Assembly (NCBI GenBank): GCA_050115425.1
Contig: JASFQN010000003.1
Coordinates: forward strand, 1 to 35,012
Origin: Gammaproteobacteria bacterium
GTDB taxonomy: Bacteria; Pseudomonadota; Gammaproteobacteria; Natronospirales; JASFQN01
Direction of reading: 5' to 3'
DNA: 35,012 nucleotides
Below the pieces are notes generated by a model that had not been told where the DNA came from, searched no databases, and saw only the letters and a program-made list of their open reading frames with translations. The position numbers and the translations under genes are program-made. Shown piece after piece: positions 1-35,012 of this stretch; within the stretch, counting starts at the first letter, position 1; every line of letters starts with the position of its first letter.

Positions 1-245
1 GCGTCGATGAAGATGCCCTTGTCCTCCATGCCGGTGTAGTCGCCGAAACGGAAGGCGTCTTCGCCAATGTAGCCGAGTCCGGCGCCGACATCGCCGAACC
101 AGCCGGTGGGGAACACGCAGTACTTGCATTCCCAGCCGGAGGTATCGGGTTGATTGCTGTTGTTGTCCGATTCCGCTGCCGCGGCGGCGCCACCCGCCGC
201 GAGTGCCAGCGACATCAGCCCCAGGAGAATCGCTTTCCTGTTCAT
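1..245 (-). CDS. mtrB: MtrB/PioB-family decaheme-associated outer-membrane beta-barrel, N-terminal part (truncated by window edge)
   Basis: Not in the ORF track. Manual translation from ATG at 245 gives MNRKAILLGLMSLALAAGGAAAAAESDNNSNQPDTSGWECKYCVFPTGWFGDVGAGLGYIGEDAFRFGDYTGMEDKGIFID. It has a signal peptide, the W-x-CxxC motif and an FGDYTG motif typical of the MtrB N-terminus, a GGGAG-like RBS, and lies directly downstream of mtrA. Confidence 0.9.
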   Translation of the reverse strand, partial: MNRKAILLGLMSLALAAGGAAAAAESDNNSNQPDTSGWECKYCVFPTGWFGDVGAGLGYIGEDAFRFGDYTGMEDKGIFID

Positions 246-279
246 TTCCCTGCTCCCGTTGATCCCCGTCCTTCGGCCG

Positions 280-1278
280 TCAGCGTTGCAGCGTGGCGCC
301 GGAAGGGCTGTTCGAGCCATGCACCTGCGAATGACAGTTCAGACAACTGCCGCCGAGCAGGAACCCGGAAGGCATCCCCTGCCCCGGCAGCCCCGAGGGC
401 CCCTGGGCGATGCTGGGATGCCCCGCCGGCGAGTGACAGCTCTGGCAGAGCAGTGGCGCCTGGCGCGTGAGCATGGCGGGATGATTGGAGCCGTGCGGTG
501 AATGGCACAGCGTGCAGTCTTCCGAAGCCGGCTCGTGCTCCCAGAGGAACGGCCCGCGCTTGTCGGCGTGGCAGGTGTAGCAGGTCTGGTTCACCGTCGC
601 CTTGGTGAGGAGTTCGGGTCCGGTGGAACCATGCGGCGCGTGGCAGTCCGTACAGGCCATGTCGCCCTGCCGGACCGGATGCGCCGAAGCCTTGAACATG
701 TCGGTCCGCACATCCTTGTGGCAGGTGAGACAGACCTTGGGCTGCTCCGACTTGACCAGCACCGGGTCCTTCTCCGCATGGATGGTGTGGCAGCTCACGC
801 AGGCGATGTCCTCGCGCTGGTGAGTACTGCCATGCCACTGCATGAGCTGGTCGCCCTTGTGGCAGTTGGTGCACACCGCGTTTTCCTCGGCCACGCTGGC
901 CGGGGATTTGCTGCCGAAGAACGGAATCGGCGGCCGCGGCTGGCCCGGATGCAGACGCTTGGTATGGTCGCCGCCCGGACCGTGGCAGGTCTCGCATTGC
1001 AGATGGGCGAAAGGCGTTCTTTCGTCGGCCTTCACCGCATGCGGGGTCTTGAAGATGGAAAAGACCGGGTACTCGGAGTCCTGGTCGTGGCACCTGATGC
1101 AGGTGTCCGCTCCCTTGCGCGAATACTCCGGCGACCCGGCGCCCTGATCGGCCGCCTGCGCCGGAGCGATCGCTCCGAGAACCAGACACGCTGCCCCGAT
1201 GAGCAGCAGTCCGGTCCGGGTGCCTGCCCGGCGGGCGGCCCCCGGCCCTGCTGCCTTCTGCGAAGGTATCCCCTGCAT
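280..1278 (-). CDS. mtrA: MtrA/DmsE-family periplasmic decaheme cytochrome c
   Basis: Ten CxxCH motifs (CIRCH, CETCH, CTNCH, CVSCH, CLTCH, CTDCH, CYTCH, CTLCH, CQSCH, CLNCH), signal peptide, YSRKGADTC start, GPFLWEHEP, and C-terminal HGSNSPSG. Confidence 0.95.
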   Translation of the reverse strand: MQGIPSQKAAGPGAARRAGTRTGLLLIGAACLVLGAIAPAQAADQGAGSPEYSRKGADTCIRCHDQDSEYPVFSIFKTPHAVKADERTPFAHLQCETCHGPGGDHTKRLHPGQPRPPIPFFGSKSPASVAEENAVCTNCHKGDQLMQWHGSTHQREDIACVSCHTIHAEKDPVLVKSEQPKVCLTCHKDVRTDMFKASAHPVRQGDMACTDCHAPHGSTGPELLTKATVNQTCYTCHADKRGPFLWEHEPASEDCTLCHSPHGSNHPAMLTRQAPLLCQSCHSPAGHPSIAQGPSGLPGQGMPSGFLLGGSCLNCHSQVHGSNSPSGATLQR

Positions 1279-1318
1279 TTGGCTATCCGCCTTGTTGGTT
1301 GTTGTTTCCGACCGGGTT

Positions 1319-1353
1319 CCGGTCAGGCCCTGCCCGGGGCAGGACCTGACCGG
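1319..1353 (-). other. Intercistronic stem-loop between mtrC and mtrA
   Basis: CCGGUCAGGUCCUGCC-CCG-GGCAGGGCCUGACCGG on the mRNA strand: 16-bp stem with one G-U pair. No U-tract follows, so a stabilising or processing element is more likely than a terminator. Confidence 0.7.
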
Positions 1354-1360
1354 TTGCCCC

Positions 1361-3640
1361 TCACTCCTTGATGCCGTGCATGACCTTCACATCGGCAATC
1401 GCACCCGGACCGTGGCAGACCGCGCAGGTCTCGGTGACGGTGCCATCGTCGAGGAACTGCTGGAGCGTGGCGAAGCTCCCGCCGTTCTGGGTCATGTGCG
1501 TCTTCGTGAGCGTATCGTCATGACAGGCCGAGCACGCCGCCGCCGTGGGCGAGATCACATCGTCATCGGTGTGATCCTGCGCGGCCGCCAGCGGAATGAA
1601 GTCGCTGGTACCGAAGGGCGAAGCCGTGTTCACCGTGGCCTGCGTGTTCACCGTGGTACCCAGGACGTTATCGGCCAGCGGCAGTTCGTACGTTCCCGAG
1701 CGGTGACAGATCTCGCACTGGTTGAGCTCTCCCGGGAAGCGGACATCGGCAAAGTCATGGAAAGAGTTGCCGAAGCCGTAGACCGTGAAGTCCTCCTGCC
1801 GCATGCCGGCACCATGGATCGCATGAATCAGATACTTGACATCGATCTGGCGCTGCTCGATGCCATCGGTTGCCGCCGTGTTGATGCCATTGACCGTGCC
1901 ATCCGGATCCGCCGGGCGCATGGCCAGGTCGGTGTTCCTCGGATTGTGGCACACGGCGCAGAGCTGGACATTGTCCACACGGTTGCCACCGTGCATGGCC
2001 AGACCGTCGTTGGTGCCGTGGCATTTCTCGCACTTGGCCACATCCACCACTTCCCGTCGCGGCGTCGGCGTGGCATCGGTAATGGCGAAGAATTTCACCA
2101 CGCTGGTCACCGGGATGCGATCAGTGTAGGTGCCATCGCCGTCCAGGTCGGCCGCGGGATGACCTTCGAAGCCCACTGCACCGGATCCTGTAGCCGTGGT
2201 CGGGATAGGCGTGGGTGAGGTCAACGTGTAGGTGCCATCGCCATTGGCCGTGCCGTTGGCCACCGCATCGATGCTGATCGGCAACGCCGGATAGGATCCC
2301 GAGTCCGTATTGGTGTAGTCCGTCGTACTCCAGGCAATATCCAGATAGATCCGGCTGTTGCTGCCCGAGGTGAAGGGCGCCGTGCTCAGGTCGTACGGTG
2401 CATCGTTGTTGGTGGGATCCGTAATCGAGTAGGTAATCGTCGGCGACTGGCCCGGAGCCGTGTTCTGGATACTGATGATGTTGTACTTGAACTTGGCTGC
2501 CGCAACCTTGGTGCCGATCATGTGAACCTGGGGCACGCTGCCGGCCACACGGCCGTCCGCGTGGCAGACGGTGCAGGACGAGTTGTCCGTGACCACGCCA
2601 CCCGGATGCCCGCCCGGAATTCCCGCGGCGAAATCCACGTCGTCGTGGCACGCCCCGCAGGCCGCCATGTTGGGCTGCTCGGCGTACTTGATGGCGTCCG
2701 GCGTGTTCGGATTGTCGGGGTCGTGGCAGGTGGTGCAGTTACGCACATCCTGCGGGAAAGCCACATCCGAAAAGTCGTGCGCACTGTCGCGATAGCCGTA
2801 GATCACGTAGCTGCCGCCCGCCTGAACGCTGGGCAGGTTCTCGCCGTCGTGGATCTTGTGGATCATCACCTTGAAATCGACAGTATTGCCGCTGTTGGCA
2901 TCGGTCGTGCCCTTGTTGTGGCAGGTCTCGCACATGCGCACATCCTTGCGCGGGCCGCCGTGGGCTTCCAGCTCGGTGTGACAGTTGTTGCAACTGGCGG
3001 TCTCCACGATGGCGTCTTCCGGAATTCCGGTGGTCTTGCCGGTGGAGGGCTGGAAGGTGTAGATGCCATTGTTGTTGACGGTCGGGCCGTCATCCCAGCG
3101 GATTGCCAGCGCGACGCGCTGGGTCAGGGTCGGGTCGTAGTCCACCGCCACGGGGCTTGTGACATTGGTGATGTCGACGCCCATGGTATAGGTGTAGGTA
3201 CCGTCACCGTGGTTGACCAGCGTGCCGCCGGAATCCGTCGTCGCCTGCACCTCGTCCTGTGTGCCGGGTCCGACGCCGTTGGCGACCTCGATCGTGTTGT
3301 TGTAGTTCTGCCAGTGGTCGGGATCGCCGTTGGTTCCGGGAATCAGCTCGGCAACGGTGACTTCCAGCACGCCGTCCGGCAGGAAGGCATACCCCAGCCC
3401 GTCCTGATCGGTGAGCTTGAAGTCCACCGTGGAGGTGGCTCCCAGACTGACCTTGGTGATTGCGATGTTGAGGGAATCGGCCTTCTGGCTGATCGGCTGC
3501 CCGGGGGTTCCGGGATCGCCCTGCGCGCCCTGGGGACCCTGTGGACCAGTATCTCCCGTGGGACCGCAGCCTGTGAGAAGTAGAAGAATGCCGGCACAGA
3601 TTACACCGGCCAGTGACCCGAATCGTGCTGCCCTGCTCAT
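1361..3640 (-). CDS. mtrC: MtrC/OmcA-family outer-surface decaheme cytochrome c lipoprotein
   Basis: Lipobox LLTG-C. Ten CxxCH motifs in two blocks of five, separated by heme-free beta-rich domains (GDGTYTY motifs). First gene of mtrCAB. Confidence 0.93.
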   Translation of the reverse strand: MSRAARFGSLAGVICAGILLLLTGCGPTGDTGPQGPQGAQGDPGTPGQPISQKADSLNIAITKVSLGATSTVDFKLTDQDGLGYAFLPDGVLEVTVAELIPGTNGDPDHWQNYNNTIEVANGVGPGTQDEVQATTDSGGTLVNHGDGTYTYTMGVDITNVTSPVAVDYDPTLTQRVALAIRWDDGPTVNNNGIYTFQPSTGKTTGIPEDAIVETASCNNCHTELEAHGGPRKDVRMCETCHNKGTTDANSGNTVDFKVMIHKIHDGENLPSVQAGGSYVIYGYRDSAHDFSDVAFPQDVRNCTTCHDPDNPNTPDAIKYAEQPNMAACGACHDDVDFAAGIPGGHPGGVVTDNSSCTVCHADGRVAGSVPQVHMIGTKVAAAKFKYNIISIQNTAPGQSPTITYSITDPTNNDAPYDLSTAPFTSGSNSRIYLDIAWSTTDYTNTDSGSYPALPISIDAVANGTANGDGTYTLTSPTPIPTTATGSGAVGFEGHPAADLDGDGTYTDRIPVTSVVKFFAITDATPTPRREVVDVAKCEKCHGTNDGLAMHGGNRVDNVQLCAVCHNPRNTDLAMRPADPDGTVNGINTAATDGIEQRQIDVKYLIHAIHGAGMRQEDFTVYGFGNSFHDFADVRFPGELNQCEICHRSGTYELPLADNVLGTTVNTQATVNTASPFGTSDFIPLAAAQDHTDDDVISPTAAACSACHDDTLTKTHMTQNGGSFATLQQFLDDGTVTETCAVCHGPGAIADVKVMHGIKE

Positions 3641-3683
3641 GACCGCGCTCTCCCCTGCGGTTGCTTGTGTTGTTTTCCGCCTT

Positions 3684-3770
3684 CGGAACCCCTGATCCAG
3701 TCATGCAGTGCCAGGTGGGACGCTGTTCCATGCGTGGCAGAACATGTGCATGGCTGGATCAGAGGTCCCG
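3684..3770. repeat. 87-nt imperfect inverted repeat (long hairpin) upstream of mtrC
   Basis: Arms 3684-3707 and 3747-3770 pair at 21 of 24 positions. Inner stems TGCCA/TGGCA (3709-3713/3735-3739) and TGGGA/TTCCA. Confidence 0.75.
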
Positions 3771-3818
3771 TCCTTCCAGGCTCGGGGGCCATGAGACCAT
3801 ATCAGGTGCCGATTCCAG

Positions 3819-3832
3819 TTGATCTGCATCAA
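3819..3832. promoter_or_regulatory. FNR/CRP-family (FNR/Anr/Dnr-type) binding site between divergent mtrC and diheme cytochrome genes
   Basis: TTGAT-CTGC-ATCAA is a perfect FNR consensus. A -10-like TACCTT at 3856-3861 starts about 30 nt from the box centre, as expected for a class II promoter on the + strand. Confidence 0.85.
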
Positions 3833-3949
3833 CTCCGCCGGACCTTGTAATGAGCTACCTTTTGCACTGAAGATCCTCTCAGGAGGCAGGGAAGAACGAA
3901 CAAGCCTCACGGGAGCGGCAACAAGGACCATCAAGCGCGGGAGACAACC

Positions 3950-4567
3950 ATGTTCAAATCGACTCTTAGTACCCTGGCGGCCGTGGCACTGCTCGCCTTC
4001 GCCGGCTCGGCCATGGCGGGAGATGTGCCCGACGCAGCCAAGACCTGCTTCGACTGTCACGGCGAAAGCGGCGTAAGCAAGCACGAACACATCCCCACCA
4101 TCGCCGGCATGTCTTCCTGGTATCTCGAGGGCCAGATGCAGGCCTACCAGAAGGGCGACCGGCCCTGTGAGAAGATCAAGAACCCCACCGACGCTTCCAA
4201 GGGCGAAGAGGACATGTGCGATATCGCCAAGAAGCTGAGCGGTGACGAGATCACCAAGGTGGCGGAATATTTCGCCGGAGAGACGTTCGTACCCGCCAAG
4301 CAGACCTTCGATGCCGACAAGGCGGCGCTGGGCAAGAAGGTTCATGAACTGGAATGCGAGAAATGCCATTCCGAGGGCGGCTCCTACGCGGACGACGACG
4401 CCGGTATCCTCGCGGGCCAGTGGATCCCCTACCTGAGGCTCACCTTCAAGGAGTACGAAAGCGGCAAGCGCGTGATGCCCGAAAAGATGAAGCCCAAGAT
4501 GGACCAGCTCACCCCGGAACAGACCGAGGCGCTCATCCAGTACTACGCCAGCGAAGGCGCCAAGTAA
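3950..4567 (+). CDS. Periplasmic diheme cytochrome c (c4/FccA/PdsA-like shuttle)
   Basis: Sec signal ending AMA. Two CxxCH motifs (CFDCH, CEKCH), each followed by a c4-like PxIAG/ILAGQ..YL motif and a distal Met. RBS GGGAG. Confidence 0.88.
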   Translation: MFKSTLSTLAAVALLAFAGSAMAGDVPDAAKTCFDCHGESGVSKHEHIPTIAGMSSWYLEGQMQAYQKGDRPCEKIKNPTDASKGEEDMCDIAKKLSGDEITKVAEYFAGETFVPAKQTFDADKAALGKKVHELECEKCHSEGGSYADDDAGILAGQWIPYLRLTFKEYESGKRVMPEKMKPKMDQLTPEQTEALIQYYASEGAK

Positions 4568-4580
4568 CAGGGAGCCAACC

Positions 4581-5192
4581 ATGTCCGACGACAAGCCTGA
4601 CGGCAACAACAACAGCCAGCCGGGGCTCTGGTCACGCATCTGGCGCCAGCCGCGCCGGCGCTGGCTGCTGGGCATCCCGCTCGGCGGTCTGCTTGCCTTT
4701 CTCGTAGGCATCATGTTCTGGGGCGGTTTCAACACCGCCCTTGAACATACCGAGAGCCTGGCATTCTGTACGTCCTGCCATGACATGCAGGTGCCGTTCG
4801 AGGAGTACAAGCAGAGCATCCATTACACCAACGAAGCCGGCGTGCGTGCCGTGTGCAGCGATTGCCACGTGCCGGAAGGCACCTTCGCCCGCATCTGGCG
4901 CCATGTGAAGGCCAGCAAGGAAGTATGGAGCCATTTCACCGGCAAGATCGGCACGCCCGAGAAATACGAGAAGCACCGTGCGGAAATGGCGGCCAAGGTG
5001 GAGGCGGAAATGCGTGCAGACAATTCCGCCGGCTGTCGAAAATGCCACAGCTGGGATGCCATGAAACTCTCTGAACAGGGTCACCAGGCGGCCAAGAAGC
5101 ATTCGCCCGCGTGGCGCGAACGAACCGGCGATACGTGCATCGACTGTCACAAGGACGTCGCGCACCATTTGCCGAAGCCATCGGAACTCTGA
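4581..5192 (+). CDS. NapC/NirT-family tetraheme quinol dehydrogenase (CymA-like)
   Basis: One N-terminal TM helix (GIMFWGGFNTALEHT) and four CxxCH motifs (CTSCHDM, CSDCHVP, CRKCH, CIDCH). The first has the CxxCHxM NapC/NrfH signature. Confidence 0.93.
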   Translation: MSDDKPDGNNNSQPGLWSRIWRQPRRRWLLGIPLGGLLAFLVGIMFWGGFNTALEHTESLAFCTSCHDMQVPFEEYKQSIHYTNEAGVRAVCSDCHVPEGTFARIWRHVKASKEVWSHFTGKIGTPEKYEKHRAEMAAKVEAEMRADNSAGCRKCHSWDAMKLSEQGHQAAKKHSPAWRERTGDTCIDCHKDVAHHLPKPSEL

Positions 5193-5200
5193 GCCTGCAA

Positions 5201-5227
5201 CTGCCGGCGGCGCAATGCCGCCGGCAG
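5201..5227 (+). terminator. GC-rich stem-loop after the napC-like gene (weak terminator or mRNA stabiliser)
   Basis: CTGCCGGCGGC-GCAAT-GCCGCCGGCAG, a perfect 11-bp stem with only a poor U-tail (CTCCTTGT). Confidence 0.5.
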
Positions 5228-5240
5228 CTCCTTGTCACTG

Positions 5241-5693
5241 ATGCCCCGTTTCCACACCGCCAGAGAACTGCCCTACCCGCCCGAACGGCTCTTTGATCTG
5301 GTGATTGATGTGGAAGGCTATCCCGTTTTCGTCCCCGGCTACCATCGCGCCTGGATACTTGAGCGCGGCGAGGATTTTGTCGACGTCCGCCAGTCGGTTG
5401 GCTTCGACGGCTTGCGCATCGAGTATCGCTCGATCGCACACTTCAGGCGGCCGGACTGGATCACCATCAACAGCGAAGACGCGCCCTTTCGCCGACTTCA
5501 TACCGAGTGGCGCTTCATCCCGCACCAGGGTGGCTGTCGCGTGGACTGCTCAGTGGACTGGCAATTTCGCAGCATCGCGCTCGGGATGGTGGCCGGCCCC
5601 ATACTGGCCGGCATCTCGAGACGCATGGTCGAAGCATTTGTCACGCGGGCCGCCGCAGCCGATCAGGACCGCCCGCCCCCCGCTAGCCGATGA
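5241..5693 (+). CDS. Coq10/RatA (PasT)-family START-domain protein, putative quinone-binding
   Basis: LPYPPERLFDLVIDVEGYPVFVPG, PFRRLHTEWRF and MVEAFVTRA match the Coq10/RatA pattern. Start taken at ATG 5241 (the ORF track starts at TTG 5232). Confidence 0.85.
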   Translation: MPRFHTARELPYPPERLFDLVIDVEGYPVFVPGYHRAWILERGEDFVDVRQSVGFDGLRIEYRSIAHFRRPDWITINSEDAPFRRLHTEWRFIPHQGGCRVDCSVDWQFRSIALGMVAGPILAGISRRMVEAFVTRAAAADQDRPPPASR

Positions 5694-6591
5694 GAATACC
5701 CAATGCCGTCAACACCAGCGTTGCCATGATCACGCCCACATTCACGCCCATCCATGGCACCAGCCGATCCAGGTCGTCGGCATACCGGATCACGGACCGG
5801 GCCAGCACCACGGCAAGCGGTAGTGGCGCGAGTCCGATCAACGCCCATATCGGAAACAGCCCCGCCACCACGCCACCGATCAGCGTCAGGTAAGCCGCGA
5901 GGAGAAAGCCGGCGAATATCCATGCGCTGGGCTGTCGCCCCAGCACGATGGGCAAATGCCGCCGACCGGCTTCCCGGTCGGGCTCAACGTCGGGAAACTG
6001 ATTGAGCAGCAGCAGCTCGCCGACCAGGAAGAACGGCATCAACGACACCACGAAGGCGGCCCACGTGTAGGTTCCTGTCAGAGCAAAGCCGGTCCCCATG
6101 ACCATCAGCGGGCCGAAGCCGAGACCCGGCGCAAGAAGGCACAATAACGGATGGCGGGTAATCCACACGGTGTACACGGCCACCACGAGCAGGCCGACCA
6201 GGCCCAGGGGTAACAGCGCCAGGCCGCGCTCCGACAGAAAGTAGACGCCCACACCCGCTGCCAGGCCGAGGGTCACTATGCCCGCGTTCAAGGTCGCGGT
6301 CGCCGCTTCGGGATGCTCGGGCAACGTACCGCTGCCACCGCTGAAGGGCGTGCGCTTCGCCATGAGATCCAGCCCGCTCCTGAAGTCGCTGTATTCGTTC
6401 AGCAGGTTCACGCTGGCATGCGCGGCAAGCGCGCCGAGCAGGGCGAAAAACGCATCCGCCCAGCGTACCGCGGCACCCCGGTGTACGACGATCGCAAGAG
6501 CCAGGAAGATACAGACCGGCGTCAGAACGAGAAAATTGAGGCGCAGCGCGCCCAACAGATAACGCATGTTTTTCATGCGGTTATGCTCCAT
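5683..6591 (-). CDS. menA: UbiA-superfamily prenyltransferase, MenA-like (DHNA polyprenyltransferase)
   Basis: Multi-TM protein with Asp-rich motifs NEYSDFRSGLD and NQFPDVEPD and RTPFSGGSG. Last gene of the hydrogenase operon. Confidence 0.8.
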   Translation of the reverse strand: MEHNRMKNMRYLLGALRLNFLVLTPVCIFLALAIVVHRGAAVRWADAFFALLGALAAHASVNLLNEYSDFRSGLDLMAKRTPFSGGSGTLPEHPEAATATLNAGIVTLGLAAGVGVYFLSERGLALLPLGLVGLLVVAVYTVWITRHPLLCLLAPGLGFGPLMVMGTGFALTGTYTWAAFVVSLMPFFLVGELLLLNQFPDVEPDREAGRRHLPIVLGRQPSAWIFAGFLLAAYLTLIGGVVAGLFPIWALIGLAPLPLAVVLARSVIRYADDLDRLVPWMGVNVGVIMATLVLTALGILIG

Positions 6592-6604
6592 TTCTCATTC
6601 GATT

Positions 6605-7207
6605 TCAGGAAGAGACGGCGACCGACTCCGTATGTTCCGCGCCTGCGACCCAGCGTTGCGCGGCCCGCGCTACCCGGCGGCCCAGATGCTCGGCCGTGAG
6701 TCGGTCGCTGGCGGGCGGCACGGCCTCCGGCCCCTCGTCGATGTTGGACTGGGCCATGGCGCCCATCCAGCCTCCCAGGCGATTGAGTTCGTCGGCCGTG
6801 GAGTCTCTGGTTTCGTTGCCGCCCAGCAGGCCGAGGCTGATCCAGTGCATCCCGTGCTGAGCCGCGAACGCCACCATGTCCATCAGTGTATTGAGCTTGT
6901 CACCGCTCATGCTGCCGGAGTTCGTGAAGCCCGCGGCGAGCTTGCCATCCCAGGCCTGCTGGAAAAAGCGCTCCGCGGTCGCTTCCATGACTTCCTTCAA
7001 TCCCGCCGAGACACTGCCCATGTAGGTCGGCGCGCCAAAGATGATCGCATCCGACCGGTCCAGCACGTCCCAGTGTCGCTCGATCTCGGCGACCTGGATC
7101 AGATGCACTTCCGTACCGGGGACACTTTTCGCGCCCTTCTCGACCGCTTTTGCCTGTACTTGCGTGTGGCCGAAGCCACTGTGATAAAGAATTGCCACGC
7201 AGGCCAT
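6605..7207 (-). CDS. WrbA-like flavodoxin-fold protein (putative NAD(P)H:quinone oxidoreductase)
   Basis: YHSGFGHT FMN phosphate loop, IIFGAPTYMGSVS, WDGKLAAGFTNSG..SGDKLNTL. Strong RBS GGAGGAGAGG. Confidence 0.85.
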   Translation of the reverse strand: MACVAILYHSGFGHTQVQAKAVEKGAKSVPGTEVHLIQVAEIERHWDVLDRSDAIIFGAPTYMGSVSAGLKEVMEATAERFFQQAWDGKLAAGFTNSGSMSGDKLNTLMDMVAFAAQHGMHWISLGLLGGNETRDSTADELNRLGGWMGAMAQSNIDEGPEAVPPASDRLTAEHLGRRVARAAQRWVAGAEHTESVAVSS

Positions 7208-7273
7208 TCGTCCTCTCCTCCCTGAAACAAGGGCTTTCTTTCAGGAACGGCCGCCGGGCTCCGGCGACTCGCG

Positions 7274-8245
7274 TCAACGCGTCGACCGGCGGGACTGGCG
7301 CCCTGAGCGCAAGCGCCATGCCAGCAACCACAAAGCAGCCATCGCCAGGGTCAGTCCGACACCGAGGGTCGTGCTACCGGCCCATGACGTCAAGCTGGCA
7401 GGTACCGAGGCCGGCAGCAGCAGCTCGCACCAGCGGAGACCCGCCACGCCCAGGGCAATACAGACTGAAACCGCCGTCAGCAGAAGATTGAGTCTCAGAG
7501 TGCGCCCCTGGTCAGCAATGGCCCAGTCATAGAGACGCAGCATGAGCAGACCCTCGAGGGTGTCGGTGAGACTCATGCCGGCCATGAACAGCAGTGGAAA
7601 GGCCATGACTTCCCAGACCGAAAGCAGCCCGGTTTGCGCCGCTGTGACCGAGATGGCCAGCAACGCGATTTCGGATGCCGTATCGAAGCCGAGGCCGAAC
7701 AGCATCCCCAGCGGATACATCTTCCAGCTCCTGTCCACGCGCGCGAAAGACAGTCGAATCAGCGGGCGGAAGGACACCGTCGAAAGGTTCTCGCCATTGT
7801 CGCGCTGTTTCAGCAGGCGCCTCAGCAGAGCCAGGTTCAGGATTCCGATGACCGTGAGAAAGACTGCCGACACCATATTCGCCGTGATCGCCCCCAGGTG
7901 CGAGACGGACGGATCCAGCAGCGTGGCGGAATGTCCGGCGGCGAGAGCCAGCACCGCGGTGAGCGCGAACACGACCGTAGAATGGCCGAGGGAAAAGAAC
8001 AGGCCCACCGCTACCGGGCGCTGATCAAGCGCGCGCAAGCGGCGCGTCACATTGTCGATCGCGGCAATATGGTCGAGGTCGAAGGCATGCCGGACACCCA
8101 GGATATAGGCCAGAACGCCAATGCCGATACTCACCGCGCCGGCCTCGGCCAGACCGGCGAATGCCCCAAACGCCAGCAGATTGATGCCGGCCACCGTGGT
8201 GGCCAACATCATCAGGCGTCGGCGCATGGAGCGAACTTCGCCCAT
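7274..8245 (-). CDS. hoxN: HoxN/HupN/NixA (NiCoT) high-affinity nickel/cobalt permease
   Basis: Signatures RHAFDLDHIAAIDN, FFSLGHSTVV and LFGLGFDTASE, with multiple TM segments. Starts 4 nt after hydL. Confidence 0.9.
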   Translation of the reverse strand: MGEVRSMRRRLMMLATTVAGINLLAFGAFAGLAEAGAVSIGIGVLAYILGVRHAFDLDHIAAIDNVTRRLRALDQRPVAVGLFFSLGHSTVVFALTAVLALAAGHSATLLDPSVSHLGAITANMVSAVFLTVIGILNLALLRRLLKQRDNGENLSTVSFRPLIRLSFARVDRSWKMYPLGMLFGLGFDTASEIALLAISVTAAQTGLLSVWEVMAFPLLFMAGMSLTDTLEGLLMLRLYDWAIADQGRTLRLNLLLTAVSVCIALGVAGLRWCELLLPASVPASLTSWAGSTTLGVGLTLAMAALWLLAWRLRSGRQSRRSTR

Positions 8246-8249
8246 GGCC

Positions 8250-9992
8250 TCAGCAGACCTTCACGCGGATGAGTTCCTCGCCGTCGGGATCGGTCACGTG
8301 CACGGCGCAGGCGAGGCACGGATCGAAACTGTGAATGGTTCTCAGAATTTCCACGGGCGCGGCCGGATCGTAGAGCGAATGCCCCTTGAGGGCCGCCTCG
8401 TAGGGTCCGCTCTGCCCCTGGGCATCACGCGGACCTGCATTCCAGGTGCTGGGCACCACGGCCTGATAGTTGGCGATCTTTTCGTCCTCGATCACGATCC
8501 AGTGCGCCAGCGCACCGCGTGGCGCTTCCGTGAAGCCCACACCCTGGGCCTTGCGCGGCCAGGATTTGGGTTCCCAGAGCGCCGGGTTGAAGGTCGTGAC
8601 ATCGCCCGACTTGATGTTGTCCATGAGATGCCCGTACCAGACTTTCATCTGGTCGGCGAAGATCTTGGTTTCCAGTGTTCGCGCGGCAGTGCGGCCCATG
8701 GTGGAGAACATCGCCTCCAGGGGAAGTTCCAGCTTGCCCAGGGCCATGCCGGCCAGCTCGCGCGTGGGCTCGTGGCCGCTCGCATAAAGCATCAGCACCC
8801 GGGACAGGGGGCCGACTTCCATGGCGTGGCCGCGCCAGCGGGGCGACTTGAGCCAGGAATACGCGGCTTCTGTGTCGAGGTTGTCATAGGGCGGCCTGGG
8901 GCCCGTGTAGTTGAACTTTGTCTCGCCCGCGTAGGGATGCAGGCCCTGGTCATTGCCGCCACTGTAGTCGTACCAGGAATGCGCGACGAACTCCTGAATC
9001 TGGTCGTCGGCGTTGAGATCGATTTCCTCGATATGACTGAGGTCGCGCCCGATGATGGCGCCGCGCGGCACCAGGAAGGACGCAATGTCACTGGTGCCCT
9101 TCTCCGGAAAGTCGCCGTAGGTGAGAAAATTCCCCGTGCCCTCGCCGTAGCCGGTCTTGAACCAGTCCTTGTAGAAGGAGGCGATGGCCAGGGTGTCGGG
9201 CAAGTAGACTTCGTCCACGAACCGTTGCATGGACTGGATGATGTCGGCCACCTTCTGCAGGCCGACCATGTTGACAGCTGTTGTGCCGGTGCCGGCGCCT
9301 GTATGCACGCTGATGGCCGCCGGCGTGCCACCGACCAGGAAATTGGGATGCGGGTTCTTTCCGCCGAAAATGGCATGCAGGCGCGCGACCTCGCGCTGCC
9401 ATTCAAGGGCGTCCAGGTAATGCGCCACGGCCATCAGGTTGGCCTCCGGCGGCAGCTTGTACGCCGGATGGCCCCAATAGGCATTCGCAAAAATCCCCAG
9501 TTGCCCGGACTCCACCAGGCCCTTCACCTTGTTCTGCACATCGGCGAAATAACCGGGCGAGGAACGCGAATAGGCAGAAATCGACTGGGCCAGTTGCGAG
9601 GTGGCCGCCGGATCGGCCTTGAGCGCCGAGACCACATCCACCCAGTCGAGAGCATGCAGGTGATAGAAGTGCATGACGTGGTCGTGGATGAACTGGGCGC
9701 CGATCATGAGGTTGCGGATCAACTGGGCGTTGACCGGAATTTCGTATTTGAGCGCGTCCTCCACGGCCCGCACCGAGGCGATACCGTGCACCAGGGTGCA
9801 TACGCCGCAGATACGTTGTGCAAATGCCCAGGCATCGCGCGGGTCGCGCCCGCGCAGGATGATCTCGATGCCGCGGACCATCGTCCCCGAACTCGAAGCC
9901 TGCTGGATCACCCCGTTGTCGGTCTCCGCCTCGATGCGGAGATGGCCCTCGATCCGGGTGATCGGATCGACGACGACTTTCTGGTTAGCCAT
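8250..9992 (-). CDS. hydL: [NiFe]-hydrogenase large subunit, group 1e (Hyn/Hyd, Isp-type)
   Basis: DPITRIEGH, L1 motif RICGVC, L2 motif DPCLACAVH and a cleavable C-terminal extension. Gene order S-isp1-isp2-L. Confidence 0.96.
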   Translation of the reverse strand: MANQKVVVDPITRIEGHLRIEAETDNGVIQQASSSGTMVRGIEIILRGRDPRDAWAFAQRICGVCTLVHGIASVRAVEDALKYEIPVNAQLIRNLMIGAQFIHDHVMHFYHLHALDWVDVVSALKADPAATSQLAQSISAYSRSSPGYFADVQNKVKGLVESGQLGIFANAYWGHPAYKLPPEANLMAVAHYLDALEWQREVARLHAIFGGKNPHPNFLVGGTPAAISVHTGAGTGTTAVNMVGLQKVADIIQSMQRFVDEVYLPDTLAIASFYKDWFKTGYGEGTGNFLTYGDFPEKGTSDIASFLVPRGAIIGRDLSHIEEIDLNADDQIQEFVAHSWYDYSGGNDQGLHPYAGETKFNYTGPRPPYDNLDTEAAYSWLKSPRWRGHAMEVGPLSRVLMLYASGHEPTRELAGMALGKLELPLEAMFSTMGRTAARTLETKIFADQMKVWYGHLMDNIKSGDVTTFNPALWEPKSWPRKAQGVGFTEAPRGALAHWIVIEDEKIANYQAVVPSTWNAGPRDAQGQSGPYEAALKGHSLYDPAAPVEILRTIHSFDPCLACAVHVTDPDGEELIRVKVC

Positions 9993-10006
9993 GGCTCACG
10001 CCCTCC

Positions 10007-11335
10007 TCATGCCAGATGATCCGCGACCAGCTCCAGGAGACTGCGCGGCTTCTTGTCCCAGTTGAAATGCGCACTCGCGTCGTCGAAGGTGTAGCGGCAA
10101 CCGGTGCAGCTGGTCATCAAATCCTTGGCTCCCGTGGCGTCCACTTCCTGGAGCTTGTTCTCCATCGCGCGGTAGCGAAGCGGAGCGGCACGTTCGATGA
10201 GCATGACCCCGCCACCGCCGCCGCAGCAGAAACTGAAGCCCTTGTGGTTTTCCATTTCCCTGACCTCCACGCCCATGGCCTTCAACAGGGCACGCGGGGC
10301 ATCCTCGACACCCCCCTTGCGCACGATCTGACAGGGGTCGTGGAAGGTCACTGATTCGTCTTTCGCCGAACCGAGATGCAGCTTTCCCTCGGCGAGCTTC
10401 TCGGCCAGATATTCACTCACGTGAAGGACGCGGAACGGCAGTTCGTGACCGGTGAGATCGGCCGCCTCCCAGCGCAACGCCGTGTAGGCGTGTCCGCATT
10501 CGGGGACCACCACGGTCTTCACACCACACATCCCGGCCTGGTCGATCAGCCGCTGGCTGATCTCGGCCTGCCATTTGCGGCTGCCCGCGAAGTACGCATA
10601 GTTCTCGACCAGCAAGGCATCGCTGCGGAAGGTGCAGGACTCGCCGACGTGTTGCATGACTTTCGCCAGCGCCGCGACCTGCGACGGGTAGGCGTCCACT
10701 TCGACACTGGACACGCAGAGCATGACGTCCGCGCGGTCCCTGTCCATCGGAATCGGTACGTTGTATTCACGGCCGATCGCCTCCAGCCTGCTCGCATAGG
10801 GCTCGTCGGTGGGCGTCGGAACACCATTGCGATACTGGCTCTCGGCCCGCTCGTAAAGCTCCGTAGGTGCCAGGCCCGCATCGAACATGGCATGGCGGGC
10901 CTGCTCGATCAGTGCCGCCACGTCGATGCCCATGGGACAGATGAGACTGCAGCGGCCGCAGAGGTTGCAGCTGTCGTAGAGCAGATGCTGCCATTCCTCG
11001 AGTTCCTTCTCCGTCACCCTGCGCTTCAGGCCGAACATGCGATAGAGCGGCGCGAAGGGCCCTGACTCCCGCTTGTAGGCCTGCTTGAAGGGCTCCACCT
11101 TCCAGATCGGGGTATATTTCGGATCCTCGGTGGCAATGTAGAAATGGCAGGCATCCGCACACATTCCGCAATGAATGCAGGACTCCAGCCGCAGCGATGT
11201 GAGCGCGCCGTACTCCGCGGCAAAGCTCTGCATGGCCCGATCGGCACGCTGTTGATCGCTGAGGTTCCCCTGCCGGTCGACACCCTTGCGGGGCGCCGCC
11301 GCGGGCTTTCGCAGTTCGGCGGCCGTGGTACTCAT
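10007..11335 (-). CDS. isp2: Isp2: cytoplasmic Fe-S protein, HdrD/DsrK-like with CCG domain
   Basis: CIHCGMCADAC and CNLCGRCSLIC ferredoxin motifs, PECGH, HDPCQ..CCGGGGG..SCTGC. Lies between hydS and hydL. Confidence 0.9.
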   Translation of the reverse strand: MSTTAAELRKPAAAPRKGVDRQGNLSDQQRADRAMQSFAAEYGALTSLRLESCIHCGMCADACHFYIATEDPKYTPIWKVEPFKQAYKRESGPFAPLYRMFGLKRRVTEKELEEWQHLLYDSCNLCGRCSLICPMGIDVAALIEQARHAMFDAGLAPTELYERAESQYRNGVPTPTDEPYASRLEAIGREYNVPIPMDRDRADVMLCVSSVEVDAYPSQVAALAKVMQHVGESCTFRSDALLVENYAYFAGSRKWQAEISQRLIDQAGMCGVKTVVVPECGHAYTALRWEAADLTGHELPFRVLHVSEYLAEKLAEGKLHLGSAKDESVTFHDPCQIVRKGGVEDAPRALLKAMGVEVREMENHKGFSFCCGGGGGVMLIERAAPLRYRAMENKLQEVDATGAKDLMTSCTGCRYTFDDASAHFNWDKKPRSLLELVADHLA

Positions 11336-11991
11336 GATTGCGCTCCCTTGCGTTCCAGCAGATAGCCATTGATGGACCGCGACGGAAAGATGTAGAAGGC
11401 GTGCATCAGCTTGCCGAACGGGAACCAGATCAGCAGCAGGTCCACGCTCAGGATGTGCCAGGCAAGCAGGGTCTGATAATCCGCACCGACATGGGCGGTC
11501 GCCATCAACCCGGTGACGATGACCAGGGTAGTCACGAACCAGCTGAAGTAGTCATCGAAGTTGGAAATCATCCGCAGCACGCGATGGGTCAGGCGCCTGA
11601 CCATGACAGCGATCAACAGTGTCAGGGTGAGCACCGCGATGATGTTGATCACGTTGCTGGGCAATGCCGGCCAGCTGAAGCCGAACAGGCTTTTGAAGAA
11701 CGCGACATGCGGCGCGAACGCCAGGATCACGATGAACAGGCCGATGTGGTAGCTGTAGCCGAGCAACTCGCCGTAGCCGGTCCGCCCGATGAACTCGGGA
11801 TGCGGCCACGAACGCGAACCGCTGACCATCAGACCGCGGAACAGCGCCTTCATCAGCGGTCCGCGCGGCGTGGAGAGATTCTTCCGGTAGCGCAGCAGCA
11901 TGCTGCCCACGAGCCGCCAGAGTACGCCCAGACAGAAGACCGCGAGCGCGAAGGTCAGCGCCGGTCCGCGTGCAAAGTGGAGAAGGTCCAT
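11332..11991 (-). CDS. isp1: Isp1: membrane diheme cytochrome b, NarI/DsrM-like
   Basis: True start likely MDLLHFARGP at 11991, next to the hydS stop. About five TM helices with His pairs YHIGL...APHV and WHIL...FPFGKLMH. Confidence 0.9.
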   Translation of the reverse strand: MDLLHFARGPALTFALAVFCLGVLWRLVGSMLLRYRKNLSTPRGPLMKALFRGLMVSGSRSWPHPEFIGRTGYGELLGYSYHIGLFIVILAFAPHVAFFKSLFGFSWPALPSNVINIIAVLTLTLLIAVMVRRLTHRVLRMISNFDDYFSWFVTTLVIVTGLMATAHVGADYQTLLAWHILSVDLLLIWFPFGKLMHAFYIFPSRSINGYLLERKGAQS

Positions 11992-11992
11992 G

Positions 11993-13081
11993 TCATTTCT
12001 CCTCTTCCGATGCGGCCTTGTTCCTGCGGGACCGGGCGCGGATGCGTGAGACGGCCGCGGCGCCCGCTCCCAGCGCCACGCCGGCGCCGGCGGCGACGGC
12101 AAGACCTTCCAGGTTGGTGAACATTCCCGCCGCTAGCGGCTGGTAGAAACCGCCCTTGTCCCAGAACCCCGGTTCGGAGCAACCCAGGCAGCCGTGCCCG
12201 GACTCGATCGGGAAACTGGTACCGTCGTTCCATTTCACGGTGGCGCAGGCGTTGTAGGTGATGGGGCCCTTGCAGCCCAGCTCGTAAAGGCACCAGCCAT
12301 TGCGCGCGCCCTCGTCATCGAAGGACTTCGCGAACTTGCCCTGGTCATAGAACGGCCGGCGATAGCAGCGATCATGGATCGTGTTGCCGAAGAACGCCCT
12401 GGGTCGGCCGTGTTCATCGAGATCGGGCAGCTTGCCCAGGGTGATGAACTGCATCAGCGTGCCGGTAATGACCGCCGGAATCGGCGGGCAGCCGGATACA
12501 TTCACGACGGGCTTGTCCTTGATGAGTTCCGAAATCGGCCGTGCGCCGGTCGGGTTGGGCTTTGCGTAGGGAATGCCGCCAAACGACGAGCAGGTACCGA
12601 CGCAGACGATGGCCGCGGCCCCCTTGGCCGTCTCGGTCAGAATGTCCAGGGCGCTCTTGCCGGCGGCGGCGCAATACACGCCGTCATCGGCGGTGGGCAC
12701 CGAGCCGTCGACCACGATCAGGTACTTGCCCCAGTTGTCGTGCATCGCCTTTTCGCGCGCCTTTTCCGCGGCACTGCCCGCGGCCGCCATCAGCGTGTCG
12801 TCGTAGTCGAGTGAAATGATGTTGAAAATCATGTTCTCGACGGTGGGCGAGAACGATCGCGTGAGCGATTCCAGGCAACCCGTGCATTCCTGGAAGGAGA
12901 GATAGATCACCGAAGGCCGCTTTGACTTGCGCAGTTGCTCGGCCATCGCCGGCCCCGCCATTGGCGAAAGCGCCATCATGGAAGCCGTGGCCATGCAGAA
13001 CTTGAGAAAGGTCCGGCGACTGATACCGTTCTGCTCCAGCATCTCGCCGATGGTCAGGGAATCTTCGCTCTCATGGCTCAT
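11993..13081 (-). CDS. hydS: [NiFe]-hydrogenase small subunit with Tat signal and C-terminal membrane anchor
   Basis: SRRTFLKFC twin-arginine motif, ECTGC, GTCSSFGG, GCPP, HDRCYRR, WCLYELGCKGP, GHGCLGC, and a hydrophobic C-terminal tail. Confidence 0.96.
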   Translation of the reverse strand: MSHESEDSLTIGEMLEQNGISRRTFLKFCMATASMMALSPMAGPAMAEQLRKSKRPSVIYLSFQECTGCLESLTRSFSPTVENMIFNIISLDYDDTLMAAAGSAAEKAREKAMHDNWGKYLIVVDGSVPTADDGVYCAAAGKSALDILTETAKGAAAIVCVGTCSSFGGIPYAKPNPTGARPISELIKDKPVVNVSGCPPIPAVITGTLMQFITLGKLPDLDEHGRPRAFFGNTIHDRCYRRPFYDQGKFAKSFDDEGARNGWCLYELGCKGPITYNACATVKWNDGTSFPIESGHGCLGCSEPGFWDKGGFYQPLAAGMFTNLEGLAVAAGAGVALGAGAAAVSRIRARSRRNKAASEEEK

Positions 13082-13085
13082 GGCA

Positions 13086-13514
13086 TCATCCTCCGCCGTG
13101 CCGGTCTGCCAGCCGGGACCTCAGCGTCGCCGCACCCGCCAGAATCTCGTCCCGATCCGCCGGTATCAGGACCGGCACCCGTGCCACCTCAATGGCTTCC
13201 AGCGAGACTTCGTCGCGCTGGTCGTAATGGGTAATCCACCAGACGCCCTGCACCGCCGTTTCCCGGACTTCCGTGCGGCCGCCGATGGCCAGGGACATGC
13301 TCACCTCTCCGCTGCCCAACTCCTCCCGCAGACGTGTGAGGTCGCCCGGTGCCATGGGCAGCGTGGACAGATCGATGGCACCCGATTCGCCGGTCTCGGC
13401 GAGTTGTTCGAGCATGCCGGCAATTTCAAACAGGACGGCGTCCAGGCCCGCGCCAAGGGCACTTGATGTGCCCGCGGGCTCCACACGCACGCCGATTTCC
13501 GAGAGACTTGTCAT
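13086..13514 (-). CDS. hupH: HupH/HyaF/HoxQ-like hydrogenase expression protein (C-terminal-domain type)
   Basis: Start MTSLSEIGVRVE overlaps the hupD stop (ATGA). IDLSTLP, LGSGEVS, VRETAVQGVWWITHY, IEVARVP. Confidence 0.85.
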   Translation of the reverse strand: MTSLSEIGVRVEPAGTSSALGAGLDAVLFEIAGMLEQLAETGESGAIDLSTLPMAPGDLTRLREELGSGEVSMSLAIGGRTEVRETAVQGVWWITHYDQRDEVSLEAIEVARVPVLIPADRDEILAGAATLRSRLADRHGGG

Positions 13515-14035
13515 GCGCGACTCTCCTCGATGATTTCGCGAATCATCCGCGTTGCGCGCGTCACACCCTCCACGACCGGCGGGGACGCCACATCGCCCCA
13601 GTTCGTGCATTCCGGCTGAATGCCGATCAGCACACGGCGGGCGGGAAGACGATCACGCAGGCGCGCCATCGCGAGCAGATCCAGCAGGCTGACTTCGTGA
13701 ACACTGCGACCGCCGCCACTGCCCAGAAAGGCGTCCATGGCATCGCCTTCAAACGAGCGAACGGTGCCCGGCGGCGCATCGAGATTGGCAGCATCGACCA
13801 CGATCAGCGTCGCGGCCTCTTCCACTGCCTCCAGAAGGGTAAAACTGAGGGTGCCGCCATCCAGCAGCGTGACATTGGCGGGACAGCCCCCGGTGCGCAG
13901 TCCTTCGACCACGTGGATGCCGGCGCCATCATCGCTGAGCAGGTTGTTACCGATGCCCAGCACGAGGATCGCCGGATCAGCGGACTCGTCCGTGGATTCC
14001 GCTTCCTCCCGGGTAGCTGTCCCTGTCTCGTGCAT
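13511..14035 (-). CDS. hupD: Hydrogenase maturation endopeptidase (HupD/HyaD/HybD family)
   Basis: LVLGIGNNLLSDDGAG, LLDGGT, IVVDAA, SVHEVSL, IGIQP. Start taken at ATG 14035, preceded by GGGAG. Confidence 0.92.
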   Translation of the reverse strand: MHETGTATREEAESTDESADPAILVLGIGNNLLSDDGAGIHVVEGLRTGGCPANVTLLDGGTLSFTLLEAVEEAATLIVVDAANLDAPPGTVRSFEGDAMDAFLGSGGGRSVHEVSLLDLLAMARLRDRLPARRVLIGIQPECTNWGDVASPPVVEGVTRATRMIREIIEESRA

Positions 14036-14104
14036 CCCCGAACTCCCTGGTCGATGCATCCATTGACTTCTCTGGAAGTGAACCGCCCGGCGGGCATTTG
14101 CGCC

Positions 14105-14118
14105 ATGACCCAGATCAA
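14105..14118 (-). promoter_or_regulatory. FNR-type box upstream of the hydrogenase operon
   Basis: TTGAT-CTGG-GTCAT on the minus strand, with one perfect half-site. A weak -10-like TTCACT (14082-14077) is at class II spacing. Confidence 0.6.
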
Positions 14119-14169
14119 GTGCCGGCAAGTTGTCGGAACCTCCTTCCCGGCGGCGCGATCGCCACCGCT

Positions 14170-14210
14170 TTGACCTGTGTCAACTGCCCCGGATGCACGG
14201 GTGGTAGTTT
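14170..14210 (+). promoter_or_regulatory. FNR-type box plus extended -10 upstream of hypA
   Basis: Palindromic TTGAC-CTGT-GTCAA (14170-14183). TG-G-TAGTTT at 14202-14210, with the hexamer starting about 29 nt from the box centre. Confidence 0.72.
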
Positions 14211-14245
14211 GACCTTCGGACACGGCATGGATGGCGAGCCCGACG

Positions 14246-14608
14246 ATGCACGAACTGTCGATCTGTCAGGACCTGCTGGAGCAGGTCGACCGCGTTGCCC
14301 ACGAACATGGCGCTCGCCGCGTGGCCCGGATTCATCTCGCCGTGGGCCCGCTTTCCGGTGTCGTGCCGGAGCTTCTCCAACAGGCATTCACCCTGGCCCG
14401 CGCGGGCAGTTCGCACACCGCGTCAGCCGAACTCGAAATAGAAACCGTGCCTGTTCGCGTGCGCTGCCACCGTTGCGGCGCGGAGACCGACGCGCATGTC
14501 AATCGCCTGCTCTGCGGCCAGTGCGGCGACTATCACACCGATCTCGTGAGCGGCGACGAACTGATATTGCAACGCGTGGAACTTGAAGACGCGGCGGCCA
14601 GCGCCTGA
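14246..14608 (+). CDS. hypA: Hydrogenase nickel metallochaperone HypA
   Basis: MHELSIC N-terminus, GPLSGVVPE, CHRC and CGQC zinc motifs, SGDEL. Confidence 0.95.
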   Translation: MHELSICQDLLEQVDRVAHEHGARRVARIHLAVGPLSGVVPELLQQAFTLARAGSSHTASAELEIETVPVRVRCHRCGAETDAHVNRLLCGQCGDYHTDLVSGDELILQRVELEDAAASA

Positions 14609-14638
14609 CCGGTCGCTGAACGTAGGGGAGAATCGATC

Positions 14639-15430
14639 ATGTGTGACACCTGCGGCTGCAACGTCACGCCGGGCAACGAACATCTGGCGAAACAGCTCCA
14701 CGCCGGTGAAAGCAGCGCGGTGGAGGTTCTCTCGGACCTGCTCTCCGCCAACAACCGGCAGGCCGGGCACAACCGTCGGCATTTCGACCGCCACGGCGTC
14801 CTCGCGCTGAATCTCATGTCCTCGCCCGGCGCGGGCAAGACCGCCCTGCTCGAGGCCACCATCGAAGCGCTGGGCGACGAACTGCGCATCGGCGTGATCG
14901 AGGGCGACCTGGAAACCGAAAACGATGCGGCGCGCATCCGTTCATACGGCATTCCGGCGGTTCAGATTTCCACCGGAACGGCCTGCCATCTGGATGCGCA
15001 CATGGTCCACGATGCACTGCACGGCCTGCCCCTCGACTCACTCGACATCGTATTCATCGAGAACGTTGGCAACCTGGTCTGTCCGGCCAGCTTCGACCTG
15101 GGACAACACCGTAACGTCGCCCTGCTCAGCGTGACCGAAGGCGATGACAAGCCGGCCAAGTACCCGGTGATGTTTCGTGCCGCGGACCTGGTGGTCCTGA
15201 GCAAGTCCGACCTGCTCGATGTGCTGGACGATTTCGATCCGGCCGCGGCCGAGCGGTGCCTGCGCAATCTGGGGCGTGACACCGCGATGATCCAGGTCGC
15301 CGCGCGGCGCGTCCGCGCCCTGCAGCCGTGGCTGGACTGGCTGCGACGTGAGGTTGCGGCGCACCGTTCCGGGCCGGCGCATTTCCATCCGGCGGACGCC
15401 ACCGGACTTCTCAAACCGGCCGCAGGTTGA
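14639..15430 (+). CDS. hypB: Hydrogenase nickel-incorporation GTPase HypB
   Basis: MCDTCGC, SSPGAGKT, CHLDA, ENVGNLVCPASFDLG, EGDDKPAKYP. Confidence 0.97.
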   Translation: MCDTCGCNVTPGNEHLAKQLHAGESSAVEVLSDLLSANNRQAGHNRRHFDRHGVLALNLMSSPGAGKTALLEATIEALGDELRIGVIEGDLETENDAARIRSYGIPAVQISTGTACHLDAHMVHDALHGLPLDSLDIVFIENVGNLVCPASFDLGQHRNVALLSVTEGDDKPAKYPVMFRAADLVVLSKSDLLDVLDDFDPAAAERCLRNLGRDTAMIQVAARRVRALQPWLDWLRREVAAHRSGPAHFHPADATGLLKPAAG

Positions 15431-15439
15431 GATGCCGTC

Positions 15440-15697
15440 ATGTGCCTCGCCATACCAGCAAGGGTCATCGAACTGCATGAAGACCAACAGGCCGTGATCG
15501 AAGTCGGTGGCGTGCGCAACCGGGTTTCGCTGGCGCTCGTGGACGACGTTGCCGTCGGCGACTATGTCATCGTGCACACCGGCTTCGCCATCGCCCGCCT
15601 GGATGTGGCCGAGGCCGAAAAGAGCCTCGCCCTGTTCGCCGAGATCGCCGAAGCCCTGGGGGACGCACCCGATGCGTTATATCCGGGAGTTTCGTGA
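15440..15697 (+). CDS. hypC: Hydrogenase assembly chaperone HypC
   Basis: MCLAIPA and GDYVIVHTGFAI. Confidence 0.96.
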   Translation: MCLAIPARVIELHEDQQAVIEVGGVRNRVSLALVDDVAVGDYVIVHTGFAIARLDVAEAEKSLALFAEIAEALGDAPDALYPGVS

Positions 15698-16826
15698 CGG
15701 TCGCACGGCCATCGCCCTGGCACGCGCCATGGCGGGCGAGGTGGATCCCGGGCGCGACTACTATCTGATGGAATTCTGTGGCGGGCACACCCACGCCATC
15801 TTCCGCCACGGCGTGCAGGACCTGCTCCCCGGCAACGTGCGACTGGTCCATGGCCCCGGCTGCCCGGTCTGCGTGCTGGCCATTCCCCGCCTCGACATGG
15901 CCATCGAACTGGCCGCGCGTCCCGGCGTGATTCTCGCCAGCTACGGGGACATGTTGCGCGTGCCCGGATCGCGCAAGCGCAGCCTGTTGAAATCACGGGC
16001 CCGCGGGCACGATATCCGCATCGTCTACTCGGCCACCGAGGCACTGACACTGGCCCGCGACAATCCGGACCGTGAAGTGGTGTTCTTCGCCATCGGCTTT
16101 GAAACCACGACTCCGCCCACGGCGCTGGCCCTGCAGGAGGCGGCCCGTACCGGACTGAAAAACTTCAGCGTGTTCTGCAATCACGTTCTCACGCCTTCGG
16201 CCATACAGAGCATTCTCGATTCACCGGAAGTCCGCGAGCTGGGCAAGGTGCGCGTGGACGGCTTTCTCGGCCCCTCGCATGTGAGCACGATCATCGGCAG
16301 TCGGCCCTACGAATTCTTCGCCGCGGAATACCAGCGCCCGGTCGTCATTTCCGGCTTCGAACCGCTCGACGTCATGCAATCGGTGCGCATGCTCATCCGG
16401 CAATTGAACGAAGGCCGGGCCGAGGTCGAAAACCAGTTCACGCGCGGGGTGAGCCGGGACGGCAATCTGAAGGCGCAAAAGCTGGTGGCGGACGTCTTTG
16501 AATTGCGTCCCGAGTTCGAATGGCGCGGGCTCGGCCGGGTGCCCTACAGCGGACTGCGCATCAAGGCGGCCTACGCCGAACTCGATGCCGAACGGCGTTT
16601 CGACATCCAGGCAAGGCCGGTGCCCGAGAACAAGGCCTGCCAGTGCCCGGCCATTATCCGGGGGCTCAAGAAACCCACTGACTGCGCGATCTTCGGCAAG
16701 GCCTGCACGCCCCGCAATCCGATCGGCTCTTGCATGGTTTCTTCGGAAGGCGCCTGCGCGGCGTATTACAAATACCGGTTCCGGCGGCGCCAGGCCGCGG
16801 GCGCCATTGCCGTGGAGCAGGACTGA
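15672..16826 (+). CDS. hypD: Hydrogenase maturation protein HypD
   Basis: Start MRYIREFRD at 15672. MEFCGGHTH, GPGCPVCV, GFETT, CMVSSEGACAAYY. Confidence 0.97.
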   Translation: MRYIREFRDGRTAIALARAMAGEVDPGRDYYLMEFCGGHTHAIFRHGVQDLLPGNVRLVHGPGCPVCVLAIPRLDMAIELAARPGVILASYGDMLRVPGSRKRSLLKSRARGHDIRIVYSATEALTLARDNPDREVVFFAIGFETTTPPTALALQEAARTGLKNFSVFCNHVLTPSAIQSILDSPEVRELGKVRVDGFLGPSHVSTIIGSRPYEFFAAEYQRPVVISGFEPLDVMQSVRMLIRQLNEGRAEVENQFTRGVSRDGNLKAQKLVADVFELRPEFEWRGLGRVPYSGLRIKAAYAELDAERRFDIQARPVPENKACQCPAIIRGLKKPTDCAIFGKACTPRNPIGSCMVSSEGACAAYYKYRFRRRQAAGAIAVEQD

Positions 16827-18541
16827 TGCGCATTCTTCTCCTCTGCCACAGTTTCAACAGTCTCACGCAGCGACTCTTCGCCGAACTGACGGCGGACGGA
16901 CACGATCTGTCCGTCGAACTGGACATTGACGACGCAATCACCGAGGAGGCCGTCGATCTTTGGCGGCCCGAGGTCATTGTCGCACCGTTTCTCAAGCGTG
17001 CCATTCCCGAGCGAATCTGGCGGCATCACACCTGCCTGATCGTGCATCCCGGCCCGCCGGGCGATCGCGGCCCATCGGCACTGGACTGGGCCATTCTGGG
17101 CAACGAACCGATCTGGGGCGTCACCGTGCTCGAGGCCGAAGAGCACATGGACGCCGGGCCCATTCGCGCCTGGCGCCGTTTTCGGATGCGAGAAGCGTCC
17201 AAAGGCTCCATCTATCGCAACGAGGTCACCGAAGCGGCTGTGGCCGCGGTACGCGAGGCATTGGCCCAGCAAGGCGGCAGTCCCGCGCTCGCCTGGCGAC
17301 CGGAACCCGGCATGCCCGCAGAGCACAGCATCTGGCGTCCCGCGATGCGCCAGGCCGACCGCGCCATCGATTGGCAGCAGGACGATACGCAGACAGTGCT
17401 GCGAAAAATCCGCAGCGCCGACGGGCAGCCCGGCCTCGCCGACACATTGCTCGGCGAGGCGGTTCGCCTCTACGACGCCCACCCGGCCACCGGACTCACG
17501 GGCAGACCCGGCGAACTGCTCGGGCGCCGGAACGGTGCCATCTGCCGCGCCACCCGCGATGGCGCTGTCTGGATCGGCAGCCTGCGAATCTCCCACGCGC
17601 CCGGGCGTGCGTTCAAACGCCCGGCAGTGGATGCGCTCGGCGAGGCCGGTCTCGCCCTGCCCGAACTGCCGGAACGCGACGGCGACTGGAGCGACATCTG
17701 CTATCGAGAAACCGCGGGCATCGGCTGGCTGTTCTTCGACTTCCATAACGGGGCCATGAGCACCAGCCAATGCGAGCGCCTGCTGGGCGCCTACCGGGAC
17801 GCGCTGCGTCGGCCCACGCGCGTTCTGGTCCTCGCCGGGGGCGCGGATTTCTGGTCCAACGGCCTGCACCTGAATGTGATCGAGGCAGCGGACAGCCCGG
17901 CGGACGAGTCCTGGCGGAACATCAATGCCATGGACGATCTCGCCGCGGCGATCCTCGCCACCGACGACCGCCTGACCGTCGCCGCGTTGCGCGGCAACGC
18001 GGGCGCGGGCGGCGTGTTTCTCGCCCTCGCCGCTGATCGCGTGATGGCGCGACGCGGCATCATCCTCAATCCGCACTACAAGAACATGGGCAATCTGTAC
18101 GGGTCTGAATTCTGGACCTACCTGCTGCCGCGACGGATCGGCGATGCAAATGCATTGGCCATCATGCAACACCGGTTGCCGATGTCTGCCGACGACGCGC
18201 GCGCGACCGGTCTTGTCGATCTCGTCGCGGGGCCATCAGCGGGAACATTCACCGCCGCGGTCGAACGGGAGGCCCGACGCCTGGCCGGCCCGTCGTTCGA
18301 ATCCCAACTGGCGGCCAAGCGGGAACAGCGGACCCGGGACGAGGCCATCCGCCCGCTGGCTGATTACCGCCGCGAGGAACTGGAACACATGAAGCTCAAT
18401 TTCTACGGCTTCGACCCCAGCTATCACGTGGCGCGCTATCGCTTCGTGAATCATCATCCACACGCCTGGACGCCGCTGCACCTCGCACGACACCGCAGCC
18501 TTAACGCCGGGCGCACCGCACTGCCCCGGGGGGTCGCATGA
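16826..18541 (+). CDS. hypX: HypX/HoxX CO-generating maturation factor (formyltransferase plus enoyl-CoA hydratase domains)
   Basis: Start MRILLLCHSFNSLTQR overlaps the hypD stop (TGATG). HPGPPGDRGPSALDW, MDAG, FHNGAMST, WSNGLHLN, GNAGAGG, NPHYKNMGNLYGSEFWTY. Confidence 0.93.
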   Translation: MRILLLCHSFNSLTQRLFAELTADGHDLSVELDIDDAITEEAVDLWRPEVIVAPFLKRAIPERIWRHHTCLIVHPGPPGDRGPSALDWAILGNEPIWGVTVLEAEEHMDAGPIRAWRRFRMREASKGSIYRNEVTEAAVAAVREALAQQGGSPALAWRPEPGMPAEHSIWRPAMRQADRAIDWQQDDTQTVLRKIRSADGQPGLADTLLGEAVRLYDAHPATGLTGRPGELLGRRNGAICRATRDGAVWIGSLRISHAPGRAFKRPAVDALGEAGLALPELPERDGDWSDICYRETAGIGWLFFDFHNGAMSTSQCERLLGAYRDALRRPTRVLVLAGGADFWSNGLHLNVIEAADSPADESWRNINAMDDLAAAILATDDRLTVAALRGNAGAGGVFLALAADRVMARRGIILNPHYKNMGNLYGSEFWTYLLPRRIGDANALAIMQHRLPMSADDARATGLVDLVAGPSAGTFTAAVEREARRLAGPSFESQLAAKREQRTRDEAIRPLADYRREELEHMKLNFYGFDPSYHVARYRFVNHHPHAWTPLHLARHRSLNAGRTALPRGVA

Positions 18542-20847
18542 CCGCTTCCGCAAACACCGACGCGATTCGTGCCGCGCAACGCACAGCGCGCCACCTGTGG
18601 GTGGAAGGCCGCGTACAGGGCGTCGGCTTTCGTCCGTTCATCTACCGGCTGGCCCATGAGCACCGCCTGAACGGCTGGGTGGTCAACAATGGTGGTCGGG
18701 TGGAAATTCTGGTGGAGGGCGAGCCCGAGTCCCTGGACGCTTTCGTTGCGGACCTCATCGATCGCGCGCCACCGCTGGCCCGGCCGATCATTGCCGAAGG
18801 CAAGCGCGAGAAAGCGCAGGCTCTGCGACGGTTCGAGATCCGCCACAGCCGCAGCGAGGGCGCGCCGCGGATTCACGTGCCACCCGACCAGTTCGCCTGC
18901 GATGACTGCCTGCGGGAAATGAACGACCCCGAGGCCCGGCGGTTTCGCTACCCCTTCATAAATTGCACCCAATGCGGGCCGCGCTACACCATCATCCGCG
19001 CCATGCCCTACGACCGCCCGAACACCACCATGCAGTGTTTCGAGTTGTGCGACGACTGCGTCGATGAATACGGCGATCCGCTGGACCGCCGCTTCCACGC
19101 CCAGCCACTGGCCTGCCCGGATTGCGGACCTTCGCTGGTCTATCGCGACCACCAGCGGCCGATTCGCGAAAACGCAGCCGCCCTTCGCTCTTGCGTCGCC
19201 ACCCTGCGCGCCGGCGGCATTGTCGGCATCCGCGGAATCGGCGGTTACCACCTGGTCTGCGATGCGACCAGCGAACCGGCCATACGACGGCTGCGCGTCC
19301 GCAAGCAAAGACCCGACAAACCCCTGGCGGTCATGGTTCCTGCCGCGGGCAAGGACGGCCTCGACTGGGTGCGCCGGGTGGCACGGCCGAATCGCCAGCA
19401 CGCGCTGCTCCTTGTCGATCCGATGCGCCCCATCGTCCTGGTCCCCTCCCTCCCCGACAGCCGCCTGGCTCCGGGCATTGCCCCGGGACTGGCCGAGATC
19501 GGTCTGATGCTGCCCTACAGCCCGCTGCACCATCTGCTGCTCGGAGAGTTCGGACGCCCCGTCGTGGCGACCTCCGGCAATATCAGCGGCGAACCGGTGA
19601 TCACCGAGCCTGCCGAGGCCGAGCAGCGTCTCGCCGGCGTGGCGGACGCTTTCCTGCATCACGACCGCCCCATCCAGCGGCCGGCCGACGACCCGGTTTT
19701 CCGCGAGATTTCGGGCCGCATGCGTCCGCTCCGCATCGGCCGGGGCAGTGCGCCGCTGGAGCTTGAGCTGCCCCTGGCGGTGGATATGCCAATGCTGGCC
19801 ACTGGTGCATTTCTGAAAAACACCGTGGCGCTTGCCTGGGAGAACCGGGTCATCATCTCGCCGCACATTGGCGACCTGGCCAGCCCGCGCGGTCAGGCGG
19901 TCTTTCGCCAGGTGGCCGGCGACCTGCAGGCCCTCTACGGCGTCCAGGCCAAGCGCATCGCCTGTGACGGGCATCCGGACTTTCCCAACAGCCGCTGGGC
20001 ACGCGACAGCGGGCTCGAGGTCATCCCGGTGCCGCATCATTTCGCGCACGCTTCGGCGGCGGCGGCCGAGTCTGATCTGCATGAAGAGCGGATCTGCTTC
20101 ACCTGGGACGGCGTCGGACTCGGCGAGGACGGCACACTCTGGGGCGGTGAAGCGCTGGTCGGTACACCGGGACAGTGGCAACGATTCGCCTCGCTGCGCC
20201 CTTTTCGCCTGCCGGGCGGCGACAAGGCCGTGGATGAACCCTGGCGCACAGCGCTGTCCCTGTGCTGGACCGCAGGCCAGTCCTGGCCAGCCGGTGCCGA
20301 GTTGTGCGAGCCCCTCCTCCGAAAGGCCTTTGCGCGAGGTGTCAACTCGCCGCCGACCAGCGCCGCCGGCCGCCTGTTCGATGCGGCAGCGGCTCTGCTC
20401 GATGTCACACACACGGCGAGCTTCGAGGGTCAGGGCCCCATGCAGCTTGAAACGCTGGCCGCCGGTACCCTGGAATCCGAGGGGCTGAGCCTGCCCATGT
20501 CGGTGGACGACAACGGAGTCTGGCGAAGCGACTGGGCACCACTGCTCAGTATCCTTCTCGATTCGCGGCGCTCCGTGGAAGAACGCGCGCGACGTTTCCA
20601 TGCCAGTCTGGCGCTCACCATCCGCGAACAGGCCATTCAGGCCCGCCGTCGCCACGGCATTGCGACCGTCTCGCTGACCGGCGGCGTATTCCAGAACCGG
20701 GTGTTGACGCACCTGGCCCGGATACTGCTGACCGATGCGGGGTTCACCGTCAGCCTCCCCGCACGGATTCCCCTCAACGACGCCGGCATAAGCTATGGTC
20801 AGATCATTGAGGCAGCGGCTCGCCTGAAAGACGAAAAATCAACCTGA
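18538..20847 (+). CDS. hypF: Carbamoyltransferase HypF
   Basis: GRVQGVGFRP acylphosphatase domain, zinc fingers CDDC..CTQCGPRY and CDDC..CPDCGP, TSGN, HHFAH, GGVFQN, NDAGISYGQ. Confidence 0.97.
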   Translation: MTASANTDAIRAAQRTARHLWVEGRVQGVGFRPFIYRLAHEHRLNGWVVNNGGRVEILVEGEPESLDAFVADLIDRAPPLARPIIAEGKREKAQALRRFEIRHSRSEGAPRIHVPPDQFACDDCLREMNDPEARRFRYPFINCTQCGPRYTIIRAMPYDRPNTTMQCFELCDDCVDEYGDPLDRRFHAQPLACPDCGPSLVYRDHQRPIRENAAALRSCVATLRAGGIVGIRGIGGYHLVCDATSEPAIRRLRVRKQRPDKPLAVMVPAAGKDGLDWVRRVARPNRQHALLLVDPMRPIVLVPSLPDSRLAPGIAPGLAEIGLMLPYSPLHHLLLGEFGRPVVATSGNISGEPVITEPAEAEQRLAGVADAFLHHDRPIQRPADDPVFREISGRMRPLRIGRGSAPLELELPLAVDMPMLATGAFLKNTVALAWENRVIISPHIGDLASPRGQAVFRQVAGDLQALYGVQAKRIACDGHPDFPNSRWARDSGLEVIPVPHHFAHASAAAAESDLHEERICFTWDGVGLGEDGTLWGGEALVGTPGQWQRFASLRPFRLPGGDKAVDEPWRTALSLCWTAGQSWPAGAELCEPLLRKAFARGVNSPPTSAAGRLFDAAAALLDVTHTASFEGQGPMQLETLAAGTLESEGLSLPMSVDDNGVWRSDWAPLLSILLDSRRSVEERARRFHASLALTIREQAIQARRRHGIATVSLTGGVFQNRVLTHLARILLTDAGFTVSLPARIPLNDAGISYGQIIEAAARLKDEKST

Positions 20848-20865
20848 CACCAGGAATACCGCGAC

Positions 20866-21867
20866 GTGAGAGAAACGGAAATCGCGCTTGCGCATGGCAA
20901 CGGCGGACGCCTCATGCGCGAACTGATCGAGGAAGTCTTTGCGGCACGTCTCGCCAATCCCGGACTGGACACCGAACTGGACGCCGCCACACTGCCGCCG
21001 CTCGCAGACGGCGACATCGTGGTGAGCACCGACGGCTTCACCGTACACCCGCTCGAGTTCCCGGGCGGCAACATCGGCTCGCTGGCGATTCACGGCACAG
21101 TCAACGACCTTGCGGTGGCGGGTGCACGCCCGGCGTACCTGACCCTGAATTCGTTCATCGAGGAAGGCACCGAACTGGCCCTGCTCGAAAGGCTCGTCGA
21201 GGCCATGGCCGAGGCGGCCCGGGCCTGCGGCGTAGCGGTCATCGCGGGTGACACCAAGGTCGTGGGTCGCGGCGAAGCGGGCGGGGTGTATTTCGCCACG
21301 ACCGGTATTGGCGTAAGACCCAGAGAACTTCACCTGGGCATGGACCTCATCCGACCGGGCGACAAGGTCCTGGTCAGCGGTCCGGTGGGCGACCACGGGG
21401 CGGCGGTGCTGCTCGCCCGCGAGGAATTCGGCTTTCACGGCGACCTGCGTTCCGACGCCGGCAGCGTGCTTGAGGGCGCGCTCGCCCTTCAGGGCATCGG
21501 CGGATTGCGCTTCATGCGCGACCCCACACGCGGTGGACTCGCCACGGTGGCCAACGAGATCGCCCGCGCCAGCGGCCATTGCGTGCGCCTCACGGAAGGC
21601 GCCATACCCGTCAGCGATCCGGTCCAGTCAGTCTGCGAAATCCTCGGCTACGACCCCCTGTATCTCGCCTGCGAGGGCCGCATCGTCGCCGTGGTGGCCG
21701 ATGCGGTGGCCGAGGCGGCCATGACGGCGCTGCGCGATGCCGGCGGCACGCCGGCGCTGATTGGCGAGATCACGACAGACCTCGCGCAGGTGACGCTGCG
21801 CACCGAACTCGGCGGGGAACGCGTGCTGGAAGAGCTGGAGGAAGACCCGCTGCCGCGAATCTGCTGA
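20866..21867 (+). CDS. hypE: Carbamoyl dehydratase HypE
   Basis: LAHGNGG, FPGGNIGSLA..GTVNDL, GDTKVV, MRDPTRGG, and C-terminal PRIC. GTG start. Confidence 0.97.
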   Translation: MRETEIALAHGNGGRLMRELIEEVFAARLANPGLDTELDAATLPPLADGDIVVSTDGFTVHPLEFPGGNIGSLAIHGTVNDLAVAGARPAYLTLNSFIEEGTELALLERLVEAMAEAARACGVAVIAGDTKVVGRGEAGGVYFATTGIGVRPRELHLGMDLIRPGDKVLVSGPVGDHGAAVLLAREEFGFHGDLRSDAGSVLEGALALQGIGGLRFMRDPTRGGLATVANEIARASGHCVRLTEGAIPVSDPVQSVCEILGYDPLYLACEGRIVAVVADAVAEAAMTALRDAGGTPALIGEITTDLAQVTLRTELGGERVLEELEEDPLPRIC

Positions 21868-21923
21868 CCGGAGAACCCAGGCGGCCATCGCCCGGAAAAT
21901 GTCTTCAGGGAGACTGATCGACC

Positions 21924-22817
21924 ATGACCCGCAATGACTTCCTGAGAATCGTCGAGATACGTACCAAGATCGTCAGCGTCTCGTCCTTTCTCATCGGCAC
22001 GGTGTTCGCAGCGGTGAGCGGCGCCGGCTTTTCCTGGTCCCTGGCGCTGGTGATGTTCGCTGCCGTGCTCTGCGTCGACATGGGCACGACCGGGTTCAAC
22101 AGCTATTACGATTTCGTCAACGGCGTGGACCGGCCGGATACGGATATTGAGGGTGACAAGATCCTTTTGCGTGGCGACACACGGCCGGCCGCGGCGCTGG
22201 CCATTTCCGGGGGCTTCTTCCTGGCGGCGGCCGGCCTTGGCCTGGTCATAGGCCTCATGGCCGGCTGGCAGATCATTGTTGTCGGCACGGTCTGCATGGC
22301 GGCCGGCTTCTTCTACAGCGGTGGCCCTTATCCCCTCTCGCGCACACCGTTTGGTGAATTGCTGGCCGGCGGATTTCTCGGCTGGGTGCTGATCGCACTC
22401 TCGTTTGTCGTCCAGACCGGCCGGCTCACCCCGGCAGCGGTCTGGCTGGGACTGCCCTCCACCGCATTGATCGCCTCCATTCTCACAGTGAACAACACCT
22501 GCGACCTTGTGGGGGATCGCCGTGCGGGGCGCTACACGCTGTCCATCGCGCTCGGTGCCCGGCGCTCCGAATGGGTGATTTACGGGCTCGGGGCGCTCGC
22601 TTATGGCCTGGCCTTCGCGCTCATCGGGTCGGGCATTCTGACCTTGCCAGCGGTCATACCACTCGCGCTGGCCGCGCTGGTCTCGGCCAGCGAATACCGC
22701 CGGATGCACGGACGCGGCTTTTCGCCGGCGACGAAAGCCGCCTCCATGGCTTCGATCAGCAAGGTCTTCGTGGCCTTTACCGCTGCCCTGCTCATAGCCC
22801 TCTCAATCAGCGCCTGA
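21924..22817 (+). CDS. Second UbiA-superfamily prenyltransferase, MenA-like
   Basis: Multi-TM protein with NSYYDFVNGVD, YSGGPYPLSRTPFGE and NNTCDLVGDRRAGRYTL. Confidence 0.82.
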   Translation: MTRNDFLRIVEIRTKIVSVSSFLIGTVFAAVSGAGFSWSLALVMFAAVLCVDMGTTGFNSYYDFVNGVDRPDTDIEGDKILLRGDTRPAAALAISGGFFLAAAGLGLVIGLMAGWQIIVVGTVCMAAGFFYSGGPYPLSRTPFGELLAGGFLGWVLIALSFVVQTGRLTPAAVWLGLPSTALIASILTVNNTCDLVGDRRAGRYTLSIALGARRSEWVIYGLGALAYGLAFALIGSGILTLPAVIPLALAALVSASEYRRMHGRGFSPATKAASMASISKVFVAFTAALLIALSISA

Positions 22818-23156
22818 ACCGGCCACGCGGTAGCGCTCAAGCTGGCGGCGCGCACGTTCGGAATGACTGCGCCCCTGGCCCAGGTCTTCGAAAGCCTGCG
22901 TCGCATCGCGGCCGCACCAGGGCAGGATGACATCCACCCCTGCCGGATGGCGCGCCAGGTAGTCGGTGATGTCGTAATCGACGCCGTGCACGCGAATCCA
23001 GCAATCATGCAGGCCGGCATGCCGAGCCAGATCACCCGATACAGCGGCCGGCCCGGCGGAGGGTGCCGTCGGTCCGGGCGCCAGCCGGGCGACAATCCAG
23101 AGCGTGGCGACCACCGACCAGAACACGATCACGCTGACGAATGCGGTCTTTCTCAC
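22803..23156 (-). CDS. Membrane-anchored cytochrome b5-like heme-binding protein
   Basis: N-terminal TM segment, then DCWIRVHGVDYDITDYLARHPAG and GRDATQAF...HS (b5 HPGG-like and second His ligands). GTG start overlaps the upstream stop. Confidence 0.85.
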   Translation of the reverse strand: MRKTAFVSVIVFWSVVATLWIVARLAPGPTAPSAGPAAVSGDLARHAGLHDCWIRVHGVDYDITDYLARHPAGVDVILPWCGRDATQAFEDLGQGRSHSERARRQLERYRVAGSGAD

Positions 23157-24475
23157 AGGAAATCGAATGCCTCGCAGTGAATGAGTTCGGACGGCACGCC
23201 CTCGTCGCGCAGGACCTGGCGCACCAGGTCCACCAGCCCGGGTGGCCCGCAGACATAGGCTTCAGACTCGCCGACCACGGGACTGGCACGCCGGATGAAG
23301 TCCGCCGAGAGATTGCCCTCGTGAACAAGAAAATGCGGAACCACGCCAAGCCCCCTGATCCGGGTCGCCAGCGCTTCCAGTTCGGCCAGGTAATAGGCAC
23401 GTGTGCGGTCATTCGTGCAATAGATCAGGCGCGCGTCGCAGGAAGTCTGGGCGGCGGCAAGACCGCGCACGCGGCTGACAAAAGGCGCGATACCGATGCC
23501 CCCGGCGATCCACAGTTCCGCCCGTTCCGGCGCCAGCCGTTCGAAAAAATCGCCATAGGGGCCGTCCACCCAGACCGGCGCCCCGCCCGGCAGTGTCTGC
23601 ATCGCAGCGGTGGCATCCCCCAGGTTCTTGACCGCCACGCGCAGCAAACGCTCGTCGGGCGCCGAGGACAGCGTAAACGGGTGCTCTTCGTTACGCGCCG
23701 CCCCCATGCAGGGGTGATCGATGCTCAGATAGATGAACTGACCGGGCCGGAACGCGCGAAAGGCGGGTACGGCGAGTGAAATCTCCACCACCCGGTCGGC
23801 CAGTTCCGTGACCGCGGCGACACTGCCGCGGGCCCCACCGAGCCAGGGACCCAGCGCCTTGCGCCAGAGGATGGCGCCCATTGCGGCCACCCCGAGCACG
23901 CCGAACAGCCAGCGTTCCCAGAGCGGTACCGCCGACAGGGCGAAGACATGCGCCAGGCCGGCAAGCACGGCCAGCGCCGACAACAGATGGATCCGCTTCC
24001 AGCGCGCGTAGGGCGGCCGGCCGAAGAAGCGGAAACTGGGCGCCAGAAACACCAGCATGGCGAGCAAGCCCAGCCAGCCCAGCCACACGGCGGCATCGGC
24101 CGGCGGCGGGAAAAGAACCTCCGAGGCTCCCGGCAATGACTCCGGAATCGCCGCGAAAGCCAGCAGCAGCGGATGGGCCAGAACCGCGAGCAACGCCACG
24201 AAGCCCAGCCAGTGATGCAATCTGAACAGACGCGGCAGCCCGCCGAAGCCGCGGTCGCTGCCCGGCACACGCAGACTGAGCGCGGCACCGCCGAGCAGCG
24301 TGAGCGCGGCAAGCAGGCCGCTCACCCGGCCGGCCGTGCGCAACATGCCCGCCGCCCCGGCGCCCGCTCCGGGCCAATGCCAGGCGAGCCCGGTGGCCGC
24401 CAGGGCGACGGTCGCCGCAACCACGGCCACGGCCGCCCAGCGTTTGCGCACAACACTCACTCGCATGAAATCCAT
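23153..24475 (-). CDS. Ferric-reductase/NOX-like transmembrane flavocytochrome b (TM heme, FAD and NAD(P)H domains)
   Basis: TM His pairs HHWLG...LAHP and IHLLS...LAHV, PGQFIYL, EEHPFTLSSAP, VDGPYG, IAGGIGIAPF, YVCGPPG, and C-terminal EAFDF. Confidence 0.88.
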   Translation of the reverse strand: MDFMRVSVVRKRWAAVAVVAATVALAATGLAWHWPGAGAGAAGMLRTAGRVSGLLAALTLLGGAALSLRVPGSDRGFGGLPRLFRLHHWLGFVALLAVLAHPLLLAFAAIPESLPGASEVLFPPPADAAVWLGWLGLLAMLVFLAPSFRFFGRPPYARWKRIHLLSALAVLAGLAHVFALSAVPLWERWLFGVLGVAAMGAILWRKALGPWLGGARGSVAAVTELADRVVEISLAVPAFRAFRPGQFIYLSIDHPCMGAARNEEHPFTLSSAPDERLLRVAVKNLGDATAAMQTLPGGAPVWVDGPYGDFFERLAPERAELWIAGGIGIAPFVSRVRGLAAAQTSCDARLIYCTNDRTRAYYLAELEALATRIRGLGVVPHFLVHEGNLSADFIRRASPVVGESEAYVCGPPGLVDLVRQVLRDEGVPSELIHCEAFDFL

Positions 24476-24517
24476 TCCCGCAGACGCCTCCCGTCCATGC
24501 CAGCATGCGCCGTTACA

Positions 24518-25156
24518 TCATTCGCCACCAGTCCGATCCTCGTCCCTGCCGCCGAACAGAAGCCCGCGCACCATTTCCTCCTGGTCGAGTTCCTCCAGGG
24601 CGGCCTCCATGCGACGTTGGTCGGCGCGGATCTCGGGCAGGATCAGATTCTCGAGCGAGCGAACCCGCCGTTCCGTAAGCCGGTATTCGGCATGCAGCCG
24701 CAGGATGTTGGCCAGTTCCACCGCCATGGGCACGGCCTGGTCCAGCAGGCCGGAAAACGCTCCGGCCACCGCTTCGGCTTGCGCCGAGCGCAGCACCGCC
24801 GGTTCCACCGTCCCGGCGACCGGCCCGCGTACCGGCATCCGCCCCGACAACAGCTTCACGCCAAGAAACGATCCCTCGTCCAGCATCAGCCGCTCGTCCA
24901 CCGGCACCGCGGCCGCCGGGTACACCTGCAGGCCTTCCAGCCCGTGATGCGCCAGGCCCGCCGCCATGCGGCCGGCCGCCGATTCCAGGCTGGCTTCGAA
25001 GGCATTCACCATGGCCTGATAGTCCGCCAGGCGACGCAACAATTCCCTGGCCACCAGCATGCGTTTTTCATCCAGAAAGCGGTGGCCTTCCTCGAACACG
25101 CTGCGGTCGCGGCGAAGTTCAAGCAGGGCGGCTCGCGATGCGACACGCTCAGCCAT
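24518..25156 (-). CDS. ntpD: V/A-type ATPase subunit D
   Basis: Start MAERVASRAALLEL. GHRFLDEKR and TERRVRSLENLILP..LEELDQEE. Confidence 0.92.
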   Translation of the reverse strand: MAERVASRAALLELRRDRSVFEEGHRFLDEKRMLVARELLRRLADYQAMVNAFEASLESAAGRMAAGLAHHGLEGLQVYPAAAVPVDERLMLDEGSFLGVKLLSGRMPVRGPVAGTVEPAVLRSAQAEAVAGAFSGLLDQAVPMAVELANILRLHAEYRLTERRVRSLENLILPEIRADQRRMEAALEELDQEEMVRGLLFGGRDEDRTGGE

Positions 25157-26543
25157 CGGTCGCGCCCGACGCAGCGAGATGCCGCGCAATCTGCTCGTCG
25201 CTCAAACGGCTCAGCTCCCCGGCGGGCAGCATGGCAAGCAGATTCCAGCCGATGTCGAGGCTTTCCTCAAGCACGCGTGCTCCCTCCTGGTGGACGAAGT
25301 CGCGTTCAAAGGCGTTGCCAAAATCCAGATAGAGGCGGTCGCCCGCCGGCAGGCCTTCCTCGCCGACCACCTTGGCCAGCGTGCGTATCTGATTGGCCCG
25401 GGCATAGGCCGCATAGAGCTGGCTGGCCAGCGCCGGGTGGTCGGCATCGGTATAACCCTCGCCAATACCCTGGTCGATCAGCCGCGAGAGACTCGGCAGC
25501 ACCGAGACCGGCGGGTAATAGCCGCGACGGTCCAGTTCGCGGTCGAGCACGATCTGGCCTTCGGTAATGTAACCGGTCAGGTCGGGAATCGGATGGCTGA
25601 TGTCGTCTCCCGGCATGGTGAGTACCGGAAGCTGGGTGAGCGTGCCTTCACTGCCGCGGAGGCGGCCGGCCCGTTCGAACAGGGTCGCCAGATCCGAGTA
25701 CATGTAGCCGGGATAGCCCTTGCGCCCGGGCACTTCGCCGTGGCTCGCCGAGACCTCGCGCAGGGCCTCGCAGTAATTGGTCATGTCGGTCATCACGACC
25801 AGCACGTGGCGGTGCTCGCCAAAGGCGAGGTATTCGGCGGCAGTCAGCGCGTACCGGGGAGTCAGCAGACGCTGAGTGCTGGAATCGCTGGCCAGATTGA
25901 GAAACAGCGCGGTGTGCTCCAGCGCCCCGCTCTCCTCCATGGCACGGCGAAACGCCTCCGCGGTCGTGTGCGACACACCGATGCCCGCAAACACTATGGC
26001 GAATCCACCCGCCTCGTCGCCCAGCAGGCGGGCATGGCGCGTGATATCCACAGCCATGCGGGCGTGGGGCAGCCCGCCGCCGGAAAAGATCGGCAGCTTC
26101 TGTCCGCGCACCAGGCTGTTGAGCACGTCGATGCTGCTGATGCCGGTCTCGATGAAAGCCGTGGGCAGATCCCGAGCCACAGGATTGAGTGGCCACCCGC
26201 CCACCGGACGTTCTTGATGAATCGGAACCGGTGGGCCGCCGTCCAGCGGGCGTCCCACACCGTCAAAGACGCGTCCGAGCAGACCGGGCCCCACACCGAA
26301 GTGCAACGATTCACCGGAAAAGCGCACCCCTGTGCCCGCAAGCCCGAGATTGGCGGTGGGTTCGAGCACTTCGACAACCATGCGTCGTTCGTCCAGTGCG
26401 GCCACGCGCCCGGGACGCGCGGCGCCGTCCGCGCCGATCACTTCCACGGCTTCGTTGAGACCCACCGACAGGACCCGCTCCAGGAACAGCAACGGCCCCT
26501 CGATGCGCGTCGCGGCCCGCTCGGCCAGCATCTCAATCGCCAT
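25149..26543 (-). CDS. ntpB: V/A-type ATPase subunit B
   Basis: Start MAIEML at 26543. ETGISSID, RGQKLPIFSG, DMTNYCEALREVS, GYPGYMYSDLA, HPIPDLTGYITEGQI, SLSRL. Confidence 0.96.
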   Translation of the reverse strand: MAIEMLAERAATRIEGPLLFLERVLSVGLNEAVEVIGADGAARPGRVAALDERRMVVEVLEPTANLGLAGTGVRFSGESLHFGVGPGLLGRVFDGVGRPLDGGPPVPIHQERPVGGWPLNPVARDLPTAFIETGISSIDVLNSLVRGQKLPIFSGGGLPHARMAVDITRHARLLGDEAGGFAIVFAGIGVSHTTAEAFRRAMEESGALEHTALFLNLASDSSTQRLLTPRYALTAAEYLAFGEHRHVLVVMTDMTNYCEALREVSASHGEVPGRKGYPGYMYSDLATLFERAGRLRGSEGTLTQLPVLTMPGDDISHPIPDLTGYITEGQIVLDRELDRRGYYPPVSVLPSLSRLIDQGIGEGYTDADHPALASQLYAAYARANQIRTLAKVVGEEGLPAGDRLYLDFGNAFERDFVHQEGARVLEESLDIGWNLLAMLPAGELSRLSDEQIARHLAASGATDG

Positions 26544-28308
26544 CGCCCGAAGCCTCCTGCGTGACGGCTGTTCCGCCCGATTCCAGTGCGGTGTCCATTT
26601 CCCCGCGCAACGCGGCGAAGCGGTCCAGATGGTCTTCGCCGATCTCCTCGCCCATGCGCCGCAGGCGGCGCAAGAGCGGCAGTGATGCAATATCGGCAAC
26701 AGCCATCCCGCCGGCCAGCGCGGCCTCGGCACTGTCCATGAAATGCACGAGGGTGCGCATCATCTCGATCTGGCGATCCGGGGATGTATAGCAGTCCACT
26801 GGCGAAAATGCCGACTGCCGCAGGAAGGCCTCATTGAGCAAGTCAGCGAACAACAGTGTGAGTTGCTGGCGGGCCGGCAGGGCGTCGCGACCAACGATGC
26901 GCACCATGCGCTCCAGATGCGCCTGCTCTTCCAGCAGCGCCAGGAAACGATGCCGCTGTTCCTGCCGGTCCGCGTGGCCGTGGGCGCGCCACCAGCCTGC
27001 CAGGTCGGGGGCGTCCTCCGAATAGGCGCCCAGGGGATTGATCGCGGGATAGAAACGCGCGCGTGCCCGGTCACGGTCGAGCGGCCAGAAACAACGTACA
27101 TTGCGTTGGGTATGCAACGTGACCGGCTCGGAGAAATCACCGCCCGGCGGGCTCACGGCACCGATCAGCGTCACCGAGCCCTCTTCCCCGGACAGGGTCC
27201 GGACCCGCGCGGCCCGTTCATAGAATTCCGCCTTGCGTGTGCCGAGATAGGCCGGGTACCCGCCTTCCGCGGGCAACTCGCCCAGGCGACCGCCTATCTC
27301 GCGCAACGCTTCCGCCCAGCGACTGGTGGAATCCGCCATCAGCGCGACATGCAGCCCCTGGTCCCGGAAGTACTCGGCGACCGTGACGCCGGTATAGATG
27401 CTCGCCTCCCGGGCCGCCACCGGCATGTTGGAGGTATTGGCAATAATCACCGAGCGTTCGATCAGCGGCCGTCCGGTGCGTGGGTCCTCAAGGGACGGAA
27501 AGTCATGCAGGACTTCGGTCATCTCGTTGCCGCGCTCTCCACAGCCCACATAGACGATCACATCGGCGTCGCACCACTTGGCGATGCTCTGCTGGAGAAT
27601 GGTCTTGCCGGTGCCGAAGCCACCCGGCATGGCGGCACGACCGCCGCGCGCGACCGGAAACAGCGCATCGATGATTCGCTGGCCCGTCAGAAGCGGCGCA
27701 TCCGGCGGCAGACGCTCGGCGACCGGACGCGGCATGCGCACCGGCCAGCGCTGCCGCAGGCTGACAGCGGTCGGCTCGCCCTCGCCGGTGTCCACACGGC
27801 AAATCACTGCATCGGCGGCATAGCGCCCCGGCGGCACGATGTCCACGACCCGGCCGGCCAGACCTGGCGGCACCAGGCAAAGCTGGTCGCGTCCACCCTC
27901 ACCCGGGAGGATGCGCCCGAGCACTTCGCCGCCGGTCACGGCGCGGCCGGTTTCAAGCAGCGGCTCGCAATCGAACTCGGCCGCGCGTGAGGGCTGCATT
28001 CCCACCTGCACGTGGAGGTTCTCGGCAGACAGGGGCCGCAAGAGTCCGTCGAAGATGCCACCAAGCAGCCCGGGATCGAGCGGTACCGACAAGGCTCGGC
28101 CGGTGCCCGCAACCGGATCGCCGAATCGCAGGCCCGTGGTGTCTTCATAAACCTGGACGGTGATCGTCTTGCCCGCCACACGGAGAACTTCGCCAAGCAG
28201 GCGCTGCTCGCCTACGTGCACTTCCTCGCTGACGCGGAAAGACTGCTCGCTGATCGCGGTCAGCACGGGGCCACCGATCGAGGTGATGCTTGCGCGCGCG
28301 CCGCTCAT
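26533..28308 (-). CDS. ntpA: V/A-type ATPase catalytic subunit A
   Basis: QVYEDT, Walker A GGFGTGKT, GCGERGNEM, NTSNMPVAAREAS, DSTSRWAEALRE, SPPGGDFSEPVT. Confidence 0.97.
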   Translation of the reverse strand: MSGARASITSIGGPVLTAISEQSFRVSEEVHVGEQRLLGEVLRVAGKTITVQVYEDTTGLRFGDPVAGTGRALSVPLDPGLLGGIFDGLLRPLSAENLHVQVGMQPSRAAEFDCEPLLETGRAVTGGEVLGRILPGEGGRDQLCLVPPGLAGRVVDIVPPGRYAADAVICRVDTGEGEPTAVSLRQRWPVRMPRPVAERLPPDAPLLTGQRIIDALFPVARGGRAAMPGGFGTGKTILQQSIAKWCDADVIVYVGCGERGNEMTEVLHDFPSLEDPRTGRPLIERSVIIANTSNMPVAAREASIYTGVTVAEYFRDQGLHVALMADSTSRWAEALREIGGRLGELPAEGGYPAYLGTRKAEFYERAARVRTLSGEEGSVTLIGAVSPPGGDFSEPVTLHTQRNVRCFWPLDRDRARARFYPAINPLGAYSEDAPDLAGWWRAHGHADRQEQRHRFLALLEEQAHLERMVRIVGRDALPARQQLTLLFADLLNEAFLRQSAFSPVDCYTSPDRQIEMMRTLVHFMDSAEAALAGGMAVADIASLPLLRRLRRMGEEIGEDHLDRFAALRGEMDTALESGGTAVTQEASGDGD

Positions 28309-28973
28309 TGCGCTTCCCCTGCCGCGCGCTGCCCGGGCGCGGTGCGCAGGCGCTGCTCGATGCGCCCCAGCAGCAGGCCCTTGAGATGCTGCTCACGCCC
28401 CATGAGTGCCGCCACGCTCGCATCGAGGCAGGCCTTGCCTGCACGCAAGCGGTACCCGGCCTGCAAATCCGTCAACGCACGCATGGTCAGCGTGACATCC
28501 GGCCGCTGTTCGGCGACCGATTCAGGCACCGACCAGTGGTGCTCCGGCTGCGCGTCTTCGGGATGTTCCAATACCCAGTCGCCATCGGGGAGTCGGTCAA
28601 CAGCCAGGCGAAGCAGGCCATCGAGCCATTGGCGGCGCGCCGCCCCATCACGCCAGCGCCGTGCCAGTTCCTTGTCGAGTTGCTGCCAGGCGCGCTCCAG
28701 GTAGTTCAACTGCAATTCCTGCCGACGGTGACGCAGGGCGGCCTCGGCCGTGGCCCGCGCATGCGCCAGTTCCCGGGCTCGATGGGCGCGCTGCTCACGC
28801 ACTGTCTGTCGAATACGCGCATGCGCCCGGCGGCGCGCCTCGGCCAGCATGCGCGCGCGTTCTCCTTCGGCTTCCTCGAGCAGACCGGTGCGCCTTTCCC
28901 GCCGCACCCGCCCGATATGCTCAAGCAGTGCCTCAGTGGCATTATCGGCGACGGGTGCCTCGGGCCGGGTCAT
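28305..28973 (-). CDS. ntpE: V/A-type ATPase subunit E (peripheral stalk)
   Basis: Coiled-coil N-half with a C-terminal LQAGYRL..CLDAS motif. Positioned between F and A. Confidence 0.75.
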   Translation of the reverse strand: MTRPEAPVADNATEALLEHIGRVRRERRTGLLEEAEGERARMLAEARRRAHARIRQTVREQRAHRARELAHARATAEAALRHRRQELQLNYLERAWQQLDKELARRWRDGAARRQWLDGLLRLAVDRLPDGDWVLEHPEDAQPEHHWSVPESVAEQRPDVTLTMRALTDLQAGYRLRAGKACLDASVAALMGREQHLKGLLLGRIEQRLRTAPGQRAAGEAQ

Positions 28974-29269
28974 TGGGCCACTCCCAGATCCTGGCGAATG
29001 CGCCGCACCTCATCGGCGGCCCGCACGTCGCCGGCGAGTCCGGTCATCACCAGGATCGGTGGTCGCGCCGCCAGTTGGCGGCGATACAGAAAAGCCGGCG
29101 TCACCGCCTGCGCGCAATCCGCGCCAAGCAGGATGACGGAAGGCGGGTCAGCGAGGACTTCCCGAAGCACGGTCTCGGCAACGGCGGGGGCAGCTATCCG
29201 CACCGCAACGCCGGCGAGGCGGAATCCCGTGGCGGTCAACTCGTCACCGATGAACAGCGGACCGTCCAT
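28970..29269 (-). CDS. ntpF: V/A-type ATPase subunit F
   Basis: IGDELTATGFRLAGV and C-terminal IRQDLG; 99 aa. Confidence 0.9.
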   Translation of the reverse strand: MDGPLFIGDELTATGFRLAGVAVRIAAPAVAETVLREVLADPPSVILLGADCAQAVTPAFLYRRQLAARPPILVMTGLAGDVRAADEVRRIRQDLGVAQ

Positions 29270-29270
29270 G

Positions 29271-29627
29271 TCAGCCCAACCGGTCCAGGATGAGGATGGA
29301 CACGATCAAACCGTAGATGGCGATGCCTTCCGCCAGGCCAACCAGTACCAGGACGCGGCCGAGCAGTTCCGGACGCTCGGCCAACGCGCCCATGCCGGCG
29401 CTGCCGACCATCGCCACCGCATATCCCGCAGCCAGCGCGGATACCCCGGTGGACGCGGCGGCCGCCGCAAAACCCCATTTCATGACCACCGGATCGACAA
29501 CGGCCCCTGCCGCGGGCGCGGCGGCGAAAGCTTCGGGCAGCCATAGCACGACGCTGGCCAGCGCCACGAGCAGGCTTGTCGCAAGGATGGCGAAAAGCGT
29601 GATTTTCAGATGCTGTGCCGGTTGCAT
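29271..29627 (-). CDS. ntpK: V/A-type ATPase proteolipid subunit K/c
   Basis: Start MQPAQH at 29627 with GGAGGGAG RBS. Hairpin GALAERPELLG..GLAEGIAIYGL carries the ion-binding Glu. Confidence 0.93.
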   Translation of the reverse strand: MQPAQHLKITLFAILATSLLVALASVVLWLPEAFAAAPAAGAVVDPVVMKWGFAAAAASTGVSALAAGYAVAMVGSAGMGALAERPELLGRVLVLVGLAEGIAIYGLIVSILILDRLG

Positions 29628-29652
29628 GGAAGCTCCCTCCTCGACCGGTGGT

Positions 29653-31479
29653 TCAATGGGCAAACGGCGGAGGTGACGGCTGGAACGGACGCCCCTCCGC
29701 ACGCAGGAATCGGATGAAGAATTCGAACAGGATCAAACGCGTGGTCTGGACGAAGACCACCAGACCTTCCAGGAACAGGACACCCAGGTTGCCGACAATC
29801 AGCACCAGGAGCATGCCTGCGGGATGCTCTATCGAGCGCGCCAGGCTGACCACGGCGAGTGAGAGCCCCGCATGGGCCAGCGCGAATGCGCCCACACGAA
29901 TGAAGGAAAGCGTGTTGACGGCCAGTTGCAGAAGCCGTTCGAGTATTTCGCCCATGCTTCCCAGCACCACGGCGATTCCGTGGTGCCGGTGTTCCCAGGC
30001 GCAACCGCCCAGGTACCACAAAAGCCCGGCCGCCACGGTCCAGAGACCCGGGACCAGCCGCCATACCGCCAGCATCCCACCTGCGTAGAGCGTTACCAGG
30101 CCAGCTTCGATCCGCCACCACGTGCCGCCCTGCCCGCCCCAGCGCGCCGCCAGTCCGTTGAGCAGCAAGCCAAACAGGATCAGGACCGCACCGCCGGCGA
30201 TGGGTACGAACAGTACCGGCAGGGGCTGCGTGACCGGATGGACCCACAGCGCGGGAATGATGTCTTCGAGGCAGAAGACACTGCCGAAGAGCACGCCGAA
30301 CAGAATGGCCATGAGGCCGCCCGGAATGAGCATGCCCAGCGCCGGCCAGCGGCGCCAGAGAAACAGGCCGGCGACAAGCAGCACCGCGCCCTGACCAACG
30401 TCGCCGAACATGTAACCAAACAGCAAGGGGCCGATCACGGCCAGGAGCCGGCTGGGATCGGCCTCATTGCCCCCTGGCGTGCCCATCAGACGCACGAACA
30501 GCTCGAAAGGCCGCGCCCAGGGCGGATTGTCGCTCAGTGTGGGCGGCACCCGGTCCGCCGGCGGCGCGGGAAAGCCGACCACCGCGGGAATGCCCGCTGC
30601 CTTGAGGGTACCCAGCAGGCGCCTGCCGGACGGATCCGAAGTCCAGCCATCCAGGCGCGCCAGGTAGTCACTGACCGCCGCGCCTTCGAGATGCTCGAGA
30701 CGCCATTGCAGCCGTCGCACCCGGCCAAGTGCCTCGGCAATGCCGAAGCGTTCGCCCAATTCCACCAGCGCCGCGTCGATTTCCGCCAACCTTCGAGCCG
30801 CCGACTCGCGGCGCTCCTCGACCGCACGCAGCGCCTGCAGAGGCGGGCCCGCCAGCCATTCGGGCAGCGCGATTCGGCGCGATCCGTGGCCGCCGGCCCC
30901 CTGGCCGAATTCCGCTACTGCCGTGTCGCGCCCGAGGACCAGCAGCCAGGTGTGCTCGGCGGTATCCACCCGCCGACGGATCACTGCGTCCGCGGGCATG
31001 GGCACATGCGCCTCCGCCGGCAGCATGAACAGCGCCGCCGCCAGTGGCGGACGGGTTCGCACAACGCGTCCGAAATCCGGCTCGGGCGAATCACCCAATG
31101 CTTCGAGAAAGCGTGCCAGTGGCGCCAGTTCCTCACGTCGCATTTCGAGCGCGGCGGCTTCTTCGATCAGAGGTGCGGCCTCGCGCTCCCAGTCCCGCAG
31201 CGGCTGGAGGACTTCGACCAGCGCTTCGTCCAGGGCCTTCCCCTCATCGGACGGCGCCACTTCGCGTGGACGGGGCCAGGCATTTCCGCAGCGCTCACGG
31301 ATTTCGGCGAATTCGTCGAGTCCGTTGCGAATCGCACTCAGATCCAGGGCCCGCTCCACCGCGCTGCCAGGCTCAAGTTCCACGAGCCCGGTATCGGCCA
31401 GCAGTTCCGCCGCGCGTCCGGCCTTGGGCGCGGGAACCAGCACCTCGAACCAGCGCGCGCTGCGGGTACGCAGGGCCAT
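29653..31479 (-). CDS. ntpI: V/A-type ATPase subunit I/a
   Basis: Start MALRTRSARWF overlaps the subunit C stop. PPTL..PFE..EADP, FGYMFGDVGQG, NTLSFIRVGAFALAH (essential Arg), RLILFEFF. Confidence 0.94.
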   Translation of the reverse strand: MALRTRSARWFEVLVPAPKAGRAAELLADTGLVELEPGSAVERALDLSAIRNGLDEFAEIRERCGNAWPRPREVAPSDEGKALDEALVEVLQPLRDWEREAAPLIEEAAALEMRREELAPLARFLEALGDSPEPDFGRVVRTRPPLAAALFMLPAEAHVPMPADAVIRRRVDTAEHTWLLVLGRDTAVAEFGQGAGGHGSRRIALPEWLAGPPLQALRAVEERRESAARRLAEIDAALVELGERFGIAEALGRVRRLQWRLEHLEGAAVSDYLARLDGWTSDPSGRRLLGTLKAAGIPAVVGFPAPPADRVPPTLSDNPPWARPFELFVRLMGTPGGNEADPSRLLAVIGPLLFGYMFGDVGQGAVLLVAGLFLWRRWPALGMLIPGGLMAILFGVLFGSVFCLEDIIPALWVHPVTQPLPVLFVPIAGGAVLILFGLLLNGLAARWGGQGGTWWRIEAGLVTLYAGGMLAVWRLVPGLWTVAAGLLWYLGGCAWEHRHHGIAVVLGSMGEILERLLQLAVNTLSFIRVGAFALAHAGLSLAVVSLARSIEHPAGMLLVLIVGNLGVLFLEGLVVFVQTTRLILFEFFIRFLRAEGRPFQPSPPPFAH

Positions 31480-32201
31480 CACACGTCCCCACTCCGACCC
31501 GGCAGCAGACGGCGTTGCACCAGCAGCCCGCGCAAGTGTGCGTGGTCCAGCCAGGCGAGGCCGATGAAGGCAATCACCGCTGCCGGCCCGGGTGCCTGAC
31601 GACGGAAGACATGTCCCCACCGCGCGGCCAGCACAAGCTCTGGCTCGTCACCGGCGACTGCGCCGGCGCCGGCGCCGAGCCGGCGATATTGGGCAAGCGC
31701 GTGCTGTTCGAGCAAGGTGAGTTGAGCGTGCCAGCGATTTGGCATCGCCGGCCATTGCGCATGCCAGCGACGACGCCAGGCCTCGACCACGGCTGCGCCG
31801 CGCAGGTCACGGGCCAGCCAGGACGGCGGCTTTTCGCTTCCCGCCGCATCGGTGAGCCATGCCGGCGCGGTCGCATCGGCTGCCAGCGCCTGCAGTGCGG
31901 GCAGTTCGGGGAGGCGGGCCAGCCAGGTCACCGCAGGGCGCCACTCGCGGGGCAGCCAGCGGGCAATCTCGGTGATCAGTTGGCGGAAATGTTCCCGGAC
32001 CAGCGACTCCACAGTGTGGGCATCGTCACGCCCCGACAGCCGCCCCGCCAACCGGCCGAATGCGGTATCCCGCAATGACTGGATGAGCGCGGCAAGGGAA
32101 TCCGTCGCGGCCAGGCGCTCCCAGGCAGAGCCGGGCCTCTGGCTGTAGCGTGCCTGCAGGCGGGCCTGGGCGTAGGCGAAACCGGCCAGCGGCGTGTTCA
32201 C
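31479..32201 (-). CDS. ntpC: V/A-type ATPase subunit C/d (short, divergent)
   Basis: FAYAQARLQAR N-terminal motif and LRDTAF. Lies directly upstream of subunit I. Confidence 0.7.
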   Translation of the reverse strand: MNTPLAGFAYAQARLQARYSQRPGSAWERLAATDSLAALIQSLRDTAFGRLAGRLSGRDDAHTVESLVREHFRQLITEIARWLPREWRPAVTWLARLPELPALQALAADATAPAWLTDAAGSEKPPSWLARDLRGAAVVEAWRRRWHAQWPAMPNRWHAQLTLLEQHALAQYRRLGAGAGAVAGDEPELVLAARWGHVFRRQAPGPAAVIAFIGLAWLDHAHLRGLLVQRRLLPGRSGDV

Positions 32202-32551
32202 GGCCGGCCGTCCCGGGTACCACCGGTCAGGACAAGCGCCAGATCCGCGGCGGCCGTCGAGGCCGCTTCCTCATCGAAAGGCACATCCTGAAGGGATCGA
32301 AGACGCTGCTCGCCTGTGCGCAGAATAGCTTCCACCTGCCGGGCCGTCTGTCGCCGAGCTCCTTCCTCGACGCGCGCGGCGCGCGCCTCGCCCCGGGCGA
32401 GCATCCCGTGGACTTCGCTACGGGCCCTGGCAACCAGATCGCGCGCCTCTTCCATGGCAGCCGCAACATCAGCCTCGGCGGCAGCCTCCGCCTCGAGGAT
32501 GCGGACGATGGCTTCGCTGGCTTCGAATCCTCCGGTGTCCGCGCCACGCAT
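32198..32551 (-). CDS. V/A-type ATPase subunit G/H-like peripheral stalk protein
   Basis: Start MRGADTGG at 32551 with GGGAGGG RBS. Ala/Glu/Arg coiled coil (RILEAEAAAEADV..EEAR). First gene of the operon. Confidence 0.7.
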   Translation of the reverse strand: MRGADTGGFEASEAIVRILEAEAAAEADVAAAMEEARDLVARARSEVHGMLARGEARAARVEEGARRQTARQVEAILRTGEQRLRSLQDVPFDEEAASTAAADLALVLTGGTRDGRP

Positions 32552-32582
32552 GCTGACCCTCCCTGGGTATGGGCCTCTGCCG

Positions 32583-32623
32583 AGCGTAACGGACACCGCA
32601 AGGGGCCCGTTGACTTGCATCAA
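32583..32623 (-). promoter_or_regulatory. FNR-type box and -10 upstream of the V-ATPase operon
   Basis: TTGAC-TTGC-ATCAA at 32610-32623 (one mismatch to consensus). A -10-like TACGCT on the minus strand at 32588-32583 starts about 29 nt from the box centre. Confidence 0.75.
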
Positions 32624-32720
32624 GCGCGCGTGTGTTCTCATCCGGTCACCGGGGAACGGGACGCATGCAATACGATCCGATACCATGCAACGATCAGCTC
32701 CCAGCACAAGAAGAGCCCGT

Positions 32721-33893
32721 ATGCGACTGTCTCCGGCCCTGCCCCGAACCGTTATCGTTCTCGGCTTCGCCTCGCTGCTCAACGACGCCGCAAGCGAAAT
32801 GATCGCGCCGTTGCTGCCGATCTTCCTCACGGTCACGCTCGGAGCCGGACCGGCCGCGGTGGGCCTCATGGAAGGTCTGGCGGACGCCGCGGCGGCACTG
32901 CTCAAGCTGTATTCGGGACGTCTTGCCGACCGGGGCGTGTCACGGAAGGGCCTGATACTGAGCGGCTACGGATCGGCCAACCTGGCCCGTCCCCTGATAG
33001 GTCTCGCCGGCAACTGGCCGCTCGTCCTGGGCCTGCGTTTCCTCGACCGCGTGGGCAAGGGCCTTCGCACTTCGCCACGGGACGCGGTCATCGCCGATGC
33101 GGTGGAAACGGGTCATCGTGGCCGGGCATTCGGTTTTCACCGCGGCATGGACCATGCCGGGGCGATGATCGGCCCCCTGGCCGCCTTCGCCCTGCTACAG
33201 ACACAGGTTCCCATGACTCATGTGTTCTACCTGTCCGCCGTGCCGGGGGTTGCCGTTCTGCTGCTGCTGGCCTTCGGCCTGCGCGGTGAACAGCCGCAAA
33301 CCGTCCCGGCTGCCGCGGAACAGCATGTGACCTGGCGCCACCTGGACACGCGCCTGCAGGCACTGCTGGTCGGCTCCGCCGCCCTGGCGCTGGCTTCGGT
33401 CCCGGAAGTCTTCCTGGTGCTCTGGGCACAACACCGCGGTCTCGCGATCGCCTGGGTACCCTTGATCTGGGCGGCCGCTCATGCCGTGAAAAGCGTGGTG
33501 GCGATCCCCGCCGGCGCAGTGGCGGACGGAATCGGTCGCCTGCCCGTTGTCGTCGCCGGTTGGAGTCTGCGAGTCGTACTGTTGCTCATCCTGCCACTCG
33601 CCAACGGCACCACGCTGGCAATCTGGGGCCTGTTTCTGATCTATGCGGGAGCGCTGGCGCTGACTGAGGCGGCCGAGCGGGCGCTGATCGGCGACGTTGC
33701 CGATCCGTCGCACAAGGCGACCGCTTTCGGGATCTATCACATGCTCACCGCCGCCTTCGTTCTTCCCGGTGCGTTACTCTTCGGCAGCCTCTGGCAGTGG
33801 ACCGGGGAACGGGCGGCCTTCTGGACCGCCGCGCTGCTGACCGCTGTCTCGGCGACGGTCCTGCTGACACTGTATCGCCGGGCGCGGCGCTGA
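32721..33893 (+). CDS. MFS transporter
   Basis: Start MRLSPALP at 32721. SLLNDAASEMI, GRLADRG, RFLDRVGKGLRTSPRDA, RAFGFHRGMDHAGA, about 12 TM segments. Confidence 0.9.
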   Translation: MRLSPALPRTVIVLGFASLLNDAASEMIAPLLPIFLTVTLGAGPAAVGLMEGLADAAAALLKLYSGRLADRGVSRKGLILSGYGSANLARPLIGLAGNWPLVLGLRFLDRVGKGLRTSPRDAVIADAVETGHRGRAFGFHRGMDHAGAMIGPLAAFALLQTQVPMTHVFYLSAVPGVAVLLLLAFGLRGEQPQTVPAAAEQHVTWRHLDTRLQALLVGSAALALASVPEVFLVLWAQHRGLAIAWVPLIWAAAHAVKSVVAIPAGAVADGIGRLPVVVAGWSLRVVLLLILPLANGTTLAIWGLFLIYAGALALTEAAERALIGDVADPSHKATAFGIYHMLTAAFVLPGALLFGSLWQWTGERAAFWTAALLTAVSATVLLTLYRRARR

Positions 33894-33958
33894 GCCGCGC
33901 ATCGACAACCTGCTAGACTGGATGCATGATCCAGCCCCGGGGGATACGAGGGAAGACT

Positions 33959-34573
33959 ATGAAATATCTGAAGATTTCTGTCGCCGTAGTGATCATTTTC
34001 GTGGTCCTCGCCACCGGCACCATTCTTTCCGGCATCTATAACGTGGCCGCCACCGAGCCACACTCCCTGGTGACCGGCTGGCTGCTCGAAGCCATACGAG
34101 AGAACTCCGTGCGCCATCACGCGGACGGCATCCGGGTGCCCGATCTGAAGAACGCCGACATGGTCCGTGAAGGCGCCGAGCACTACCGGGAAATGTGTGT
34201 GGGCTGTCATCTCGCGCCCGGACTCAAGAACACCGAAATCCGCCAGGGCCTGAATCCCGAACCGCCCGATCTGACCCGGGGCACCGGTGAACTCACGCCA
34301 GCCGAGACCTATTGGGTCGTCAAACACGGGATCCGCATGACCGGCATGCCGGCCTGGGGAGTGACCCATTCAGATGACAAGATCTGGGCGATCGTGGCGT
34401 TTCTCCAGCGGCTTCCGGATCTGTCGGCCGTCGAGTTCAAACAACTCTCGGGCGAAGAAAGACCCGCCAGCGAAGAAACCGCGCCGGGCGAGATGCATGA
34501 ACACCCTGATGAGCACGGCCATGCTACGGAGCACGACGAGCAAGAAGAGAATCCCCCGGGGTCGTATCGGTAA
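33959..34573 (+). CDS. Membrane-anchored monoheme cytochrome c with His/acidic C-terminal tail
   Basis: N-terminal TM, YNVAATEPH, CVGCH, GIRMTGMPAWG, tail HEHPDEHGHATEHDE. Start at 33959 with GAGGG RBS. Confidence 0.85.
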   Translation: MKYLKISVAVVIIFVVLATGTILSGIYNVAATEPHSLVTGWLLEAIRENSVRHHADGIRVPDLKNADMVREGAEHYREMCVGCHLAPGLKNTEIRQGLNPEPPDLTRGTGELTPAETYWVVKHGIRMTGMPAWGVTHSDDKIWAIVAFLQRLPDLSAVEFKQLSGEERPASEETAPGEMHEHPDEHGHATEHDEQEENPPGSYR

Positions 34574-34674
34574 AGGCGTTTTATTGACGAATCACTTTTA
34601 ACAAGTCTTTTAAGTTATTGTTTCATTTGTTTTTACAGGCCCATTTACCGACATATTGAGGACGAGGAGACCGC

Positions 34675-34703
34675 TTGCCGCCATACCCTACCGGGGGTAT
34701 CCT
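34675..34703 (+). promoter_or_regulatory. Sigma70-type promoter with overlapping CsoR/RcnR-type operator
   Basis: -35 TTGCCG (34675-34680), 17-nt spacer, -10 TATCCT (34698-34703). Pseudo-palindrome ATACCC-TACCGG-GGGTAT at 34683-34700. Confidence 0.75.
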
Positions 34704-34710
34704 TACCCCC

Positions 34711-34989
34711 ATGAAACATGCCACTCACCATGATCAGACCGCGCGTCTCAAGCGCATTCAGGGTCAGGTTTCAGGCCTGATCCGCATGGTCGAGGAAGAA
34801 CGCTACTGCGTGGATATCCTCACCCAGATTCGGGCGGTTCGCGCGGCGCTGCGCAAAGTCGAAGAGCAGATCCTGCGCGAACACGTGGAACACTGCGTGG
34901 GCGACGCGCTGCGTGCCAATGAAGGCGACGAGGCGCGCCGCAAGGTGGACGAACTCTTCGACGTCCTCAACCGCTTTACCCCCCAGTAG
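34711..34989 (+). CDS. csoR: CsoR/RcnR-family metal-sensing repressor
   Basis: RLKRIQGQVSGLIRMVEEERYCVDILTQI..EHVEHCV with C-H-C metal ligands. Start at ATG 34711. Confidence 0.9.
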   Translation: MKHATHHDQTARLKRIQGQVSGLIRMVEEERYCVDILTQIRAVRAALRKVEEQILREHVEHCVGDALRANEGDEARRKVDELFDVLNRFTPQ

Positions 34990-35012
34990 ACACCTCGGCA
35001 GGGGCGGCCCGG

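Follow-up and report, generated by a model that had tools for sequence, protein, structure and literature searches.

The window analysed here is a whole contig of 35,012 bp, of wetland-type bacterial character, in a genome that is 91% complete (i.e. G000). Its genes lie in the order mtrB-A-C, pdsA-like, cymA-like, SRPBCC, UbiA1, WrbA-like, NiCoT, hydL-isp2-isp1-hydS, hupH/hupD, hypABCDXFE, UbiA2, flavocytochrome and V/A-type ATPase, with gene starts given as those of maximal ORFs. The Mtr, cytochrome, hydrogenase, hyp and V/A-ATPase families named in an earlier note on this DNA were borne out at these positions by Pfam and NCBIfam matches, ORFs and CXXCH counts. Genes absent from that note's list were hupH, the hupD protease and a ferric-reductase/NOX-like flavocytochrome b (23153–24475, minus strand). 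The flavocytochrome combines a TM heme domain with FAD and NAD domains (i.e. Ferric_reduct, FAD_binding_8 and NAD_binding_1; top PDB chains 8qt6/8qq7), and no such gene was seen in the related loci compared. In four RNA-library runs there were contigs matching mtrC, pdsA and cymA with 0 differing letters, and a few on the hyd/hyp genes, matches that do not prove transcription.

The Mtr conduit lies at the contig start. A periplasmic decaheme cytochrome is encoded by mtrA (280–1278, minus strand; 10 CXXCH motifs; Paired_CXXCH_1, 133 bits) and an outer-surface decaheme lipoprotein by mtrC (1361–3640, minus strand; 10 CXXCH motifs; Mtrc-MtrF_II-IV_dom, PF22113, 200.6 bits), the latter with an OmcA-like_N match and a lipobox-like N-terminus (i.e. 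LLTGC). A decaheme MtrA together with a decaheme surface MtrC bearing MtrC/MtrF domains places these genes with MtrCAB. The mtrCAB proposed by the earlier note was thus complete for mtrC and mtrA, whereas mtrB is an N-terminal fragment of 106 aa running off the contig start (3–320, minus strand, 3′ of mtrA). This fragment has a signal-like N-terminus and a CKYC motif and gave zero Pfam matches; no other MtrB_PioB match was found elsewhere in the 91%-complete genome. It was named mtrB because of its position and its likeness (32–57%, tblastn) to the ORF after mtrA in the relatives G017, G032 and G004, which in G017 matches MtrB_PioB at 462 bits. A gene on the plus strand (3950–4567) encodes a periplasmic diheme cytochrome c with a signal peptide and two CXXCH motifs. 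Its top NCBIfam match is PdsA (NF049874, profile positions 5–197 of 198) at 176.5 bits, below the cut-off of 330, and the protein is termed PdsA-like from its position and heme count rather than assigned to the family. It is followed by a cymA-like gene for a putative NapC/NirT-type tetraheme quinol dehydrogenase (4581–5192, plus strand) with four CXXCH motifs and an N-terminal TM helix, which scores 213 bits against TIGR02161 (napC_nirT; under the cut-off of 310.6), a NapC/NirT profile that is not specific for CymA.

The hydrogenase genes occupy the minus strand. The large subunit gene hydL (8250–9992; NiFeSe_Hases, 775.6 bits) encodes the Ni-Fe binding motifs RICGVC and DPCLACAVH and a 15-residue C-terminal extension. 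The nearest solved structure is 3myr_B (913 bits; next 4c3o, 744 bits), which we take to be the Hyn hydrogenase of Allochromatium vinosum. Upstream lie isp2 (10007–11335), for an HdrD/DsrK-like Fe-S protein with CCG and Fer4 domains (DsrK 203 bits, TmcB 199 bits, both under cut-offs), isp1 (11332–11991), for a membrane b-type cytochrome anchor (TmcC 92.9 and HmcE 88.2 bits, under cut-offs; weak Nitrate_red_gam match), and the small subunit gene hydS (11993–13081; NiFe_hyd_SSU_C, Oxidored_q6), whose product has a Tat motif (i.e. SRRTFLK) and a hydrophobic C-terminus. With isp1 and isp2 between hydS and hydL (13081–8250, minus strand) and HydL closest to 3myr_B, the enzyme may be classed as Isp-type and group 1e-like, a judgement from nearest structure and gene order. 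Maturation genes comprise hupH (13086–13610, minus strand; HupH_C, 96 bits), a hupD/HycI-type protease gene (13511–14128, minus strand; HycI, 74.8 bits) and, on the plus strand (14231–21867), the Pfam-supported hypA, hypB, hypC (15440–15697), hypD, hypX (16730–18541), hypF and hypE. A NiCoT nickel transporter gene (7274–8245, minus strand; NicO, 187 bits) adjoins hydL, and from its sequence the hydrogenase looks intact. HypX, which functions in aerobic hydrogenase maturation, carries Formyl_trans_N/C and ECH_1 domains; it accompanied the Isp subclade of the window in 12 of 32 contigs versus 0 of 39. HypX and the two heme-copper oxidases of G000 are compatible with aerobic H2 use, and this counts against the explanation preferred below.

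Several genes have possible links to quinones. An SRPBCC (Coq10/RatA-like) lipid/quinone-binding protein (5232–5693, plus strand; Polyketide_cyc, 82.6 bits; RatA family 62 bits, under cut-off) is followed on the minus strand by UbiA1 (5683–6591; UbiA Pfam, 94.5 bits) and a WrbA-like flavodoxin-fold NAD(P)H:quinone oxidoreductase (6605–7207; FMN_red; NF002999, 74.6 bits, cut-off 141). UbiA2 (21924–22817, plus strand; UbiA, 97 bits) was seen in none of the other loci compared. Both UbiA proteins are MenA/UBIAD1-like prenyltransferases with UBIAD1 (8djk) as top PDB match. The two menA genes of the earlier note are upheld in so far as MenA models are the top NCBIfam matches, but the scores of 98 bits (UbiA1) and 179.7 bits (UbiA2) fall far below the equivalog cut-off of 277, and the genome yielded no DHNA pathway. 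The same note's (mena)quinone carrier was not supported: neither a MenB above cut-off nor MqnA/D turned up in six island-bearing genomes (i.e. G000, G017, G032, G004, G070 and G066).

Recurrence of the hydrogenase-Mtr pairing was examined in genomes and metagenomes. Within the order sample (66 genomes including G000), MtrC occurred in 9, HydL in 6 and VatA in 3, and the sets are nested, VatA genomes falling within HydL genomes and these within MtrC genomes. A 37-kb stretch of G017 with 30–78% amino-acid identity to the window reads V-ATPase ... hyp-hupDH-hydS-isp1-isp2-hydL-UbiA1-SRPBCC-cymA-pdsA-mtrCAB, and G032 has the same order without the V-ATPase. For metagenomes, 80 contigs were selected on HydL similarity alone, hence without bias for Mtr. 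When Isp2 was at least 60% identical to that of the window, cymA and mtrC lay just downstream in 15 of the 18 contigs that extend 6 kb or further on that side, as compared to mtrC in 0 of 19 contigs of the class below 60%; these counts overstate independence, because many contigs stem from few record series. One contig read in detail (i.e. L126) has hydL, a B12-radical-SAM gene, cymA, mtrC-mtrA-mtrB, an ORF and a MenA-like UbiA. In an Isp2 tree all 21 Mtr-adjacent rows fell within a single clade of 38 of the 81 rows (SH-aLRT 100), these loci forming 18 clusters at 95% and 8 at 90% HydL identity, and Isp2 is conserved at 65–69% identity within this Mtr-linked subclade. The seven HydL from Mtr-bearing genomes likewise formed one clade (97/96), the HydL and Isp2 trees being composed solely of relatives gathered in this analysis. 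Hydrogenase-adjacent MtrCs fall in three separate clades of the MtrC tree. Linkage is not obligatory: G004 and G070 hold both modules on separate contigs, HydL was within 40 kb in 0 of 11 other MtrC-positive genomes of the class sample (76 kb away in G234), and a close HydL was flanking in 3 of 41 informative genome MtrC loci. Both pdsA-like and cymA-like genes were present in the flanks of 23 of 80 MtrC loci in genomes. The hydrogenase-Mtr linkage far exceeds chance, and hydrogenase and cymA/mtr module have been conserved together as a genetic unit, so that the window is no isolated case of the two lying side by side. The synteny search proposed in the earlier note found the pairing of mtrCAB with Isp hydrogenases in relatives of the order and in metagenome contigs alike; its remark that the combination is undescribed as one locus also stands, as no published description was found in the literature searched.

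The V/A-ATPase operon (24518–32551, minus strand) encodes D, B, A, E-like, F, K, I and C-like subunits and a small coiled-coil ORF (32198–32551, minus strand). Subunits A, B, D, F, K(c) and I(a) were all above Pfam cut-offs; the E-like and C-like ORFs gave weak matches (16.6 and 15.3 bits). In the K subunit (29271–29627, minus strand), an N-terminal hydrophobic segment precedes a lone hairpin that carries one Glu. In the class sample, a close HydL was present in 18 of the 25 genomes with a VatA of at least 55% identity versus 50 of 399 overall, and HydL and VatA lay within 18 kb in 9 of 10 genomes with both on the same contig. Several families have the hydrogenase next to the V-ATPase, in differing orientations and with variable and mutually unrelated spacers, and class-wide the V-ATPase is linked to Isp hydrogenases without Mtr. 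This link is wider than, and separate from, that between hydrogenase and Mtr. Inclusion of the V-ATPase in the island agrees with its presence in 3 of 66 order genomes, all positive for HydL and MtrC. The 'self-contained' chain of the earlier note is not supported: a pathway for a quinone head group was looked for and not found, an F-type ATPase is encoded in G000 as well, no V-ATPase was found in G004, G032 or G066, all of which have hydrogenase and Mtr, and the class-wide V-ATPase link lacks Mtr.

The window and related loci were searched for FNR-type boxes (consensus TTGAT-N4-ATCAA). A perfect box, TTGATCTGCATCAA, lies in the mtrC/pdsA divergent intergenic region (3819–3832), two FNR-like boxes with two mismatches each lie in the hupD/hypA divergent region (14105–14183), and a one-mismatch box (32610–32623) is situated ~60–70 bp upstream of the first V-ATPase ORF. 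The window has 11 FNR-type sites versus 5.4 expected, and 0 of 100 shuffles reached 11. Pairs of boxes with 0–1 mismatches occur at the orthologous mtrC/pdsA and hupD/hypA regions of G017 and G032; no box was found in the V-ATPase stretch of G017, and none with one mismatch or fewer in three metagenome contigs of another lineage (i.e. L126, L136 and L059). Within the order, hyd/hyp and pdsA/mtrC promoters thus carry common predicted FNR-type boxes. FNR has an N-terminal Cys cluster, and G000 contains an FNR-like ORF (169.9 bits, cut-off 228) with C-x2-C-x5-C and an ETVSR helix, presumably FNR motifs.

We put at about even the chance that the contig represents a respiratory island of accessory character, spread horizontally and composed of two nested, separately conserved linkages, hydrogenase-Mtr and hydrogenase-V-ATPase. 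In the proposed mechanism, cymA(-pdsA)-mtrCAB is coupled genetically to a subclade of its own among the Isp-type (group 1e-like) [NiFe]-hydrogenases, periplasmic enzymes of presumed uptake function. Tat-exported HydSL would oxidise H2 and pass electrons via the b-type cytochrome Isp1 to a membrane quinone in a proton-motive redox loop; NapC-type CymA would re-oxidise the quinol at the periplasmic face, and electrons would then travel through the diheme PdsA and MtrA within the MtrB porin to surface MtrC and on to an extracellular acceptor (e.g. Fe(III), Mn(IV), humics or an electrode). An FNR-type O2 sensor probably acts in this lineage as a joint switch of the hyd/hyp and pdsA/mtrC promoters, and the V/A-type ATPase, a frequent class-wide neighbour of Isp hydrogenases, probably serves under the same low-oxygen and low-energy conditions as an alternative ATP synthase. 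Recurrence of the hydrogenase-Mtr pairing in many uncultured bacteria suggests a ready-made route for H2-driven mineral respiration.

With ubiquinone alone, outward electron flow to most Fe(III) minerals would be uphill by established redox potentials, a further point against the proposal. A bolder and doubtful version of the proposal is that the cassette is a portable, O2-switched hydrogen-to-mineral unit comprising the Isp-hydrogenase subclade, CymA-MtrCAB, its own low-potential naphthoquinone and an A/V-type ATP synthase for an anaerobic low-energy mode. In a host with otherwise only ubiquinone, the MenA/UBIAD1-like prenyltransferases would build the quinone out of DHNA or menadione that is scavenged, and its handling would fall to the Coq10-like and WrbA-like proteins. 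The flavin-based EET locus of Listeria and Lactiplantibacillus with DmkA is likewise an EET cluster with its own MenA-type prenyltransferase, and EET by L. plantarum depends on exogenous DHNA, according to portions of two papers (PMC9888254, PMC10746273). The Gram-positive conduit is wholly different, being without multiheme cytochromes, unlike the island of the window, and the DmkA parallel for UbiA1 and UbiA2 is offered as an idea only.

Other arrangements of the same genes were weighed. Hydrogenase and MtrCAB-PdsA-CymA might each feed the ubiquinone pool as parallel lithotrophic inputs to O2 or nitrate respiration, exchanging no electrons; donors to this 'lithotrophy island' would be H2 for the hydrogenase and extracellular Fe(II), Mn(II), reduced humics or a cathode for Mtr. 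Such use accords with the undetected menaquinone pathway, HypX and the two oxidases, and sections of Baker et al. (PMC8805035) cite oxidative use and hold that direction is not inferable for most MtrCAB carriers. It is nevertheless unlikely: most subclade contigs have cymA placed directly between hydL and mtrC, and Mtr goes together with one specific subtype of Isp1/Isp2, which points to a common electron path and would otherwise be hard to explain. Also against parallel inputs, the FNR-type boxes suggest a response (i.e. induction or repression) to O2 loss, MenA-like prenyltransferases recur in the clusters, and no RuBisCO was found in G000.

Group 1e hydrogenases are described as bidirectional, so that electrons taken up through MtrCAB-PdsA-CymA might run in reverse into the Isp complex and there either drive H2 evolution or allow Isp2 to reduce an acceptor in the cytoplasm. 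Conservation of the cytoplasmic HdrD-like Isp2 at the level noted above favours this, as does inward operation of Mtr in laboratory settings, mentioned in parts of Baker et al. (PMC8805035). We consider reverse flow quite improbable: hyp, hupH, hupD and NiCoT genes with a Tat-exported enzyme are typical of uptake hydrogenases, quinol-driven H+ reduction is strongly uphill, and no result of this analysis shows inward flow. Very improbable is a neighbourhood due merely to assembly on one mobile island, without functional coupling. The patchy distribution within the order and the unrelated hydrogenase/V-ATPase spacers fit such hitch-hiking, and mtrCAB/pdsA/cymA are described as mobile with passenger genes in passages of Baker et al. 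(PMC8805035); against it, adjacency is kept in at least eight lineages under 90% HydL identity with differing MtrC types and gene orders, regulatory boxes are common to the hyd/hyp and pdsA/mtrC regions, and hydrogenase-V-ATPase adjacency recurs in several families in varied orientations.

The island resembles several known systems. H2 as a donor for extracellular reduction is established physiology in Shewanella, and S. oneidensis uses the same proposed path (i.e. Hya hydrogenase, menaquinone, CymA and MtrCAB) for metal reduction. In Shewanella, which synthesises menaquinone, the hydrogenase is of a different group and lies apart from mtr; the window differs in having a dedicated supercluster in genomes with an undetected men/mqn pathway. 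Cu(II) reduction is reported to have required the oxidation of H2 (PMC12410911). The mobile cluster of Aeromonas, Vibrio and other Gammaproteobacteria has the same module of divergent pdsA-cymA beside mtrC-mtrA-mtrB (sections of Baker et al. 2022, PMC8805035), and in the window this is additionally joined to the Isp-hydrogenase/hyp block, MenA-like prenyltransferases and V-ATPase; the terms hydrogenase, ATPase, prenyltransferase and ubiA have 0 occurrences in the main text of that paper. The Hyn/Isp (group 1e) system of A. vinosum and Thiocapsa shares the order hydS-isp1-isp2-hydL, an HmcE/TmcC-like Isp1 and a DsrK/HdrD-like Isp2, whereas the Isp1/Isp2 subclade of the window is separate and tied to cymA-mtrCAB rather than sulfur metabolism.

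H2 is a common fermentation product of wetlands, soils and sediments, whose major electron acceptors under anoxia include Fe(III), Mn(IV) and humics. If the proposal is true, hydrogenotrophic Gammaproteobacteria able to transfer electrons out of the cell as well as to respire O2 would form a guild so far unrecognised, traceable by a simple genomic marker (i.e. the Isp subclade adjoining cymA-mtrC), and its genes would offer bioelectrochemistry a compact part set for an H2-fed anode or, reversed, cathodic H2. For the V/A-ATPase, excerpts of a study of Riftia symbionts report group 1e hydrogenase (Hyd1e) and V-type ATPases co-expressed as one unit under sulfide/O2 limitation, with F1-ATPase grouped with the CBB cycle and cbb3 oxidase (PMC11636981). 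That link is one of expression in a single symbiont, gene adjacency going unmentioned in those excerpts, whereas in the present data the two are physical neighbours in several families. The neighbourhood of Isp hydrogenase and V/A-ATPase in many families provides genomic backing for this co-expression and allows the part that bacterial V-ATPases play in low-energy H2 metabolism to be tested.

The gene content set out in the earlier note, and its layout as one contiguous island, were confirmed by profile searches and heme-motif counts. The window is the whole of contig C3 (35,012 bp) of the source genome (i.e. G000; 2.6 Mb in 271 contigs, 91% complete, 0.19% contaminated) and has a G+C content of 65%, inside the range of the genome. 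On the minus strand, mtrC (1361-3640) encodes 10 CXXCH motifs and MtrC/MtrF domains (200.6 bits), mtrA (280-1278) encodes a further 10 CXXCH motifs, and a third ORF runs off the contig after its first 106 residues. This ORF is called mtrB from its position and its likeness to the post-mtrA ORF in relatives, that of G017 (a genome from another family of the same order) scoring 462 bits for MtrB_PioB; no full MtrB was found in this 91%-complete assembly. The plus strand, divergent from mtrC, carries genes for a diheme cytochrome c (best NCBIfam match PdsA, 176.5 bits, under the cut-off of 330), a NapC/NirT protein with four hemes and a membrane helix at its N-terminus (213 bits, under the cut-off of 310.6) and an SRPBCC/Coq10-like protein (5232-5693). 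The minus strand continues with a UbiA-family gene (i.e. UbiA1, 5683-6591), a WrbA-like flavoprotein gene and NiCoT, and then with hydL, isp2, isp1, hydS, hupH and the hupD protease gene. The plus strand carries hypA, B, C, D, X, F and E and a second UbiA gene (i.e. UbiA2, 21924-22817), and a V/A-ATPase operon of nine ORFs lies on the minus strand. HydL has both Ni-Fe cysteine motifs, a cleavable C-terminal extension and 3myr_B as its nearest match (913 bits; runner-up 744 bits), whilst HydS has a Tat motif. A scan for sigma-70 promoters and terminators was uninformative, with no promoter-like site and 16 terminator-like sites versus 11.9 expected.

Additional to the original list is a ferric-reductase/NOX-like flavocytochrome b (23153-24475, minus strand) located between UbiA2 and the V-ATPase genes. 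This protein combines a transmembrane heme domain (Ferric_reduct) with FAD and NAD domains, has 8qt6/8qq7 as its best solved relatives and could serve to deliver electrons to the periplasm from NAD(P)H in the cytoplasm. Neither the NOX/FRE-like gene nor UbiA2 was found in any related locus compared, and both were rejected as conserved parts of the island. Past 32.6 kb, the contig ends with an MFS transporter, a cbb3-type monoheme cytochrome c whose acidic tail is His-rich, and a metal-sensing CsoR/RcnR-type repressor (32700-34989), genes that may serve nickel or metal homeostasis for the island.

The distribution of these modules was examined in 66 species genomes of the order. MtrC was present in nine genomes, HydL in six and VatA in three, and the sets were nested such that all HydL genomes had MtrC and all V-ATPase genomes had both. 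Carriers were spread over three families (i.e. f1, f5 and f7), though four belong to one genus and hence the carrier events are not independent. The entire arrangement was retained across ~37 kb in the four-contig genome G017. A second genome (i.e. G032) retained the hydrogenase, UbiA1, SRPBCC, pdsA and mtrCAB without the V-ATPase, and in a third (i.e. G004) the hydrogenase and mtr modules were on separate contigs, at least 74 kb from a contig end. Two inserts were observed in G017 (listed as L083 3-1370 and L082 19061-19612), namely a gene for a multiheme-c/cytochrome-b561 fusion protein with a CcmE gene between SRPBCC and cymA, and HlyD/ABC transporter genes with a VIT1-rubrerythrin iron transporter between the V-ATPase and hyp genes. 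An out-of-frame translation of isp1 (11332-11991) still matched relatives at 37-47% by tblastn; homologous high-G+C DNA can match in the wrong frame, and caution is needed for synteny maps built in this way.

An Mtr-blind test was performed on 80 metagenome contigs picked by HydL similarity alone (72-83% identity) and split by identity to the Isp2 of the window into classes of ≥60% (32 contigs) and <60% (39 contigs). Among contigs extending at least 6 kb downstream of hydL (i.e. informative contigs), cymA and mtrC followed hydL in 15 of 18 from the ≥60% class, in most of which the gap between hydL and mtrC was ~2.6 kb; two of the three exceptions had merely borderline Isp identities. The <60% class had mtrC in 0 of 19 informative contigs, with a V-ATPase instead in three. 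These metagenome counts are inflated because many contigs stem from few record series; the Mtr-adjacent loci amounted to 18 clusters at 95% HydL identity and eight at 90%. A contig examined closely (i.e. L126) has the order hydL, a TIGR04190 B12-radical-SAM gene, cymA, mtrC, mtrA, mtrB in full length (356 bits), a short ORF and another MenA-like UbiA gene. In the tree of Isp2, the 21 Mtr-adjacent sequences all fell within a single clade of 38 of the 81 rows (SH-aLRT 100), and the seven HydL sequences from Mtr-bearing genomes formed one clade (97/96). The MtrCs of these HydL carriers were spread over three separate clades. From the Mtr side the link was rare. A close HydL occurred in the flank of 3 of 41 informative MtrC loci from genomes, and, in a sample of 400 gammaproteobacterial genomes, HydL was within 40 kb in none of 11 other MtrC carriers; by hand tally from match tables, 5 of these 11 had a close HydL somewhere in the genome as compared to 50 of 399 genomes overall. 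Together with the outcome of the Mtr-blind test, this rarity indicates that the tie runs from one particular lineage of Isp hydrogenases to Mtr and not the reverse. A distinct subclade of Isp-type hydrogenases whose loci, across many uncultured lineages, lie in synteny with cymA-mtrCAB is the strongest new result.

Overlying this synteny is a second, separate neighbourhood, that of hydrogenase and V-ATPase, which extends across the class; both arrangements come together in the present contig and in G017. By hand counts from the match tables of the class sample, VatA of at least 55% identity was present in 25 genomes, 18 of which also had a close HydL, and the two genes shared a contig in 10 genomes, at a distance of 4-18 kb in 9 of the 10. 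Orientation was variable and the spacers unrelated; a conserved gene set separating the two blocks was looked for and rejected, as ORFs from nine spacer regions had almost nothing in common. In another genome (i.e. G070) the hydrogenase is linked to a V-ATPase and the mtr cluster lies on another contig. The K subunit of the window consists of one hairpin carrying a single glutamate, the form of ATP-synthesising A/V enzymes, and an F-type ATPase is also encoded in G000. The V-ATPase is thus best regarded as an adjunct to Isp hydrogenases, which in this island occurs in combination with Mtr. Riftia symbionts express a group 1e hydrogenase together with V-type ATPases when sulfide/O2 is limiting, the F1-ATPase instead tracking the CBB cycle and cbb3 oxidase (PMC11636981). 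Another contig (G234:C5, loci L094-L097; ranges 284586-299000 and 343009-348900) carries two V/A-ATPase operons in tandem 18 kb from an Isp hydrogenase, with an mtrCAB-pdsA-cymA cluster ~45 kb beyond. In G198, which has no MtrC match in the genome and a V-ATPase 18 kb from hydL, genes for a NapC-family cytochrome (i.e. a NapC/NirT N-terminal region with a c3-type domain), a c7-type cytochrome, UbiA and SRPBCC adjoin hydL (L092, contig C2, 8995-11762); these cytochromes appear to be an alternative exit route in the periplasm for a hydrogenase of this type.

Co-regulation of the modules was assessed from FNR-type boxes (consensus TTGAT-N4-ATCAA). The window contained 11 sites with up to two mismatches as compared to 5.4 expected, a number reached in 0 of 100 shuffles. 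The sole perfect box is located in the divergent region (309 bp) between mtrC and pdsA; boxes with one mismatch lie ~60-70 bp upstream of the first V-ATPase ORF and inside the SRPBCC gene, and two with two mismatches lie in the hupD/hypA divergent region. Both orthologous intergenic regions (i.e. hypA/hupD and pdsA/mtrC) of G017 and G032 contained pairs of boxes with zero or one mismatch, with observed versus expected counts of 3 versus 0.47, 3 versus 0.54 and 6 versus 0.65. An FNR-like protein of G000 (169.9 bits, under the equivalog cut-off of 228) has an N-terminal C-x2-C-x5-C motif and an ETVSR recognition helix. No FNR-type box was found in the V-ATPase stretch of G017, and none with up to one mismatch in three loci of the other lineage (i.e. 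L126, L136 and L059); hence the boxes suggest co-regulation by O2 for the order of the window only.

The chain proposed in the earlier note, from H2 through menaquinone and CymA to MtrABC with a dedicated ATP synthase, is partly supported: the hydrogenase–Mtr synteny holds, the V-ATPase is a separate linkage and the menaquinone step is weakened. Both UbiA proteins are closest to MenA and UBIAD1 yet under every MenA cut-off, and UbiA1 matched 'prenyltransferase family' clusters only in the ESM Atlas. Neither MenB (TIGR01929) nor MqnA/D (PF02621) exceeded cut-off in G000 and five other carriers, two of the six being 96% complete. G000 encodes two heme-copper oxidases and gave no match to RuBisCO, and HypX was present in 12 of 32 contigs of the Mtr-linked class versus 0 of 39 of the other. 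These features would also be compatible with electrons flowing inward or in parallel, against which stand the position of cymA between hydL and mtrC, the Mtr-specific Isp subtype, the FNR-type boxes and the recurrence of MenA-like genes in both lineages. Salvage of DHNA or menadione would be one way to reconcile both sets of evidence, with a parallel in lactic acid bacteria capable of extracellular electron transfer (PMC9888254, PMC10746273).

MenA-like UbiA genes repeatedly adjoin cymA/mtr clusters (loci L126, L002, L005, L028, L034, L046, L050 and L052), and UbiA1-like matches were observed in 10 of 80 genome loci, including hydrogenase-free Pleionea and Halieaceae records. The recurring UbiA genes, together with the B12-radical-SAM gene between hydL and cymA in L126 (positions noted in L126: 11748-13508 and 20398-21378), may point to a cluster-specific prenylated cofactor.

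In Baker et al. 2022 (PMC8805035), mtrCAB/pdsA/cymA is described as mobile and accompanied by passenger genes, and the main text contains none of the words 'hydrogenase', 'ATPase', 'prenyltransferase' and 'ubiA'. In the main text of openly accessible papers, mtrA was not found together with both group 1e hydrogenase and extracellular electron transfer, nor was any description of hydrogenase–Mtr linkage found, in agreement with the earlier note, to which no description of the combination as one locus was known. The components and their physiology are known; the dedicated supercluster appears undescribed.

Contigs of four RNA libraries (from at most three samples) matched mtrC, pdsA and cymA without a single mismatch; some runs also matched pieces of hydS/isp1, hupD and hypA-D/X. 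As DNA carry-over is possible, these matches are a weak positive for transcription of island genes; contigs and depths cannot rank expression, and uncovered stretches of positions 1-20000 (including most of hydL, isp2 and mtrA) carry no evidential weight. The small word shares of datasets X9-X15 were set aside as habitat evidence; the source sample may be among X1-X4, which are labelled wetland metagenome and in which 0.85-0.97 of the sampled words were present.

Follow-up and report, generated by a model that had tools for sequence, protein, structure and literature searches.

Do the FNR-type palindromes upstream of its operons make this locus a regulatory unit of its own, or do they belong to a regulon that extends over the whole genome? 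The window, that is the whole stretch of 35,012 nucleotides that was analysed, had been described in an initial annotation as an island of five operons placed by four such boxes in one putative anoxia regulon. The four 14-mers stand exactly where they had been reported (3819, 14105, 14170 and 32610), each between divergent genes in one of three intergenic regions (3641-3949, 14036-14230 and 32552-32720), and the TAnnnT hexamers claimed at three of them were found, starting 28.5-30.5 nt from the box centres.

Boxes, operons and promoter geometry

The gene map of the window combines Pfam profile matches with our own gene calls. The five operons are the following:

280-3640, minus strand: gene for an MtrC/OmcA-like decahaem lipoprotein (1361-3640) and MtrA-like multihaem gene (280-1278); Pfam
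3950-5693, plus strand: predicted target operon of box 1, with genes for a dihaem cytochrome c (3950-4567), a NapC/NirT (CymA-like) tetrahaem cytochrome (4581-5192) and an SRPBCC protein (5232-5693); Pfam matches
5683-14035, minus strand: hyn operon, a probable target; Pfam and gene calls
14231-22817, plus strand: predicted target operon of box 3, hypA-hypB-hypC-hypD-hypX-hypF-hypE-ubiA-like; Pfam
23153-32551, minus strand: predicted target operon of box 4, V/A-type ATPase genes and a ferric-reductase-like gene; Pfam and gene calls

The hyn operon runs in the order hynD protease, hupH, hynS, isp1, isp2, hynL, nicO, flavodoxin-like, ubiA-like, on one strand and with gaps of at most 66 nt. The V/A-type ATPase genes run from 32551 to 24518; after a gap of 42 nt, and without a change of strand, comes the ferric-reductase-like gene (24475-23153). 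Boxes and candidate -10 elements are distributed between these operons as follows, with mismatches counted against TTGAT-N4-ATCAA:

3819-3832: box 1, TTGATCTGCATCAA, no mismatches, score 19.7
3856-3861, plus strand: candidate -10 TACCTT of box 1, at a distance of 30.5 nt (box centre to hexamer start); transcription predicted from about 3867-3868
14105-14118: box 2, ATGACCCAGATCAA, two mismatches, score 13.6
14170-14183: box 3, TTGACCTGTGTCAA, two mismatches, score 20.7
14205-14210, plus strand: candidate -10 TAGTTT of box 3, at a distance of 28.5 nt (box centre to hexamer start); transcription predicted from about 14218
32610-32623: box 4, TTGACTTGCATCAA, one mismatch, score 21.2
32588-32583, minus strand: candidate -10 TACGCT of box 4, at a distance of 28.5 nt (box centre to hexamer start); transcription predicted from about 32575

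Class II FNR/ANR promoters of E. coli and Pseudomonas carry TTGAT-N4-ATCAA centred at -41.5. Box 1 is a perfect copy of this sequence, of which the genome has only two; its centre (3825.5) lies 124.5 nt before the ATG of the cytochrome c gene (3950) and 185.5 nt from that of mtrC (3640). Box 3 (centre 14176.5) precedes the ATG at 14231 by 54.5 nt and the conserved MHELS start of hypA (14246) by 69.5 nt, and box 4 (centre 32616.5) stands between the V/A-ATPase operon, whose first gene (minus strand, ATG 32551) begins 65.5 nt away, and an MFS gene (plus strand, 32721), which begins 104.5 nt away. These three boxes contain the core TTGA-N6-TCAA within the inverted repeat and have TAnnnT on the side of the cytochrome c/cymA, the hyp and the V-ATPase operon, respectively. 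On the MFS-gene side of box 4 TAnnnT is absent at the canonical distance, and on the mtrC side of box 1 the sole TAnnnT stands at 24.5 nt. Box 2, whose centre (14111.5) precedes the hynD ATG (14035) by 76.5 nt, lacks the core: read in the hynD direction it is TTGATCTGGGTCAT, broken at the outermost base (ATGA...TCAA), and no TAnnnT accompanies it, TTCACT standing at 29.5 nt.

With this geometry, each strong box would stand in for a -35 element, centred about 41.5 nt before the start, as in class II activation. Upon a drop in oxygen, [4Fe-4S] FNR would dimerise and bind the box, and the bound protein would recruit RNA polymerase to the cytochrome c/cymA (about 3867, plus strand), hyp (about 14218, plus strand) and V/A-ATPase (about 32575, minus strand) operons. 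Activation would be directional, and mtrC and the MFS gene would not obviously be served.

A consensus scan of the three intergenic regions found no stand-alone sigma-70-like promoter, which is compatible with activator dependence, yet is not evidence for it. RNA-library contigs matched exactly at 4044-4302 and 4810-4963, in the cytochrome c/cymA operon, and at 14582-14797, in the hyp operon; they stem from one metatranscriptome and attest presence only, as contigs cannot reveal transcription starts. A contig end at 3673 is no evidence of a transcription start. Four public runs, all as contigs, showed no informative variation across the three intergenic regions.

Motif statistics and the extent of the regulon

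The window holds 11 matches with at most two mismatches, whereas its shuffles averaged 5.37 and none of 100 reached 11. The genome, however, holds 801 such matches in 2,600,855 b, or 10.8 per 35,012 b, and since the window equals the genome's own rate, raw mismatch counting is uninformative and was dropped as a test. Besides the four boxes, the matches lie at 2508, 8488, 5457, 11603, 11639, 20072 and 29723. Those at 5457 and 11603 had matrix scores of only 8.0 and 7.4, those at 11639, 20072 and 29723 were not listed above the matrix threshold of 6, and both groups fall within genes.

This equality of rates would fit an explanation without any regulatory role, in which all four boxes are fortuitous matches within intergenic DNA of somewhat higher AT content. 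The core motif speaks against it. TTGA-N6-TCAA occurs 37 times in intergenic DNA (304,562 b) and 14 times in coding DNA (2,296,293 b) despite the 7.5 times greater length of the latter, an enrichment of about 20-fold per kb, and 47 control palindromes of equal base composition, run through the same labels from our own crude gene finder, averaged 2.26 intergenic matches and reached 9 at most. A weight-matrix scan, the kind of check that the initial annotation had proposed, was run with a matrix trained on the 34 core sites outside the window and returned the scores listed above; all 31 matches in the genome that score 18 or more, as boxes 1, 3 and 4 do (19.7, 20.7 and 21.2), are intergenic. It did not single out box 14105, whose 13.6 falls into a bin with 28 coding and 9 intergenic matches.

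Over the regulon, 18 of 39 site-directions (15 of 34 when the window's own are left out) have a TAnnnT, a loose pattern, at 28.5-30.5 nt from the centre of the box, and the offsets of this hexamer form a sharp peak at 28.5 (7), 29.5 (9) and 30.5 (2), with 0-2 at each other offset between 0 and 70. Together with positions conserved in relatives of other families, these data contradict the chance explanation for three boxes, and we judge it very improbable for the set of four; it is tenable for box 14105 alone. The one-core-mismatch class to which this box belongs is not clearly enriched (106 intergenic sites, where 12 controls averaged 53.7 and ranged over 16-135) and was rejected as backing for box 14105, only its outermost-position subclass showing a signal: a correctly spaced -10 accompanies 15 of 50 outermost-mismatch sites vs 1 of 56 inner-mismatch sites. 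By its motif alone, box 14105 is inseparable from chance.

We take the motif to be the mark of a predicted genome-wide regulon and not of this island. Core boxes elsewhere stand before genes for a cbb3-like COX1-family oxidase subunit, HemN, CydA, NorB and MoaA, and further boxes before a ThiF/MoeB-like gene, an MFS transporter, a ribonucleotide reductase and a DUF2249 gene. The regulon would comprise about 40-55 sites and would also cover high-affinity oxidases, hemN, norB, molybdenum cofactor and glycogen genes. The clustering of three core sites on this contig is a modest excess only (post hoc Poisson P values of 0.014 when total length and of 0.0011 when intergenic length is the basis). 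The proposal that the shared sites are independent evidence for a functional unit could not be upheld, since the motif occupies at least 37 intergenic sites over the genome with no more than this local excess. Conserved synteny, with the full gene set in G017, argues better for a unit than the boxes do.

Conservation and the hyn and mtrC promoters

Absence of the boxes from orthologous loci had been named beforehand as an observation that would speak against them. On examination of these loci, the boxes at 3819, 14170 and 32610 proved to be kept, in counts that are not independent because the relatives are kin. No other genome in the comparison belongs to the family of the source genome; the unpublished genomes G038, G063, G044, G031, G064 and G065 enter the tallies of genomes only, with no conclusion drawn from any locus of theirs. 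All 7 orthologous loci have an equivalent of box 1 in the same position, with the full core in six and one mismatch in one, and in all 7 relatives a TAnnnT stands 28.5-30.5 nt from the cytochrome-c-proximal box. Among 10 loci that share the divergent arrangement, most carry boxes facing hypA and hynD, those facing hypA with TAnnnT at 28.5-30.5 nt in L026, L027, L028, L063 and L066. Box 4 has equivalents at the same place in G017 (TTGATCCATGTCAT) and G060 (TTGATCCAAGTCAT), each with TAnnnT at 28.5 nt, and the V-ATPase box and its -10 are kept in both loci of the same order. In G017, which belongs to another family, the whole gene set of the window is syntenic and boxes stand at the same promoters.

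Beyond these relatives, the link of the V-ATPase to the motif fades. Of the 29 non-own loci from a class-level search, 18 were scanned, L110, L114 and L117-L125 having been dropped for a partial or weaker match or short upstream DNA. These 18 more distant gammaproteobacterial V-ATPase loci had a core box upstream in 3 cases and TAnnnT at 27-32 nt in none, which suggests that the V-ATPase link is lineage-specific. A metagenome scan with a 240-aa V-ATPase subunit query gave one weak locus, L095, with 37% identity over residues 152-234.

The hyn operon is a less clear case. Box 2 lies 145.5 nt from a conserved HynD anchor, and in 6 of 10 relatives a box stands 128.5-156.5 nt from it; hynD-facing boxes with a -10 at 28.5-29.5 nt occur in 7 of 20 relatives' loci, and in 2 more the -10 stands at 31.5 nt. 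Box 14105 is best read as the positional descendant of this conserved hynD-facing box, now a weak or decayed site from which the hyn operon would probably get weaker FNR-dependent expression; we infer this probable control solely from its conserved position before hynD. As for mtrC, there is no box of its own in this genome and no canonical promoter geometry on that side. Four of 7 relatives have an mtrC-facing box, and the matching position here, CTGATCCAGCCATG, is decayed; membership of mtrC/mtrA in the regulon is not supported by the sequence of this genome. The view that all five operons share one regulon thus stands in part: the cytochrome c/cymA, hyp and V-ATPase operons have box and hexamer, whereas the hyn operon has a degenerate box without a -10 and mtrC has none. 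An FNR/ANR-type regulon would cover three, probably four, of the five.

Regulator, known systems and implications

The likeliest regulator of boxes 3819, 14170 and 32610 would be the C172 protein (G000:C172:3094-3849), a four-cysteine FNR with an E--SR recognition helix. Its alignment with Aliivibrio fischeri FNR (5cvr, E 1.5e-43) covers C-X2-C-X5-C, the fourth (central) Cys and ETvSR, with ETVSR on the ETISR of the solved FNR; its best NCBIfam family is the Fnr subfamily NF008365, at 170.4 bits, under the 228-bit cut-off. The idea of FNR-type sites with class II geometry is supported by the core motif and by a -10 spacing that fits, and a matching regulator is encoded.

The boxes might also be real and yet be read by a paralogue, C126 (G000:C126:3139-3849, minus strand), in which case nitric oxide or an upstream two-component cascade would be the signal, in place of oxygen sensed directly through an iron-sulphur cluster. 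C126 is FtrB/FixK-like (best NCBIfam match FtrB, 99.8 bits) and has the same E--SR helix (ETLSR) without the N-terminal Cys cluster; its gene carries its own box 64.5 nt upstream, and norB and the DUF2249 gene carry boxes, too. Half-site position 5 in the genome matrix prefers C over T (38 vs 23 of 68 half-sites), which we take to resemble FixK/Dnr-type sites. We nevertheless consider a Cys-less, FtrB/FixK/Dnr-like reader unlikely, since a bona fide four-Cys FNR is encoded, the targets hold the standard direct FNR/ANR set (high-affinity oxidases, hemN) and nothing sets the three strong window boxes apart from the other sites of the regulon.

Binding by the cAMP receptor protein is hardly credible. 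The CRP half-site consensus is GTGA, whereas all three strong boxes carry TTGA, and the CRP equivalog that is indeed encoded, C108 (NCBIfam, 341 bits vs a cut-off of 266), has the recognition helix REMAGR and not E--SR. What speaks for CRP, apart from its presence, is that it governs many anaerobic respiratory genes in Shewanella (PMC5432575).

We are fairly confident in an FNR/ANR-type reading, with boxes 3819, 14170 and 32610 as predicted class II activator sites, 14105 as a probable weaker one and a regulon that is genome-wide. It rests on motif enrichment, -10 spacing, conservation in relatives and an encoded regulator, and from these we infer that the boxes are bound, where transcription starts, that oxygen is the signal and which of the two paralogous regulators acts.

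As in the FNR/ANR promoters of E. coli and Pseudomonas, an inverted repeat is combined with a -10 about 29 nt from the box centre and no -35, the targets include cbb3-type and bd oxidases, hemN, nor and molybdenum cofactor genes, and the regulator has four Cys and E--SR. Unlike there, TTGAC is preferred over TTGAT, the outermost base is dispensable, and the predicted regulon adds glycogen genes, the V/A-type ATPase and the cytochrome c/CymA operon. In Thiocapsa roseopersicina, FnrT reportedly controls the Isp-type hydrogenase hyn, and in Rhizobium leguminosarum the hyp genes are reportedly under the control of FnrN. The former shares the hynS-isp1-isp2-hynL gene order, and both systems share FNR-type boxes before hydrogenase and hyp operons, whereas here the box toward hyn is degenerate and the strong one is directed at hypA, and the hyn operon opens with hynD-hupH, divergent from hypA.

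In Shewanella oneidensis MR-1, deletion of etrA, an FNR homologue, lowered anaerobic transcripts of mtrCAB-omcA (ratios 0.22-0.30), hyaCBA (0.07-0.11) and cymA (0.39), and EtrA is described as a fine-tuner alongside CRP (PMC3078092). No EtrA site was predicted there for cymA, and none is given in Table 3 for hyaCBA. The affected genes, with mtrCAB-omcA, cymA and the NiFe hydrogenase hyaCBA, form the same functional set as in the window; the difference is that here the cymA operon has a perfect box and mtrC has none.

In conclusion, the in-silico regulon described here is well supported and comes from a lineage that is uncultured; it is an ordinary form of anaerobic control in a wetland bacterium. 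Knowledge of FNR is unchanged by it, and the earlier island regulon becomes a slice of a global anaerobic regulon, for which four testable transcription starts are predicted. The weak hyn site and the mtrC site lost here and kept in relatives would be a small natural promoter turnover inside a conserved island. The regulon would link low oxygen to the maturation of hydrogenase, to a quinol dehydrogenase of the CymA type and to a V/A-type ATPase. Only tentatively, as a possible though doubtful extension, the window may represent a copy of an anaerobic energy module that is FNR-switched and conserved in an uncultured gammaproteobacterial order from wetlands; in this module an Isp-type hydrogenase would feed the quinone pool, cytochrome c/CymA and MtrCAB would carry electrons out of the cell and the V/A-type ATPase would be newly recruited into the regulon. 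Given the synteny with boxes in G017, and distant V-ATPase operons without them, the link to the ATPase would be a rewiring specific to this lineage; if the module is real, the ATPase would have been rewired for ion pumping or ATP synthesis in hydrogen-driven extracellular respiration.

Gene content and statistical weight of the boxes

The window is one whole contig of a 2.6-Mb genome that consists of 271 contigs, with 91% completeness and a G+C content of 63.6%. Pfam matches gave the following gene map, with three divergent intergenic regions.

Genes (by Pfam) and divergent intergenic regions of the window
280-1278, minus strand: MtrA-like multihaem gene
1361-3640, minus strand: MtrC/OmcA-like decahaem lipoprotein gene
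3641-3949: divergent intergenic region
3950-4567, plus strand: dihaem cytochrome c gene
4581-5192, plus strand: NapC/NirT (CymA-like) gene
After the CymA-like gene, plus strand: SRPBCC gene
14035 down to 5683, minus strand: hynD protease, hupH, small subunit, isp1, isp2 (HdrD-like), large subunit, nicO, flavodoxin-like and UbiA-like genes
14036-14230: divergent intergenic region
14231-22817, plus strand: hypA-B-C-D-X-F-E and a second UbiA-like gene
23153-32551, minus strand: ferric-reductase-like gene and V/A-type ATPase operon
32552-32720: divergent intergenic region
32721-33893, plus strand: MFS gene
With the MFS gene: CsoR-like gene

All four FNR-type 14-mers reported in the initial annotation were indeed found, at 3819, 14105, 14170 and 32610. 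Matches to the FNR consensus with at most two mismatches numbered 11 in the window against 5.37 in shuffles, but the same scan of the whole genome yielded 801, or 10.8 per window length. Counting such matches is misleading as a test of chance. A codon-usage model that had been trained on window genes confirmed by Pfam was therefore used to call genes genome-wide (2441 genes, 88% coding), and the core TTGA-N6-TCAA was located relative to them. Intergenic DNA (304,562 b) contained 37 copies, coding DNA (2,296,293 b) 14. Since 47 control palindromes of equal layout and base composition gave a mean of 2.26 intergenic matches (maximum 9), about 90% of the core boxes between genes exceed expectation.

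Boxes 3819, 14170 and 32610 are among these 37 sites, and box 3819 matches TTGAT-N4-ATCAA perfectly, as just one other site in the genome does. A weight matrix trained on 34 core sites, all outside the window, scored them at 19.7, 20.7 and 21.2, respectively, and all 31 genome matches scoring at least 18 were intergenic. We are confident that these three are real sites, as predicted. Box 14105 scored 13.6, in a bin of 28 coding and 9 intergenic matches, and the class with one core mismatch showed no overall enrichment (106 intergenic matches, where 12 controls averaged 53.7 and ranged from 16 to 135). For this box, the chances of its being a real site appear evenly balanced.

Promoter geometry

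Class II activation involves a site at -41.5 and a -10 hexamer at -12 to -7. The three TAnnnT hexamers for which such spacing had been claimed were confirmed: TACCTT at 3856, TAGTTT at 14205 and TACGCT at 32588-32583 (minus strand), starting 30.5, 28.5 and 28.5 nt from their box centres. They link box 3819 to the cytochrome c/cymA operon, box 14170 to hypA and box 32610 to the V-ATPase operon. Pairing intergenic core boxes with correctly oriented genes 45-250 nt away gave 39 site-directions genome-wide, in which the TAnnnT start offsets formed one sharp peak at 28.5 (7), 29.5 (9) and 30.5 nt (2), together 18 of the 39 (15 of 34 when the window's own rows were left out). All remaining offsets from 0 to 70 nt had counts of 0-2. 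By its position, the peak fits the geometry of class II activation.

The same geometry rescues part of the one-mismatch class as putative sites: with the outermost base altered, 15 of 50 intergenic sites had a correctly spaced hexamer, versus 1 of 56 with an inner base altered. The mismatch of box 14105 is outermost, yet no correctly spaced hexamer accompanies it, and TTCACT stands where the -10 hexamer would be. Canonical spacing was also absent toward mtrC, where the sole TAnnnT lies at 24.5 nt, from box 14170 toward hynD, and from box 32610 toward the MFS gene. A consensus scan of the three intergenic regions revealed no stand-alone sigma-70-like promoters. A terminator-like hairpin predicted at 3640-3663 on the plus strand overlaps the mtrC start codon region and is probably a chance match.

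The proposal that all five operons form one anoxia regulon thus held for cytochrome c/cymA, hyp and the V-ATPase, each with box and hexamer, but not for hyn, with its degenerate box, or mtrC, devoid of canonical geometry. Membership of all five is unlikely.

Conservation in relatives

The organism is the sole member of its family among the genomes compared, its nearest kin sharing the order. Conservation of the boxes at orthologous loci, named beforehand as a check, was borne out for cytochrome c, hypA and the V-ATPase. Close orthologues of the cytochrome c gene (49-65% identity) occur in seven genomes of the order. In all seven loci a box precedes the estimated ATG by about 60-120 nt, with the full core in six and TTGACCTGCATCAG in the seventh (G007), and all seven have a TAnnnT at 28.5-30.5 nt toward the gene. 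Four of the seven (G057, G060, G017 and G032) have a second, mtrC-facing box with TAnnnT at 29.5 nt. At the aligned position our genome has CTGATCCAGCCATG (3757-3770, minus-strand reading) and has lost the hexamer; this appears to be a decayed remnant of an mtrC-facing promoter element lost here. Direct control of mtrC in this organism is accordingly quite improbable.

The Thiocapsa hyn operon and rhizobial hyp genes are known to be under FNR control. The hydrogenase protease as query retrieved 29 loci in named public genomes, 17 of them proteobacterial (42-57% identity), with hosts including MAGs labelled Wenzhouxiangella or Wenzhouxiangellaceae, other Gammaproteobacteria, Gallionella, Thiobacillaceae, Burkholderiales and Alphaproteobacteria. 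These 17 and three loci from a separate search made up a set of 20, half of which (10) share the window's layout, in which hypBA and hynD-hupH-hynS diverge. A hynD-facing core box is followed by TAnnnT at 28.5-29.5 nt in seven of the 20 and at 31.5 nt in two more; in four, no box scores above 8, and one, with its upstream DNA cut short, has a weak in-gene match only. In the remainder the hynD-facing box is degenerate or the hexamer misplaced or absent, and the box of L026 faces hypA only. Box 14105 lies 145.5 nt from the conserved HynD anchor, and six of the ten divergent loci have a box at 128.5-156.5 nt. Since its position falls within this range, it is the putative positional counterpart of the conserved hynD-facing site, weakened here. 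Boxes that face hypA and have a hexamer at the right spacing were present at L026, L027, L028, L063 and L066.

A search with a 240-aa subunit across 65 further genomes of the order located the V-ATPase operon in two. Both carry TTGATCCA(T/A)GTCAT at equal distance before the first V-ATPase gene, with TAnnnT at 28.5 nt. Among 18 more distant gammaproteobacterial V-ATPase loci, an upstream core box occurs in three and a correctly spaced hexamer in none. The V-ATPase is a lineage-specific target of the predicted regulon.

The shared boxes had also been offered as independent evidence that the island is a functional unit. Three of the genome's 37 sites on the contig exceed expectation only modestly (Poisson P is 0.014 when scaled by length and 0.0011 when scaled by intergenic length, for a window chosen beforehand). 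Synteny makes a stronger case. One 37-kb stretch of G017, from a different family, carries the island genes in the window's order (V-ATPase genes, nicO; hypE to hypA; hynD to hynL, ubiA; SRPBCC, cymA, cytochrome c; mtrC, MtrA-like), with boxes at all three corresponding promoters.

Several further genes of the island deserve mention. The nicO gene of G017 lies outside the hyn operon, some 190 nt downstream of a separate TTGATCTGGGTCAA box (L092, contig C1, box at ~236613). A ferric-reductase-like membrane flavoprotein gene (23153-24475; Ferric_reduct, FAD_binding_8 and NAD_binding_1 domains) follows the window's V-ATPase genes on the same strand after a 42-nt gap; protein queries did not detect it beside those of G017. 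At the ends of the hyn and hyp operons (5683-7207; 21924-22817) are genes for two UbiA-family prenyltransferases and a flavodoxin/FMN-reductase-like protein, the first UbiA gene being syntenic in G017; they may serve a dedicated quinone or haem-related step. HypX is associated with hydrogenase maturation in air, and a hypX-type gene (16826-18541; formyltransferase and enoyl-CoA hydratase domains) in the hyp operon, behind a strong FNR-type box, is oddly placed within an apparently anoxia-induced operon.

Predicted regulon and candidate regulators

Elsewhere in the genome, boxes precede genes assigned by Pfam to a COX1-family oxidase subunit, HemN, CydA, a NorB cytochrome-c-like domain, MoaA and ThiF/rhodanese, to an MFS transporter, ribonucleotide reductase, acyl-CoA dehydrogenase, dodecin and DUF2249, and to GlgC, GlgB, glycogen phosphorylase and class V fructose-bisphosphatase. 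Together they make up the classic FNR/ANR set, extended by genes of carbon storage. The latter four and a glucokinase-like gene (read from its N-terminus only) follow three boxes (1018, 8127 and 13209) within the 14-kb contig C57, and glycogen turnover seems to be within the regulon.

Three clear CRP/FNR-family proteins are encoded. That on contig C172 (3094-3849) has C-X2-C-X5-C, a central Cys and ETVSR, and aligns with the solved Aliivibrio fischeri FNR across all cysteines and ETVSR (E 1.5e-43); among NCBIfam families it matches the Fnr subfamily best, though its 170 bits fall short of the 228-bit cut-off. That on C126 is FtrB/FixK-like, with ETLSR and devoid of the Cys cluster, and its gene has a box 64.5 nt upstream. 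The third, on C108, is the CRP equivalog by NCBIfam. Either the C172 or the C126 protein would read the window boxes; sequence does not discriminate between them. The fnr candidate on C172 lies downstream of a 125-aa receiver-domain-like gene (2577-2954; N-terminus reading only) with its own box 154.5 nt upstream (2416), which suggests autoregulation.

One wetland metatranscriptome contained contigs identical to parts of mtrC (3048-3673), the cytochrome c gene, cymA, isp1/hynS, hynD and hypA/hypB, which shows no more than that these sequences occur in an RNA library. When the FNR homologue etrA was deleted in Shewanella oneidensis, anaerobic transcripts of mtrCAB-omcA, hyaCBA and cymA fell (PMC3078092); FNR-type control of the same functional set is therefore experimentally known already. 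In the present genome, two promoters of the predicted regulon are visibly decayed. For an uncultured lineage, our data add a predicted FNR/ANR regulon that is well supported and has the V-ATPase as a lineage-specific target.
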